From: Psammoneis japonica
Lineage: Eukaryota
Assembly: GCA_008632985.1 (NCBI GenBank)
Contig: QPGO01000181.1
Coordinates: forward strand, 1-64,000
Length of the DNA stretch: 64,000 nt
Reading direction: 5' to 3'
Part shown: positions 1-64,000 of the stretch, in pieces
Layout of the letters: every line of letters begins with the position of its first letter
Numbering within the stretch: position 1 is the first letter of the stretch
The notes under the pieces: model-generated
Told to the model about the DNA's origin: nothing
Databases searched by the model: none
Seen by the model: only the letters and a program-made list of their open reading frames with translations
Translations under genes and position numbers: made by a program

Positions 1-520
1 AACTTGCCATGGCCCTGAAGCAGGTGACACTGCACCATTGAGCATGCCCTCTCTTAAGATGCGCTTGGCCTTGCTGTGTTCCCATTTCTCTTCTTCTTCT
101 TCATTTGGCATCATCATGTCTGTTGGTCAAGGAGAATTCAAATGAATGGCATTTGAGCATGATGATTCAAATGAGCAGCATTTGAGCACATTTGAGCACT
201 TTTGAGCACAGTTGGCGATGATTGAGCTTTGATCACAATTGGTGATGACATCAGCAGAAGTGGTGATGAGAAATAAACAAACCTTTTCATTTGAATTTTT
301 TTGTGAGAAAGTGGATGTTGCACATTTGATGCAGTCATGCAAGTGAGGGGTGGTTGTCATGCACAGTTTTTCACAGGCCATGCACGTGAGATTCAAATGG
401 ATTCTGGCACCGCAATGAGCATGTTGCCAGGTTTTTGTTGTCTTCTCGGCATGATGTCAATGGTCTCTGTGAGCAGCAGGTTGGCACACTTTCAGCATGA
501 GCAGTGTGGCCCAAGTGGGG

Positions 521-2400
521 TCATCTGATGCTTGCACAGGGACAGACCAGCACCATCTTCCCATTGGGGACATCTGGAGCTCTGATCTGGGACAAAGGGA
601 TGCGTGATCCCCTGAGGCAATGGTGAGTCACCCACACCACAGTGATGCTCATTCTTGCATCAACATGGCCGCATGCCTCTGAATGTGGCTTTTGCCACGT
701 TCTGCGCAGCACTGCCTCAGCTTGCTTGCCAAGCAGTCCATTGCATGAGATGCAATGAAGGGACAAGCAAAGTGGCGACATTGCTCAAGGCAGGGCTTGA
801 GGTGCTTGCACTTTTTCTCTCATTCGTGTTGTTCAAGAACTTCTTCTGGTGTCTTGGATGGGTGTGATTTTGCATCCGTGTCTGGAGCATGAATGTCCAT
901 GATGGTGTTCATCCTTCAATCCCAGAATTCTTTAGACAAAATGTCTCTGCAGTCGCCATCCTTTTGGACATGTTGGAGTCTGTGGTGCCTTGTGAGTTGT
1001 TGGAGGTGCACAGGCTTCCTGAGGTGCACAGAAAGGCTTGAAGGCCTTTCCAATTGGGTCACCAAGGTCATCATGCATGTCGTCGTGTCGTGAGATGACT
1101 GGACCACCCTTCTTGCACTGCAGGGCATGATTGATGGAGAATTTGCATCCGCGTCCATCACAGCACTCGGGGAGGATGGGGGGAGTGCTGCCACATCGCA
1201 GGTGAAATGTGTCACAAAATTCCAGACAAGAGATTTCCGTGCTGTTCAGTGTCAATGGGTGCACTGGTGGCCATGCTCCAGTGCTGGTGCTGCACTTGAT
1301 GGCTCTGGCCTTGAGGTTGGGTGGAGTCTGGAGGATCATCTTGAGTCTCTCCTCGTGCATCTTGGCTTTCCCATTGGCTGCTTTTTCTTTTGCTTTCCAC
1401 ACAGTGTCCTTGTGGACTGCTGAAGCAAAATCAGAGTTGCCATGAAGTGAGTCTGTCATGTGAGAGCAGGCAAAAGAGCACTTGCTTCACAGTTTTGGGA
1501 CACAGACTCCATTGGACGAGGGATGGACAGTCCTGCAAATTTGACTGGGAGGGCCGACAGAGCCAATCTTGGCAGATCATTGTCAGCCAAGGTCTCACCA
1601 AATGATGCTGGAAGAAAATGGTGCTGGATTGCACATGCTCTATTTCCAAAAAGGATTCTCCACAATCCTTTGCTGCATGTTTGACATGCTGCCACTGGTG
1701 CTGCAGGGACTTTTGAAGACCGGCAGAGGCAGTCTGCGGGTGGTGAATCACAACATTTGCAAGTCCTTGGATGACCAAGGTCTACAACTCGGCTTTCTCC
1801 ACCAGCCATTGGTCATGTGCATCCATCTCTCTGATGAAGCCTCTGAGGCAGCGGCCACCTGAGCAGATGGTGAAGCCGAGGTCTCTGAAGTGCGCCCCAG
1901 CGAGTTCCAGGTTGCGTTTTGGGACTGCTGGGATGTTCTTCTTGTTGTTGGCAGGGCAGCATCCATGCTTGGGGCCTTTGGCTTGAAGAATCAAGAAGAA
2001 TTCCTGGAGGATGTTGAATTTCTGGGCTGCGGCTGAGTCGTCAGTGCACCATGGCGTGAAAGCTTCCTGAAGGGTTTCATTCAGCTTGTGGACCAGTGGG
2101 AGAAGACCTTGTCCACAGGCCACCACACCAAGTGGGTCACCCTTTTTAACACTTTCCTTGCTGAACAGCATGAAGGCAGTGCTGAAGTGTCTGCAGATGA
2201 TTAGGATGCTCCAATGCTTGCAGCATTTGAAAGCAAACCTTGCGCCAGATGTCCAGAAGTGTCTGACATTGTGCAATGTTAGAACCCTGTTCTCCTCATT
2301 GAATCCATTAGAGGCATTGATGAAGAGGAAGCCGCAGTCATCCTTGAACTTGTGCTGTTCCCAGAGGAGATTCATTGTGTGAATCGCTCCCTCGATGCCT
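521..2400 (-). mobile_element. Decayed non-LTR retrotransposon, RLE (restriction-like endonuclease) type, CRE-like; RT through C-terminus
   Basis: Frameshifted ORFs 1782-2375, 1456-1809, 932-1459 and 521-781 give RT motifs INASNGFNEENR, GDPLGVVACG, PWCTDD (WYADD-type) and GPKHGCCP. These are followed by a CDGxGxxFxxxHALQCKKGG zinc knuckle, an RD-I-x-x-FW endonuclease start and a terminal CLRGSRIP. Confidence 0.85.
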
Positions 2401-2793
2401 GTTCACAAAGAATTAATTTATTGGTTGGGGAAACTGCCTAGAGTAGTTGTGCATTTGTCGGAATATCATGAATTCCATAGCGTCTGTCATGGCACGTTTC
2501 ACGCGTGATTACGGCGTTTTCCTGCTCAGTGTACCGTATGTACCGGTACTGTAGTGGCACCCACCCCCCAACCGAGGTGGGCCAGCTCGGAATCTTTGTT
2601 GCACTTTTTTCTGTCAAAACAAGGGCACAAAATGATTTCCACAAAAACACTACAAAATCCTCCAAATCGAGCCGCGGACAAGAAGAATCATCACCGTGAG
2701 ATAACACGAAATTCTGCATACCGCAGTACTGTAGACTCGGTGCCGGGCATACCGGTAGCGGTAATCGCATCTCATCATCTGTGCTCGCCAACA

Positions 2794-4588
2794 ATGACTA
2801 CAATGCAGCCGTCACCATCATTGCCGGCGTCGTCTCACGAAGGAGAGAATGGTGAAAACAACAGTGGTGAGACGACCCAATCATATGCGCAAGATCGCAA
2901 GCTATCCCCCCAAATTCTTCCTCACAAACCCTTGAATGGTGCTACAGTCCCACCAAATCAGGGGTACTCGTTGGACACAAATTCAATCCAACCTGAAGAT
3001 GCCACTGGGCTGCAAACTCAGTTTCAGTCTCTTGAATTAGATTCAGGAAATAGAGTTGCTGGCCCTGGCCGGAACGTTGCGGGTGTCGATGTCAATGAGG
3101 TTGACGATGAACCAAATAATGACTGTCCTGTGAAATTGTTCGTTGGACAGGTATGGGTATTACGAATTGGTTTCGTATGCGACGAAACAGTGCACTATCT
3201 TTACTCAATCTGGATTGCATTTGTCTGTTCCCGTGCTCTACAGGTGCCGAAGACCATGAACGAAGAAAACATCTTCCCCACTTTTGATTCTTTTGGCCCG
3301 CTGAAGGATATAGCTATTATCAGAGACAAGCATACAGGGCTTCATCGTGGCTGTGCATTTGTTACCTTTTGGTCTTCCACAGACGCCGAAGCTGCTCAGC
3401 AAGCGCTTCATGACAAGTTCACTTTTCCTGGAGGGAGGCGGCCAGCGCAGGTGAAGCCAGCGGAGCCTTCCGGTAAGAATGGCTTCAAATTTCAAATTCT
3501 ATGGAACTCCGAAGTAGGATGGTTCTAATGATTTTGCTTTTTTACTTAATTTAATTGATCAGTTCCAGAAAACAAGCTTTTCATTGGCATGCTTTCCCGA
3601 AAGGCTGGTGAGGCAGAAGTAAGAGAGCTGTTTGCGCCATTCGGGGAGATTCAAGAGATTTACATGATCCGAAATACTGATGGGTCGAGCAAGTGTGCTG
3701 CTTTTCTTCGATATGTCAAGCGTGAAGCTGCTCTTAAAGCTATCGAGAGTTTGCACGACAGTGTTTCGATGGACGGCTCCGCCCGTCCTCTCATAGTAAA
3801 ATTTGCTGACACGAAGCAGCAACGCCATGCCCGACATATGCGTAACACACGGCGAGAGCAGCTTCTGGCATCTATGGGTAGCGCTGGGCACGCATATCCC
3901 GGCTTTCAGGTGCGTTTGCATTAGTGAATTTTAAGAGACTGGTCTTATCCCACCTCCTCACCCAATCACCTTGTCATTGTCGTTAGCTACAGGTTCCTCA
4001 GGTCCCACCCCCCTTGGGCTTACCTCATGCGAGTCACTATTCCATTCCCCAGTACTCATCTGGGTATCACGGTACTGCTCACCCAGCTCCACCTGCTCAT
4101 CATCCTTATGTGTATGCTCCACACCACCAGTTTAGTCATGCTCCGGGTTATGGTTTTCCGAGCCAACAGGATTTGAGGGCCGCAAATCCACGTCCCAGGG
4201 AAGGTCCTGCGGGGGCGAATCTTTTTGTTTATCACTTACCGCATGATCTTACAGACAGCGATCTTGCCTCAGCATTCAATCCATTTGGGAATGTTGTAAG
4301 TGCAAAGGTATATGTAGACAAGTTCACTGGAGAAAGCAAAGGTTTTGGTACGTTCGTGCGGTAATCTTTGAGGTTGCATCGCGTTGTATGCTCTTTTGTT
4401 CTCAAAATTCTCACATTGAGCTCGCAGGCTTCGTGTCTTACGACTCTGTTATGTCTGCAGAGTCTGCGATTGAGAAGATGAATGGATTTCAGATTGGGAA
4501 CAAACGTTTGAAAGTTCAGCACAAGCGGGTGAACAGCACGGCAAGCGGAGTTCCGCACCAGCAATCACAAGGTGATGGTCAAGCATGA
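2794..4588 (+). CDS. CELF: CELF/Bruno-like RNA-binding protein with three RRMs, ~484 aa. Exons 2794-3150, 3244-3472, 3563-3909, 3987-4347, 4428-4588
   Basis: RRM1 KLFVGQ|VPK...[12 protein letters not shown]2 [10 protein letters not shown]...[12 protein letters not shown]3 [14 protein letters not shown]...SKGFG|FVSYD...[17 protein letters not shown]. Four GT-AG introns (77-93 nt) join in frame, total 1455 nt. The start could instead be the in-frame ATG at 2632, and the intron-3 acceptor is ambiguous (3987/3993/4002). Confidence 0.93.
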
Positions 4589-4709
4589 AACCTGGGCATA
4601 TTCTAAGCGGCGTGTTTAGAACTCTTCTAGTCACTCTTGTTGCAGTTGACCTGTGACTTCAGAATTCTACACCACTTTTGGACTTGTAACATAGCTGCTA
4701 GTTTAGATG

Positions 4710-7500
4710 GGCGTGTCATTGACAGCTGAGGTGCTTCCTCCATGCGACTGTTACTTGCACACCAGAAATGTCCAGCATGCCACGACAATTGGCAGGGTCC
4801 CGGCGACAGGTGACTCCAACTCCTCTCATTTCAAATTAACACGATGACAAACTCCAAAACTCTGCTCAAGTTCAAAAACTTTCTTGAAACTGTTCCCACA
4901 GGCGCTTCTTTTTCGCAATTTAAATGTTGAATTCAAGCCAGGAGCAGTGTTGCACTTCCTGATCACACCACAAGCATCTGACAGAGCATCAAGAAAACCT
5001 CAACATGTCCAAAGTTGTGCCCCTGTGTCTTTTTGCAACAATTGCTGATGTCACTTTGGGCCAATGAATGAAGGAGACAGTGCATTTTTGCACCCCTGAC
5101 TTCACATTTGGCGTGCTCTGCCTGTGATGTTGACCAAAAATGGCTGCCTGAATCTCAGCTGCTGTTGGTGAACAGTTTGTCAGCACACATTTTCTGTAAA
5201 GTTCTTCCGCTCTTTGGACAAAAGGGTGTGGACATTGACCAGCTTCTTGCAGTTGTTTTAGAATTTTGCTGCATTTGGGAACTTGCTTTGACATCTGCAA
5301 TTGGAGCAAAGTTTTGCCGCGATTGTGCCAAAAAAACAAATTGATGTCGACACATTGCAGCAGAGTGAAAAGAACAATTGAGGATTCCAATCTAAAAGGC
5401 ACATTGCGAACATTGGAACATGGTGTGGAGGGAGCACACAGGCACCACCACACCACACACAAAATGAGAAACTCAAAAATTGCAGAGAGAAAATGCAAGT
5501 GCAGAAATGAGGATTGGTCAGGCTGTCACAAGAACATGTTTGTGAAGAGTGCAAATTCTGCTGGTCACTGTGACCCAAGATTCCAGTGACCTGTGTCATC
5601 AGGATCAGGACAAAAAAACTTGAGAGACCTTTGGAAAAAAGACTTTGGGAGTCTCCACTGCTCACAATTTTTAACATGGTTGCTGCAATGCTGACAGCTG
5701 GAGTTTGCCTCAGATCCATTTTGTGTTGTCATGCCTCATCCTCTGATCATGCTCTGAACATTGTGGTGCATTTCCTCTGCGCTGCATGCAAAAGATGTGA
5801 GATGTGTTGAAAATGTTGTCAAGATCACCATCTGTGACCAATGCAGATAATTTCCTTCGCACTGGTGAGCTTGGAGCTCAGTTGATTGCAGCAGATGTTG
5901 TCAATTTTCAGGCAAGTGCTCATCTTGGAGGATGGCAACCCAGTTCTTGTGCTGCACAAGTGGATGTCTTGCATGGCCAGATTTTGTGTTGGTTTTTGCA
6001 TGTCCATGTGCGCACATCCTGGACCATCAGATGCCACAACCATCTTGTCACATGTGATGTGGCACCTGCCCTCACTCAAAGCAAGCGCAAGATGCTCCAC
6101 CCACTGGATGACCACCTGCACACAATGTGCCAGCACACACTCCACATTGATGCATGTGACACATTGAGCATGATTGGAGGAGTGTTCTTGAAAATTGTGT
6201 GCACTTGAAACCCCGCCATCATGTCCAGCTCTGATGGGAATGAAAACTGTTTTTTGTGCCCCCCTCATGTTGACACGGCAGTCTTGAACATTGTCTGCTA
6301 CATCCAGCCTGCTGCAAGTTGTGAAGCCATGTCTGCTGCTGCCAATGCTGTTTCTCATGCTCTTTCTGAACCACAAAAAGGGGATGGCATTTTTGGTGAC
6401 ATCAGACAAATCTGCTGGCTGACATTTCACCATGAGAACAGTCAGCAGGGCACCGCCATTGCTTTTCAGGTTTTCTGACTTCTGAATCTAGAATGCCATC
6501 TTTGTGACTGCATCTGCATTTTACACTGGCATCTCACCATTGCCCTTTGGCTGCTCAACAAATTGTTTGAAAAAAAAACAATGTCAACACCTTGTGATTC
6601 CAAAACATCTCAGCGGACAACCACACCCCAGTTTCCAACAAGCTTTCCATCAGGCAAATGGACCAGCTGTTTCAGCAGTGCAACAGCATCAGACATCTCT
6701 GGAACACTGTGATCATGCAAAAACAAGATTTCTGGACAGATGTTCTCCACATCAATGAGCTGTGATGTGCAAATGTTTGTGCAATGTTCGCTCATGCAAT
6801 GTCAGGCAAAGTGCAGTTTGCTGGCTCGTCTCCGTCAAACCACCAACCCATCTTAAGAAACTTGCCAATCCCCAAGGACAATCATGAATGTGGGTTGACC
6901 ATTGCTTTTGTGAGAGCTTGGGCCTGCTTGACAGGTTCTTGCACATTGCTGTCTTCAATGGCAGATTTGTGCAAGAGTGGCAAAGCCCATGTTGGGTTGG
7001 GGCCATCAGAGAATTTTGATTGCACTTTCACTCAAGTGCCACCAACTCATCTTGAAAGCATGTTCTGAGACATTTAGGAACTTGCTTGAAACAAATTGGT
7101 GACAGTTGTGCATCAATGGGCAAAGCTGTGGAAGCTTTTGCAAGCACATGAACAATCAGAATTTAGTGTGCATTGTCATTTTTGTCCAAAAAGAGCCTGA
7201 TGTTCTGCTCACATCTCTGGAGTTTTTCTGTTGCAGTCTTTCACAGTGCTTCTTGTCAATTGAAGCACCGCTGACTCCACTGCTTGTTTGCTGTCTTGGC
7301 ATTCAAGAAAGGATGTTGTCCAAAAAAAATGTCCATCATCACACTTCATTCTGGCAAACAATGAGTTTGTTTTTGCCTCACTCTCCACAAACAACTCAAC
7401 TGAAGACATCTGTGCATCCATTAGAAGGGACTGGCTGCAAGACTCAAATTTGGAAAGAAAAACATGGAAGGAGTGTTTCTCCATTGAAGGGACACACTAC
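4710..7500. repeat. Unclassified decayed repeat-like DNA
   Basis: Same TpA/CpG-depleted, TG/CA-rich composition as the recognisable transposons; no family motif recognised. Confidence 0.4.
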
Positions 7501-7509
7501 AGGCAATGA

Positions 7510-8538
7510 CAGAGAGAGCTGTCATGCACGGAGGGTCACAAGTGACTGCCCTGATTGGGGACAGACCACACCATCAGAATTCACATGCAGTGCATGCCAT
7601 GCACACACTCATCACACTGCACTGGGGGCAGGCCCCACTGGCCACCTGTGTGGCTCTTTCGTGACTGAGGCCACCAGCCCTTCAATGGCTCACCATGTTT
7701 GAAGCAACACTGCTGCCTTTTCATGCCTCCATTTGCCACAAACTCTCCCCTTTTGCATGTGCCATGAACTGTTCATTGCCCTTCACCATGTCCTCACCTG
7801 GACAATCACATCCACCAAACCACTGCACCATGACCTGGATGATCCCGCTCCACCATGCAAACACACATCCACCCCCTTCTGGAAACTGCTGCTCCTTTTT
7901 GTGGCACTTGTCATCCCTCCACCCTGCTGCTCCACCACCAACAACCCCAGCACAAAGCACCCATCTGCTTCCTCTGTCACCCCCACCTGCCTTGAGACAG
8001 CTGTTCTGACAAGGCCACATCCACAAGCTCTGCAATGCTGCACACACTGCCACCTCCCACCATGCCACCACTGCCCATCCACCCAACTTCTCTGCATTGA
8101 CCTGCTGCCACACAGCCCAGCTGTCTGCTGATGCTGACAACTTTGATGCTGCTTGCCACCGTGTAACTTCCAACCTCCCCATCACCACTGTTGATGACAC
8201 TCGACTCCCTCTAATTCATGCACCACTCTGACCACCCCGCACCCAGTGGCCACCACAAGCCACTGCTCTTCATGCATGGTGCTCTCCTCCCCCGTCCCTG
8301 CCCTGCATCTCTGATGATGAGCTCTCAGCAGCTCTCAGCAAGTGCAAACCTGGTGCTGCTGCTGGCCCATGTGCTTGCTCCACCAACCTCTTTAAAGCAT
8401 GTGCCCTCTTCTAAAACCACCACCCCAACCAAGACATGCCTTCACTGACACCTCTCCACCTTCAAGAACTTCATGGTCCTCCTCCTCCAAACTGAGTCTG
8501 TCCCACCAGAAATCCAACCCCTTGTCCCTGCCAACTGC
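7510..8538 (+). mobile_element. C-rich CRE-like non-LTR retrotransposon, 5' part (interrupted by the Plavaka-like element)
   Basis: Reads KPGAAAGP...FKNFMVLLLQTESVPPEIQPLVPANC and continues in frame after 18851 as FVALQKDPTNLNKLCPIG (ANYFVALxKD...KLRPIG-type RT N-terminal motif). Confidence 0.7.
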
Positions 8539-8551
8539 ATCAGAGGCCCGT
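8539..8551 (+). repeat. Left terminal inverted repeat of Plavaka-like element
   Basis: ATCAGAGGCCCGT, exact reverse complement of 18835-18847; one mismatch to 58153-58165. Confidence 0.85.
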
Positions 8552-9177
8552 AGAAAAGGCCTTGAGTTACAAGTCATTGAACCCCACCATCTCATGGCAT
8601 GCACGTGTGCGCCCAGATTGGTGGACCCCCCTCCAGATTAAAATCGACATTCACCCATTGGAATGACAACATTTTTGTTCATTTTCAATTTGTAGATTAG
8701 AACATCACACACATTCATTGTTCCACAACGCATTTTATTTAATTTACATTTGTTGACTTGAACACCAAAATGCCAAGTCACACGGCTCTGTCATTCCCTC
8801 AACTGAGGACAATTGCATTTCGCTCCAGCCGTAAAATGTTCATTTCATGTTGCCTGTGGCATTTTTGCCCAAATTTCTGCATTTCCGTCCTCATGATGAA
8901 TGTCGACAATTCCATGAAATTTTCCACCCTTTTCTGCTTTCCCTCCAAAACCCCCTCCTCTCCACCGAATCACAATCTTTCATTTGCACCATTCCCCCGG
9001 GCGATTGTGTTCAGGGCATTTGTCTCTTCTACTTGTGATCTACGGGTCCAATCCCCTGTGGTTTTGGTGAATCTGCGCAGAACCGCGAAAGCAGCATGAT
9101 GACAAGTCCGTGGTTTCTACATCCTCTGTTCATGCCGCGATCGCCCATGGCGGTTTGTCTCTCCCGCTGTTGCGACC

Positions 9178-12100
9178 ATGCCCCATCTCAAAGTTATGCC
9201 CAAGCAAAAGCAACGTCTCTCTTCTCACTCTGAATCATTCAGGGATGCCACCAAATGCAAAACTCGCCCATCGCACCGCTTTGTCACGTCTCCAGACCTC
9301 GACGGCTCGCTCAATGACATTTTTTTGACATCCAACGTGGCGGCAAACCTCTCTGATGATGTCAATCTTAGCTCTGACGATGACTCTGATGGCAATGACT
9401 CATCTGCTCAAGGCAACGATCATGCCAGTGCACCGTCTGCATCCAGAGACCTTGACGGGTCATGCTGGTGATCTTTCTTTTCCCAACGAAGATGATGCAG
9501 ATGCCAGTTCTTTAGACGGAAGTGATGTTTCTGTTCTTGACGACCATGCCAAAGCATTCACAAATGGTGTTGACGGTGCCTGCATGACAAAGTCCCAATT
9601 AAAAAAAATCATCGAGACGCAGCACCGCCGTCAGAAGTTCATCAAGACTCATAAATGGACACCCTCCGCTGATCTCATTGCCCTGCCCTTTGTTTGTCAT
9701 AACTGCCAGAATCGAGCCTCCCATTTCTTCATGGAAGTGTTGATGGTCAACGATGTGGTTGCCCATTCTCTTGGCCACAAAGACAGCTTTCATATGTAAA
9801 AAGTTGTGGCTGGATGTGTTTTCATCATAAAGATGGGAAGTGTGTTCTGGAGTGCCGCAAGCTGGCCGAAACCTTTTCCAATCTTTCCCAATTCGGCAAA
9901 CATCTCCATGCAATCATTGACGATTTATGCAAGATGACAGTGAGCAAACAAATTGGCAATGACCCTTGCTTCCTTCGGCTCAATGGCTTTAGATCCAAAT
10001 TGGATTTTTTTGCACAATGCCTGAGCATCGCTGCTGCCACAACGGAGTGTTGCTTTCTCCCTCACATCAATGAAGAGTTTGGCAATTTTTCGATGCTGGT
10101 CGACCATCATTTTTTCTGGCTGCAAAAAGAGGAAACAGTTCGTGCTGTTTTGCAACAATGTTTTGACCCTGATGAACACGGATCAGAAGTTGAAGGATGG
10201 GAAGGTCACCAAGAAGATCCTCGCCGATCATCTGGAATGTGTCAAGGCTCACATTGACACTCATGCCACGGCAAAAGGCATCACACAAAAATGCCAAGAA
10301 TTGGTTGAGCATGAGCTCCATTCCACCTTCAAGCATTCCTGCAAGGACACGAATTGTCTCAAGTTCCGCAACCTGGCAATTGTGCGATCACATGTCCGCG
10401 ATCTCACCTGTCCACACCTTTCACGTGAGGCCAAGGCAAAGTTTGTTTCTTCCACCAAGAGGAGGAAGAAGAGCAAGGAGTCCTCTAGTGTGTCTGCTGG
10501 TTCTCTGGCACCTCCGCCCACTTCATCCAAGAAAGACACCAACCAGAATCCCGTTGCTCAGCCAACCGGCCCCACGGCTGACAGCCCACCGTCCGCCAAT
10601 CGCTCCATCAGCACACTCACCTCCCAGTTGCAACCTTTGGCTGACGACACAGTCAAGGCGTTGTCAGACGGAGAGTCATCGTCGACCGGTGAATCATCGA
10701 CTGATGACAACCCCATCCAGAATGTTCCCATCGCCGGTGCTGTGGGTCCATCCCTGGGAGGAGTTGCTTCTTCAGCATCTCCAGTGAAGCCCAGCACATC
10801 GAGTGGCACCATGGCTTCCTCGTCAATTGATGATCGGTTCCCCCATGGTTGTTGTTGCCACTTTGCATCCCTTGCTGACATCTCCAGGTGTGCTCCTTGC
10901 GTTTGTGTTTTTTATGATCCGGACGACGATGATGATGACAACGAGCAATCTGCCAATCGGGAGTTAAACCTGCATCATTCTCCAGCAGACCATTGCTTGC
11001 TTGATGATCTACGACATCATCTCCATTCCTTTGTGACGATGCAACCACTTCCTTCCACCATCAATCATTGTCGGGAGCCAGTGGTTGTCCCACCCAGAGC
11101 TCAATGCATTCAGGATGACGCTGCCATTTTGCGCTCGTCCTCACATCTTTGGCAGAAACACTTTGGTGTGCTCAAACACGGCTATTCCAATGCCAATCGT
11201 GATGGGAAGATCATGTGTTACGAGAAAAACTATGATGATCGGTCCAAGCAACCAGAGAAATGGGACTGGATTGATTTTGGCTGCTGTGGTCAGTCGCACG
11301 ATGTGCTCAAGAACGGCAAGAAAGTCCCATCACTGCAAGTCAGTTTTGGAATTTTTGAGAAAGAAAAAAACGTCGTCACCTGCAATCAGATCAAGTCTGT
11401 GCTGGCGGACACATGCGTTTCCATGCAGAGGTGCCATGATGAGCTAGAGACGGAGCACTTTGGCAATCCTTGACCCTGCAACAACACTGCACGAACTGCA
11501 ATGCATGGGGCCACGCTTGCACTGGGCTGGGTTGCAAAGTAGCAAGGAATGAGCTTGGCACTGTCCAAGCTAAGATCATGCCTGATGGTGTGCAGATTCA
11601 TCCAGATGATCGAAATTGTGTTTTTCATGGATGCACCAAGACCGGAGCCCTGTGTTTTTTCATCCCAGACAAGTTGGGGAATGTCATTTCTGTCAAGTTC
11701 TTTGCCAACAGCCGGAAACGTGCAGGCGAATATTTTGACAAGCATCTGACGTTACCACCATTGAAGACAATGATGCTGAAGCATGTCACCACCATAAATT
11801 GTGCCTGCAAGGAGTTCTCTTTATCGTACAAGGGTCCTCATGGTCCACCAAAAGATTTGAACCACCGCCATCCCAAGAACATGATTCTCGATGATCATTG
11901 CCCATGCAAGGAAAAGGCACTCGACAAGGCTGGTTCGATTGTCATGGACAGGTGGGAGTTTCCCACCTCCTGCATTTGGGATTTGTGGTTGTCAATGGGG
12001 ATCACCATCCTGTTCTGACTCCGAGATGTGCTCGGAATCCACAAGGTTGTCAAGATGGCAATCATGGCTTCTTGTCAGACTGGATTCCACCGGTTCTTCC

Positions 12101-14092
12101 ACATTGGCATGGAGTGCGGGGACAAGTTGACTGAACCCAGTTCCGATCCTGCACTTGTCTGCTGTCAACCAGCCATGAAGCTGTTTGGCACTGCCACCAG
12201 AGATGCAGGAGTTGCTCCACACTGTCTGAACCCCAGCGGCTGTAATTTTGTTGAGACGTGCTGCAAAGATTCCTCTGCCACTGGAGAGGAAATCCAATGA
12301 ATCCACCTGCGCAAGAAGCAACCAGAAGCACACCTGCTGGGTCTCTTTGTCCAATTTGGAGAAAGAAGTTCTCCCCGATGATGCTGACATTGAAGACATT
12401 CTCGGTGCCGGAGAATCTGCCGCCAACGACGCTGAAACAGACCTTGAGGGAGAGGGCGATCTCTGTCTTGATGGCCTTGAGATGTCATGTGCCATGGATG
12501 AAATGGTGGTTGTGATTCTTGATTTGTTGAAATGGATTGACGATCACACCGGATCTCCGGATTTCCACCATGCCATGCTGGAGACATGTTTCCGGCTGGC
12601 AATCAAGAAATTCCCAAGAGGAACTGACATCAATGAGTTTCGTTTAATGTTGGTCATCCAAATGCTAGTCAGTGCAGGAATCATTGTTCATCCCCACCCT
12701 CATTTGAGAAATCTTGTTTATCCTGCATCCAAACTCGGTGCATCGAAGCAGTTAGAGCACTTGGACCCCAATGATTGTGTGGCGTGTGCTAACTTGCTGA
12801 TGGTCAAACATGGAATAGAGCATCACGGTGGCTCCGGCAGGGAATGTGTCCTCTGTGATTGGTGTGCTCCAAATTGTGTTGAAGGCATCATTAAAGAGCA
12901 TTGCGCTCATGGTCAGCACATTTTCATGCTCATTGGAGATGATGCTGCCCCCAGCGTGAAGCAACATGGCACTGGACATTGGGACGCTGTTCCCATCATG
13001 ACAGAGGGGTAAGTTTCAACACCGCACTTTGCTTTGGATGTTTTCTAATTGCCATTTTTGTTCTCCGACTTTGAACAAACTAGAGTGCCTGGGGAAGACA
13101 TGGGTTGTTTGGAAAATCAAGATGCAGCAGCAGAGGAAGAAGAATTTTCTCAATCCCTGAATGATTTTGGCTCAGATGTTAACAAGTCAGCGTCACAACA
13201 AGAATTGAGTTATCCCAAGGATGAGAGAGCCATCCCTCCCAACGGTCCTGACAAACACTGTGACTCTGAATCGCCGGACTTCAATGACATGAGGGAATCA
13301 CCTCAAGATGGCCCGGATCTCTCAGTGCAACCGAAGAACACAAAGGCATTGTTTTTGTGCATGACACAGATGAACGACATTGATTCTCTGTCATTCACAA
13401 ATGTGCTTAATGACATCAACGATGACTTGTTCAGTGGAAATTCCAAACTGAGATCCGACGCGACAAGGACACTTGCCTGTCGTGATGTGGTGCATGATGA
13501 AACCAACTGCACCATTGATTGCAACTTTTACACAGCTTCTCTGAGCAATGGTCACAATGCCCGTCACCTCAACTGCAATGTGTGCAGTCCCACATTTTGC
13601 AACGAGGTCATCACAAAGTTCGGAAGGGACTTTGAGGAAATCAACTTGGATTACTTTTGGATACAAAAGGGTTTGTTGAGCAACAGATTCAACCCACGCT
13701 TCTTCTTTGGGAGGACGTTGCCTGAACTGTCAAATGCAATGAAAGTTGGCAGTGCCATCAGCATCCCTTTTAACATCAAGACATTTGTTGCCTGTGTCTT
13801 GCATGAGGAGTCCATTGTCAAAATGTGCAATGCCCTTTTTCCGGCGGATGTGCGCATCCTCTTGCATGAACCGCACCATTGCAGTTATTTTGATGATGAA
13901 CAGTGCAAACAAAAGCTGAATCTAGATTATGCACGTCAGGTGAACAAACACCCAACCAGTGTCACAAGCAGGGAAGTGAGCCAGTCAGTTCCGGAATGTG
14001 TTTGCCTTCAAGCCAAAGAGGTTTGGAAGTGGTTGAGAAATGACAATCACCATGTCGGTCTTTGCAAATGGATTCACCTCGTAAAAAAGTAA
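9178..14092 (+). pseudogene. Large transposon cargo gene with frameshifts and stops: acidic/Ser-rich N-terminus, TET/JBP-like HxD segment, helical ECxLC segment, SAM-methyltransferase-like C-terminus
   Basis: Chain of ORFs 9178-9471, 9356-9799, 9814-10257, 10070-11473, 11470-12300, 12248-13012, 13049-14092. A GTAAGT...CTAAT...TAG intron at 13009-13083 joins the last two in frame. The 5' part recurs inverted at 62130-63274. Domain calls are motif resemblance only. Confidence 0.55.
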
Positions 14093-14132
14093 GAAGATAT
14101 GATGATTTGGTGTCCAGCTCATCCAGGAACAT

Positions 14133-15032
14133 TCACGCCGACGGTGCCACTTCAGCTGGCATTCTTTGGACACAGAAATGGCAAAACACGTTGAGATGGC
14201 AATCGCAGTGATGACCAATGAAGTCGGAAAGACCGTCGGACATAAAAACATGCAAGGCGACCAGCCGGTTCCTCACAAAGAGCAGCCCCCCACCAATGTT
14301 TGAGCCACATTCATGCATGTCGAGTCAAATGATCGTCCCATTAACATGCCTCATCAAGTCACAGTTGTGGCTTTTTGCAGGTGGAGAACAGATGTGTCAC
14401 GGGGCATGCAAATGCACATCTGTGTCATCAAAGGCTGCCAATGAGACAGATGGAAGACGAGGTAGGAGATCATGCCTTCGTCCATCCAGAGTCAAATCCA
14501 AATTTATGTTGAAGTCATGCAACCAAAACTCCATTGTGCAACAATCGTTTCGATGCTCCTCATCACAGAAGATGCAAGTGTTGGGAACCCAATCTTGAAA
14601 ATGTGCTTCTCTAATGCATCTCTGAGCAGGGGTAATGCAATCGCCGCCCCGTCTCTTTACAGGCACGAGATGATGACTGCGTGTGGACAGGAAGTGTCGG
14701 AACCTTGGGTGTTGATGGAAATGTCTCCTGTTTGTGTCGATGCTCTTGCAGAACTCCTCGTTGGAGTCAGAAAAATTTTCTTCACAACAGAAACATTTGT
14801 CCATTGTTTCCCCAGCTTCCATCATCCGGCGAATCTTTCTCCTTGGATTGCCGTCCCAGAATTGATCGCATCGGCAATGGGGACCATCCGCGATTCTCTG
14901 CCACCCAATGGTCACTGCGTGATAAAGCAATCGGTTTGAAATTTGCAATGCGGCGAGAGTTTGGACATCTGTTGTTTCCAAGAAGGAGAAATGTGTTGCC
15001 ACACAGTGGCACGCCAACATCCCAGCATGCAA
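14133..15032 (-). pseudogene. Transposon cargo ORF remnant, unknown function
   Basis: ORFs 14397-15032 and 14133-14318 share a frame inside the TIR-bounded element and converge on the large cargo gene. Confidence 0.35.
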
Positions 15033-15333
15033 TTGTCACCCATGCTGGCAAAAGGTTGTGGTCCTTTTGTTTTCGTGGTGAGGATCACACCCATTGTTTG
15101 CATTTTTGCATGCCTTGTCCATTGAGTTGTCCATTGGGTTTTGTCAAGTGTTGGTCCGATTGTTGTCAGTCGGTGAAATGAAAAGAACACTGACGCACAA
15201 CCAATCTGGAAAGACAACTGACACACGACTGTCATGTGGTCGACAGACACCACCACTTCACAACAATCGCCGCAATCCGAATTTGAGAAGAAGACCATGT
15301 CAGAGGCGCACTCAACTGTTTCCTTGTGCGGAT

Positions 15334-16298
15334 GATGGAGAAAGTGTTGGTTTACGATCACGCTGACATTCCTTGTAATTCGGAGGAACAGAGAGCAAAG
15401 GATGCAAAGGCTGCAGTTGCTAGATCTGTGCGAGTGATGGCAGAAAAATGTTTTGCTTTAGCGCATGCAATGGATCAAATCAAAAGAGCTGTCGCAAATC
15501 CAGCCACCACAGTTCACGAAATAAAGCTGCACTGTGTTCAGCAAAATCAAGGCATTGATCAAAGCACATCATTCAGAAAATGATTGTGCCATTGCAGTTG
15601 AAGATTTCAGCAATGCGGAAATGTTTTTCCAACGAGTTCTTCATGGTGACCACTTCAATGCAAGAGGACAGGGATTCCCAATCTCCGTGGAGGGATGTCA
15701 ACGACCCAAGTGCATGCCGTGTGGCCATGATTCACTGTTGCTTCTTAAACACATGCAGGCTGAGTCTGAAAGAGAAGAGTCTGACACAGATGAGGGAGCA
15801 GTGGCTAGGGAGCATCCTGCCACAGATTGCATTGTCAGGTCCATCCACACCCGTGCCATGCCATGCATCGAACCATGCCAAGCAATGTCATCCGGTCCTC
15901 CCTGTTGTGAGACACCCTTTTGCATGCAACCACAGCGGGACCTGAAGGAGGCACTTTCCTCTTTTTGCGAAGCCCACTTGGAACTGCAAAGGAAAGGTGA
16001 AGCCTTGCACCAATGTTGGGATTCTTTGTTTCATGAGAGGCTGGGCGTGGATCAAATGAGGAGAGGGATCTGGTCTGCGATCCACACCATGAACGGAGAA
16101 GCAGTCACAAGAGAAACGTTCCTGCATTTGGCAATCCAAATGGAGGAACGATTGTTGCACTTCGACCAGACGTATGGCAGCCCTGAGTTTCAGCATGCAA
16201 TGATGGTTGCCAGGCAACATTTCATGGAACAGGACGACTGGATGGAATGCAGAGACGATTGTGGTTGGCACCATTGGATGATTTCCATCCACAGATGA
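15334..16298 (+). pseudogene. Transposon cargo ORF remnant, helical, unknown function
   Basis: ORFs 15326-15583 and 15534-16298 overlap with one frameshift; protein-like acidic/helical composition. Confidence 0.4.
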
Positions 16299-17369
16299 AG
16301 TCTTGTGACTTCTGGTCACCGAATGTTGGCCCTTGTACAAGTCAGGTGCGCATGCGCTGGCAAACACCACCCAAGTTTACAATCATGAGGGGAGGCTCTG
16401 CCTGCAATGCCTTCAAATCTTCCAAGAGAAAGGACAACATGTCGTGGTGAGCCTGTGTGTTTGATGAACACGGGGGCTTGCCCGATTGTACGTCTTTGTT
16501 CACATTCCTGTTCTCATCGAGTGTGCCACCCGTGCCATCCTTGTCTGTGCTCGGTGTGAACCCCAGGTGATGCCAGGTGCAATCACGCTCATGCTCATGC
16601 CTCTTGGCAAGAAGAATGCAGAACAACCAGGGTTCGAGGGGACACCTTTGACAGGCATCAGTCCCCTGTTTGATCATTGTACAAAGCGATTGGCAACAGC
16701 AAGTCCTTCTCACAGTCAAAGTCATTGGGGAGGGCATCGCATGTGTCGGAGTGCCATTTGTTGGACATGATCTCACCAAGATCATGGTCATTGACAGGAA
16801 CACACTTGTGGAAACGTTCCTGCAGGGACTTGTTCACATTGAGATTGTGCTCGTCATCAAACATTGAGTGGGCAAGCAAATCTCTCAACATGTCCAGCAT
16901 GCGGAAGCAAGTGACTTCCCATCCACCAATGATGCAAGCATCGGGCTGGGGCAGGAAAACTTTCTTGTGGAGTTTCTTCACCAACAAGTCCTGCCCAAGA
17001 CACTGGGAACAATCGAATTTCTGCTTCTTGCAAAATCGGCACAACAGGGTGAGCAACTTCCCATAGAATTTATGAGTGGCACCGGAATTGTCACACAGCG
17101 TAATCGGCTCCAAAGAGGCTTCCTCCAACAGTGCAAAGGTGGGTGGATCAGGTGCCTCCCCGTGCAAGACATCGGAGTCGGCATTGCTGGTGGTGGGGAG
17201 GATGCCGGGGGGTGGATGCTGGGGCAAGGTGGATTCTTCACATGCATCCACCGTGGAAGAATGCAAAGAAGCAGCAGGAGGAGTGCCAGGGAACATTTCG
17301 TAAAGAGAGGAATCATTGTCGTCACGCTCATCATCATTGCAATCCTTGTCCTCCTCTTGCTCTTGCTCT

Positions 17370-17412
<43 letters not shown>

Positions 17413-17446
17413 CCTCCTCCTCCTCCTCCTGAGTCATCATCTCCAT
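16270..17446 (-). pseudogene. Plavaka-like transposase, N-terminal half, truncated at ~16270
   Basis: Motifs LLLPIALYNDQ/TGTDACQRCPLEP...WHHLGF...HHDMLSFLLEDLKALQ...GDQKSQDFICG resemble the Plavaka transposase family; the homologous + strand copy at 60400-62130 extends further. Confidence 0.72.
17350..17430. repeat. Compound microsatellite (CTCYTG)n + (CTC)n encoding EQ/E repeats in the transposase N-terminus
   Basis: Directly visible; copy 2 (60600-60625) has only a short Glu run at this position. Confidence 0.9.
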
Positions 17447-18049
17447 TTAGGTCCATGCTGTGATTTAGTGCTTCATCATTCTCAGATGCGGAAATGGACA
17501 ACTGACAAGCAATTTGCTGCTCTTGCAATGCAAAAATGGCGGCTTGCAACATCTGGCTCAATTGAGTTGTGGCAGATGCACGGGGACGGGCTGCATTTTG
17601 CAAACAGTGGTGGCGACGGTGGCAAACAGGCATGCCAAGCTAAGAGTGCGATTGGAGATGAGGAAGGTGAAGACACAGGATGAAACAATTAGATGCTTGT
17701 TCACAACCATTTGTTTGTGTGCAGGTGTCAGATTGATTTTTGAATCAAATTATTTAGTGTGCACCCAGTTGATTTTTGAACAGGAGACACTGGGCGTGGT
17801 GGCAATGGCCATTAGAGAGTTGGCCACAGGGAGGCAATTGGACATGAGGGCATGCACACATTCAGAAATTAAAGATGACATTTTTTGAATTGGAGAGAGG
17901 ATCCATTTAAATTTCAATGCAAATGTCCAGCCAAATAAAGAAACATTGGTGAAAGACAATGTTCAGGTGAGCAGAAATTTGTGCTCGGAAATGGAGAAGG
18001 ACAACCGTCACCCACACGTTGTCCACAAGACTGAACCACATCCATCAAC

Positions 18050-18472
18050 ATGCTTGCAGCACGTGCACATGAGCACACACCAGAAATGAAAACACAGCGG
18101 CAGCAGCGGAGGACGATGGTGCATGTGGAGCGGGAGTTGAGCTCAACCGAGTGGATGGCGGATGAGGCAAAGGTGATGGAAGACATGGCAAAGGTGAGAG
18201 ATTATGCAAAGGAAACATTGTTCCTCAGTGCAACACTTGCATTCGACGAAAAGGAAATGGAGGAAACGGGCATGCTCTGCCGAGATTATGAACAGAACTG
18301 CGGCCCCAAGATGATGCATGGCCTGCTGAACGAACTGCCTGAGGCAGAGCAAAAAACATGCCTGCACCACCTGTGGCTTACGATGAAACAAAAAAAGATG
18401 TGTCAGGAGTGGCCAGCAATTGAGAGGTCGAATGCGTGCCAGGCACAGCAGGACAAGTTCCACGGTGAGTGA
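18050..18472 (+). pseudogene. Terminal accessory ORF of the Plavaka-like element, divergent from the transposase
   Basis: MLCRDYEQNCGPKM...QEWPAIERSNACQAQQDKF matches 59555-59776(-) MLCRDYEHNCTPKM...QEWPAIKRSNACQAEQDKF; copy 2 continues further (59492-58589). Confidence 0.55.
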
Positions 18473-18834
18473 TGACGGAGGGTGAAACAAGGACAGCAAA
18501 TGCGATTGCTGACACTGCTTTTCCTGCCGCAAACAAAGCTCTTTGTGCATGCTGCGATGAGAAAAGTCAAATCCAATGAAGCAACTAGTTTGGAGTCATC
18601 AACTGATTGGGTGGCACCCCACTCATTGGGATTGATGACTGTTTTGGAAAGTCTGCAGACATTTGTTGGTTGGTGGACATTTGTTTATTTTTAATCACGA
18701 CCAATTGTGGTAAAAAGTCGTGATTCACATTAAATCGCCTTGGTTCATCATAAACAAATGTGCATGCACAGGCTCTCACAAATGCCATCATACACAATGT
18801 CCATTGGCATGACCACATAAGACAATTCATGGAA

Positions 18835-18847
18835 ACGGGCCTCTGAT
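18835..18847 (-). repeat. Right terminal inverted repeat of Plavaka-like element
   Basis: ACGGGCCTCTGAT; ~70 bp of subterminal sequence is also shared with the copy-2 end at 58153-58230. Confidence 0.85.
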
Positions 18848-18851
18848 TTGC

Positions 18852-20970
18852 TTTGTCGCCCTGCAAAAAGATCCCACCAACCTCAACAAACTCTGCCCCA
18901 TTGGCTGCAGGGCTGCAGTCCCTCACATCATCAGCACCCTCACTGTGACCACTGATGCACCTGCTCTCACCCAATGCCTCCTCCCTGATGGCCACAATTT
19001 GGCATTTTGCCATCAAAGGAGGCCTCAACTGACCAGTTCATGCCACATGTGCCAACATTGAATGTTGCCTCTACACCACTGCACCAACCCATGCTTTCCT
19101 CACCCTCAACCTTGCCAACTTTTTCAATGAATGCTCCCAAGAAACCTGTGATGAAATTCTCAACAGCACCCCCACCTTTTGCCACCTCAGCCCCATCTTT
19201 TACCTGTGCTGCAACACCCCAACACTTGCTGGTGCCATGACCCCAACGGTTGCTGGAAATCCTTCCCTCAACCAGAAGGATTCTCCCAAGGCTGTCCACT
19301 CACTCCTCCCTTTGCCACCCTTGTCCTCAGCATTGTCCTCAAACAACTCAACACCAAGCTCCACACAAATGGCTGCCTCCCTCCAACGTCACCTCTGCTG
19401 CTTCCCTCATTGATGACACAAGCATGTGGCTGCCACACACCAAGCTGCCATGGTTTCTACAATGCCTTGCGCAGAACCAGGTTTGCCACATGGCGTTCAC
19501 CTCAACTGCTCCAAGACACACCTGCTGACCTCCATCTCTGGCACCAGCCCTTTGCCTGACTTGCCCCCAACAAGCACCTCTGCCCTCTGCCAAGCAATCT
19601 CCTTCCTCAACCCCACCAATGACCCCACTCTCCATCCCAAAATTGCCACTGGCCTCCACTTCCTTAGCCAGCCCATTGGCAGCCCTGATTTTGCCCACAC
19701 GCACCTCAACCAAAAAGCATCTACATTCCACTCCAACCTTGACTGACTCTCCTCCCGCCTCCGAGACACCCAGACCAAAAGCTCCCTCCACCCCACCTGT
19801 GCCACCTCCTCACTCCCGCACCTCCTCCTCTCAGATGCATGCTTCAACTTTGACCCAGACAACCCACCTCCCCTTGCTTCTTGGAATCTGCCCTTTCCAA
19901 CAAGATGTCCAATGCCACTGCAATGCCTTCTCACTGCATCTTGCAGCACAATCACAACCTTTGCCACCCCACACAGTGTGCTTTGCTCACCTCCCTGCAT
20001 TCACTGGTGGTGCAGTCTGCTGCTCTGTCTCTGCCTCCACCATCCCTTTTCTCATTTCCCAACTTGCCAGTTCCCTGCAATGTGCTGTGCACGGCCCCAC
20101 CTCTGGCAAGGATGACTCCCTCAAACTCCCTCCCTTCCATGACCACTCACTCCACACATGGGCCACTTCCCGTCAATCCTTGCACCTCTGTCAAGTCTTC
20201 CAATGCTGCAGCACTGCCCCCAACCTGACACTTGACCATGCTCCACCCTCTCTTGCCACCCTCATCAAAAACTTCCCACTGCACAACCTCTCCCACACCC
20301 TGCACCACGCTGGCTTTCAACACCAACTGCAAACACTCCAACAGCAAGGCCCTGTGCATGTTGCCCTTGTGCTCCCCTCCCTCCTCTCCCTGCTCACAGC
20401 CAAGCTCCCCCCCTTTGCTTCCTTGCCCACTCCTTGCCCCATTGGTGCCTGGCCCCTTGCTTGCTTCTTGCCCCATCAATGCCTGGCCCCTGATCAATTC
20501 CATCTCATGCTGCAATGCAAGCTGCGCCTCCCCATCTTGCCCAATCACCTCAAATCCATCTCCTGTCCTTCTTGCAATGGCACTGCCAACCCTGTGGTGT
20601 TCATGCTTTCTGCTGCCGGCCCCTGGACACAAAACAACCCTGTTCAATGCCACCCTTGACAGCCTGTTTGCCACATTCCAAACACTGGCCCCGCCATCCA
20701 ACATTTGCGCCCCAACTCTCCACCACAATCCACCATGAACCCACCAACCTCATCCCTCACTTGCCCCTCAAGTGCCCCACTGATGTGGGCATCTAGCTCA
20801 ACCTGGCCACCTCTGCTGCCTCCCCTCTGGGACATTGCCACCTCTCAATCAACATCACCATCCCCAAACCTCCACTTCCACAGCTCCCAGCTTGCCTGCC
20901 CCCACTTTCAACACTTTTGCGCGGGGGCAGACACGCTCCAGCTCTGGGTGGGACCTCACACTGCTGAGCT
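18852..20970 (+). mobile_element. C-rich CRE-like non-LTR retrotransposon, RT/zinc-knuckle/endonuclease part
   Basis: QPEGFSQGCPL (motif B'), SLIDDT (YxDD site), LNCSKT, GLHFLSQPIGS, CPSC...HAFCC knuckle, and CPTDVGI (RPAD-type RLE motif). Confidence 0.78.
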
Positions 20971-21299
20971 GTGACATCAACAGTTTTTGCCCTGTGCCAC
21001 ATTTTGGACTTGTGCATGTACATTTCTGCTTGACTTTGGTGGAATTTTGTGTCATTTTGTGGTGCACTTGTTGGGACATCCATTCAACAAGTTTTAACAG
21101 TTTTTTCTTCAGTGCGATTCTCCAATGTCTTAAGAAGTGTGTGTGGGGCAGGTGGATTTTCAAAAACTGCAAGCATCAAGAAGTGCAATTGTGCCACAAA
21201 CTTGGTTGTTTATTTAGATGTTGAAGACAAATGTGTCCATTGACCAGACTGTGAACTGCAGAGCATGTGCGCAGAATTCTGCGGGACAATGTCACACAC

Positions 21300-21900
21300 G
21301 GAGTCCTGCCTGGGGCTGGAACACATCGGCGCACCACATGAGCACCCAGAACCTGACATGAGAAGCAACCCTTGCATCTGCCCTGAATGATGCTGGCATC
21401 TGCCTCATCCGATGCCTCATCCCCTTCACCACCATCGATCACTTGGGAGCTCTCCTGGCCATTTGGCTTGCCGTTTTCTTTTTGAAGCCGACCAAGACCA
21501 CCCCATCCCTGCTCTGCCCACCCCTCCTTCGACCACTGAATCCTCCTTCCAACACCAAGCTGCCCATGCTGCATGCACCTGCAGCCACCACCCTCTGCCA
21601 TCCTCTCCACCACCACTGCCACTTGGCAAAACACTCGTGCCGCACCCTTTGGCTTGACTTGCCACACCAATGCTCCATCACAGTGGGGCCTTCAAAGCCT
21701 TGGCTTTGTGATTGCCAAGTCCCTTGCCAACCAAGTTGCTCCCCATTCTGCCAAATTACAGTCTCAACTTGCCAACCCCTCCCTCAGACCCATCCCTTTC
21801 CCTGCCCACATGACTCAATTGCAGGCAGTTCCACCTTTGCTCCGCATCTGTCCCCCCCCCCGCGCCACTCTGCTCGGTTGCCGGCACATTGCACGTGAAC
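21300..21900 (+). mobile_element. C-rich retroelement fragment, probably the 5' region of a non-LTR element
   Basis: Same strongly C-rich strand bias as 7510-8538; no catalytic motif seen. Confidence 0.3.
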
Positions 21901-22399
21901 TTCTCAATCCAAATCACGCCGGCATCACACTGGATGCTGAACACCAGTGTGGTGGGCAAGGTTGCCGCGGTGCACCGGTGCAGCAGCATCCACTCTCTCT
22001 CCAGCTAGAGAGAGAGAGCAGTCTCCAGCAACGTAAAAAGCACAAAATGATTGTGGACGCCTGTAGAATCTACATGTTTTTGTGCTGAAACTGTTGCCAT
22101 GTTCACACAATTTGTGCAAAAATAGACTTGACTGTTAACAGGCAAGATGGTTCAAGACTTCAAGTCAAGTTTCAAGTTATTTCAAGCTCACGCTCCAACT
22201 CTAGCCAGCATGGCAAAAACAAGAACTCAATTCGGTTTTTTGCTGGTGCGTGATTTTGGAGCAGGCAGACTTTTGGGAGTTGCCAGCTGGCAGCAGCATC
22301 TGCTGTAGAGCAGTGGAGCTTCCCCCTGCACCAATAAAAAAATGCATTGGAAAGTGGACATCACATGGTTAATGCAGTCGTACGAACAGGGGGCAGTTG

Positions 22400-23175
22400 T
22401 CACGCGCAATTGTCGCGTCCTTCTTCCATCCCAAAATCTCATGCCAAGAAGATCTCACAATCGCCATTGTTGGACTTGTTGGAGTTGGCGTTTCCTGGGG
22501 AACTGTTGGGGGTGCTTGAGCTTCCATTGTTGCGACCAGTGGGGTTGATTGGGGGTTCATTGCACACGCAGGAAGGTTTGTAAGTCTTGCCCAGTAGGTC
22601 ACCCAGGTTGTCACGTATTTCATCATGTCGTGAGATGACTGGGCTGCCCTTCTTGCACTGAAGAGCATGATTCATGGTGAACTTGCATCCACATCCATCA
22701 CAGCACTCTGGGAGGTCCGGTGGAGCACCGCCATGCCGCAAGCAGAGCGCATCACGGAACTCTCGGCATGAGAGTTCTGTGCCGTTCAGCATCGAAGGGT
22801 GTGCTGACAGCCACACTCCAGTCTTGGTGCTGCACTTGACAGCTGTGGCCTGAAGGTTGGGCAGGGTCCTGAGGATCGTTTTGAGGGTCTCCCCATGTGC
22901 TTTAACTTTTCCATCAGCCACTTCCTGTTTCACTTCCCGCATGGTGTCCTTGTGGACTGCGGAGGAGAGCTGGGAGCGGCTGCGGAGTGAGTCGATCACG
23001 TGGGAGCACGTGAGAGTACTCACTTCATAGTTATGAGCTGCGGACTCAGTTGGACGAGGGATGGATAGTCGCGAAAATTTGATTGGGAGGGCGGATAGGG
23101 CTAATCTCGGATCGTCGTCGGCTAAGGTCTCGCCCATCAGCGCTGGTAGAAAATTGCGCTGTATCGCGCGTTCTA
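22400..23175 (-). mobile_element. Second, less mutated fragment of the CRE-like family at 521-2400
   Basis: ORF 22439-23266 aligns with 932-1660: FLPALMGETLADDDPRLALSALPIKF...CDGCGCKFTMNHALQCKKG...RHDEIRD. Confidence 0.88.
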
Positions 23176-23305
23176 CGTCGGCCGGCGAACGATTCAAAAA
23201 AGTCCTTTTTACTACCGTACACGTTGGACACAGCGAAATAATAACATAGGCCTCACTCAGCAGCACCTACAGTACATGACTTGACATGGTGGAAAGACGT
23301 AAACG

Positions 23306-26300
23306 ATGATTGCTGCTGCTCAAGCTGTTGCGGAAGCAGCGCTTCGCGAATCTGCGCAACGGCAGACTCGGAGCGCTAGAGGTACCAATTTTTTGAATCC
23401 CACGGACGAGCCCAATTTTTCCGGAACGGAGTTCGATCGCAAAGAAGGTTGGGAACAACACGTAGACGGAGTCGAAAACTATCAACTTGAGAGTAGCACT
23501 CAGCATATGCAGTCTCTTTTGGAGATGGTAAAGCAGCAAGAACACCACCAGCTTGCCGCTGCCGCAGCAGAAGCGGCAATCACCTCGAGACCTGTCTATC
23601 ATTATCTGACCGTCGCTCAGAATGGTTAGTGTATTTTTTAGGAATAATTCCTATGCATGACCCGCAATGATTATTTTTCTAATTTTTCTTCAAATTCAAA
23701 CTGTCGATGAAATGTCCACAGGAACCATCCTTGGTGCAACAGAAACAGTAACGGGGTTTCTCCCAGACGGGCTGCTCATGACGTCTGTGTAAGGATTTCT
23801 ACCGTGTGACAAGCTTGCCGTTTATGCGTCTCACCCCCTATCTTGTCGCTACGTTGACCAGATACGATGCAATTTACGACGAAGACATCCTCGGATATCT
23901 TACAATAAAGAAACATCTGTGGGACAATGGTCAACGAGACGCATGTTGTTACCACCGCAAACGCACATTGGAAGGAAAGTGGATGTGGTTGGTCACTAGA
24001 GTCGTTTCTTACATCGAGCACCCTGTTTCTGGTTATGTTCTTTTGGAGAGCAGAGTCGAGGACGAATGCACAGCACTTCGCATTAATCGAATTACACGTA
24101 TTTCTTCGATACTCGCTCGGACGGTGGAAGAGGCAGAAAATGAAACGGCAACAAAAGAAGCACGACGACTGGGTAGAAAGTCAGGCGTTCGATCAGATAG
24201 CGCCCAAGGCTCACGGGAGAACACGTCGAGCAGTGATCAGTCACCTCCATCGCATTTGGGACCTGATGTGCCGGATTCACGCAGTGAATTAGTCCATGAC
24301 GTCAACAATGTTCGTGACAGTTCGAACACCGAAATACAAGGGGTTGAAGCGCTTGATCCGTTCTCCGCGATAGAATCTGTTAAATCTGGAATATGCCTTG
24401 ATATGGGTATGATACGATTGTTACCGAGCGAATTGAGCATTGTTACCCTGGTTTTGACAGGTCGCCTACCTATTGAGGATCTCGCGCAGTTTGTTTTGGC
24501 AAGTCTGGAATCGTCCGAATTTTGTTGTATGGTTGGCCGGGGAATGGACTGGGAGGATTCAGTGGGTGGGAGTTTGAATAGGGATGAATCCAATGCACGA
24601 AGTTCGATACCAGGCCTTAGAGACGACCCTATAGATATTGCCCCCGGCTCCTATCCGGTGGGAGCTTCTCGTGGAACTTCTGTGCAGACCGCGTTACAAC
24701 ATTCGCCACCGCTTCTCTCCGTCGTGAATCTTGCTTACACTTACATGGGAAACGCGGGCCTCGGTATCCTTAGCGAGATTCTGTATGTTGACAACTCCAG
24801 TTTGAAAATTATTGACATAAGCTTTTGTGGGGTAGACGAAAGGGGGATATTGACTCTCTGTAGAGCAATCTCGAAACGTCGGAAGAAGGGCCTTCCGCCA
24901 TTGCAAGGACTTGTCTTATCAGGAAACTACATCTCCTGCAAGGCTGCAACATGTCTTGGGATAGAACTGTCAGAACGGAAATCGCTCCCAAGAAAGAGAT
25001 CGGGCGCCAGCATCACCAATTGCACGCGACCTTACGATGACGAGTCTGATAATGATGTTGACGCTGGCTGCGAACCCAGTGATCCTTTCGCCTGTTGTGG
25101 GAAAGGAAATGGGCTCCAGATCCTTCGCATTGGATCTGCATCACTCAGTGCCGTAGCATTGAACCAGCTCTTGGAGAGATTAGGCCATCACTGCCCAATC
25201 CGGGAACTTAGTATTCCCTCCAACAACATTGGCGCTTCTGGTGCGACGCTTCTGGTCGATTTTTTGGAAGGACATGCCCCGATGAAGTCCCATCCTGTCA
25301 TGCCATTTTTAGACAGACTCGACTTGTCAAACAACAATTTCGGTGACGACGGAACTGCAAAACTCACACGAGCAATTTCGAAACGGGTAAAAGTCAATCT
25401 TGTCGATCTTCGACTGTCGTCCAATGAGATTGGTGCAGGAGGGGTGGAAACAATCATGAATAAGCTGTTGCAGCACAACCTCGTGTGCTTGTCCCTTGAT
25501 AAAAATGCTATTGGTGATCAGGGTTGCCAGCTGGTTGCTGCATCGCTTCCAAGTATGCATCAACTGGCAAGGCTTAATCTCAGCTTCAATCAGATTGGAA
25601 GCCGTGGTGTCAACACCCTTATGAGGACCTTAGTTGGCTGTGAATCGATTAGATACCTCGGGCTTTCTGGCAACATTATGAAGATATCTGGGGCGATCGC
25701 TATGGGATTCACGCTTGCTCAGCATCCGCGACTGGAAGGCCTCGACTTAGACAACTGCTGCTTGAGCCAAGCAGCGCAGTGCCACATTGTTGCCGGCGTG
25801 ATATCTAATCGATGGGTACCAATGAAAAGAATGAATGGGTTCCAGGTAGGGCCACCAATGGTCGCAATTGGAGCCCTAGACGTTGTCGCTCAACATCTTG
25901 GCAACGATGAATGTTTCCGGCTACGCAGAGATGAACAAATGAAGACAATACTTCAATGGATGGAAAGCAATCGCGCTGCCAAACAAAGTGGGGAAGAAGC
26001 TGTGGATGTATGCGATTACCAGCCAGAATCTGAGCACAATTTTCTCACTCCCGATTTTGTGTCAAGTATGAATGATGTGCACGGAGCTCCATCGCAAAAT
26101 GCCTATTTGCGAATGCTGGGGTGGCTTAGCCAGATTCCTTTTGATGAAGAAGAATTAACTTCTCTTAGAAAATATTTCTATGATGTTGATGGTGGTGACA
26201 GAGACAGAGGAAGCGACGGTTATGTCAACCTAAAACTTCGGGGAGATTTGCTCGCAGCGCTTTCGAGTGACGTGGCCGAGGAAATCCGGGAGCGGCTCCC

Positions 26301-27270
26301 AGCTTTCGAGATCGACGCTGATGGGTCAGTTGGTCTGGATTTGAACAAACATTGCGCTGGTCCGCCTCCGGTCTGGGAAAGCCTGCAAAGGGAGAAAACT
26401 GTAACTCTCTCAATTGGGCAAGCTTCCTGCGCAAGTAGCCATGACTCGGAGAACGGGAGTGTGAATCATTGCTTTCAAGCTGACATCTCCGAAACCGGGG
26501 ACATCTTTGAGAAAACTGGGATTTCTCAGGTTACAGCGGATTCGAAACCTAGTCTTAGTCGAAACGAATCGGAATCGAGCATCCGCAAGAAAGACGACCG
26601 AAGGAATTTCAACAATGCTCTGAAGCCTCGTATTTCTGTGTTTTCTGCATTTGAAGTTAAACTCGAAGAGCTTAAAGTCGCAGCACAAGAACTGATGGAC
26701 GAAGAGGACGACCCAGCGCAACAAGATGTGATTTTAACTCAGTATGCCGAAGCATCGTTAACGATTCTTAGGCAGCTTCGATATCACTGCATGAATAGTG
26801 GTCTGGACGGTTGGCGACAAGGAGGAATCCGCCGCAAGGTGCTTATTGTAGACGATAGCAAGGTCACGCGAAAAATGGTGTCGCGAGCATTTGAGAAGGC
26901 GAACTTCATTGTTGATACTGCCGAAAATGGCGTAGAAGGAGTAGAGAAACTCAAAGAGTCGATCTATGACATTGTTTTCATGGATATCGATATGCCTGTA
27001 ATGAATGGTTTTGAGGCGACCAAAGCTTTAAGGCAGTGGGAAGACGCAATTCGGCCGGGCGCGCGGCAACCAATATGCGCTCTAACTGCCGCCTACGTTG
27101 ACGACTTCGAAAGGAGTGAGTTGATGAAGTTTAAGGAAGCAGGGCTAGATGTGATGGAAAGTAAGCCATGCAATATCCCTCGTCTCTTTAAGGTGGTTGA
27201 TGATGTGTCGCCAATGTTCAGTGACTTGAGCATTAGCGTCACTCAAAAAGAATCAGTTTCATCTAGTTAA
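23306..27270 (+). CDS. PAS + leucine-rich-repeat (RI-like) + C-terminal response-regulator receiver protein, ~1264 aa. Exons 23306-23624, 23722-23788, 23862-27270
   Basis: Introns 23625-23721 (GTTAGT..CAG) and 23789-23861 (GTAAGG..CAG) join in frame, total 3795 nt, and build a PAS-like segment YLTVAQNGTILGATETVTGF...SVYDAIYDED...RKRTLEGKWMWL. Multiple LxxLxLSxNxIGxxG repeats follow. The receiver reads VLIVDDS...FMDIDMPVMNG...ALTA...SKP. Confidence 0.9.
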
Positions 27271-27665
27271 GATGGTAGCAATCTAGCGTAATTAAAACTT
27301 CTCCAGGTCTTTCATTCATGGCGGCATATTTCTTGTCACTAGGAAATAGCTTCTCAAATCATGCTGTAGCTTTTTGCGGCTGCTCGATGCTGAATATACG
27401 AAAATCAGATATCACGGTATTACACAACGAAGCAGGCATCACTTCTCAACCAATTCTGTACTGTAAGAATGAGATTCACGACAGCAACGATCTAACGAAG
27501 TTTCCGCCGTGCTAACAAAAGAAAGCATTTTTATGTTCAAATACCTAAGTTCTCATGCTAATACTTTTCGGCCTAAGAACATTCCCCACCATTGCGCATG
27601 CCAGCTTTCCTACACTTTCCAGTCTTGCGTAATATCGCCAGGCTATTACACTGCGACCTGTCAGA

Positions 27666-29245
27666 TTACTGCGAAGCAGACAGACCCGGTGCAGCAGCTG
27701 CAACTGCAGCGCTCACGGCACCTTCGATTGCCATGACAGTTCCTTCAGCGGCAATGGCAACTGCTGCATCAAGGTCAGTCGCTTCGCCGTCAAACTTCTG
27801 AGCCTGAGCGCGGTCTTCCTCCGTTTCGTTGAGATCCGACTCCCCCGGTAGTAGCTTTGACGCTTCTGGGTCACCCGGCTCCGGGGCGGCAACCTTCACA
27901 ATCACCCCAATAAAGTTAACAATGTTGTTCTGAGCATCACGTAATGCTGCTACAAACAGATTATTCCAGAATGCCGTTCCATCAGAAGTGTAGTTTATCA
28001 GTGTAACCGTAACGTCCTCTCCACAAGCAATCGCCTTCCGAATTTCGGCAACCTTGACAGGACTTGTTTCGGTACCCTGAAGAAACCGACAGTTTCTACC
28101 GAGCACTTCAGCACGAGAATATCCTGTGAGACTCAGGAAGTCATCGGATGCATACACAATTGGATTGTCTTGCAGACTCGGATCAGTAATAACGAAACAT
28201 TGTTGAGAGCTCTGGATGCTCTTGATCAAACTGAAGTCCTGCTTATCCAGTTCCGTTCCGCCATCTCCACAAACTTCCGAGATTGAGCTAGGGAGCTTTT
28301 CCACAGCCCGACAGTCCTCCAGGAGGGACTTGGAGACATCAGGGTCGAGCTTGCTTCGAACGACTTCCTTGAGAGCTAGATTCTCGCGTTGCAAATCGAT
28401 AACTTCTTTCTGGAGTGATTCAAAGAAAAATTTCTTCCGAAGCCTGGTGCGACGCGCAAGAATACGATTTCGTTCTCTTCGACGGTCGATCTGCGCCTGA
28501 GTCTTCTGGCGACCTCCGCGGCCAGGGATTGTTTGCGGCACAAGGTGGCTATTAACTACTGTTCCTGCACGCCCAGTCGCTGCCAGCAACGAAGGATCAA
28601 CGCGACGGCGCTTGCTCCCAGGGCCGCTCGACGCCACACCGGCACCGTTCGGGTGCTGGTGCACGACCACTGACGGTCCGGACGCAAGAGGTGCGACAGC
28701 AACCGGCGCTGCGGGTACGAAAGCGGGCTGCGAAGGGGCGGGCGGCAACGGCAAACCAGGGTGCGCCAACGAAGACGATGTCGGAGCTCCAATCACCGAC
28801 GAACCCGCTTTGGTTCGCTTGTGAGTGTTGTTTATCTGAGATGTAATGATATTCTGCACATTCGACACACTCTCGCTTCCGACGTCATTATGCACTGGGG
28901 AAACCACACCAGACGCTGAAGAGGATTCGACGCTGTAATAAAACGAAGTGAAACAGACTTAGAGTTTCGGCGTCACGAATTGGGGACAAGCACTCCTGAA
29001 ACTCACCAAAAATCGAATGGAGGAATTCCCATTCCAGAATCCGCTGCGGTTGATCCATCGTCCAAGAGGTACTCAGCCAACAGATCAAAATCTAAAGGAT
29101 CGCAAGATGCACCGTCTTGGACTAGACTGCCCCATCCCTGCGACGGTGCAGCTGAAGTGTCTGACTGAAGCTGGCTGCCATTTGTCGACGACGGGGCAAA
29201 ACGGGGAATTGCAACTGGTAACATACTTGAGATTTTAGCTGACAT
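27666..29245 (-). CDS. AUREO2: Aureochrome (bZIP-LOV transcription factor), AUREO2 type, ~501 aa. Exons 29245-29007 and 28932-27666
   Basis: bZIP RRRERNRILARRTRLRKKFFFESLQ (AUREO2-like rather than the AUREO1 REHAKRSR form) followed by LOV DNPIVYAS...GRNCRFLQG...FWN. The 74-nt intron 29006-28933 (GTGAGT..TACAG) joins in frame, total 1506 nt. A further CTAAC/polypyrimidine/CAG acceptor at ~29257 suggests an upstream intron, so the start is not certain. Confidence 0.93.
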
Positions 29246-30899
29246 ATCTGTAGCTTCTGGCAAAAATAAAAGCGGGAGAAAAATGTTAGAAACACGAAAC
29301 TAAAAACCGCGAACCAACGCCGACAAGACGAACTCTCGCCGGATCGATTGAGAACGGGGAGCACAAGCTAGTGGGAATTCGTCGAAGACCCGCTGCGATT
29401 CATTCAAAGACACAAACTTCAACGAATTCTGGGTTCTTGGAAAGTGTGGTGAACGGTGAAGCAACACCAACCTAGCACACAACGAACGAAAGAGTTACCG
29501 GAACATCTCCAACCACCTCTTCTAGCAAAATACAAGCCGCGACCGACGGCAAAAGACCGGCGAGGCAATCTCGCTCAAAACGTATACTAGCACACAAAAT
29601 GAATTTTCACGAACAACTGACGGTTGTTAAATTTCTTTCCTTTGACCCACCTGCGTACGTTTGACCGACCTGTGAGCCACAGAGAGAAACAGCAGAGGAT
29701 CGGAGCGGCAGTTCCAGCGTCGTCGTCAATGATCGGCAGGCTTCGTTTTCGATTGATCCAGTGGTGCACTGGCGGGGTTTTCGCGTGTCGTTGAACCGGG
29801 AAATCTCATTGATTGACACCACGCAATCCAAATCCGAGAGCGTACAGACAGTGTACCATGTTGATTCGTTCAGAAAAATGGTAGGGCTACAGTACGGGCA
29901 GGGCCCTCTCTACTCACTACTGTAACCGGTAGCTAAGAGACTAGGCCCTACTCTCGTACGTACTCGGGTGCCATTTTGCTTTTTGGAATGCTACAGCATG
30001 TACGCCGGTAGTACGGACGGACGTTCTGCGCGGAACACCGACGCGCGCGCGACACTTGTCGCCACGTTCGGGAGCACTGTGCGAGCACTGTGCTGTATGT
30101 ACAGCACACCGGTGCCACTGTAATGGTCGACGTGCCGTTCGTAGATAATGTTCAACCTTTCTGCGAAAAGCATTTTGAGCTGGCTTGAATCCACCAAATG
30201 CCTCTTGAAATCTGGGAAGAAGAACAAAGAGCTCACACACTGCTGACGCTGAGGTCATCGTCTGCATGTTTCCTTTGATCTGAGTGCTGGGAAGTGGTGG
30301 TGGTGCTTGTTCGCAGATTGCACCAGGAATCCGTGTTCAGAACAGCACCAGTTTGTTCCAACTCTGTTGTTTGAAAAACAAGTGAATTTTGTGCAGCACT
30401 CATTGTGAAACAACTTGGGTCACAAAGAGCTCGGCATTGATTGCAGAAATGTGTGCCACATGTGAGAGGCCGCTCAACGGCAGCTCTTGGCACAGTCTGC
30501 AATGCTGTGATTTTCCACCTTCAATCACAGCTCACATCAATCTGACAAAGATGTCTCAAGAAGATGAAGTCACAAGGTGTTTGATGTTGAAATTTTGGCC
30601 AAAAGGTCCCAGCCAGCAAAACATGTCTCCCACCTTCCCATTCACCCCACCTTCCCAAATGGTGTAAATTTGAAAATTTCTTGCCTCTGCCAAGGGCAAC
30701 GCTGTTGTTCCCAACCATTTTGAGGATTTTGTCACAACAAACAGACACTGTTTTGCCACACAAAGTGTGTTGCTGTGTTGACTCAACATGCAAATGTCGC
30801 CCAAAGGGAATCCCATTGGGCTTTCTGTGTGATGCTGCTCGGCACTCTTGCCTTGGCAGACTGCAATGGCCATGGGTTGCTTGAGGTGTCAATGCAAAC

Positions 30900-31350
30900 T
30901 GCAAACTTGTGCAATGGCAGGTGCCTGCTGATGCAGGATGACACTCACACAAACCAAATGAACCAAATCATTTTGCTCCTAAAGTGATGTGAAAAACAAA
31001 TGTGAGAGATTCTCGTTGGCAGTGAAATCTCAAAGAGTCACCGAATGAGCCACGTCAGGAGCCAAAAGCATCTTCTCTTCAAAACTTCTGGGTTCCTTGC
31101 ATTTGCTGTGACATGGGTGTGACAACACACTCCTGCCACTTGCATTGATGTTCTGCTGGCAAGTTGGGACCGGCTGGCATTTCGGGAAAACTGGTCCCTC
31201 TGGTGCGCAGATCACCTGCTGCGGTGCCCTGAGAACAAGCTTGGAGATGGAAATCCTTGCAAGGACTCCAGAAGCATTGCAGCCACATCAATGCAATGCC
31301 TCCCCTTCAAGATTTTCTGCTTGCCTCCTTGAAGGCATGGTTTGACAATG
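30900..31350. repeat. Unclassified repeat family, related to 42290-43080
   Basis: Shared blocks such as GAGCCACRTCAGGAGCCAAA and CATTGATGTTCTGC...GGGAAAA(A)CTGRTCCCTCTGG; minus-strand peptide PEGxVFPKxQ...QNIN in both. Confidence 0.6.
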
Positions 31351-31379
31351 AAATGATGTGTGTGCCAAAGACGTTGATC

Positions 31380-31850
31380 ACCCCTGCAGAGCTCTGAGCA
31401 AAGCCCAATCTGACATTGGATGGCCCCAAGTGTTTGGTGGCCATTGCTCTTGCCTTTGGAATGTTTGACAATCAGGTCACCTGCATGATTTGGGTCTCCT
31501 CCATCAGCATCATGAAGAAAACAAGCAACCACCAGATTGGACAGTGCAAATTGGTTTGTTCACATGGAAGCATTGGCAAGAGCTCTGGGAAGAGTGCAAT
31601 CATCTGGTGCACTGACATGACACAGTTTCTGGGAAGTCCTCCCAACACTGCAGGGTTGAGGCCAAATTGACAGCAATGTGCAACAAATGTCAGGAGCACT
31701 CAGCAAAAGACCAAGGAGTTTTGTTAGATTCAGCAAAGGTGCATCAGGCATTCTCTCTGCTGCATGCATGCAACATTGGATCTCAGTGGTCAGACCTGGA
31801 CTGAAAGAGAGTTTGAACAAAGAGGTGAAACAGTGCTTGGCACTTCATGG
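31380..31850 (-). mobile_element. Ty1/copia RT-RNase H junction fragment
   Basis: APDICC (RPDIxY-type) and PNHAGDLIVKHS (DADHAGD..RRS-type) remnants. Confidence 0.45.
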
Positions 31851-34434
31851 CACACACATTGTTGTTGGCTGTTTCTGTCAGGTGCCTCCTGATGGAGGCA
31901 CCACACCCAGCAGATCACATGAACTTCTGCAGCATCCCTTGCAGGGTGTGCTGAAAGTGTGGGTCAGCTGGCGCTGGTGGTGTTGCTGAGCAAAGAGGTG
32001 CAACACCACTTTAAACCAGGTTTGGTTTCATTCATCCCTCTGGTGCAAAGACCAAATTCTCACCAGGTGCACCTGTTGCTTCACAGCCAACATTCTGCAA
32101 TGCACAACTGCGCAAGTTGGTGCACCACTGTCATTGGAGCAATTGACCACATCATCAAACAAGTGTCATGTGCCTCACACATCGTGCCTTGCACACACCC
32201 CAAAAAATGCTCCACTCAAGCACAACAAATCCTCCCTCTTGTGATTTTCACTGTGCAGACCATCAATCAGGTTCACAATCCAAGAACCATTGACACTGTC
32301 TCAGGAGTCAAATCAAGAACTCCACTCCACAACAAAACCACACATGCACAGGGTTTGTGCAGTTGATGCAATGATGGAAGAACAATGCCAGCTTCACAGC
32401 ATCACAAACAATGCTGTCTGCATCCCTTGTGAGTCCACAACAACTCAATTCAATGCCAGGGCCCTGATCTGGGTTGTGATGCACAAGAGGACCACCACAC
32501 ATCCCATGCTTGTCCATGCCATGGGTGGGACAATCAACCCTCAACTTCTTGCATGAAATGTCAATGTCATTCTTGTCAGGCTAATTAAAACTCATTGCCC
32601 ATTGATCTAGCGGTGAACTCATCATTCACGCACTCTTTGCCATCTTTGTGTTGTCCAAAAAGAAAACAACATGCTTTGCCTTGCTTTGGGGCTCAGCTTC
32701 CAACAATTTGCCAAAACTCTTTGGTCATTTGTTCATTCCAAGCATGTCATCTAACCTCATGTGATGCACTTGAATTGTCACAGATGGAGAGCATCAGTGC
32801 AATGGTGGAAATGCACTCAAGCATTGTGGGACTCCACAATTGGATGTCCTCTTGCACTTCCTTCATCAAGCAATGTTTCTTCATCCACAGACCCTGCTGC
32901 ACACATGTGGTCACTGGCGGCCCTGCAAAAGGGCACACACATTGTTTTCTCCATTTGTCAACAACACATGTCAAATGATGTGGGTCTAAAACATCATGGC
33001 AGAGATGCAAGTTGTCAGTTCTTGCCCCTTCTGGTCTGTCAAACCATCTCATCTTATGCCATCTCAAAATTCTTGTCCATGATCACCACTTGTCTTCCTC
33101 ATTCATCACACCTGCAAGTTCTTCAAACATTTCCCAGCCTTTCCATGGCCACTGCTGGGTTGTCATGTCATGCAGTGCATCATTGTGCTCATCCTCATCA
33201 AACTCATCCATGGTCAACTGTTGTTCTGAAGAACAAACCAGTGACAGAACAAATTGTGACTGGTTGAACCATGTGGTTTGTGACATTTTCTGGGTTGCAG
33301 GGAAGTTTCACCCACATGCATCAGAATCTTGTCTAACATCACAAACAGGAAACACTCCTCTGTCATCCTTGAGAGGTTGGCAGCCTGCAATGGCTTGTTT
33401 AAACTTTTGAAACTTCTCACCCTGCCACAGCTCAGTCATGTCTTCTCCAAGCATGTCATTTGACAGACAATGCTGCACTCTGAGATTGCACTTCTCAATC
33501 TGATCAGTGACAAAGAAATGACAAATGTTGAGTGCTCTGGATCATTTTTTGGCCCTCCTGTGTCCATTGGTTTCCAACAGTGTGGTGCTTTCACAGTCCT
33601 GGTGCAGGACATTCTTGTCGATCAGATGCCCCTGATGCTCCTCCACAAACAACTTGGTCCACAGAATCATGGTCATTGCACAGTTGACTCACGCAAGTCC
33701 AGCTTCTGTGCTGCTTGGGGTGCAGACTCACAGCCCTGCACTGCTCCATTGCCCATGGTCATGATTCCTCCTGTGTGGCTCTCTTAAAACCATGATGCGC
33801 CATGAGCAAACATGTGGTTCTGTCATGGTAGAAAATTCTGGCTCTGGAGGTGTCACAGCAATTTAGCATCCGGGTTCTGTCTGTTGCCCACAGTTGTGAT
33901 TCCTTCTGTGTGGTTCTTAAAACCACAATGCACCACATGTGATGCAAACGTGCACCAGCAGAAAGCTTGGAGGTCCTTTGTGCTCAGTGCATCAATTTCA
34001 TTTCATGTCTGGTTTATGCACTTGATGCAATGTAAAAGGCTTTCCCCAATCCTTGTTGGCTGGCTCTCTGTGACTTGCCTGCATGATGCTGCAATGGTGG
34101 GGTGCACATCCATGTGGCCTTGCTTGGACATGAGCACTCCCTTGGCCACCCAAGCATGGAATGCATTCACTTTGTTGGCTGGCAATCTCACACTGCCAGT
34201 GTCAAATGGGTTCTCTCCAGGTGGCATCATGGCAGCATCTGCACTCTTGAGATCTCTTCTGGGAACTGATCAATCATCTTGCAAAGACAGTCAGTCATGT
34301 TGACCTTTACCTTGCCTTTGTGGTTGAAGTCCAGGGTCATGCTGAGGTGGTCATGCTTCTTCCCTTGTGTCAAGATGACTTCACTGCAGCTTCCATGCAT
34401 CTTGTCAAGCCAGTTCAGGAATGTGTCATTTGCT

Positions 34435-35525
34435 TGCACTTTTTGATGTGAGCTGCACACCCTCAGCTTCTATGTGGGTTTCTATGCAACTTCTCACACT
34501 GATGTCACCCTTCTCAGAAGGTGTCGATTTGGCTCTAAAAAGCCCATTCTGTCCACATTTGCCAATGGCACATCCTTGTTGCAGCATCATTGGCAATGTT
34601 CATCAGTGGAAAATGACAAGTGTTGTGGCATTTTGGTTTGTGTGCTGGTTGTCATTTCTCATAATTTTCTGTTGTCTCAGAAAACATTCTGCAGAGGATC
34701 TGGCACAAATTTTACATGGATCTGCAGACACTGCTGATGATGCACATGTCACTTTGCCAGACTGCTTCTGTCCTTGCCAATTGGTCTTCAATGCCACTTT
34801 TTTCTTCACCGTGCAATCAAGTCCTTCACTCTTTTGGGGTGAATGCACTCCTTCTGTTGTGGCCCTTTTCAGCAAGAATGTCAGTCATCCTTTGGTGTCA
34901 TTTGATTGTCATCCATTTGCTGCTCCTGCGGGCTTTTCTGTGCAAGATCTGGCATTGTTTCTACCTGCCACCACTGACAATCTATGTGCCACTTCTCTGG
35001 ACCACTTTTGTCCTTGCGCCAATCAGTCCTCAACCCTGCTTGTTCTTTTCTCTGCCATTCAATCAAGTCCTTCACTCTGTGGGGTGAATGTGCTGCTTCC
35101 ATTGCGGCCCTTTTCAGCAAGAATGTAAGTCATTCTACTTTGTCATTTGATTGTCATTCAATTGCTGCTCCCACCGGCTTTTCTGTGCAAGACCCGGCAC
35201 TGATTCTACGTGCATCAAAAATTTTCTCCTATGACCTGCTCGTCTTGCCTTCAAGGCTTCTTTTGTGGGCTGTTTCAAAAACCTGTCCAAATGCAATTGT
35301 CCGTTGCAGATGCAGCATGCTTTCTGTGGCTGTCATCAACAAGCATGCAACACATCCCTCATGTGAATCATTCCTTTTCAGTTATCTTGGTGGGGTGTCA
35401 TCTTCTGGTGATGCCCATTCCAGCTGATCCCACACAAGCTCCTGACACACTGAAGCAGTGCGCTGGGAGTGTGGGTCAGCCAGTGTCAGCTCAGCTGGCA
35501 ATGGAGTGACAGCACTTAAAATTTA
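34435..35525. repeat. Unclassified repeat family, copy 1 of 3 (others at ~38255-39270 and ~41460-42290), with internal ~250-bp duplication
   Basis: Shared start TTTTTGATGTSAGCTGCAYRCCCTCAGCTTCT (copies 1-2), shared CTGATGTYRCCCTTYTCAGA and TGCAAGATCTGGCA-type blocks; 34790-34960 is repeated at 35040-35210. Confidence 0.7.
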
Positions 35526-38500
35526 GATTTGTTTTTTTTTGTCATTTGCTTGTGGGTTCATGTGGCTCTACAACAGCTCATCCATGTGCTCTTTGTCCTT
35601 GTTGACTGTTCAATTGGCAATGCACGGATCATGTGAACTTGACCCGGTTTTCTCTAAGTTCTTGTGTTGAACCAGCAAGTGAATGTCATGAAAAGAGAAT
35701 CTTGTGAGGCTTCCGGTGCTGCTTGTTGCACTTGCCCTGGCCACTTTGGCAGCTGTGGTTTGCCCGGAAGCTCCCTGCAAACTTCAAACTTGTGACCCAA
35801 AACAGGTCTCTTCTGATGCCACAACGCAACATCTGCACAAACCAGACAATTCACTCCAAAGAGTGCAACAAACTGAAAGGTGAGTGAGATCAGTGACAAT
35901 GTGTTCTGAATGCAACAAGTCACTGAATCCTCCACATCAGGATCATCAACATCTTCTCTTTAACATGTCTGGGTTCTCCATTTTCCCATGACCTGGATGC
36001 TTTGACACCTTGTGAAATTCTCATGCCCCAGCAGAGCTGTGACCAACATGCTTTGCACAGCTGCAATGATTTGAGCAAAGAATGCTCTTGTTTCCCTTTT
36101 CCATGACCACATGGAGTCCACATGGGTTGAGATCAATGCTCACTTGCATGTCTGCCAACACTCCTGTGATCTTCATCATGATCTGGCATGATCTGGTCTT
36201 CACCTTCCTGAGGCTCCGGAGTCAATGTGTCTGCACAAATGTGTTTGGCACATGTCAGTGCTCATTGCATCATGCTCTTTCATGGCATCGACAATGGCTG
36301 TCATTGGCATTTCCCCCAATGATGCCATTGGGCTGGCTGAATCATCCTCGTTTGGTCATTCTCCAGTTGGGTTTTCCATTGCAAACCATTTGCCCTTTCA
36401 TGTGACAATCTCGTTTCTCCACTGGGAACATCAAGGCAACCACAGCCTTGTTGGTCCTCTCAGTCAAAGTCATCTCTTTAATTGACAATGGTGCAAAGCA
36501 TGCCCTGTTGTGGAGTTGTGCAATCTCCTTCTCTGAGGCAACATGCTCCTCTGGCCAAATGCTTTAAGGCCTTCATGTGGCAAATGCTGCTGGGGAAAGG
36601 AAATGCCCTCACCTGATTGGAGTTGGTCACCAATCTCACACATGAATTGTGCCAGCACCATTGCTGTTTCTGTGTGGCATTCAATGTCATCCTCTGCATT
36701 GGGACTCACATTCCTTCATAAATGATGACAGCACTTGAGTCTGTTCTGTTCACACTTTTCTTTTGTGACATCTGACACCACTGCAAATCACACTTTCTTG
36801 TGTTTCTGAATGTGTGTCACAGCATGGAAAGCTCCACTGGACCTGGTTCTTTGCCTCATGCATCATGTTGCCTTCTTCTGGCTCTTTGCTGTCCTCATTT
36901 TCTTCAGCATTGTCACAGTCATTGCAGTCATTGTCCGTGATTCTGTTGCTCTTGTGCTGTCAATCAAGACTGGATTTTTGTCAGCTGGGATCTCATTTGC
37001 TTTTTTGCACTCTTTGTCAGAGTCCACTTTTTCTTCACAGTCATCATCTTCTGAGGCAGTCATGATTTTTCCGGTTTCTTCTTCATTTTCTTCATTTGCA
37101 TCTTTGTCATCACTTCAGTCTTCACCACTTTCCACTCCTGCAGCCCAATCAGCATCATGCAGGTTGTCTCCACACTTGCCCACAAATTTAACATCTTTGA
37201 TGCCTGGTGCTGTGGCCATCTTCTCTGGCACTCACATGTGTGCATGCAGGTCAGGGAGTGCACTTGCAAGGATTCAGAAGTTTGGCCATTTGCAGGTTCA
37301 CAGTGTGGTGGCTGCCCTTGGGAATGTCAAAGTGTGGCCACAGATGTGTGCCATCAATGTCATGTGTGTCCATGGTGTTCGTCAGGTTGTTCTCAACATG
37401 AGACAGGACAAATTCACTGAAGGCAAACTCAAAGTGCTTGTCACAGTTGAGGTTTCTTTATTGCACAACAGTGTGTGGACTGCACATGTTAGAAATTCTT
37501 TTTTTATGGGCGCATGTTTAACATGACAGTGTTCTTGATCACAGCATGCTTGCACATCAGCTTGGGCATCGTCTTGTGCTGCAGGTGGTGCACAGTGGCT
37601 CGAGTTCACTCTTTGATGGTCTCAATGCTCCTCTCAACTTTAGGAACATGGTTGCTGGTGTTTGTGGTCTTCAGTTTGGTGTGCACACCATCAGCAACTT
37701 CTGCTGGCATGTCCTTGAACTCAAGATCACACTTGATAAAGTCAATCTTGAACAAAGCCACATGTTGTGCTGTCAGAGCATCATGTCCAGTGCATCGCAC
37801 ACATCGATGTGCTTCTTGGAGTTCAGTCTCACACTCAATTGGCACTTGATCATCTTGTCTGTTGCATGCAGCATCTTAACTCCACAAACTTCCACAATGT
37901 CAATGCAGAGGATCTCACCTTCCCTCTTGATTCTTACATGTCTCAGGTGGGCCAGCTGCAACGTCCTTCCTCTCATGGGAGTGATGCTCAGTCTTGCCTT
38001 TTGATGCATCTGTCAGTGGACGCCCAATGGCCAAGATCCTGTCCATGTCTTCAGGCATGATGGACAAGTTCTTCACCTGGTTTAAATGTAAAAACAGTTT
38101 GAAATCCCTCACACTGTGGGAGCTCCAGCTTCGCTGCACAGTCTGAGTGCTCACTCAGCACTCACTGCCTCCCTCTTGGGTGCAGCCTGTGGTGTTCTGT
38201 TCTGCCACTGAAACCACAGTTCCAGATGCACTCCTGTGCTTCTTGTTTCTCTTGTTCTCTGCAATTTTTGATGTCAGCTGCATGCCCTCAGCTTCTGTGT
38301 GGGTTTCTGCATGCAACTTCTTGTGCTGCTGATGTTGCCCTTCTCAGATGGTGCATTGTTGGCTCCAACAAGCCCATTTTGTTCATGTTTGCCAATGGTG
38401 CAACCTCATCACAGCATGACAAAGAAATTTTCTTTAGTGGTGTCAAAGCCTCATGGTTTGTGTGTGCTGGTTGCCATTTCTCACAATTTTCTGTAGTCTC

Positions 38501-39207
38501 AGAAAAGTTTCCACACAGGTTCCAGTGCAAACTCTCCATGCAGTTCAACAGAAACCACCAATGATCTGCTGGTCACATCTCTGGACTGCTTCTGTCCACA
38601 TCAATCAGTCTTCAACACTGCTTCTTGTCTTGATTGTTCAACCAAGTCTTTCACTTTTCTGGGTGAAAGTGCCACCTCTGTTGTGGCCCTCACTGGCATG
38701 AATGTGAGTCATGCTTTGGTGTCCATTGATTGCCATCCATTTGTGCACCCATCAGCATTTCCATGCAAGATCTGGCAATCCTTTCTAACAAATGATTTTT
38801 CCAATGACCTGCCCATCTTACCTTCAAGGCTCCTGGTTCAATGCATCCAAGTCCTGTGCAATCTTTCCTTTGCTTGCCAGCTGTCCCAGCTCACTGTTTT
38901 TAGTGGTGAACTTCTTGTCATTGGTGTGCAGTTCTCCTTGGTGCAAGAACAAGTGGCCTTGTGACCCAAGATTGATTGTGCCAGTTTTGGAAGCAAATTC
39001 CAAGGTGTTTTGTGGCTTCTTTGAAGACCAGTCTGAATGTGATTGTTCTTTGCAGTTGTGGTGTGCCTTCTGTGGCTGTCACCTGCAAGCATGCAACAAA
39101 TCCCTTGTGAAAGTCATTCCTTTTCAGTTGTTTCGGTGGGGTGTCACCTTCTGGTGATGCCCATCTTGGCTGGTCTTTGTCCCCTTCTGCTGCACTTGTT
39201 CAGCAAG

Positions 39208-39594
39208 CTGGAAGTGTGGATTGGCTGGTGCTGGCACAGCTGGCAAAGGAGTGACAGCACTTAAAAATTGCATCTGTTTTTTCTTGTTTCTCTTGTTCTT
39301 CTTCTTTGACATCATGCGACTCACTTTCTTGAAATTTTTTGATGCTGTCAAAGAATCTCTGGCTTGGTGAAAAAGCACATGGCCCAATGTCATTTGCTTG
39401 CTGGAAGTGTGGATTGACTGGTGCTGGTGCAGCTGGCAAAGGAGTGAAAGCACTGAAAAACTGCATCTGGTTTTTTCTTGTTTCTCTTGTTCTACTTCTT
39501 TGACAACATGAGACTCACTTTCTTGGAATTCTTTGATGCTGTCAAAGAATCTCTGGCTTGGTGAAAAAGCACACAGCCCAACATCATTTGCTCC
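39208..39594. repeat. Tandem duplication, two ~193-bp units
   Basis: CTGGAAGTGTGGATTG...GATGCTGTCAAAGAATCTCTGGCTTGGTGAAAAAGCAC...TCATTTGCT occurs twice head-to-tail. Confidence 0.85.
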
Positions 39595-42500
39595 GAACAC
39601 CACAAATGTTTGCCATTCTTCTCATCTGGAAATTCAAGTTCATCCACTGCTTGATTGTCAAATGTTGCACAGCACTTGCTCTTCACATCTTTAAGCTGAG
39701 AATGTTTGCTGTTGCATTCTCTGATCCAATCTTCATGCCCCTCATCTGAGCATGGTGCAATCCTCATCAAGGGTGTCCACTCCTGTGCTGGTGGGTGGAT
39801 TGACCTTGGTCTTGGCCGGTCACACATTGTGCACTGGTCTCTTTTGCTGCTTTGCCAAGGGCAGAGCCATTGTGGAGGATGATCTCATCCATCTTGATGC
39901 CTTCATTGGCTTGGTTCATGCTTGTCCATGGTCTTTCATTTGCCAGCTGTAACTCATGCCATGCAGTGCCCCTGCTCAGGCAGAATGGGTTGATCAGTTG
40001 GATCTGGTGGTGTCAATGCTCACATTGTTGCTGTCCACCAATGAGTGATCATCATCCCCAACTTGTGTCTGTGCCTGACTGCATCCCTCAATGTCCAGCT
40101 TCCTTCCAGTGATCTTGAACCAACTGTTGTGCACAATGTCTTGCCAATGCTTGCAGTCAGGGGACTTGTGATTTAGCCCACCACAACAGTGGCACTCTGT
40201 GGTGTCACTCTGGTTGCTCTTCTGGGCATGGCTCTGGTCCTTTGCATTGTTGGACTGGTTGTTGCTGTTGGCATTGTTGCCATTGCCATTCTTGTTGTTT
40301 CTTTGCTCATTGTTCTTCTTTTCATGCTGGTTGCAAGAATTGTCATCTTTCAGATGGCTTGGCAGTGCATCCATTGCCTTCTCTGGGGTCTTCAGACAGC
40401 TGTCTTTGCCCAGACTGTGGTCTCTCATAAAGCTCTTCTTTGAGCTCTTGCACAGAAGCAATCACCACTGTTCTCCATGAACAGGTGTGTTTTCCATGTC
40501 TCAAACAATGACTTGTCTTGAAGTGCCAAGTCTCCATGATGGTGCTCCTTGGCATTGTGGAGACAAATCCACCCACCATTCTGTCTCCCAGTCCTTCTTT
40601 TGCAGAAATTTGCTGATTCTTGAATCTTGACAGGTGATCCTTCGGCATCTCATTTTCTTGCTGCATCACATCCAGAATGTTCTTCAGAGCCTTGGCAAGT
40701 GTGTGGAATGGCTCTCATTGAGTCAAACACAATGGATTGGATCAGCTTCAGCAACATGATCAGATCTTCCCTGATGCTGGGGTGACTGAGATCAGCTTGC
40801 ACTCTCTGTTTTATTTGCTTGGTGCAGCAGTTGTTGAAAATCTTGGTGAGTGCAGTTGTCTTGTTCTCTTTAAAGTGCTTCACTTTCTTGCAGCAGTTGC
40901 TTGGCTCCACTTTGCACTGGTGTTCCAGTTCATTGCATTCTTGCTGCTTCTCTGACAGCTTGACTTGGTGCATTGTGTCTGCATCTGCTGGCACTGTCAA
41001 TGTGGACACATTTAAGGTGGGGGTCTCTTGGAGCTAAAATCCTTGCATTTCATGTCTTCTGGAGATCATGCCAAATGTGCACTGTGTTCAAACTCCTTCT
41101 GCATGCAACAGATGATCTTCTCCTTCTTGATGTCTTCACATGTGGCAATGTGTGTGTTGCTGTTCAGTGATGAAAGATGGAGCTTCACCTTGGGCTGAAA
41201 AAGCACTTCTTGGCATTGATCTTCTTTTTTGGGTTAGAGAACCTGTGACTCTTGTCACCTCTGCCATGACTGCATCCTCCACCTTGGTTGTTTGCACTGC
41301 CACCTCCTCTGTGCCACTCATTGTGCAGGTGTTCAGTGTTCAACCAACTGCATGCAGGTTGGTGTCTGCACTTGCTGAGCACTGTGCTGATGACTCTTCA
41401 GATTGAACTGGCAAGTCAATGACATTTCCCAGCATCAGCTGCCTGCTCACAGCCCCTGTGTGTGTTTTTCATGCTGATGTTGCCCTTTTCAGATGGTGTT
41501 TTGCTGGGTCCCCTGATGCCCTTTTGGCCCCTTCTGCCATCGCCACACCCTTATTTCACCATGATGTGCAATGATTTTCAGTGGAAAATGACTGGCGTTG
41601 ATGCCTTGTGGTTCACATGCTTGCACTTAATGTCTTGTTTGGCATTTTTTTGCAGATTTGGTGCAGTCTGGCTGCTCAAATTCTTCACCTCATGTGGTGA
41701 CAGCACTGTCCCTGTTGTGGAACTTGTGAGTGTTTGTTTGGATGAACCATTGGCATCACTTGACGGTCGTCCATTTGCTGCACTGATTGGCATTTCTGCA
41801 CAAGATTCAGCATCAATTCTACACAAGAAAAACATTTCTTCCCACGTCCTTCTTGTCACATCACCAAGCCTCCCCATTTCATGCCTGCAAGTCCTGCACA
41901 TCCCCCTTTCTGCATGCTGGCCTGCCAAGATCACTGCTCCAAGCAGTGAACTGTTCACTTTTGTTCCAGTGCATGCAAATGTGAAACTCGTCATTCAGTC
42001 TTTGTTGAAGACAAGACCCATCCTTGGAAGCAAGGCATTTCTCCCAGAGTTTGTGCTGACTTTGAATCCTCTGCTTGATGCAGTTGTCCTTTGCTGTGGC
42101 AGTTTTGGTGCTTTGTGTCCTTTCTAGAAGAAAGCAATGCCCTCACTCTGGTGCAATTTCTCCTTGACCTGTTGTCTCCAGTGTGCATTGCTGCAAAGTG
42201 GATCATTGACCATCAGCTGATCACATGAACTTCTGCTGCACCCCCAGTGTGTGATGCACTGGAAGTGTGGGTCAGCCAGCACTGGTTCAAATCAGGTTTG
42301 AGTTTTTTGGCAAGTCATTGTCACCAAATCCTGTTGGGCTTCCTGTGCTGCCTGAGATGCACTTGCTTTGGCAAACTGCACTGACACCAAATGACAATCA
42401 TGCAAACCAAATGAACATAAAGATTTGCTCCCAAGAGTGAGATAAAAAACAAAGGTGAGAGATTGGTGGTGGTGAAACCCCTCACAAAGAGTTGCCAAAT

Positions 42501-43899
42501 GAGCCACATCAGGAGCCAAAGTGTCTTTTTTCAACACACCTGGGATCTTTACATTTTCCACAATCTGGATGTTCCAACACACTCCTCACATTGATGTTCT
42601 GCCAGCTGGTCAGGACCAGCTGGTGTTTGGGAAAAACTGATCCCTCTGGCACAGCAACTAAATTGTTGCCAGGCACACCTGTTGCTTTGCAGCCAATGTC
42701 CTGCAACTCAGAACAGTGCAAGTTGGTGCACTGCCCATCTTCAGAGCAATCAATCATGTCATCAAATGAGCATGACATGCCTGGCACACATTTCACAAAA
42801 TGCTTCACACAAGTGTGATGAATGAATCTCTCTTGTGTCTCCAAAGTGTGGACCATCAATCTGGTCTACAATCCAACTGTTGAACATCTAGGAGGTTCAA
42901 TCAAAGAACACCACATTCTGTGCCAGAACCACTTGCACACAGGGTTTGAGCCACATCAAGAGCCAAAAGTGTTTTGTCTTCAACATGTTTGGGTTCCTTG
43001 TTTTTCTGGCAGTCCAGATGTTCCAACAGTTTGTCCCCTGGCATTGTGCACTGGCAGCAATGTTCTCTGACCATTTGGCAAAATTAACACCACAATGCCA
43101 GCCTTGTGTCAGCATCATGCCAGTGCACTGCCTCATTGTGAGCTTCCCATGTGATTCCCACCATGACATCCAAATGTGCACACTGTAATCTGCACTGACA
43201 GCACCGGACATTGGAGGATTTTGGACACTCCAATTGGTCAAATGTGAGGAAAATGTCCAATGACCCACATTTGTCTTGACAATCACAAATTTTGGCAGAC
43301 AAATCTGTCACCACAAGCCTGTGATCAGAGAGGCCAACTGCCGATGGGATCTGCCATGGAAAATGGAAACAACATGTGTTGCAACAGGAGAACAAATGTC
43401 ATCAAGAGAAAGATGGAATGAAGAGACAAAGCATTCCACCTCACTCCGGTGTGTGAGACCACACTCATGTAGATGTGACACTCACATTTTAGCAAAGTGT
43501 GGCCAGCAACTGCAACCATGCTAGAGAGTGTCCTTTGAACATGACATCACTGAGTTGCAGTGCTTTCCCAACTGCTGCTTTTTCAGAGCCAATCACTTTT
43601 TACCCAAAGAGAGATGTCCTGTGAGCAACCAGGACACATCCAGTGTCAAGATTCGAGTCAAGAGTCAGGGGTGGAAGCACTCCTGCTGATGCACAGCTGA
43701 GCAAGTTGAGCAGACCAAGGAGGTTTGCACCCATGTCAAGGCCCTCAAGGTGACCAGTGATTGCCAAGGAGGTTAAACAAAAGCCAGGAGAGCTGGTGTT
43801 GCCTCTTGCAGATCCGGTGGTGGACACTAGATTGATGACACTGGCAGTGCCAACTCAATGCTCAAGCCAGGCATGAGGAACACCAGTGACCAGGTCACA

Positions 43900-46800
43900 G
43901 AGGCCCAAAGAATTCTTTTGTTGACCAGTGAATCCAACACTGTAACATGCTCAGGCACAATGGCATGAAACCAGTGAAGAGAACACTGCAAAACATGCCA
44001 CACGATGTCTGTGACACACACTTGCAAGCTTTGCGTGACTGTCCTTCATCAAGCAAGCACCCCAAGTGCTCCCACCAAGTCAAGATGTTGGACCCTGAAT
44101 GCAATGTCATGCTTTGGGATGACGTTGCTGATGCCCCCGCAATCACCAAACCCATCAATGACAACTTGCGGGATTTTCTCATGGAGCCTGACCTCAGACT
44201 AGTTTTGTTGGCTTTCACCACTCAATTCTTCCAATGACATGCCATCTGGAGCATCCAACTGTTCATTGAATTTGCCCAGCTCCCATTGTTGGTGGTGCAT
44301 GACATGCTTGGGTGCCAGACTTTCAGGAACCTCAGCAAGAATGTGATTCACATCCGTGCACATGGGCCTTGCACCCAGGAACACATGCAGGATGAGGCAG
44401 GTGACTTCCTTGTCTCTAGATTTGATGCACCCGCCTTTGCCTTGCACGGACAATGATGGTGGCATCCCCTCTGCATTGAGCTCTGCCACACTGGCAATGA
44501 ATGGTTTGCCCTCCAACAACAAAATCCCGTGCCTCGGGCAAATCTCATCTGCTCACCTCTCCACTGCCACTTCAATGCCCACCACCAAAGACACCCCAGC
44601 TGCAGCACCACTGTCAAATCTCCCACCCACCCACTTCCCCTCCCACCAATGTGCACCCCGACATGCCCCGGGTGTCATTCAGAGACCTTCCACCTGACTG
44701 CACCACTTGTCCTGATGCACAACCACCCACACTGCATCACCCGATGTGCCACACCATGGCAACAGGGGGGGATGTCCTTTTGGAGATGACAAATTCTCTG
44801 CTCCTGACTCCAACAGCACCACACTGTCCTGTGTCAACAAAGGTCACTGCCATCACCTGCAAAACCCTTCCCACAATTCAGGTCCTTTTTCGAAAGACAC
44901 TGGATCATGCAACAGGTGAGCTGCATGACAGACCCCAACTTTCTACAGGCATGGAAGGAGCATGGTGACCACTTCCTGGAGATGGTGCCTAAACTGCAGC
45001 CTGGCCTCACTCTTGCCCAACTGCAAATGGACTGTGAGTGTGTGTGCAGTGCACTGGTTGCTGCATGCCACAAGGGAATGGGCAAGCAATTCCTTGCACC
45101 ACACAAGAAAGAGAAGGACAGGTTTAATGCATGGCATGCTTTCTTGGAACATCACAAAGGAGACAGCACATCTGACTTGCTCAGATTCAACCAGGAGGAT
45201 GCCATCAATTTGCAAAGCTCACATCATTGTGCGGGAGGTGTGACGGCTTTTGTCAATGCCTGTGAGACTGCCTTCACCAAAATCAATCAAATCAACATTG
45301 AGGCCGCCATTCGTCAAGAAACACCTGCACATGCTGCATGCGAATGGACAGATGGAGCACAGAAAGCATGGCTGCTCACCAATCTGTGCTCCAATTCAAT
45401 GTGCAACATCATCACCCAATGCGACTCATTGTCCCATGATGCAACTTTGATCCGCCTTTGCAAATGGGCACACTGGTGCAACAAGGACCATGTGGAACAA
45501 AGCTGTTGTTGCACCAAGACTGCCACCCAAGACCCATCACACTCAGAGAGCGACATCAAGAACATCCTCCACTCCATCATTGGAGCACATCAATGCTGCA
45601 CGATGCACTTGCAGTGGAACAGACATTCCAGACAAATGCAACATGCTGACTGAGATTCTCCAATTGATGCCGGACAAGGACAAGGGTTCCCTTCTTTGCT
45701 GCTGTGATGAACTGGTGGACAAGCTCATTGCTGGCCTCAACAATGACACACCAAAAAACACCGATGCAAAACCAAAAGAAGACAGCAAGACCCTCCCAAG
45801 ACAGCATCCCAACTGCAAGGTGCAGAAGACAGCTGCCACACCTGACCAAGTCACCAATGACAACAAGTCATCCAACGCATCATCCATGGAGTCATCCTCT
45901 GCTGCCAGTGCAGGGGGCAGTGGAGGGGATGTGACCGCATGATCCCTTCTCAAGGTGTTCCAAGACCTCACAGGACTCTTTTGCTCCATCAACATTGCCC
46001 ACTCAGTGATCAGCCCCACACCATCCATCAAAGCATGCACACACTGTTGGGACACACCCATGATGACCAGCTCTCACTCATTTCTGATGGGGTTGCTGAC
46101 ACTGGAGTCTTTGGTCAATGGCAGCACCCACATGGCAACACTGGATGCAAAGCAAATCTAGTTGGATTTGATGAATCACATGCACGTGTTGATGAACTGG
46201 ATGTCTCCAGCAGTTTCACTGCAGTGGACTCACTTGACAGTTCCGTGGTGCTCCTTTCAATGCATGAAGGTGCCGCCAACCCCGATGCATCCTTTTTGCT
46301 GTTGTTGGAATGCCAGTGTCACAAAGCAGGGTGCATTGTTAACTCGGTCACCCATCACCACCTCAGCACAGGAGGTGGTCAAGGCACTCAATGATTTGCC
46401 ATGCCCAACGGCATCATCATCCTCTTCTCAACTCATGGAACACCAATGACCATTGCCCACCACCTGCCCATGGACAAGGAACTTTGCAAGATCACCCCTG
46501 TTGACATCACTGCATCTGAGGTGTGGAACCCTGCTGAACACTGTGCTGACACCCAAGACTCCGATCTGGGCCTGGTTGCAGCACAAGTTTCAACCAACCA
46601 TGCTGCACAGGAGGACACACTAGATTGCAACAATCTCAAAGATGCCACTGTGGTCCCTGTCAACAATGCCAGTCACGAAGATGCTGGCTCTGTCCAAGAC
46701 CTCATCATCTGTGGTGCCAACAATGATGAGAGCACAGTCAGCCATGCCAGCAACTGGGATGACAAATCCATGCCTCCACTGGAAATGCACCCAGATGAAA

Positions 46801-47876
46801 CAGGAAACAATGAAGATGAGGCACAAGAGGATGGAAACAACCCACAAGACAACAAATCTGCACCTGCATTGCAACCCAGAGATGACAGTGCTGTGGACAC
46901 CAACGAGAGTGGACATCTGGACCTGCCACACGAATCAAGGTGATGCAATTGCCCCAAGGAGATCACACCTGCACATCTGGATGACCTGGAAGATCCACCT
47001 CTGCTGACCAACAAAGAATTCCATGATTGCCCAATTGACTTGGAGGAGACCATTGTAGACCCCATCATTGGTGTGGAACTCCAATTTGCAGATGAGTTGT
47101 TGTGGGCCAAGAGGGAACACCAGCACACAATGACCCTTGGGCAAGACAGAACTGGTTTCCAACAAACCCCAACTGGGAGATGCAAGAGCATGGATTGCAC
47201 ATGAGCTGCAACAGTCAAGGAATGGGATCTTGATGAGTGCTTGGATTCCTTGGATGATGACGAACCATTCAGCAAGCATGCACCTTTTGACTCCTTTGCG
47301 CATGTCACTCGAGTGGCCCAAGGCTCTTTCACTGAGTCTGAACTGGAGGCATTGCATCCTGACTTTGCCTGCTGGCCATGAGAGGTTGTCAAATGAATGA
47401 CAGAAGCCACGACACAGTCAGCAAAGTCTTGCTTCCAGGCACCCCTTCAGCAACACTGCAAAGCATGGTGTTCCCAATTGAATTGAGTGTGGCTTGAGGA
47501 GATGGTGGCAACTAACACTTTCTTTGCCAGCATCAAGAGTCTCTCTGGATGCACTTGTGGACAAGTTTGTTGGGGCATCTCATCACACATGATCAACTTT
47601 TACCCAATGAAAACTGAGCCTGAGCTCCCATCTGCTGCATGCCAGGACTTCACATGTTAGGAAGGTGCTCCATGGATCCCACATCGCAACAATGCCAAGG
47701 TGCAGAAATCCAAGGTTGTCATGAAACTGAATCGCAAGTTCATCATTGGCAACCAGTTCACCAAACTGCATCATCCACAGCAGAATCCCACAGAGCTGTG
47801 TGCCGTCAAGTGCTTGAAAACACACTCCCAAACTGTCATGGACAGGACCAATGCTCCAAGCATCATGTGGCCCAAA
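43900..47876 (+). mobile_element. Decayed Ty1/copia element, gag-protease-integrase
   Basis: gag-like ORF 44907-45653; protease ISDGVADTGVFG (~46085); integrase EMVATNTFFASIKSLSGCTCGQV...YPMKTE...GAP...NNAK (47500-47700). Confidence 0.75.
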
Positions 47877-47941
47877 TTGCATTTAGATTCTCTGACATGC
47901 TGGGCACCTTTAACACTGACAACAAGACTTCTGTTTGGTCT

Positions 47942-48003
47942 TGCCTAACCTGCAAAGCTTGATGATGTGAGCTTTCACTTTGGCTTCATCAGTGTGGTTG
48001 GCA
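47942..48003 (-). ncRNA. Degenerate type I hammerhead-ribozyme-like motif in the Penelope pseudo-LTR
   Basis: Minus strand reads TGCCAACCACA-CTGATGA-AGCCAAAGT-GAAA-GCT...AGCTT-T-GCAGGTTAGGCA: hammerhead core boxes with flanking stem I and III complementarity. Confidence 0.6.
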
Positions 48004-48207
48004 TTAATCTTGTGAGCTAAAAAAGTTGAGATCGGCATTTTCAACGGCTGAGGTTGCAGCTGACCTCATTCGCCATTAAAAAATAAATGGGCCATTGGGA
48101 ACATGCGGATGCGCACTGTGCGCACATGGTCTTGGCCCAAAAACTAAGGTTGAGAAAGAAATGGGCATGGCATTCTCAGATGATGGTCTGAGCTGTGATG
48201 AAGACTG

Positions 48208-49436
48208 TGGTTGGATGCAATTTAAGGCACATTGCAAATTAAGGCACACTTCGTGTTGGCCCCTCACAAGCTGCAAGCTCCAACAAAATTTAATGAGGCA
48301 CTGCATCAGGTGCACTGTGCTTTTATTCTTTATTGAACCTCCATTGACTGCAAAGCTTTTTTGTGTTTTTAATGTAAACAATGCAAAGCAGTTCTCTCTG
48401 TGACACAGCATTTGTGTAAAATGGACAAGTTCATAACTTGTGTTGTTGACATGCATCGTTGAACATGTGTTTCAAAGTCACATGCAACAAACTGCAGCAG
48501 CACAATGATGCATGCTGCCGGTGTCCCACTTCACAGCATGACATCTCAACAATGCTCACACGGATTTCTCCATTTCTTTTTTCAACATTGGGAGCAATTG
48601 CACAATGCATCCTGCCAGGTTGGTGGTCCCATTGTGTGTCATTGAGAATCATGGATTTCTGTTTTGTCAAAAAAAACTCTCAGAACTGGCAAGTTAGGCA
48701 GGTGCATTAACAACAGAATGAAGGACAGAAACATTTTTGACAATGCCAAATGCTTTTGACTAAACTGTTCAGTGCCACTCATTGTGAAATGGAGTGGCAC
48801 ATCCAATTTCACCATTGTTCCCCTCACCATCACCATTGTCTTCACCACCTGCATCAGAGTGTGCTGCTTGCCACACCTCTTGGACCACTTCTTTGGTTGC
48901 AGTGCCACCTGATTCTAAAGCCTGAATCTTGGCTTTCAGCTTTGAAACTGAGTCATCCTTTTTGCTTTTGTCAGGATTGATCTCCACTCCACAATCACAA
49001 AATGTGCAGAAAGTTGCTTTCTTCTTCTTTGGATGACCACAACGTTTCTTTTTCAAGAAGAAGTCAGTCATGAAAGAAAGCTTGGCCTTCTTTGCATCTT
49101 CCTGCATTTTGGGAGGCTTCAAAGGTGGTGCCATGGTTGATCTTAGAAAGAGAAATGAGGCGCCAAATCTTGGTGGTGTCCTGCGCAGAAGTCAGCATTG
49201 TTTCTACGTGTGACAAAAAATTGCCTTTATGTGTGACATCAATCCCATCAACAGTCATGAGGAAACATTTTTTGAGGGACATCAAATGACAACAACATGG
49301 AATTTTGGAGTCGGATAAATTTTTTCCTGGCCAGCGCAATCAGATCTTTCATTTGCGTGCATCAAAAGGGTGTTAAAATGGAACATTGAAGTTTTGTGGG
49401 TCTGCATTTCTTAGCTCTGCCTTAAATTGCATTGGA
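48208..49436. mobile_element. ~1.2-kb non-autonomous TIR element inserted in the left Penelope pseudo-LTR
   Basis: Absent from the 53093-53520 copy (GAC-TG-AGAGATG is contiguous there); subterminal inverted ATGCAATTTAAGGCA / TGCCTTAAATTGCAT; ACTG on both sides. Confidence 0.65.
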
Positions 49437-52400
49437 CACTGAGAGATGCAAACTGTTGCAGGAAGTTGATCAGGGTTTGGTGCAACCCTCATTCAAAAAA
49501 ACTCAAATGGGCACAAGCCACAGCACCTCAGGCATGGCAGGCAGCCCATTTAAGTTTTTTGCCAGAGTTGTGTTGTCGCGACTATAACATGAGTCGCCGA
49601 CTCTAAGCTCTGGTGACAGCAGCTCAGATGTGCATCCTGAGACTGCATGTCCTTCTGGTTCATTGAGACAAGTTCTCATTGGGGCGTCTCTCATGTTCTG
49701 TGGTCGCGAATGAGCGATTGCCAATCAGTCGAATCCAGAGTGCCAAGCATCATTGTGCAAACTTCGGATTGAAGCTTGTGGCATGCCTTTTGGGTGACAT
49801 TCCCTGTGGAAGAACAGGTCTGAGCTTGGGTTTGCAATGGAGGTGGAGTCTGGTTGCTTGCAGGGGTGTTCATCGGTCATCCGCTCTGCAGCTTCCATAA
49901 ACAAAATTCTCTGTGGCATTGATGCAGTCACATCTGTTAGAATTTTGCATCCAATGTTGATGAAAAACATGGATGACGCTCTTCAATGCTCCAGGTGGGT
50001 GGGCAGAGCTGGAAGGTGTGTGCAGAAACAGGTTCATTGGTTTTTGACATGTCTTGGCAACGATGCATCCATCTTCTCCAATTTTTATCTCCAGATCCAG
50101 GAACACTGAAGAAGTAGAAAGTGGGGAGGTTGCTGTTTTGAGGGGTCCTGAGTTGTCAAGCTCAGCCAGTTTTAAAGTTCTCCCAGGTCTCTCCAGTGTT
50201 TCCGGTCCATGCTCCGAGCATGTCATTGATGAAACATCCGCAGCATGGGAGGTTTGACTTGAACCGAGTCATGACAGCTTGCCAGTCATGCAACGCTTCA
50301 CACAGGGTGGTGTGCCATGCACACAGGCGGTGCTCGTTCCCATGGCAATGCCTGTTTTTTGCAGCTGGAAGGTGTCATCGAATTGCATGATGTTACAAGT
50401 CATGACTGTCTCCAGAGATTCCAGAAAAATTGCTTTGGGAAGGCTTCTGGTGTTTCATTGGGGCATTCTGAAAACCAGGTTTTAAATGCTTGGAGTGCAT
50501 GGCATGTGTCGATGTTGGCAATCATGCCCACTGCATTGACTGCAAACAGTCGTGCTTTGGGGCCAGCTTTTTTAAGGCTTGCAGGTGGGCAAGAACTTGG
50601 CATGAGTCTTGGACAAATGAACAAGAGAGGGTGAGCAGCTTTTTCATTTGCTTGTCCAGCCAAGTCAAGAACATTTCATTGAAACTGCCGATGCAACTGA
50701 CCATTGGTCTTGTTCTCCAGGGTGAGTTGTGGATTTTTTGGTGACACAAAACTGTGGGATGTGGTGAGGCAGCTTGAAGCTTCTGGCAAAGTAAGTGCGT
50801 TTTGTGTCACTTAGGGCATCTTTTGCTTTTTTGCATGCTGTCACCAGTTTCCTTTTTGTGTCGCTCAGGAGTCGGTCTTTTTGGTCTGGTGCCAGGCATT
50901 GGCAGTTTTTGGTGTTCAGCAGGTGGTCCATCAGGGCTCTTGAAATGTGCACCTTTCGTTCGAGTGTCACGGGCCCAAGGTTTTTATCACTCAGGCACAC
51001 TGTAAATCTCCTGTCCACCTTTAAGGCTTTTAGGAGGTAGAATTGAAATGGAGTCAGGTTGCAGCATCTTGGGCCAGCCCCTGGTTGGTGGCTCATGCAC
51101 TCAATGCGGTCCGCAAAGTCCATCGTGTGGAGTTCAAGGTTGCCTTGTTTGATTCTTGGTGGATCCCAACTTGCCTTAACCTGCAGTCCAGGGATGCATT
51201 CATCACCAAGGGATTTTTTGTCCATGCTCGAGAGGAAATTTCTAAGGCGGATTGCTTGGCAAAGCTGTTCAACAGCATGCTTTCTGTGTGTGCTCAGTTT
51301 TGGCTTCTTGACACAGAACTTGTGTCCAAGGCCTGGTGACATGGCTGGCCATGTGGTGGTGCACAAGTCATGGCAGGCCAGGTCTTTCAGTCAGTTGAAG
51401 CAGTTGGTTGCTCTTTGGTTTCCGAGTGCTGCCGCAGCATTCTGCCAGGGATTCAAGTTGGGGTTTGGCACAAAACCGAATGTGTGCATGCAACAGTTGT
51501 CAGCACTGACTTCAGCAGTTGTGAGTTGCTGTTGGGAAATCTGATGGGTCAGCTTCGCTTGCCTTGTGTTTTCTTGTTTCTTGAGGCACTTCACCAGCTG
51601 GTGCACTGTGCACCTTGATTCCGTCCTTTTCCGTTTCCTTGGCACTTTTTTCTTTTGTCTTGAGGAGCGTTGCATCTTCCTTTTCTTTGTTTCTTGCTTG
51701 GCAGAACATTGTCTTTTTGTTTTCCAGCACATTTCCTTTCCAGAGTGCTTTTTTGTGCTGCCGGTGGGGCTTTCCAGTGGCCCTGTCCATTTTTTCCTTG
51801 TTCCTGCTTTGTTACCTTTTCTTCTTGTCCTGCCTTTTTTGTTTGCTGTCCCCTCTTGTGCTGCCTGCATTGGGAGGGGTGGCGCTGCAGTTGGTTCATT
51901 TGCCAGGGCTGCGGCCGTCACTTCTGCAGCCTCCCTTTTCTTGTGAGAGTTCCACATTGCAGTGACTCTAGCAGCATTGGCTTGTGCAGCATCCTGTTCA
52001 TAATTGATTTGCTGCTGTGAACAGAGTGTCACTCGTTCAAAGGCATTGCACTTGGATTGCTTGCTAAATCTTAGCATCAAGATTGCACTCTCAATTGCAT
52101 TGATTTCTTGCATGGACAGCTCTTCTTCTTCTTCTTCTTCTTCTTGGGATTGAGAGGGTTGTGTCCAGGGAGGAGCAGTGGCAATGGTTGCGGCATTGGG
52201 TTGTGTCACATTTTGGTTGCCGGCAGCAGCATCGGCTGGGGGGTGTGTGCCGCAGTTTTTGGCTGCATCAGCTTCGGCTGCTTGGGTTGCTTCTGTGGCA
52301 GGGGAGCTTGCCTCTGCATGCTCTTTGTGGGTGAGTGAGGGTGCGCAGGCATCTTCTTTAAGGTGGAGTTGCCTTTTCACTTCCTTCATCACCACATGTT

Positions 52401-53156
52401 TGTGCATGTTAAGGTGGATGATGCAGAAGATCTCAAAGGACACTGCATTCTCCAGGCAATGCATGAGTCCACATCCTGCAAGGCGATGATGGGGCATTTT
52501 CATTTTGCCTTTTCCTTGCTCCATGTGGCAGTGCAAGCAGAGTTCAAAGATGTCCAAGCTTGCCCTTGTGAAGGCAGAGGTGCATTCCACTTTTGCTGTG
52601 GCAAACTCCAGCTCCGCCATTTGGTGCATCAGCTTTGTGCCTTTTTCTTGGAATTCAACAATTGCCTCTTTGGATTCATTGACAAGCCTTTTTGCTTTGA
52701 CATCATCATCAAGCTTGTCACTGTGTTGCAGCCCTGGCTTTAGGCGCAGGCTGCATGGGATGAATGGGGGGTCCTGTGTGCCTGTGAAGGCTTTCAGGGT
52801 GTTCCCTTGGGCATGCACTTTTGCGCTTTGCTCCATCATGCAAAGCATGAGGCTTTTCATGGGTTCCCAAAGTCCTGTTGGCTGCGTCTGAATCACTGCC
52901 CAGCAAAACTTGAGCATGGCTTTCTCCTTTTGCTCAGCTGCTTGTAGAGTGGGCCCCAGATTTTTTGACCTGGCTGGGTCATCGCCAGCAAAGGATGCTG
53001 TGCACATTGCTGCATTGGTGTTTCTGGCTTTTTCCTGAGTTGTCAGGCAGGTTGGACACTCTGGTGTCAATCATTGTTCTTTGGTTTCACACTGCATTTG
53101 GATTCTCTAATGTGCTGGGCACCTTTAGCACCAAAAAAAAGACTTCCATTTGGTCT

Positions 53157-53218
53157 TGCCCAACCTGCAAAGCGCAAAAATGTGAACTTTTGCTTTCACT
53201 TCATCAGTGTGGTTGGCA
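53157..53218 (-). ncRNA. Second degenerate hammerhead-like motif, right pseudo-LTR
   Basis: Minus strand TGCCAACCACA-CTGATGA-AGTGAAAGC-AAAA(GAAA mutated)-...GCGCTT-T-GCAGGTTGGGCA. Confidence 0.5.
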
Positions 53219-53533
53219 TTTTTCTGGTGAGCTAAAAAAATTGAGATTGGCAATGTTTCAACTGCTGAGGTTGCAGCTGACCTCACTTGCCATTAAAAAA
53301 TGCTGACCTCACTTGCCATTAAAAAATAAACAGACCACCAGGAATGTGCCGGTGCATGCCATGCATGCACAGTCTTGGCCTCAAAACTCCAGTGGAGAAA
53401 GAAACGGGCATTGCATTCTCAGATGATGGTCTGAGCTGTGACAAAGACTGAGAGATGCAAACTGTTGCAGTGAGTTGATTGGGGCTCAGTGCAACCCTGA
53501 TTTTAAAAAAAACTCAAATGGATGCAACCTCAC

Positions 53534-54247
53534 CATGGATTGCACATGAGCTGCAACAGCCACGGAATGGGATCTTGATGAGTGCTTGGATTCCTTGGAC
53601 GATGACAACTTGTTCGGCAAGCATGCACCTTTTGACTCCTTTAGACATGTCACTCAAGTGGTCCAAGGCTCTTTCACTGAGTCTGAGCTGGAGGCATTGC
53701 ATCAGGTTGTCAAATGAACGATGGAAGCCACGACACAATTGCCAAAGTCTTGCTTCCACGCACCCCTTCAGCAACACTGCAAAGCATGGTGTCCCCAATT
53801 GAATCCAGTGTGCCTTGAGGAAATGGTGGCAACTGACACTTTCTTTGCCAGCATCAAGAGTCTCTCTGGATGCACTTGTGGACAAGTTTGTTGGGGCATC
53901 TCATCACACATGATCAACTTTTACCCAATGAAAACTGAGCCCGAGTTCCCATCTGCATGTCAGGCCTTCACATGTGAGAAAGGCGCTCTGCGGATCCCAC
54001 ATTGCAACAATGCCAAGGTGCAGAGATCCAAGGTTGTCATGAACCTGAATGGCAAGTTCATCATTGGCAACCAGTTCACTAAACTGCATTGTCCACAGCA
54101 GAATCCCACAGAGCTGTGCACTGTCAAGTGCCTGAAAAGACACACTCCCAAACTGTCATGGACAGGACCAATGCTCCAAGCATCATGTGGCCCGAATTGC
54201 ATTTAGATTCTCTAATGTGCTGGGCACCTTTGGCACTGACAACAAGA
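53534..54247 (+). repeat. Direct duplicate of 47189-47928 (copia integrase segment plus first ~50 bp of the pseudo-LTR)
   Basis: Runs from CATGGATTGCACATGAGCTGCAACAG to CACTGACAACAAGAC at both sites, with high visible identity. Confidence 0.9.
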
Positions 54248-56039
54248 CAGGAGTGTCCAAAAAGTGTCCACATCTTGGTTGTAATTTGAGCTGTGAACTG
54301 CACAGGACAACAATTTTGGATGCCCAAACTCAAGGTTGGGGGAACAAAAACACATTGAAGTGCACACATGGAATCACAGGCAATTTTTGCTGCTGACGGA
54401 TTGAGCAATTTTGAGAGCTTGTCTGGACTTCGACTGGACTACAAGGTCAAATGTGTGGTTGCTCTGTGCAACATGGTTGACCTTTCTTGCCTGCAAAGTC
54501 TCTTTGCTGCAAAGAAATCAAGGAATGTTGTTTTTTCTGTGCAGCCTCAATGTTCGCAACATGACAACACCACGATGCTCCACCCCACCAAGCACACCTC
54601 AACTTTTTGCATCACAAATTGCTTGCCCACACATGCAGTGGGTGCAGTTTCTTGCACATCATCACCAGCTGCTTTTTTGGCATTATCCTGGTGTGCCTCC
54701 ATTGCTTGTGAGAGGGCCAACCCCTCATCCAACAAGCAAGTTGCTCTCCTTCACAGCCTTGTCATGTTGTGGTGCAGGTTGATCTTTTCTCCAACAACAG
54801 TGCATGAATTCTAGCAGAGGGGTCAGTCAGATGTGGCTTGGATTTGTGCACAGGTCTTTAAGAGAACAGCAGCACTGCGCAAACTTCATGGGGAGTGTGT
54901 GCACAAGATGTTAAGACTGGGTCAAGCTACACGGCAAGGGCAAGGATGCTGCGACAGGAGGAGTCACAGCTCCAGGTCCTTTTTTGCTCACTTTGTCAGA
55001 GCTGCGGTGAATGGCAGCACAATGGTTTTGACACAGCATGAAGAGAGAATGAAGCCTTGCCTGTGACCATTCATTGTTGTCCAGAACTGCTCAGGTGTCA
55101 GCAACAGAAAGAGTGCTGGGTTCTGCGCATGTGTGTGTGGCACCACACCAACTGGAAAAATCATGAATCATTGCAAAGAATTGCTGTAGTTGAACCAGCA
55201 TCACACTTGTGAATTCTTTTGTTTTTGACATGTGCAGTGGGTGTTGAACAGTGCAGTCATGCTCATTCAAGACAAAACAGCATGGGGATGCCCTCCCAGC
55301 ACTGGTTGACTGTGTGGACCCATTGCCATGGCACCTGGATGGCATCCAGTTTTCTGCCATTTACCCAAGGTGTGTCTCACACCCCAATTTGGCCCTGGCT
55401 CAGGCACTGCTTGTTTGTGTCTTGCATCGCAGGAGACATGGCAGCAGAACTGGCTCAAGCTTCAGCATTGGTCAGTGGTGCATGGCAGATGTGTGGCACA
55501 TTGGTGACATCAATGCAGGGGCTTGTTTAGTGTTCCATGCTGGATTTGCAATTCTGGCAAATGTTTCAGTTGTAAAAAGCAACTTGGATGTTGAAGAAAT
55601 GGCCAACAGAACAGGGCAGTGCATGGCAGCAGATAGAAGGGTTGTTCTTGGTGGCACCTGGTGCCACCCAGATTAAGAACTTGCAGCCACTTGCATGGCA
55701 GCTGCATGGTTGTCAGAAGCACAATTTGCTGTCAGAAACAGCAGCATTCCCTCAGGCTGTGATGGACATGGCATGAGAGAGGAAGCACACAGAAAAGAAC
55801 AGGGTTGAATTGGATGTGGCAGTCAGTGGCATGCCAGCATTCAAGGCTGAGGATCATGATGTGTGATGGAAGATGCATTCTTGGGTCTCTTGGCACAGAA
55901 GATTGGCATGCCCAAGGTGCATTTCTGATGCACAGTTGGACCAACAGCAGTTCTGGCAGCATTTGCAGATGCCAAAGAGGAAAGGATGCATGAATTGAGT
56001 GTGAACAGAGAGGCTTGTGATGCTGACAATCACACTTTT

Positions 56040-58152
56040 GTTGTCTGTTGAAAGAGTGCTTGGTCAACATGGAATGATGGACTTGGATTGAAAGTTGTGA
56101 CAACATGGAGAACAGGAGAGATGCACTCTGAGCTTGGGTCAATCATCACAATGGCCAGGGCAAGCTGAGCAAGCATGTGCAACTCGTGTTGGCAAACATC
56201 AGGATGTCACATCATGAGAATGAACACAACACTTGTCATTTGAGCAGTGATGAGGATGAGCATGAGACAGAATGGCAGAAAGTGGAAATCCTGCCAAATG
56301 GGATCAAGATGGATGATGTCTAACTCTGCAGGCTTGTGCACCCATCATCAGTTGGCAGCGTCCCTGCAACTTTGCCAACTCTTGTGCATTCTTCTTTGCA
56401 GAAGTTTCCCATTTGCATGGACCAGCTCAGTTGGAGCAACAGCATCACTCAGAGTGCAAGATCTCAGAAGCACATTGCATTGGTGGACCAGGCAGAGGTT
56501 TTGCCAGAGGTGATGGCTACAATCCTCAAGGTGGCGGAGGCCATTGAAGGGGCCATCATGGCAGTCATCAAGAATGGAATCAAAGATGTGGTGCTGTGAT
56601 CAACAGCACAGATGTCAGCAACCCAACTCATGCATTTTCTGAAGATGAGTGGCACAGGTTAAATTTCAGTGGTGGCCAAGCTTGTGTCATGCAAGCTTGG
56701 GAGGGTGTGAACACACACAGCCAAGGAAATGGTCATGGCATGCCCAACCAGCATGGCAATCAAGGAAGTCCCGGTGGTCAGCAGGTGGCAGCTGCATCCC
56801 AGACTGTCAGTGACACAGTGGACCAAAAACAGCTGGTGACATGCAGCAGTGACAGTGGACGCGGCAGAGGACTTTGTGCACATTTTGGCACTGTTGATGT
56901 CATTGTTGCTGCTGCCATCTCAACCCCACTCACACAACAATTAAGTGAAAAGTCACAAGGTCTCTCAACATGATGCATGTCTCGAGTGACATGGCACCAG
57001 GTCATGTGTCCCAAAACACATGGCACTTGTTGTGCAGGAGCAAATTGGAAGCTTGTGGAGCCAATGAGTGAAGCATGTGAAGCAAGTCTGTTTCTTGAAT
57101 TGCATGGTCATGTTAAAGAAATTCCAGTTGTGCGACACTGTGCAGTGTGGACAGACCCAAATGCTGCAAGTGAACACTTGCTGGTTGGTGATCAGAGGTT
57201 GTGGTTTGGACAATGAATGGCACATTCCCTTGCCAACCTGAGTCAGTTGCGAGTGCACAATGTCCCATTCAATGATGACCCTCACAATTCTCAAGACAAG
57301 TTTGGCATTTCCATGGATGAAGGATGAAGTGTTTGTCCTTTCTTTTGTTGGTGTCTTTCAAATCTCATGCACCCACCAAATGGGAAGAGAAGAACTTGCT
57401 GGTGATTGTGCTTGCAAGTGACACTTAGAATCCATCAGAGGTTGATGTGGGTTTTCCAAACAAGACTCATGAGCAGCAGGAGATGTGTGCCATTCAATCA
57501 TTGACATTGCACATGCAAAAGTTGGAGGCATCAGAAATGCAGTCCAAAAGAGTAAAGTCAATGGCACTCAAATGGGGTGAAGTCAAAGAGACCATGGCAA
57601 GCATGTCACCAGTTCATCATTTCCAAACCTTTTGTAACTGCATGATCGCATTTGTGACATTTGTGTGCACTTGCAGGGAAGATGTGGATGTGCACAAAAG
57701 ACAGACATTGGAGCTCTGGTCTGAGGACAGGCACTCCAAGATGACAGCTGATGAGTTGGCAATGAAATGCAGTGTTGGACTGGAAATGGCAAAGGACACA
57801 ATGTCACAACTCAACAAGGTGTGCAAACAGCAACTCAACCACTGTCAAGATGAGTGGGAATGGATTGTCTGAATTTGCACAGAAAAAGACCAAAGGGGAT
57901 GTGGTTTGTAGATGCCCTCTTTTCAAAAGTTAAGTCTGCACTCTTGGTGACACTTGTGTGAATGCGCATGTGCTCAAGGCAAGTTTGTCAAGGTCATCCT
58001 GATGATGGCCAGGTCAGAAGCTGGGAGATTGTTGGCAGAGTTCATGGACAATGCAGGAGCACCAGAAATCTTGTTGACAGATGGAGCCAGAGAGTTCACT
58101 AGAAAAAGCATGGAATTTGTTGGGCATGCAAGGTGAGTGCATGTGCAACTTC
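56040..58152 (+). mobile_element. Decayed Ty1/copia element, gag-protease-integrase, cut by Plavaka-like copy 2
   Basis: gag WTWIES; protease region THGTCCAGANW...LWFG...HSL; integrase RHSKMTADELA...AGRLLAEFMDNAGAPEILLTDGAREF. Confidence 0.75.
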
Positions 58153-61100
58153 ATCAGAGGCCTGTTTCCATGAATTGTCTTGTGGTCGGACCAACGGACA
58201 ATGTTGCAGACAGCATGTGTGAGTGTCTGCACACAAATTTATTTATGATGAATCATTGCCATTTAACACAAATCACACACCCATTTGCCACAAATGAGTG
58301 TGATTAAAAACAAACAAATGTCCATGTAAACCAATGAATGTCTGGAGACATCAACGAACAGTCATCAATCCCAACAAGTGAGCTGCAGTTCAATCAGTTT
58401 ACGATGCCAATCAAGTTGCTTTGTGGGATTTCACTTGGCATGTTGTTGCCAACTGGGTGACAACTGAATGCAGTGTTGGGATTTGTTTTCAATCCTCACA
58501 GTCAAAGTCAATTGGTTGACTTGCATGTTCAAACAATCGTTTCCATTCTCCCATCCATTCATTGCATGTTGCTGCCACTGATTTAATCTCAACCAAACCA
58601 CCACCAACTCCAGTTCATAGATTTTGGCACAGTTGACCTGGTGGTCATCTTCATCATCCAAGCCTTCTTGTGCTTCTTGTGCCCCCATTGATCTTGCTCA
58701 GTTGCAATGGCTCTGCAGAGCTCTTCCCACTGGCCGAGGCATCTGCTTGCAACATCTTGCTTGATCTCCATGACCATGTCAACAAAAAATTTGTTAGCCT
58801 TTGGCAACCACCCTTTGCTCTTCCTTGGTGTGTTGTGCTTCCTTAGTCCTGTGCCTCCATCTGTGTCTTTTGGCTTCCCCGCCGTGAAATGATTGAGCAT
58901 CCTGACAACCTTTCTCTTCTTGCTTGATGCATCCGCATCATTTTGGATGTCAACAAGCACTTTTGTTGCCTTGGTCAGAGCTGTGACTCATGCTGCAGTC
59001 TTTGGCTCATCTCTGATCTTCTTGACCATCGCATCCTGTTTTGTGATGGACTCTTCCCTTGTGTCCTTGAACTTCTGTTTCAGTTCTTGCACAGACACAC
59101 CTTCCTCCGATGGCTCTTGTGGATCTCTGGAGCAGCACAAACATGCTCTTGTCCTGGTTGTCCTTCTCCTCAGCTGTTGCGAGGTCTGGCATGATGGTCT
59201 CCCACAAGTCGTTGCTTCCCTCTTGGTCCATGGGGCCTCCATCATCAACCAAATCCATGTCGTAATCCAACATCAAAGTCCCATCCTTGTTGCTGCTCTT
59301 GCAGTTGGCATGCCATGCATCACAGTTGTTCTTGAGGAGCAGCATGTGGGCAAATGCCTTGGCGCATGCTGTGCTCATCCTCTTGTCCTTGGAAATGCAC
59401 TCTTTCCAGCATGTGTCTCCGACAATCAAATGCAGCATGCAGTCACAGAACACTGTCTGCAAAGCTGGGTTTTGTTGTTGCAGTGTGCACAAAGAGCTTC
59501 ACATGTTGCAGGGAAAGCAAGCAACAACACTGTCAGCAGTTTCAATGGCTGCTCTCATTGCACCCTCTGTTTGCACTCACTGTAGAACTTGTCTTGCTCT
59601 GCCTGGCATGCATTTGACCTCTTAATTGCTGGCCACTCCTGATGCATCTTTGTTTGTTTCATGGTTGGACACAGTGGGTGGTGCAGGTGTGTTTTTTGCT
59701 CTGGCTCAGGTGGTTCCTGCAGCATCTTGTTCGTCATCTTGGGGGTGCAATTGTGTTCATAATCTCTGCAGAGCATGTTCTCTCACCTTCGCCATGTCCT
59801 GCATGACCTTGGCATGATCCACCATCCATTCGGTTGAGCTCATCTGCCACTCCACAATGACCATTGTCCTCCACTGTTGCTGTGGTGATTTTTCTGGTGT
59901 GTGCTGAAGCACACTGAAGCAAAGTGATGGATGTGGTTGAGTCTTGCAGATGATGTGCATTTGACAGTTGTCTTTTTCCCTTCTGCATGTTTTTTTACTT
60001 GCCTGAAAAGGGTCTTTCCTGCACATTTTTTTATTTGGCTGTACATCTGCATTTGAATTTAAACAGATCCTCCCTCCAATTCAAAACTTTGCATCTTCAA
60101 TGTCTGAACATGTGTGTGCCATGATGTTCAATGTCTCTTTGTGGCCAACTCTCTAACAGCCATTGCCATCATGCCAGTCCAGTCTCATTCAAAAATCAGC
60201 TGAGTCTCCACTCAACAATGTGATTCAAAAATCAATCCAACACCTGCACGCCAATGAATGGTTGTGAACAAGCATCAAATTATTTCATCCTGCTTCCACA
60301 GCCTTCCATTTCCAATTGGACTCTTTGCTCAGCATGACTTTTTGCCACTGTCACTGCTGACCCCGGCAAAATGTAGCCTGTCCCAGTGTGTCTGCCACAA
60401 CTCAATTGAGCCAGTTGTCGCAAGCTGCCATTTTTGTTTTCCAAGAACAGCAAATTGCTTGTCTGTCATCCACAGCTGCTTCTGAGAAAGACAAATCAGC
60501 AAATCCCAGCACAGACTTCAACGGAGATGATGACTCACCCAGTTTTCCACCTTCAGAAGACCCAGAGCCCACACCCCCCTCCCAACAAAGAAGCAGAGGA
60601 GATGGAGGAGGAAGAGGAGGAGGACAAATGTGATGATGATTCCTCTTGCTGCAAAATGTTCCCTGGCACTCTTGCTGCTTCTTTGTCCTCTCCCCCGGAT
60701 GAGACATCTGAAGAATCTACCCTGCCCCTGGATCCACCCACCGCACCTCCCACCACTGCCAACTCAGATCTCTTGCACAAGGAGGCACCTGATCCACCAA
60801 CCTTTTCACTGGCGGAAGAAGCTTCGTTGGAGCTGATTGTGCTGTGTGACAATTCCAGCACTGCCCATCAATTTTACAGGCAGTTGCTTGCCCTGTCACG
60901 ATGATTTCACAAGAAGCGGAAATTTGATTGTTCCCAGTGTCTTGGGCAGGACTTGTTGGTGAAGAAATTCTGCAAGAAGGTTTTCCTGCCCCAGCCTGAC
61001 ACTTGCATTGTTGGTGGATGGGAAGTCACTTGCTTCCACCTGCAAGACATGTTGAGAGATTTGCTTGCCCACACTTGATGTTTGATGATGAGCACAATCT

Positions 61101-63274
61101 CAACATGAACAGGTCGTCATGCATGCACATTTCCACAAGTTTGTCCCTGTTGACGAGCATGATCTCAGCAAGATTGTGTCAAACAAATGGTGCTCCAACA
61201 CATGCGATGACCTCTCCCAGGACTTTGACTGTGAGAAAGACTTGCTCTTGCCAATTGGCTCATGCACTGATCAGACAGGGACTGATGCCTGTCAAATGCA
61301 TCCCCTTGAACCCTGTGCATTTTGCATTCTTCTTGCCAAGGCATGTGCGGGAGCGTGATTGTGCTTGGCATCACCTTGGGTTCATGCCAAGCACAGCAGA
61401 CAAGGGTGGGGTGAGTGGTGCACTTGATGAGAATGGGAATGTGAATGAAGATGATTCACAATGACAAGTGGGCGAGTCTTCTTCAAACATGCAGGCTTGC
61501 CATGACATGTTGTCTTTTCTCTTGGCCCTTCAGGATGGTAAACTTGGGCAGTGTTTGCCAGCTCATGTGCATCTTCCTTGTACAAGGGCCAATGTTTGGT
61601 GATCAGAAGTCACAAGACTTTGTCTGCGGATGGAAAGCAACCAATGGTGGCAGAGCCAGTTGAGTGCATTGCTTCTGCATGTGTTCCGTCAATGATGTTA
61701 CAAACACTTCCCATCCAACCAATGAGCTTGGACTTTCTTGTTCTCCTGTCAATGTGAAGATTGTGCCCCATCTTAACAAGCCAGCACTTGGATGCACCGG
61801 CTCCACTTTAGCAGTTAGCAAGGACAATCCATGGATGGCTGCCTCAAGAGACAACAGAAGCTTGTGCGGTGGCCCTTCTTTCCTGTTAACACACAATGCA
61901 CCCGCTGTGAAATGCATTTGATGGTGTCAATTTCAGAAACAATCCATGGGGTGTGTTTTCAGCAATGGCTGACAATCACCTTCATTCCTGGGAAGCGGGT
62001 GGTGTGGAGAACATCACACAAGTCTTGCACTTTGGACTTGCCAAGACAAAGAAGGAAAACTTTGAGATGGAGCTGAAAGCTGTCATTGGAAGCTGCAGGT
62101 CCATGGCCTTGGCACAATGCCCCAGAGTTTGCTTAAGTTTTGATCGCACAATTGCCAGGTTGCAGAATTTGACCCGATTTGTGTTCTTGCAGGAACACTT
62201 GAAGGTGGAGTGGAGCTCACGTTCCACCAACTCTTGGCATTTTTGTGCCACACCTTTCTCCAAGGCACACAAGTGTCGATGCAAGCCTTGACACATTCCA
62301 GATGTTCAGCAAGGATCTTCTTGGTAACCTTCCCATCCTTCAACTTCTGCTGCATGTTCATCAGGGTCAAAACATTGTCACAAAACAGCACAAACTGCTT
62401 CCTCTTTTTGCAGCCAGAAAAAACAATGGTGGACCAGTGGCAAAAATTACCATGCTCTTTATGGACGTGAGGCAGAAAGCAACAGTCCGTTGTGGCAGCA
62501 GCGATGCTCAGGCATTGTGCAAAAAAAATCCAACTTGGATGTGAAGCTGGTGATCTGCAGGAAGCAAGGGTCCTTGCCAAGTCAATCATGCACTGTCATC
62601 TTGCACAAATCATTGATGATTGCACAGAGATTTTTGCCAAATTGGAAAAGATGTGAAGCTGGTGATCTGCAGGAAGCAAGGGTCCTTGCCAAGTCAATCA
62701 TGCACTGTCATCTTGCATAAATCATTGATGATTGCACAGAGATTTTTGCCAAATTGGAAAAGATTGGAAAAGGATTCGGCCAGCTTGCGGTGCTCTAGAA
62801 CACACCTCCCATCTCAATGGTGAAAACACAACCAGCAACAACTTTTTGAATGATGAAAGCAATCTTTGTACCCAAGAGAATGGGTGACTGTGTCATCAAC
62901 CATCAACACTTCCATGAAGAAAATGGGAGGCTTGATTCTGGTGGTTGTAACAAACAAAGGGGAGAGCAATGAGATCAGCAGAGGGAGTCCACACTCGGAA
63001 GTCTCAAGAAAGTGCTGATGGTGTAGCTGTGTCTCAATGATTTTTTTTTTAAATTGAGCCTTGGTCTTACAGGCGCTGCCAACACCATCAGTGCACACTT
63101 CAGCTTGGTTGTCAAGCACAGAACCATCGCTTCCATCAAAAGAATCATCATCTGCATTGTTTTCGTCAGAAAAAGAAAGATCACTGGCATGACCATCAAG
63201 GTCTCTGGATGCATGCGGCATCCTGGCATGAGATTTGCTTTGGCTGGTCAAGTTGTTGCCATCGGAGTCGTCAT
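58153..63274 (+). mobile_element. Plavaka-like element copy 2, inverted, internally deleted, one TIR only
   Basis: Starts ATCAGAGGCCTGT; accessory ORF on - (59950-58589); transposase on + (60400-62130, including GDQKSQDFVCG and MADNHLHSWEAG); 62130-63274 is the reverse complement of ~9380-10390. Confidence 0.82.
62538..62761. repeat. Near-perfect tandem duplication, 2 x 112 bp
   Basis: GATGTGAAGCTGGTGATCTGC...CCAAATTGGAAAA twice; the only difference seen is C62606 vs T62718. Confidence 0.92.
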
Positions 63275-64000
63275 GACAGAATTTGAACAAGATTTTAGTT
63301 TATCACACATGATTATGTGTGCTCTTAGTTCCGCGCGTGTCACGAGATGTAGTTTGCTTTCGAGCCACACGGCTCACAAGAACAATGACAGTAGTGCCGA
63401 CATCACGACACCAGTCTTTCAGCTCCTGCAATGGTCTCTGCACGGAGACTCATCTGCCATTTAGACAGCAGCAAGGAGTTGTTGTTTTCTTCCACCCAGT
63501 CATCTTCATTTTCTGTCAGATTAACAGTCTTGCTCTTTATTGTCCATTGAGCGTTCATCATCGTCATCGAGAAATTTTCGACGATGCGCACCGTTGGCGG
63601 TGGAAGTACATGTCTACCTTCTTCACTGCTGGATGCTGGATTAAATCTACACATTTGGATTTATCCAACACCTCCCATCATTGCATGTGTTTGTTCAACG
63701 GACATTTGTTTGGTCAGGAATTCCCGAATTCTCAGAAATCTGAGATTCCGGATTCCCCGCAGCAGATTCTGCCCTGGTTGGCAGACAGACCAATCCATCT
63801 GCTCGTGCTCATGTGCGCACGACATGAGCCCTTGACTCTGGCCCTGCTTCGCACATGCCAAGTCCACCACCTTGCATCTGCACCGGATTGCTGGTCTTCT
63901 GCAGTCCTGCAAGGTCCACGAACATTGGGGCAAGGGCACAGTTCCCGCGTTTGTTCGTCCCTCCACAGTGCCAAATTTGGCCGGCCTGATCGGGTCATCC

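Follow-up and report, generated by a model that had tools for sequence, protein, structure and literature searches.

In the repeat DNA of the window (the whole 64,000-nt stretch analysed here, nuclear DNA from a diatom or close relative), CpG and TpA steps have been turned into TG and CA by transitions. The CpG part is the expected decay of methylated CpG, while the TpA part, an A:T→G:C change, is not expected. The TpA loss arises in each copy after the copies have separated, strikes either strand at random per site, ends at the end of the element and spares adjacent genes together with their non-coding DNA. Its rate appears to be ~2–2.5 times that of CpG loss within these repeats and about 30 times that of the reverse change, which suggests that repeats in silenced chromatin are the target of an active process working on double-stranded DNA. 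Taken whole, we give this reading, an active and repeat-confined loss of TpA, a probability of about 0.55. The pattern is limited to repeats, runs the opposite way to fungal RIP and is apparently undescribed; our literature search found no description of repeat-limited TpA loss of this kind.

Extent and borders of the depletion

Over the whole window, TA was found 777 times against 4269 expected (O/E 0.18), with O/E values of 0.37 for CG, 1.67 for TG and 1.68 for CA, and of 128 consecutive 500-bp windows, 108 had a TA O/E under 0.3. Repeat DNA makes up 84% of the window. The depleted compartment (54,000 bp) had 404 TA against 3595 expected (O/E 0.11) and 814 CG against 3141 (0.26), with 5998 TG against 3403 (1.76) and 5891 CA against 3318 (1.78). 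The corresponding O/E values in the normal compartment, 10,000 bp in two gene islands at ~2.5–5 kb and 23–30 kb (Table 1), were 0.56 for TA, 0.94 for CG, 1.17 for TG and 1.20 for CA. The missing TA (3191) and CG (2327) sum to 5518, and the excess of TG and CA (5168) equals 94% of this deficit; no other dinucleotide was shifted by more than 534. Ordinary CpG decay amounts to ~42% of the combined deficit and so contributes much of the TG/CA excess.

The compartments met at sharp borders (200-bp resolution) near 2400, 5000, 23000 and 30200, and these coincided with element ends; the 200-bp bin at 2200 had 3 TA and the one at 2400 had 12. Non-coding DNA within the islands was also normal (TA 0.53–0.84, CG 0.70–1.14), so the contrast is one of compartment and not of coding versus non-coding sequence. 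In the first island, the CDS had TA 0.58 and CG 0.84 and positions 3529–5000 had TA 0.53 and CG 0.70; its gene matched Pfam RRM_1 (E 7e−13 and 6e−6). The second island was covered by spliced contigs from run X2. Within the repeats, 34–42 kb is part of a high-copy family (summed k-mer depth up to 1443 vs ~33 for unique DNA); 44–46 kb is almost single copy (k-mer depth 37–63) yet depleted. The depths of TA and CG depletion were weakly correlated across 50 repeat windows (rho 0.37), and at 9–19 kb TA was already down to 0.05–0.21 while CG still stood at 0.38–0.73. Long ORFs in the repeats contained 0–1.4% Tyr, 2.2–7.1% Cys and 2.9–7.8% His, and the three genes 1.2–2.1%, 1.4–2.6% and 1.4–3.5%, respectively.

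The first-pass annotation had described TpA as nearly absent from repeats and normal in genes, which these values bear out; its hand count of 9 TA in positions 1–2400 was exact (149 expected, with 39 CG against 148 expected). Its view that CpG decay does not explain A:T→G:C change at TpA holds; the ~42% of the deficit described above is CpG decay.

Table 1. Positions of compartments, genes, retroelement copies and diagnostic codons in the window.
Feature	Position	Strand	Remarks
TpA/CpG-depleted repeat block	1..2402		right border coincides with the 5′ truncation of copy A
Retroelement copy A	524..2402	−	RT and Cys/His-rich C-terminal domain; 5′-truncated, heavily mutated
Cys codon TGC at consensus Tyr of WCTDD motif	2046..2048	−	copy A; motif 2037–2051, RT part
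Gene island 1, RRM-domain protein	2403..5000		exons 2509–3528, 4247–4585; dinucleotides normal
Depleted repeat block	5001..22000		contains repeat partners of 58–63 kb; Pfam transposon domain absent
Retroelement copy B	22442..23266	−	C-terminal domain only; 5′-truncated at ~23180
His codon CAT in copy B	22733..22735	−	copy A TGT (Cys) at 1193–1195; consensus Tyr, profile position 756
Gene island 2	23001..30200		two genes; dinucleotides normal (TA 0.47–0.84, CG 1.0–1.14)
Tyr codon TAT kept in copy B	23027..23029	−	copy A TGT at 1489–1491; profile position 658
LRR and response-regulator protein	23782–27270	+	Pfam
Aureochrome-type bZIP-LOV protein	27666–28958	−	Pfam; top matches diatom aureochromes, 49–75% identity
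Depleted repeat block	30201..63200		per kb TA 0.02–0.22, CG 0.00–0.40, TG+CA 1.56–2.03

Direction of the change

An RT-bearing retroelement is present in the window as two 5′-truncated copies. In searches with a profile of 19 long relatives, six ORF pieces of copy A matched (profile positions 356–971, E 2.6e−52 to 2e−3), as did copy B over positions 607–841 (E 1.9e−68); copy B had 3452 relatives by phmmer. Copy B (TA O/E 0.38, CG 0.72) is apparently younger and less mutated than copy A (TA 0.063, CG 0.278). Of 16 positions where the family consensus is Tyr, the window encodes Cys at 8, His at 6, and Tyr and Ser at one each (copy A, 14 positions: 7 Cys, 6 His, 1 Ser), the consensus coming from relatives 30–47% identical, so that single positions may differ in the element's own ancestor. 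At the same positions, 131 library relatives have 372 Tyr, 80 Phe, 49 His and 11 Cys (n = 595; Fisher p = 4.5e−12 against the window), and 79 metagenomic relatives have 557 Tyr (68%), 129 Phe, 36 His and 8 Cys (n = 819). Nor are these relatives TpA-poor, so the pattern withstands the first of the refutations that the first-pass annotation had named: TA O/E of the 79 metagenomic loci was 0.34–0.97 (median 0.66), with CG mostly ~0.8–1.0.

Individual codons tell the same sites apart by copy. At profile position 475 (consensus y), copy A has TGC followed by ACT, giving the WCTDD motif, which we take to be the RT ‘YxDD’ catalytic motif. At position 658, the ancestral state (TAT, copy B) and the derived state (TGT, copy A) coexist, as judged from the aligned codons. 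At position 756, where relative P0121 carries Tyr (‘...LRLRY’), the CAT of copy B and the TGT of copy A read as separate hits on a single TAT, one on each strand. Since the copies differ at the same sites (A/B: TGT/TAT, TGT/CAT, TTG/TTA), each was hit separately.

Among 13 repeat pairs, TG↔CA made up 197 of 481 double mismatches, the next class having 14, although such alignments do not separate a CG from a TA ancestor at these sites; a simple two-state fit to the longest pair can attribute nearly all of them to CpG. Where one copy had TA, the partner had TG 31 times, CA 23 times and TA 20 times, and every other dinucleotide at most 8 times. One young pair (90% identical) has most TG/CA in common; some depleted DNA was therefore duplicated after mutation. 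In the second, high-copy family (34–44 kb), consensus TA became CA or TG in the window 6 times and the reverse occurred once among the best 40 of 578 differences, a smaller sample in which polarity means the window against the majority of other genomic copies. Of the 20 transitions among these best 40 of 578 differences, 14 fell at steps other than TpA, as did 8 of the 14 A:T→G:C changes.

On sequence comparison, then, the direction TA→TG/CA is demonstrated for one family, the RT retroelement, which supplies most of the polarised evidence (16 Tyr positions, two copies). The first-pass annotation had proposed this direction for every transposon class. All eight peptide motifs it quoted were present at the implied places, and both outcomes do occur on one coding strand. 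The direction carries over to the second family with the smaller sample above. Only the RT retroelement could be classified: Pfam searches of 270 ORF pieces and six read-through frames of the window gave no transposon domain, and the copia and Penelope labels, based on short motifs, were not confirmed, so that the extension to every class is not supported. Nor does the graded depletion between copies A and B support ‘hypermutation’ in the sense of a burst.

Known systems, mechanism and alternatives

As in RIP of ascomycete fungi, the changes are repeat-confined transitions in one dinucleotide context with sharp borders; they wreck transposon reading frames, produce a strong dinucleotide bias and hit copies independently. 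The direction is reversed, as previously claimed: RIP converts CpA/TpG to TpA, and here TpA becomes CpA/TpG. RIP is usually called at TpA/ApT >0.89 and (CpA+TpG)/(ApC+GpT) <1.03, whereas depleted DNA gave 0.12 and 1.94; GC content was unchanged (0.483 vs 0.482) without AT enrichment, and the host belongs to the stramenopiles and not to the fungi. Methyl-CpG decay in silenced transposons is present in the same compartment and resembles the TpA loss in its palindromic dinucleotide, its TG/CA products and its strand-symmetric, site-by-site action. However, it covers only the CpG part (2327 of 5518 missing dinucleotides), cytosine methylation gives no A:T→G:C change, and TpA loss is equally deep or deeper. 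Very-short-patch repair in Escherichia coli, which copes with 5mC deamination, likewise causes net T→C at a TA-containing word (CTAG), but it is bacterial, mild and bound to the Dcm context, while here nearly all TpA of a eukaryotic chromatin compartment is gone. Thymine is hydroxylated by enzymes in dinoflagellates (5hmU) and kinetoplastids (base J), reportedly with a preference for TpA and repeats, and this could be a source of T→C miscoding at TpA. We know of no TpA loss attributed to this modification, and the matches listed in the literature search (12 of 15), dinoflagellate work by title, included no diatom report of 5hmU.

The most likely mechanism, a conjecture to which we give somewhat less than even odds, is that an enzyme directed to silenced repeat chromatin modifies or deaminates a base of the palindromic TpA, and that the product miscodes. 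Adenine or N6-methyladenine might become hypoxanthine, read as G, or thymine might be oxidised to 5-hydroxymethyl- or 5-formyluracil, pairing with G; either would be an A:T counterpart of 5-methyl-CpG decay. To our knowledge, no eukaryotic enzyme is known to perform such a TpA conversion, and the 64,000-nt window held no candidate gene for one. Residual TA was uneven in context, from 0.00–0.04 for RTAY to 0.32 for TTAA, which may partly reflect new TA arising in A/T runs and not enzyme preference. New chemistry would not be required if a T:G-specific repair enzyme at methylated repeats always restored C:G, fixing T→C at TpA replication errors, a logic similar to that by which very-short-patch repair depletes CTAG in E. 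coli. Such biased repair fits the restriction of TpA loss to the compartment with methyl-CpG decay, the random strand per site (errors arise on either strand) and the accumulation of CA/TG without loss to TA (TA/(TG+CA) = 404/11889). Yet known eukaryotic T:G glycosylases favour T before G, which would rebuild CpG where its O/E is 0.26, we know of none with a TpA context, and TA and CG depletion are weakly correlated; we regard it as unlikely. Error-prone patch repair at deaminated 5mC, similar to what polymerase eta does during somatic hypermutation, is very improbable. The heavy CpG decay co-occurs, and polymerase eta errs most readily by A→G after T, but A:T pairs in hypermutation mutate at WA motifs and AA is untouched (O/E 1.17, 1.15 in genes). 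Patch repair would also depend on CpG events, yet TpA loss outpaces CpG loss (9–19 kb, copy B), and the transition-to-transversion ratio in repeat pairs is only ~0.65 outside the CG/TA/TG/CA system.

Strand symmetry bears on editing before integration, by ADAR-type A-to-I change of element RNA or by cDNA deamination, with copies born mutated. ADAR does make A→G changes in transposon copies, changes confined to the element; depletion here stops at element ends, copies bear different hits as if edited at each transposition, and the sole classified family is a retroelement. ADAR and APOBEC marks are, however, strand-specific and clustered. We counted 5802 TG and 5706 CA in 5888 runs (5750 expected, z +2.6): the outcome is random site by site with no strand-coordinated patches, which argues for double-stranded DNA events and against RNA or cDNA editing. 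Sense-RNA editing would give TA→TG only, yet Tyr→His is about as frequent as Tyr→Cys; ADAR also acts on A after A, and AA is spared. Depletion is moreover graded with apparent age (0.38 vs 0.06), and affects non-coding and almost single-copy DNA (44–46 kb). Strand symmetry thus largely rules editing out, leaving it a very small chance. Smaller still is the chance of an assembly, polishing or base-calling artefact in which a modified base at repeat TpA is called G: modified bases give systematic miscalls on some platforms, the platform used here is unrecorded, and the sequence is known from one sample. Against this, contigs from public run X1 (k-mer depth ~33), which may be the assembly's own data, of unrecorded library type, and so are not independent proof, matched eight stretches of the window, in both repeats and genes, with 0 differences (26001–30925, 31127–33174, 42761–46000 and five shorter). 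G called on both strands would leave a TG/CA mixture at each site and no clean contigs; between repeat copies there are also indels, 7–9% transversions and sites fixed for TG, CA or TA, and some library proteins show the same Tyr loss. Least probable is that the repeats were never TpA-rich, through inherited composition or selection against TA. Young duplicates do have some TG/CA in common, and residual TA (1–18 per kb) is close to the estimated need of Tyr codons alone, but for the classified family this reading is contradicted by the relatives' TA content and retained Tyr, by the 14 of 16 consensus Tyr that became Cys or His (WCTDD included) and by the TAT kept in copy B.

Dinucleotide composition and compartments

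Across the window, TA occurs 777 times against 4269 expected (observed/expected ratio, O/E, 0.18). CG is also low (0.37), TG (1.67) and CA (1.68) are in excess, and TA O/E lies below 0.3 in 108 of 128 windows of 500 bp. When the depleted DNA is pooled, TA falls to 404/3595 observed/expected (0.11) and CG to 814/3141 (0.26), with TG at 5998/3403 (1.76) and CA at 5891/3318 (1.78); the corresponding O/E values in the pooled normal DNA are 0.56, 0.94, 1.17 and 1.20. GC content is equal in the two (0.483 depleted, 0.482 normal). The deficits of TA (3191) and CG (2327) in repeat DNA sum to 5518, against a combined TG and CA surplus of 5168, no other dinucleotide departs from expectation by more than 534, and AA/TT O/E is as in genes.

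Repeat-like DNA makes up 54 of the 64 kb, that is, everything outside two gene islands (see table). The non-coding DNA of these islands is normal too (TA 0.53-0.84, CG 0.70-1.14), and near 2400, 5000, 23000 and 30200 a single 200-bp step holds the whole change of regime. The truncated retroelement ends coincide with compartment borders, and genes are spared together with their flanks. The first-pass annotation had proposed a TpA hypermutation that acts on repeats and spares genes. Its hand count of nine TA in positions 1-2400 is exact (149 expected), the TpA depletion of repeat DNA and the sparing of genes were both borne out, and the restriction of TpA loss to repeats is confirmed within the 64-kb window. 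A restriction to duplicated sequence, as in RIP, is less certain, since the 44-46 kb segment is near single copy today (k-mer depth 37-63 versus about 33) and is still depleted.

Features of the window discussed in the text
Feature	Position	Strand	Details
Retroelement copy A	524-2402	-	pieces align to profile positions 356-971
Retroelement copy B	22442-23266	-	aligns to profile positions 607-841
Gene island	~2.4-5.0 kb		normal dinucleotides
Gene island	23.0-30.2 kb		normal dinucleotides
RRM gene	2509-4585	+	two or more exons; RRM_1 in 2509-3528, another, partial one in 4247-4585
Leucine-rich repeat and response-regulator ORF	23782-27270	+	intron-less, 1162 aa; C-terminal receiver (Response_reg E 2e-19)
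Aureochrome-type bZIP-LOV protein	27666-28958	-	bZIP_2 E 3.5e-8 (residues 155-200), PAS_9 E 9e-18 (residues 254-353)
Aureochrome-type gene with 5' introns	27666-29651	-	two introns
Segments skipped by spliced contigs	28932-29007; 29256-29651	-	74 nt; 394 nt; CT..AC ends, i.e. GT..AG on -
Repeat block	9-19 kb		TA 0.05-0.21, CpG 0.38-0.73; ORFs of 482, 347 and 260 aa
Long simple repeat	16868-17680		run of ~40 Leu on +; Glu/Gln repeats on - (16661-17446)
Adjacent 192-bp units	39207-39398; 39400-39592		92% identical
Longest open frame in repeat DNA	51394-53070	-	559 aa

Direction of change in the retroelement and in other repeats

Copies A and B appear, from their alignment to relatives, to be two 5'-truncated copies of one reverse transcriptase (RT) retroelement. 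The copy B ORF has 3452 relatives by phmmer, with one match in a word-based protein search against longer proteins. A profile built from 19 long library relatives covers both copies and aligns positions 1785-2402 of copy A to the RT part of the relatives (E 2.6e-52). The Pfam RT family RVT_1 matches four of eight long relatives (1000-1190 aa) at 26.6-31.1 bits, one of them above the cut-off of 29.6; the window ORFs of the two copies have no RVT_1 or other Pfam match themselves.

At 16 positions where the profile consensus is Tyr, the window copies carry Cys 8 times, His 6 times, and Tyr and Ser once each. Among 131 library relatives outside the profile, the same positions hold Tyr 372, Phe 80, His 49 and Cys 11 times of 595 (Fisher p 4.5e-12, window versus relatives), and among 79 metagenomic loci of the family Tyr 557, Phe 129, His 36 and Cys 8 times of 819. 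The replacement codons at the former TAY sites are TGY and CAY; both outcomes proposed by the first-pass annotation do occur on one coding strand. Arg is kept at 17 of 48 consensus Arg positions, with Lys at 9 and Cys and His at 5 each, and many of the surviving Arg codons are AGR; the change of Arg to Cys or His is the CpG share of the changes. The motif WCTDD in the RT part of copy A is encoded there by TGC-ACT at a consensus Tyr, and would derive from ancestral TAC-GCT by one TA to TG and one CG to CA change.

The two copies differ at the same site (copy A/copy B): TGT/TAT, TGT/CAT, TTG/TTA, TGT/CGT, CAC/TGC and CAT/CGT. Because the codons at these shared sites differ, each copy must have been hit separately, with either strand affected. 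Elsewhere the family has no shortage of TpA: TA O/E is 0.34-0.97 (median 0.66) and CG O/E 0.46-1.25 in the 79 metagenomic loci, which were found with search patterns that favour intact copies. Tyr is below 0.8% in 14 of 150 library relatives (P0239, P0249, P0122, P0124 and P0130 among them), and P0239 keeps none of 10 consensus Tyr, with Cys or His at 7. Other public sequences thus carry the signature as well. The same process may be at work in other genomes, or these relatives may be further copies belonging to this species.

In thirteen repeat pairs within the window (6700 aligned columns), TG faces CA in 197 of 481 double mismatches, the runner-up class reaching 14. Where one copy keeps TA, its partner has TG 31, CA 23 and TA 20 times, with all others at most 8; opposite CG stand TG 76, CA 65 and CG 16 times. 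The pairs hold 897 transitions and 473 transversions, and outside the CG/TA/TG/CA system the transition/transversion ratio is about 0.65. These data show independent collapse of a palindromic ancestor, which by the pair data may be either CG or TA. In a young duplicate pair (90% identity) most TG/CA are common to both members, so depleted DNA has also been copied after mutation.

In the high-copy family at 34-44 kb, the window was compared with the variant carried by at least 83% of the depth of other genomic copies. The 40 best-supported of 578 differences comprise 20 transitions and 20 transversions, and among these 40 a consensus TA has become CA or TG in the window six times, with one change in reverse. 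The direction of change asserted by the first-pass annotation is therefore confirmed in one family, the retroelement, and supported by six changes to one in a second; the annotation had extended it to every transposon class. Long ORFs of several unrelated repeat blocks contain 0-1.4% Tyr, with Cys and His raised.

Known systems and possible mechanisms

An A:T to G:C transition process at TpA, acting beside CpG decay, is shown by these observations. The process is limited to repeat DNA, affects copies that have already integrated, is strand-symmetric and hits sites independently. TG and CA are nearly equal (5802 versus 5706), with 2-kb skews of -0.13 to +0.17, and their order along the DNA is random (5888 runs versus 5750 expected, z +2.6); the other complementary dinucleotide pairs are all clustered (z -9 to -29). 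Overdispersion is 1.1-1.4 at 150-300 bp. This patch-free order speaks against editing of RNA or cDNA and against a processive single-strand deaminase, and agrees with separate events, each at a palindromic step of duplex DNA. Processive action on one strand, considered on account of seven consecutive Tyr to Cys changes in copy A, was rejected by the same runs test.

Depletion is graded: TA and CG O/E are 0.38 and 0.72 in copy B, and 0.06 and 0.28 in copy A. A rough estimate, based on the 9-19 kb block and on how copy B compares with its relatives, is that TpA decays about 2-2.5 times faster than CpG. The ratio TA/(TG+CA) is 0.034 in repeat DNA; if this is near equilibrium, TpA loss would outpace the reverse transition by, again roughly, a factor of 30. 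Over 50 repeat windows the depletion of TA correlates only weakly with that of CG (rho 0.37, p 0.007). The residual TA has a context, R-TA-Y words being at O/E 0.00-0.04 and TTAA at 0.32, which may in part reflect new TA arising in A/T runs.

Two known systems come closest, fungal repeat-induced point mutation (RIP) and methyl-CpG decay. The logic of RIP, which in fungi is the work of a RID/DIM-2-type cytosine methyltransferase homologue before meiosis, is shared, but it runs in the opposite direction, making TpA from CpA/TpG, whereas here TA becomes TG or CA; the repeat DNA does not show its defining chemistry, C:G to T:A creating TpA, and lies at the far end from RIP on both RIP indices, 404/3429 = 0.12 for TpA/ApT and 11889/6136 = 1.94 for (CpA+TpG)/(ApC+GpT). 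Methyl-CpG decay is present in the silenced compartment (CG O/E 0.26 in repeats versus 0.94 in gene islands), with surviving CGT codons facing TGT or CAT in the other copy, but it does not account for the TpA deficit because C to T changes cannot remove TpA. ADAR-type RNA editing changes A to G on the transcribed strand only and in clusters, whereas here eight Tyr to Cys and six Tyr to His changes lie on one coding strand, and TG and CA follow each other without patches. In a full-text search of the literature outside subscription journals, nothing was found that describes a loss of TpA from the repeats of diatoms. Two diatom transposon papers (PMC2806351 and bioRxiv 10.1101/2025.10.24.684338) contain no mention of RIP, "hypermut", dinucleotide or deamination, nor, in the preprint, of TpA. 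In our judgement, no counterpart of this mutational signature has been described.

Loss that appears both targeted and fast calls for an enzyme or a modification and not for background mutation. The explanation we prefer, at a probability of about 40%, is that in silenced chromatin a miscoding modification or a deamination would act at the palindromic TpA step, as the A:T analogue of methyl-CpG decay. The candidate chemistries would be adenine or 6mA to hypoxanthine, and thymine to 5hmU/5fU. The 64-kb window itself encodes no candidate enzyme gene. Repair offers other readings: a bias at T:G mismatches of the very-short-patch type, which we consider unlikely, and patch repair of the polymerase-eta type, which the normal AA composition contradicts and to which we give very little weight. 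Editing before integration is very improbable, being contradicted by the strand symmetry, and a composition inherited by the elements is hardly tenable given their relatives.

There is also only a very slight chance that the signature is an artefact. The stretch was found in two public runs of one sample, X1 and X2. Contigs from X1 (k-mer depth about 33) match 26001-30925, 31127-33174, 42761-46000 and five shorter pieces with no differences; this is consistency and not independent proof, as X1 is possibly the assembly's own data and its record gives no library type. If polymerases took a modified base for G on both strands, each site would show TG and CA mixed, and clean contigs could not arise. 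To judge from a summed k-mer depth of up to 1443, some of the repeat DNA may be present in several tens of copies.

Beyond the modification or deamination that we prefer, we tentatively consider, as somewhat more likely wrong than right, that diatoms or this lineage possess a dedicated genome-defence mutator acting at TpA in double-stranded repeat DNA, a natural DNA adenine deaminase or thymine-oxidising enzyme targeted to repeat chromatin. If so, a counterpart of RIP would have evolved independently, its chemistry reversed (A:T to G:C), and it would erase Tyr codons and TAA/TAG stops rather than make stops. If the signature is real genome-wide, it would be a compartment-targeted A:T to G:C change at one dinucleotide, without described counterpart and no slower than methyl-CpG decay. 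It would then point to a DNA modification or an enzyme not known so far, in one of the major groups of marine primary producers, and to a second, independent case of repeat-directed mutagenesis beside fungal RIP. Base editing, too, could take an interest in a natural activity that turns A to G specifically at TpA in double-stranded DNA.

Consequences for annotation and further features

With Tyr and Arg codons rewritten, transposon proteins escape Pfam: not one of 270 ORF pieces (137 + 133) of repeat DNA yields a transposon domain. Matches to DUF2703, PEN-2, CNNM and PMEI in repeat ORFs are below cut-offs and were treated as chance. Six frames read through stops at 32.7-35.2 kb and 49.5-51.4 kb gave nothing above the Pfam cut-offs at E up to 0.1 and 1. 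The peptide motifs quoted in the first-pass annotation are present in the sequence, and those assigned to copia and Penelope are, we presume, plausible. For the labels Ty1/copia (33-35 kb) and Penelope (49.5-51.4 kb), RT, integrase and RNase H domains were not found, which Tyr/Arg loss may hide. A PDB sequence search with three ORFs gave nothing relevant, and a word-based protein search of 50668-51390 gave no matches.

Stops in repeat DNA are TAA 168, TAG 103 and TGA 1248. The erasure of TAA and TAG leaves many long open frames in dead repeats (395 frames of at least 75 aa in 64 kb), a hazard for gene callers, which could miscall them as genes. Reversing the signature in silico, as is done for RIP, could recover repeat families.

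The repeat block at 9-19 kb, strongly depleted in TA and moderately in CpG, has several long ORFs without a Pfam family, and may be a younger or less methylated element. The repeat block that contains the long simple repeat recurs at 59.8-61.7 kb. The 34-39 kb family has further internal repeats besides the adjacent 192-bp units, so the high-copy element contains tandem sub-repeats.

In the gene islands, the bZIP-LOV protein has the aureochrome order of a bZIP followed by a LOV-type PAS domain; its named best matches are diatom transcriptome records (49-75% identity), and the library contained no near-identical relative. By these matches the host is a diatom or closely related to one. Its 5' introns are backed by spliced contigs of X2, a run recorded as 'DNA?' that is RNA-like by these spliced joints. 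The X2 contigs cover 26.0-30.0 kb of the 20 kb compared, and no conclusion is drawn from their lack over 30-46 kb. The ORF combining leucine-rich repeats with a response-regulator receiver has a signalling architecture unusual in a eukaryote. Although a dead retroelement has its truncated end 107 bp away, the RRM gene bears no sign of the mutation process.

Follow-up and report, generated by a model that had tools for sequence, protein, structure and literature searches.

The 64,000-nucleotide stretch of DNA analyzed here (the window) contains a degenerate Plavaka-type DNA transposon, copy A, and a second, diverged and internally deleted copy, copy B. Copy A encloses the remains of a gene of family X, an uninterrupted open reading frame, Y, and the remnants of a transposase gene. 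The features referred to below are as follows.

8538..18848, forward strand: copy A, degenerate Plavaka-type DNA transposon, 10,311 bp (~10.3 kb)
8538..8551, forward strand: left terminal inverted repeat CATCAGAGGCCCGT, TG just 5'
~9503..13012, forward strand: pseudogene of family X, with a TET-like double-stranded β-helix and an AADT-like helix-hairpin-helix (HhH) domain, located by tblastn
10985..11745, forward strand: TET/JBP-like double-stranded β-helix (DSBH) region of X, from P0001 residues 1–180 and the upstream extension of longer relatives
11599..11616, forward strand: HPDDRN, the HxDxxN motif of family X
11707..11715, forward strand: NSR motif
11749..12925, forward strand: HhH, AADT-like (aGPT-Pplase-like) region of X, from P0001 residues 182–577
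12842..12856, forward strand: ECVLC, the E-x-x-L-C motif
13009..13083, forward strand: candidate 75-nt in-frame intron, GTAAGT..CTAAT..TAG, read from the sequence, which would join X to Y
13100..14092, forward strand: ORF Y, 330 codons from first Met to TAA, with a class I SAM-methyltransferase-like fold
13646..13660, forward strand: LDYFW of Y, after strand 4 at the motif IV position
14150..17446, reverse strand: Plavaka-like transposase gene remnants, convergent (homology supports 16234–16948 only)
18835..18848, forward strand: right terminal inverted repeat ...ACGGGCCTCTGAT(T), TG just 3'
58152..63272, reverse strand: copy B, with no equivalent of 10391–16255

The ends of copy A were set by its inverted termini, which agree at 13 of 14 positions, and by the points where similarity to copy B stops. 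Over 13 bases the left repeat and the right end are exact reverse complements (blastn-short, whole window, E = 0.054), and over 11 bases the left repeat matches the copy B terminus; copy B reads ...CTCTGATG at the point of the right repeat. The termini of copy A take the form 5'-CATCA..TGATG-3' (one end TGAT(G)) and are flanked by TG on both sides; PMC12730594 gives PlavakaB 5'-CATCA..TGATG-3' termini with 2–3-bp target site duplications. Copy A may carry a 2-bp duplication (TG), which is weak evidence, TG being the commonest dinucleotide here. By blastn, copy A 9379–10390 aligned to 63272–62141 of copy B (78–84% identity) and 16266–18847 to 61652–58153 (~75% identity), and HMMs of X and Y found no match on copy B. 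For the transposase remnant, the ORF at 16658–17446 on the reverse strand matched P0069 by BLASTP (E = 7e-6, 32% identity, 97 aa), and a second, collinear tblastn segment was found at 16635–16234. The transposase link of copy A is this one pairwise E value of 7e-6; phmmer gave no match for the remnant. P0069, an ORF of 1296 aa, lies convergent to the family X ORF of locus L002, so that a Plavaka-like ORF convergent to X is seen both there and in the window. In the ESM Atlas clusters nearest to P0069, 34–99% of members have Pfam Plavaka, with scores of 0.96–0.97. The first-pass annotation had described the coding region as transposon cargo, and this was borne out: Plavaka-type termini enclose it, a Plavaka-like transposase remnant adjoins it, and the deleted copy B lacks it. 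X and Y are thus carried inside a dead cut-and-paste transposon of Plavaka type, in the nucleus of a stramenopile that is photosynthetic.

The observed/expected ratio of TA in the genes of copy A is 0.11–0.16, compared with 0.46–0.57 in host genes. Long open frames arise easily in the window, TpA being strongly depleted: its 64 kb hold 266 TAA and 194 TAG against 1464 TGA.

In tblastn, X aligns collinearly with P0006 (1135 aa) and P0001 (605 aa), and its true start may lie further upstream than 9503. The frame changes near 11524–11527 and 12284–12285, giving at least two frameshifts, and in-frame TGA stops lie at 11471–11473 and 12016–12018. Four stops interrupt the homologous frame between 9781 and 10097, where a different frame is open, and further frameshifts are therefore likely. 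Tyr residues of P0001 are replaced by Cys or His in X at 15 of 19 positions. With its frameshifts, TGA stops and Tyr losses, this copy of X is a dead pseudogene, as had been proposed.

An exhaustive HMMER search found 57 relatives at E ≤ 0.001 (best 2e-80), which places the strings quoted in the first-pass annotation beyond chance. Family X is an uncharacterized eukaryotic family of ~600–1200 aa with both domains on one polypeptide, and in intact relatives the two domains lie within one uninterrupted ORF (for example L001, 1–1794). Pfam gave no match in eight window ORFs, 30 relatives and all 32 members of A2, and Pfam Tet_JBP did not match X even at E = 10. PHROGs gave no consistent match, a profile search against PDB sequences returned nothing relevant, and Foldseek against PDB and BFVD returned nothing at E ≤ 0.001, with TET entries appearing only at E of about 2. 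A sequence-level link to any known family was not found, which counts against the assignment set out below.

For structural comparison, an AlphaFold model of P0001 (pLDDT 83.6, pTM 0.79), which is 58–68% identical to X, was used, and its domains were mapped to the window by collinearity; P0001 lacks the upstream extension. With VIA-align, residues 1–177 matched NgTET1 (Z 7.0, 130 aligned) and TET2 (Z 6.7, 148 aligned, 15% identity), followed by FTO, CcTet and AlkB-type enzymes, the Z scores of ~7 for X, here and for its HhH domain, falling where VIA-align warns that a match may reflect a common arrangement only. Among Foldseek's 992 top chains, only 10 reached Z ≥ 4.6 (NgTET1, FTO, CcTet), and the next scored 3.3. 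X shares the DSBH fold with the TET/JBP dioxygenases (NgTET1, TET2, CcTet, JBP1/2; PF12851), among which the TET enzymes are its best structural matches. It also shares with them the invariant HxD with Asn three residues later, a pattern present in TET2. H, D and N of this motif are each kept in 19/19 relatives, and the NSR motif is conserved as well (N 20/21, S 18/21, R 20/21), its Arg being a candidate 2-oxoglutarate-binding residue. The first-pass annotation had pointed to an HxDxxN motif followed by an S...RK strand at ~11593–11718; QIHPDDRNCVFHGCTKTGALCFF at 11593–11661 and SVKFFANSRK at 11689–11718 are both present in the stop-free frame 11443–12018, a different frame from that of the HhH and methyltransferase strings. 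The distal His that it could not see is missing from the alignment too, no conserved His following HxD in family X, in which X differs from TET/JBP enzymes. Iron binding and catalysis by X are therefore putative. The only other invariant His lies ~197 residues upstream of HxD, in a region that the modeled P0001 lacks.

Residues 182–577 gave as top VIA-align match the PaMx11 gp46 5-PmdU glycinyltransferase (8z2m; Z 6.8, 219/287 aligned), followed by AGOG (5.4 and 4.8), DUF2419 (4.6), Mag1 (3.8), AlkA (3.3) and NTHL1 (3.1). This domain thus shares the HhH glycosylase-like fold of the phage amino-acid:DNA transferases (AADTs; aGPT-Pplase clade 2; PF18724; M6 gp51, ViI gp247, PaMx11 gp46), and like them it carries, near its C terminus, a Glu and a Cys at identical spacing: E-x-x-L-C in X (E in 27/29 and C in 28/29 relatives) and E-T-x-x-C in 9/9 phage AADTs, where it lies 25–66 residues from the C terminus. 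The ExxLC motif had been placed at ~12840–12860, and GRECVLCD was indeed found at 12836–12859, in frame 12230–13012. In hhalign against the nine phage AADTs the domain did not score significantly (P = 0.22), and the E-x-x-L-C segment was the only paired part. In both settings the HhH domain is paired with an enzyme (putative in X) able to make a 5-hydroxymethylpyrimidine, and Iyer et al. in 2013 reportedly predicted phage TET/JBP–AADT systems. X differs from the phage AADTs in being eukaryotic, transposon-borne and fused to the oxidase, and in having neither profile similarity to them nor a 5-hmdU DNA kinase alongside. Neither M6 gp51 nor ViI gp247 can do without this Glu and Cys (PMC8989533).

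The AlphaFold model of Y had a pLDDT of 66.7 with a well ordered core. Foldseek returned five matches at E ≤ 1e-3, all SAM methyltransferases, and the best 50/50 chains in VIA-align had the SAM-methyltransferase fold (Z 8.3–10.3). Y thus shares strand order and overall fold with class I SAM methyltransferases (TrmB/METTL1, SABATH-type O- and N-methyltransferases). The strings from which such a Rossmann fold had been proposed, KALFLCM (13343–13363), FYTAS (13526–13540), HLNCNV (13565–13582), LDYFW (13646–13660) and ISIPF (13757–13771), all lie in frame 13049–14092. Thr, His, Asp and Trp positions are invariant in 16/16 sequences, the last two being the D and W of LDYFW. The proposal that DYFW is motif IV is upheld for the fold and for D/W conservation but not for the DPPY prolines or the SAM motifs: Y has LxL(G/C)M(S/T) for the GxGxG loop and D-[YW]-[FY]-W for (D/N)PP(Y/F/W), its strand 2 does not end in an acidic residue, and Pfam gave no match. 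Its TA observed/expected ratio is 0.16, so that Y has shared the mutational decay. Taken over both genes, the TET-like DSBH, the HhH with ExxLC and the Rossmann methyltransferase fold that had been anticipated all hold in predicted structure, and their motifs are conserved, but profile links to Pfam Tet_JBP, Pfam ADDT or methyltransferases were not found.

Comparable cargo is known from other Plavaka-type elements. The link between fungal KDZ and Plavaka transposons and TET/JBP genes made in the first-pass annotation agrees with PMC12730594, which places such genes in Plavaka and other transposons, including Plavaka-type cargo in Agaricus and Gymnopus; the host of X is not a fungus but an ochrophyte alga, and the oxygenase-like domain of X is fused to HhH. 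In red algae, giant Plavaka elements with the accessory genes PAG1–3 carry a 2OG oxygenase protein and a DNA methylase protein, whose proposed targets are likewise the DNA or chromatin of the element itself (bioRxiv 10.1101/2025.02.11.637652). There a ParB-like domain is the fusion partner of the oxygenase, and the other protein is a recognizable N6-adenine DNA methylase with a SET domain (PF01555, PF00856), whereas X joins its oxygenase-like domain to an AADT-like one and Y belongs to no Pfam family.

We consider it probable that this dead cargo, X with its TET/JBP-like DSBH and AADT-like HhH together with a separate Y, is DNA-modifying in intact copies. While homology, folds, conserved motifs, element structure and decay are documented above, the substrate, chemistry and role that follow are inferred. 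The dioxygenase-like domain would act on DNA, oxidizing the C5-methyl of thymine, or that of 5-methylcytosine, to hydroxymethyl. The conserved Cys of the HhH domain, aided by the nearby Glu, would then attack C6 of that pyrimidine, allowing a nucleophile to be joined to the C5 methylene in the manner demonstrated for phage M6 gp51. The product would be a pyrimidine with a bulky modification. Y might contribute a methyl mark or alter one. A point against this mechanism is that phage AADTs depend on a 5-hmdU kinase, whereas none was detected in the copy A element. The element would probably benefit by evading host silencing or manipulating it, a role already suggested for fungal transposons that carry TET genes.

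The first-pass annotation had read all three domains as one fused enzyme. A TAA at 13010–13012 separates the HhH string from the methyltransferase strings, and a single spliced gene, in which the 75-nt in-frame intron removes this TAA to give a three-domain fusion, would require the stop to lie within an intron. A perfect GTAAGT does overlap the stop, followed by a CTAAT branch-like site, a pyrimidine tract and TAG over a length that is a multiple of three; GTAAG, GTAGG or GTATC donor-like motifs lie at or beside the X stop in L001, L002, L005 and L006, and P0004 extends beyond the usual end with an acidic tail like the N terminus of Y. However, the end of 14 of 15 aligned relatives falls only a few residues from this position, and none enters a Y domain. 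Relatives of Y are separate proteins (P0009, P0016, P0018, P0049 and others; P0042 has a chromodomain-like module), and the Y family was found in 0/6 related metagenome loci, including three that extend ≥1.7 kb downstream. We therefore regard splicing of X to Y as quite improbable. The fusion holds for the dioxygenase-like and HhH domains of family X; X and Y are two genes, and their pairing is so far unique to the copy A element.

X could instead be a self-contained demethylase, its TET-like domain oxidizing 5-methylcytosine and its HhH domain excising the oxidized base as a glycosylase, thereby erasing transposon silencing; TET with TDG, and plant DME/ROS1, offer a working model. The matches to the true glycosylases AGOG, Mag1, AlkA and NTHL1 favor this, CpG is depleted in repeats of the window, where cytosine methylation is plausibly the host silencing mark, and transposon-borne fungal TET genes have been read as anti-methylation devices (PMC12730594). 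Yet the best match is the transferase gp46, at Z 6.8 against 5.4 or less for any glycosylase, and the conserved Glu and Cys are the residues of the transferase motif, which leaves excision unlikely. The least probable of the readings weighed here is that the folds are real but non-catalytic, X being a DNA- or chromatin-binding accessory protein and Y a Rossmann protein that does not bind SAM. The missing distal His of X, the missing Gly-rich loop, strand 2 acidic residue and motif IV prolines of Y, and the absence of a profile match to any enzyme family would fit it, and inactive methyltransferase domains occur in transposons such as DIRS1 (PMC4738411). Against it, the invariant positions of X (HxDxxN; Glu and Cys) are the catalytic ones in the model enzymes, and T, H, D and W of Y are invariant. 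Dead domains usually lose invariant catalytic residues. On the reading preferred here, of a DNA-modifying X accompanied by Y, the locus suggests that transposons of this type once chemically marked DNA.

The peptide strings quoted in the first-pass annotation all sit where it placed them in the window, within three stop-free stretches (11443-12018 in frame 1, and 12230-13012 and 13049-14092 in frame 2), the last of which is preceded by a TAA stop at 13010-13012. For identification of homologues, the translation of 12230-14089, with the letter X at both TAA codons, was used as the query in an exhaustive HMMER search of 1.84 billion representative proteins. This search returned 57 proteins at E ≤ 0.001, which fell into two groups. 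Proteins of the first group (family X) matched query residues ~80-260, nearly always with their own C-terminus, and include P0001 (605 amino acids, E = 2e-80), P0006 (1135 amino acids) and P0007 (783 amino acids). Those of the second group (Y) matched query residues ~350-550 and are separate proteins of 160-780 amino acids (P0009, P0016, P0018, P0049, P0042 and P0046). The single protein originally proposed, a TET/JBP-like dioxygenase joined to an ExxLC helical domain and a SAM methyltransferase, thus divides in two: an oxidase-like domain and a helix-hairpin-helix (HhH) domain are indeed fused in X, but the third part, ORF Y, is a gene of its own past the TAA.

Features of X and Y in the window
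11599-11616 (+): HPDDRN, the HxDxxN motif of X, kept in the window copy (HPD at 11599-11607)
11707-11715 (+): NSR of X, kept in the window copy
12842-12856 (+): ECVLC, the E-x-x-L-C motif of X, kept in the window copy
13100-14092 (+): ORF Y, 330 codons from its first Met, uninterrupted

Family X has dozens of metagenome members and is unseen by Pfam, so that it carries no annotation at present. Neither the window ORFs nor 30 relatives gave a relevant Pfam match, and all 32 members of A2, an alignment of X relatives, were silent even at E ≤ 10. No PHROGs family was matched by more than one A2 member, and the A2 profile gave chance matches only against PDB sequences. No additional copy of X or Y was found in the window, nor any X relative in viral contigs.

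The copy of X in the window is dead, as the first-pass annotation held. Searching with relatives by tblastn showed that 9503-13006 is collinear with family X. The reading frame shifts near 11524-11527 and again near 12284-12285, and it is interrupted by TGA at 11471-11473 and at 12016-12018. Four stops also fall in the homologous frame from 9781 to 10097, where a different frame stays open, and further frameshifts are therefore likely. Nineteen tyrosines of P0001 could be aligned to the window, where ten are now Cys and five His; R-to-C and R-to-H changes each occur five times. Together, the frameshifts, stops and Tyr and Arg changes mark X as a thoroughly decayed pseudogene.

A search of metagenome contigs with A5, a further alignment of relatives, gave six loci related to X (L001-L006), and these bear on whether X and Y might after all be joined by splicing. 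A 75-nt in-frame intron at 13009-13083 would fuse them: GTAAGT overlaps the TAA that ends X and is followed by CTAAT, a pyrimidine tract and TAG, and splice-donor-like sites lie at or beside the family X stop codons in L001 (~1792), L002 (~2776), and L005 and L006 (~1361 and 3015). We consider this candidate intron unlikely, since alignment A1 holds 15 relatives, of which 14 stop no more than a few residues from the TAA of the window, the relatives of Y are separate proteins, and Y occurs in none of the six loci. Family X proteins may have been truncated by gene callers blind to introns. Across the window and the four loci, the motifs coinciding with family X stops read GTAAGT, GTAAGC, GTAGGT and GTATCA.

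For structural comparison of X, an AlphaFold2 model of P0001 was built on a 32-sequence alignment (mean pLDDT 83.6, pTM 0.79) and searched against 48,161 representative chains with VIA-align, which is independent of Foldseek; the matches divided the model into two parts.

Matches to P0001 residues 1-177 (VIA-align)
NgTET1: Z 7.0, rmsd 3.8, 130 aligned, 8% identity
Human TET2: Z 6.7, rmsd 3.5, 148 aligned, 15% identity
FTO: Z 5.3, 124 aligned, 8% identity
CcTet: Z 4.7, 137 aligned, 9% identity

Below CcTet came many AlkB-type and other 2OG oxygenases. Among the best 992 chains of a second search, ten reached Z ≥ 4.6, all of them NgTET1, FTO or CcTet, and the next chain stood at 3.3. Foldseek of the P0001 model gave nothing at E ≤ 0.001 against PDB or BFVD, with TET/JBP entries at E ~2. 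The Z values for both parts of the model are modest, in a range that the tool flags as possibly generic, and the case for X therefore rests on the fold matches combined with motifs.

HxDxxN keeps its H, D and N in all the A2 sequences compared (19/19 each), so that the HxD pair seized on by the first-pass annotation is a family feature. The Arg of NSR (20/21 in A2) and an Arg at P0006 position 627 (17/17) are both candidates for binding the C5-carboxylate of 2-oxoglutarate. No conserved distal His was found: between HxD and the HhH domain, A2 has no column with His in at least 75% of sequences, and the sole other invariant His (16/16; P0006 H544) lies ~197 residues upstream of HxD, outside the P0001 model because P0001 lacks that region. 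As judged from conserved residues, the iron triad of X is incomplete, and its third ligand may be unconventional. A TET/JBP-type dioxygenase, as originally proposed, therefore stands on its beta-helix fold and invariant HxD, but not on a conserved distal His or on PF12851, which none of the 32 X relatives matched even at E ≤ 10.

The second part of the P0001 model (residues 182-577) found its best match in gp46 of phage PaMx11 (8z2m), a solved 5-phosphomethyl-dU glycinyltransferase, at Z 6.8 and rmsd 4.6 with 219 of 287 residues aligned. AGOG (Z 5.4 and 4.8), DUF2419 (4.6) and then Mag1, AlkA and NTHL1 followed, HhH glycosylases as a whole giving Z 3.1-5.4; for helical domains the tool cautions that Z below about 13 may mean only a common arrangement. 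The E-x-x-L-C motif is strongly conserved in A2 (Glu 27/29, Cys 28/29), its Cys lying ~50 residues from the C-terminus. M6 gp51 belongs to Pfam PF18724, 'ADDT, amino acid:DNA transferase' (E = 1e-46), and was compared together with eight diverse phage homologues. All nine of these phage amino acid:DNA transferases (AADTs) carry E-T-x-x-C, with Glu four residues before Cys and the motif 25-66 residues from the C-terminus; the spacing is that of X, in line with the resemblance to phage base-hypermodification enzymes noted in the first-pass annotation. In M6 gp51 and ViI gp247, mutation of the Glu or the Cys is reported to kill activity, and the Cys is proposed to attack C6 of 5-phosphomethyl-dU, giving an exocyclic methylene that accepts the amino acid (Lee et al., PMC8989533).

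Profile comparison with the phage enzymes was less informative. Alignment of the C-terminal part of X with the nine AADTs by hhalign was not significant (P = 0.22, 14 columns aligned), its sole paired segment being the E-x-x-L-C motif, and a forced global alignment was uninformative. None of the 32 X relatives matched PF18724, even at E ≤ 10. The HhH base-hypermodification domain is thus upheld by its fold, with gp46 as best match, and by its Glu/Cys motif, but not by a profile. Phage AADTs also depend on a phosphate leaving group supplied by a 5-hmdU DNA kinase, whereas no kinase family was matched by the element's ORFs of at least 130 amino acids; no fold is assigned to the ~500 residues at the N-terminus of X. 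With neither distal His nor kinase, X was not filed under Pfam Tet_JBP or ADDT. On the structural models and motifs, X is most likely a new family that would act like a fusion of the two.

For ORF Y, the window's own sequence was modelled (mean pLDDT 66.7, with a well ordered core at residues 80-250). Foldseek gave five matches at E ≤ 1e-3, all SAM-dependent methyltransferases. With VIA-align, the best 50 of 50 rows were of the SAM-methyltransferase fold (Z 8.3-10.0), 79 chains reached Z ≥ 8, and Foldseek's own matches scored up to Z 10.3. The strands run in the class I order, and the place of motif IV, after strand 4, is taken by LDYFW.

The class I methyltransferase fold put forward for Y is accordingly supported by the model, but its usual sequence marks are missing. 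There is no Gly-rich SAM loop (GxGxG), strand 1 being followed by L(G/C)M(S/T), and strand 2 ends in YT(V/A)SL, without the usual acidic residue. The DYFW read earlier as a DPPY-like motif IV is correctly placed and conserved, with D and W of D-[YW]-[FY]-W invariant among the relatives; the prolines of (D/N/S)PP(Y/F/W) are lacking. Neither Y nor its relatives matched PF01555, PF02384 or MT-A70; the ESM Atlas gave no usable match for Y, a word-indexed protein search with Y alone gave nothing, and a Y profile added two proteins only. The sole informative Pfam match among 30 relatives was an MSL3-type chromodomain at the end of P0042, a hint at a possible chromatin role. All six invariant residues of the family are present in the window. 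The TpA ratio of Y is 0.16, so that it shares the decay of its neighbours and its open frame is no evidence of function.

X and Y are carried by copy A, a transposon of 10.3 kb with Plavaka-type termini that reads, in order, left terminus, X (+), Y (+), transposase remnants (-) and right terminus. The left end, at 8538, is CATCAGAGGCCCGT, and the right end, ending at 18848, is ...ACGGGCCTCTGATT, 13 of 14 bases of which match the inverted left end. These termini were found by searching for the inverted right end, guided by the PlavakaB type of terminus; PlavakaB ends are given as 5'-CATCA..TGATG-3', with duplications of 2-3 bp, by Kojima (PMC12730594). TG on both flanks of copy A is a weak candidate for a target site duplication. 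Copy B, an inverted copy at 58152-63272 (-) with ~75-84% identity to copy A, has CATCAGAGGCC exactly at its terminus and has no equivalent of 10391-16255; the missing stretch includes the whole of Y and the greater part of X, among other sequence.

The transposase was tentatively assigned as Plavaka-like through the related locus L002, in which a 1296-residue ORF, P0069, is convergent to the family X gene. Nearest to P0069 in the ESM Atlas were clusters with scores of 0.96-0.97, in which Plavaka (PF18759) occurs in 34-99% of members; these clusters are commonest in diatoms and basidiomycetes. P0069 itself gave no match to Pfam Plavaka at E ≤ 10. A phmmer comparison of P0069 with the window gave no link; the window ORF at 16658-17446 (-) matched P0069 residues 396-487 at E = 7e-6, and a second collinear segment follows. 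A KDZ transposase was rejected, its sole sign being a CxC6 match at E = 0.54. The minus-strand transposase-like ORF also holds a CTC/CTG-rich trinucleotide run (17343-17432) that encodes poly-Glu/Gln (EEEEEEQEQEQ...). None of L001-L006 yielded Y, even though sequence continues for 1.7-5.2 kb past X in three of them, and in L002 the gap between X and the transposase ORF is only ~280 bp. On both counts, Y looks like an addition particular to the lineage of this element.

Over the whole window, observed/expected ratios are 0.18 for TpA, 0.36 for CpG and 1.68 for CpA/TpG, and the stop triplets number 266 (TAA), 194 (TAG) and 1464 (TGA). Because TpA depletion makes TAA and TAG rare, long frames arise easily, and an open frame alone proves little. 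The bins holding host genes (2001-4000 and 22001-30000) have TA ratios of 0.50-0.61 and CG ratios of 0.75-1.13, against 0.04-0.26 for TA, 0.05-0.59 for CG and 1.3-2.3 for CA/TG in the remaining 2-kb bins. Joint depletion of TpA and CpG thus occurs only outside host genes. Normal dinucleotide content is confined to the three genes listed here.

Host genes in the window
2509-3525: RRM protein
23782-27267 (+): intact 1162-residue protein with leucine-rich repeats and a response-regulator receiver domain
27669-28958 (-): intact aureochrome, bZIP and LOV (LOV against solved aureochrome LOV domains, E = 4e-46)

The aureochrome gene identifies the host as a photosynthetic stramenopile (ochrophyte) and rules out a fungal origin of the window. 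From 30001 to 64000, ~34 kb are extremely poor in CpG and TpA and hold several long frames without a Pfam match (for example one of 559 amino acids at 51394-53070 (-)), with strong AT skew at 34-42 kb; this region is probably made up of more decayed repeats.

Between copies A and B, CA<->TG is the top aligned dinucleotide difference (80 cases), and the decay of X is dominated by Tyr-to-Cys/His changes. The pattern looks like repeat-directed mutation, with an A:T-to-G:C arm at TpA on top of CpG deamination. We know of no described equivalent of such a process. L001-L006 are also TpA-poor (TA ratios 0.27-0.57, CA/TG 1.2-1.6), and the bias is therefore not confined to this genome. Loss of both CpG and TpA restricted to repeats is unusual and worth study by itself.

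On the predicted folds and motifs, the best-supported function for intact X is a two-step modification at pyrimidine C5. X would hydroxylate the C5 methyl of a pyrimidine in DNA and then carry out a Cys-dependent group transfer at the same C5, Y possibly acting as a tailoring or marking methyltransferase, and the X and Y cassette would help the transposon to counter silencing by its host. Parallels are provided by fungal transposons with TET (PMC12730594) and by red-algal Plavaka elements described as encoding a ParB-2OG-oxygenase protein and an N6-adenine methylase-SET protein (bioRxiv 10.1101/2025.02.11.637652); the element of X differs from these in its photosynthetic stramenopile host and its domain combination. 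What is new is that a eukaryotic protein family, one unknown to current profile libraries, has the oxidase-like and AADT-like domains fused directly to each other. Stramenopile algae were reportedly named as carriers of such systems in the 2013 abstract of Iyer et al. Literature searches turned up no relevant report of diatom Plavaka or TET/JBP cargo, and a stramenopile TET-AADT architecture may have been described earlier by Iyer et al. (2013 or 2014). Overall, the observation in the first-pass annotation stands and its interpretation was largely right, with some details wrong.

A further-reaching reading, which we regard as improbable, is that Plavaka transposons of ochrophytes (diatom-type) encode one polypeptide able to take thymine all the way to a hypermodified base, by TET-like hydroxylation and then AADT-like group transfer, with TpA hypermutation as the footprint of this route or of the host response to it. 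If true, some stramenopile algae would have an undescribed hypermodified base in their nuclear DNA, and TpA-to-TpG/CpA hypermutation of repeats would be a mark of the route's chemistry or of the host's answer. 

Outside this family, the AADT-like domain is known only from the thymidine-hypermodification pathways of phages. Intact copies of X, if active, would be the first eukaryotic members of AADT-type chemistry and would suggest that algae of ecological importance contain DNA bases as yet unknown. The finding extends transposon-borne enzymes of DNA marks, known with TET/JBP in fungi and lately in red algae, to photosynthetic stramenopiles.
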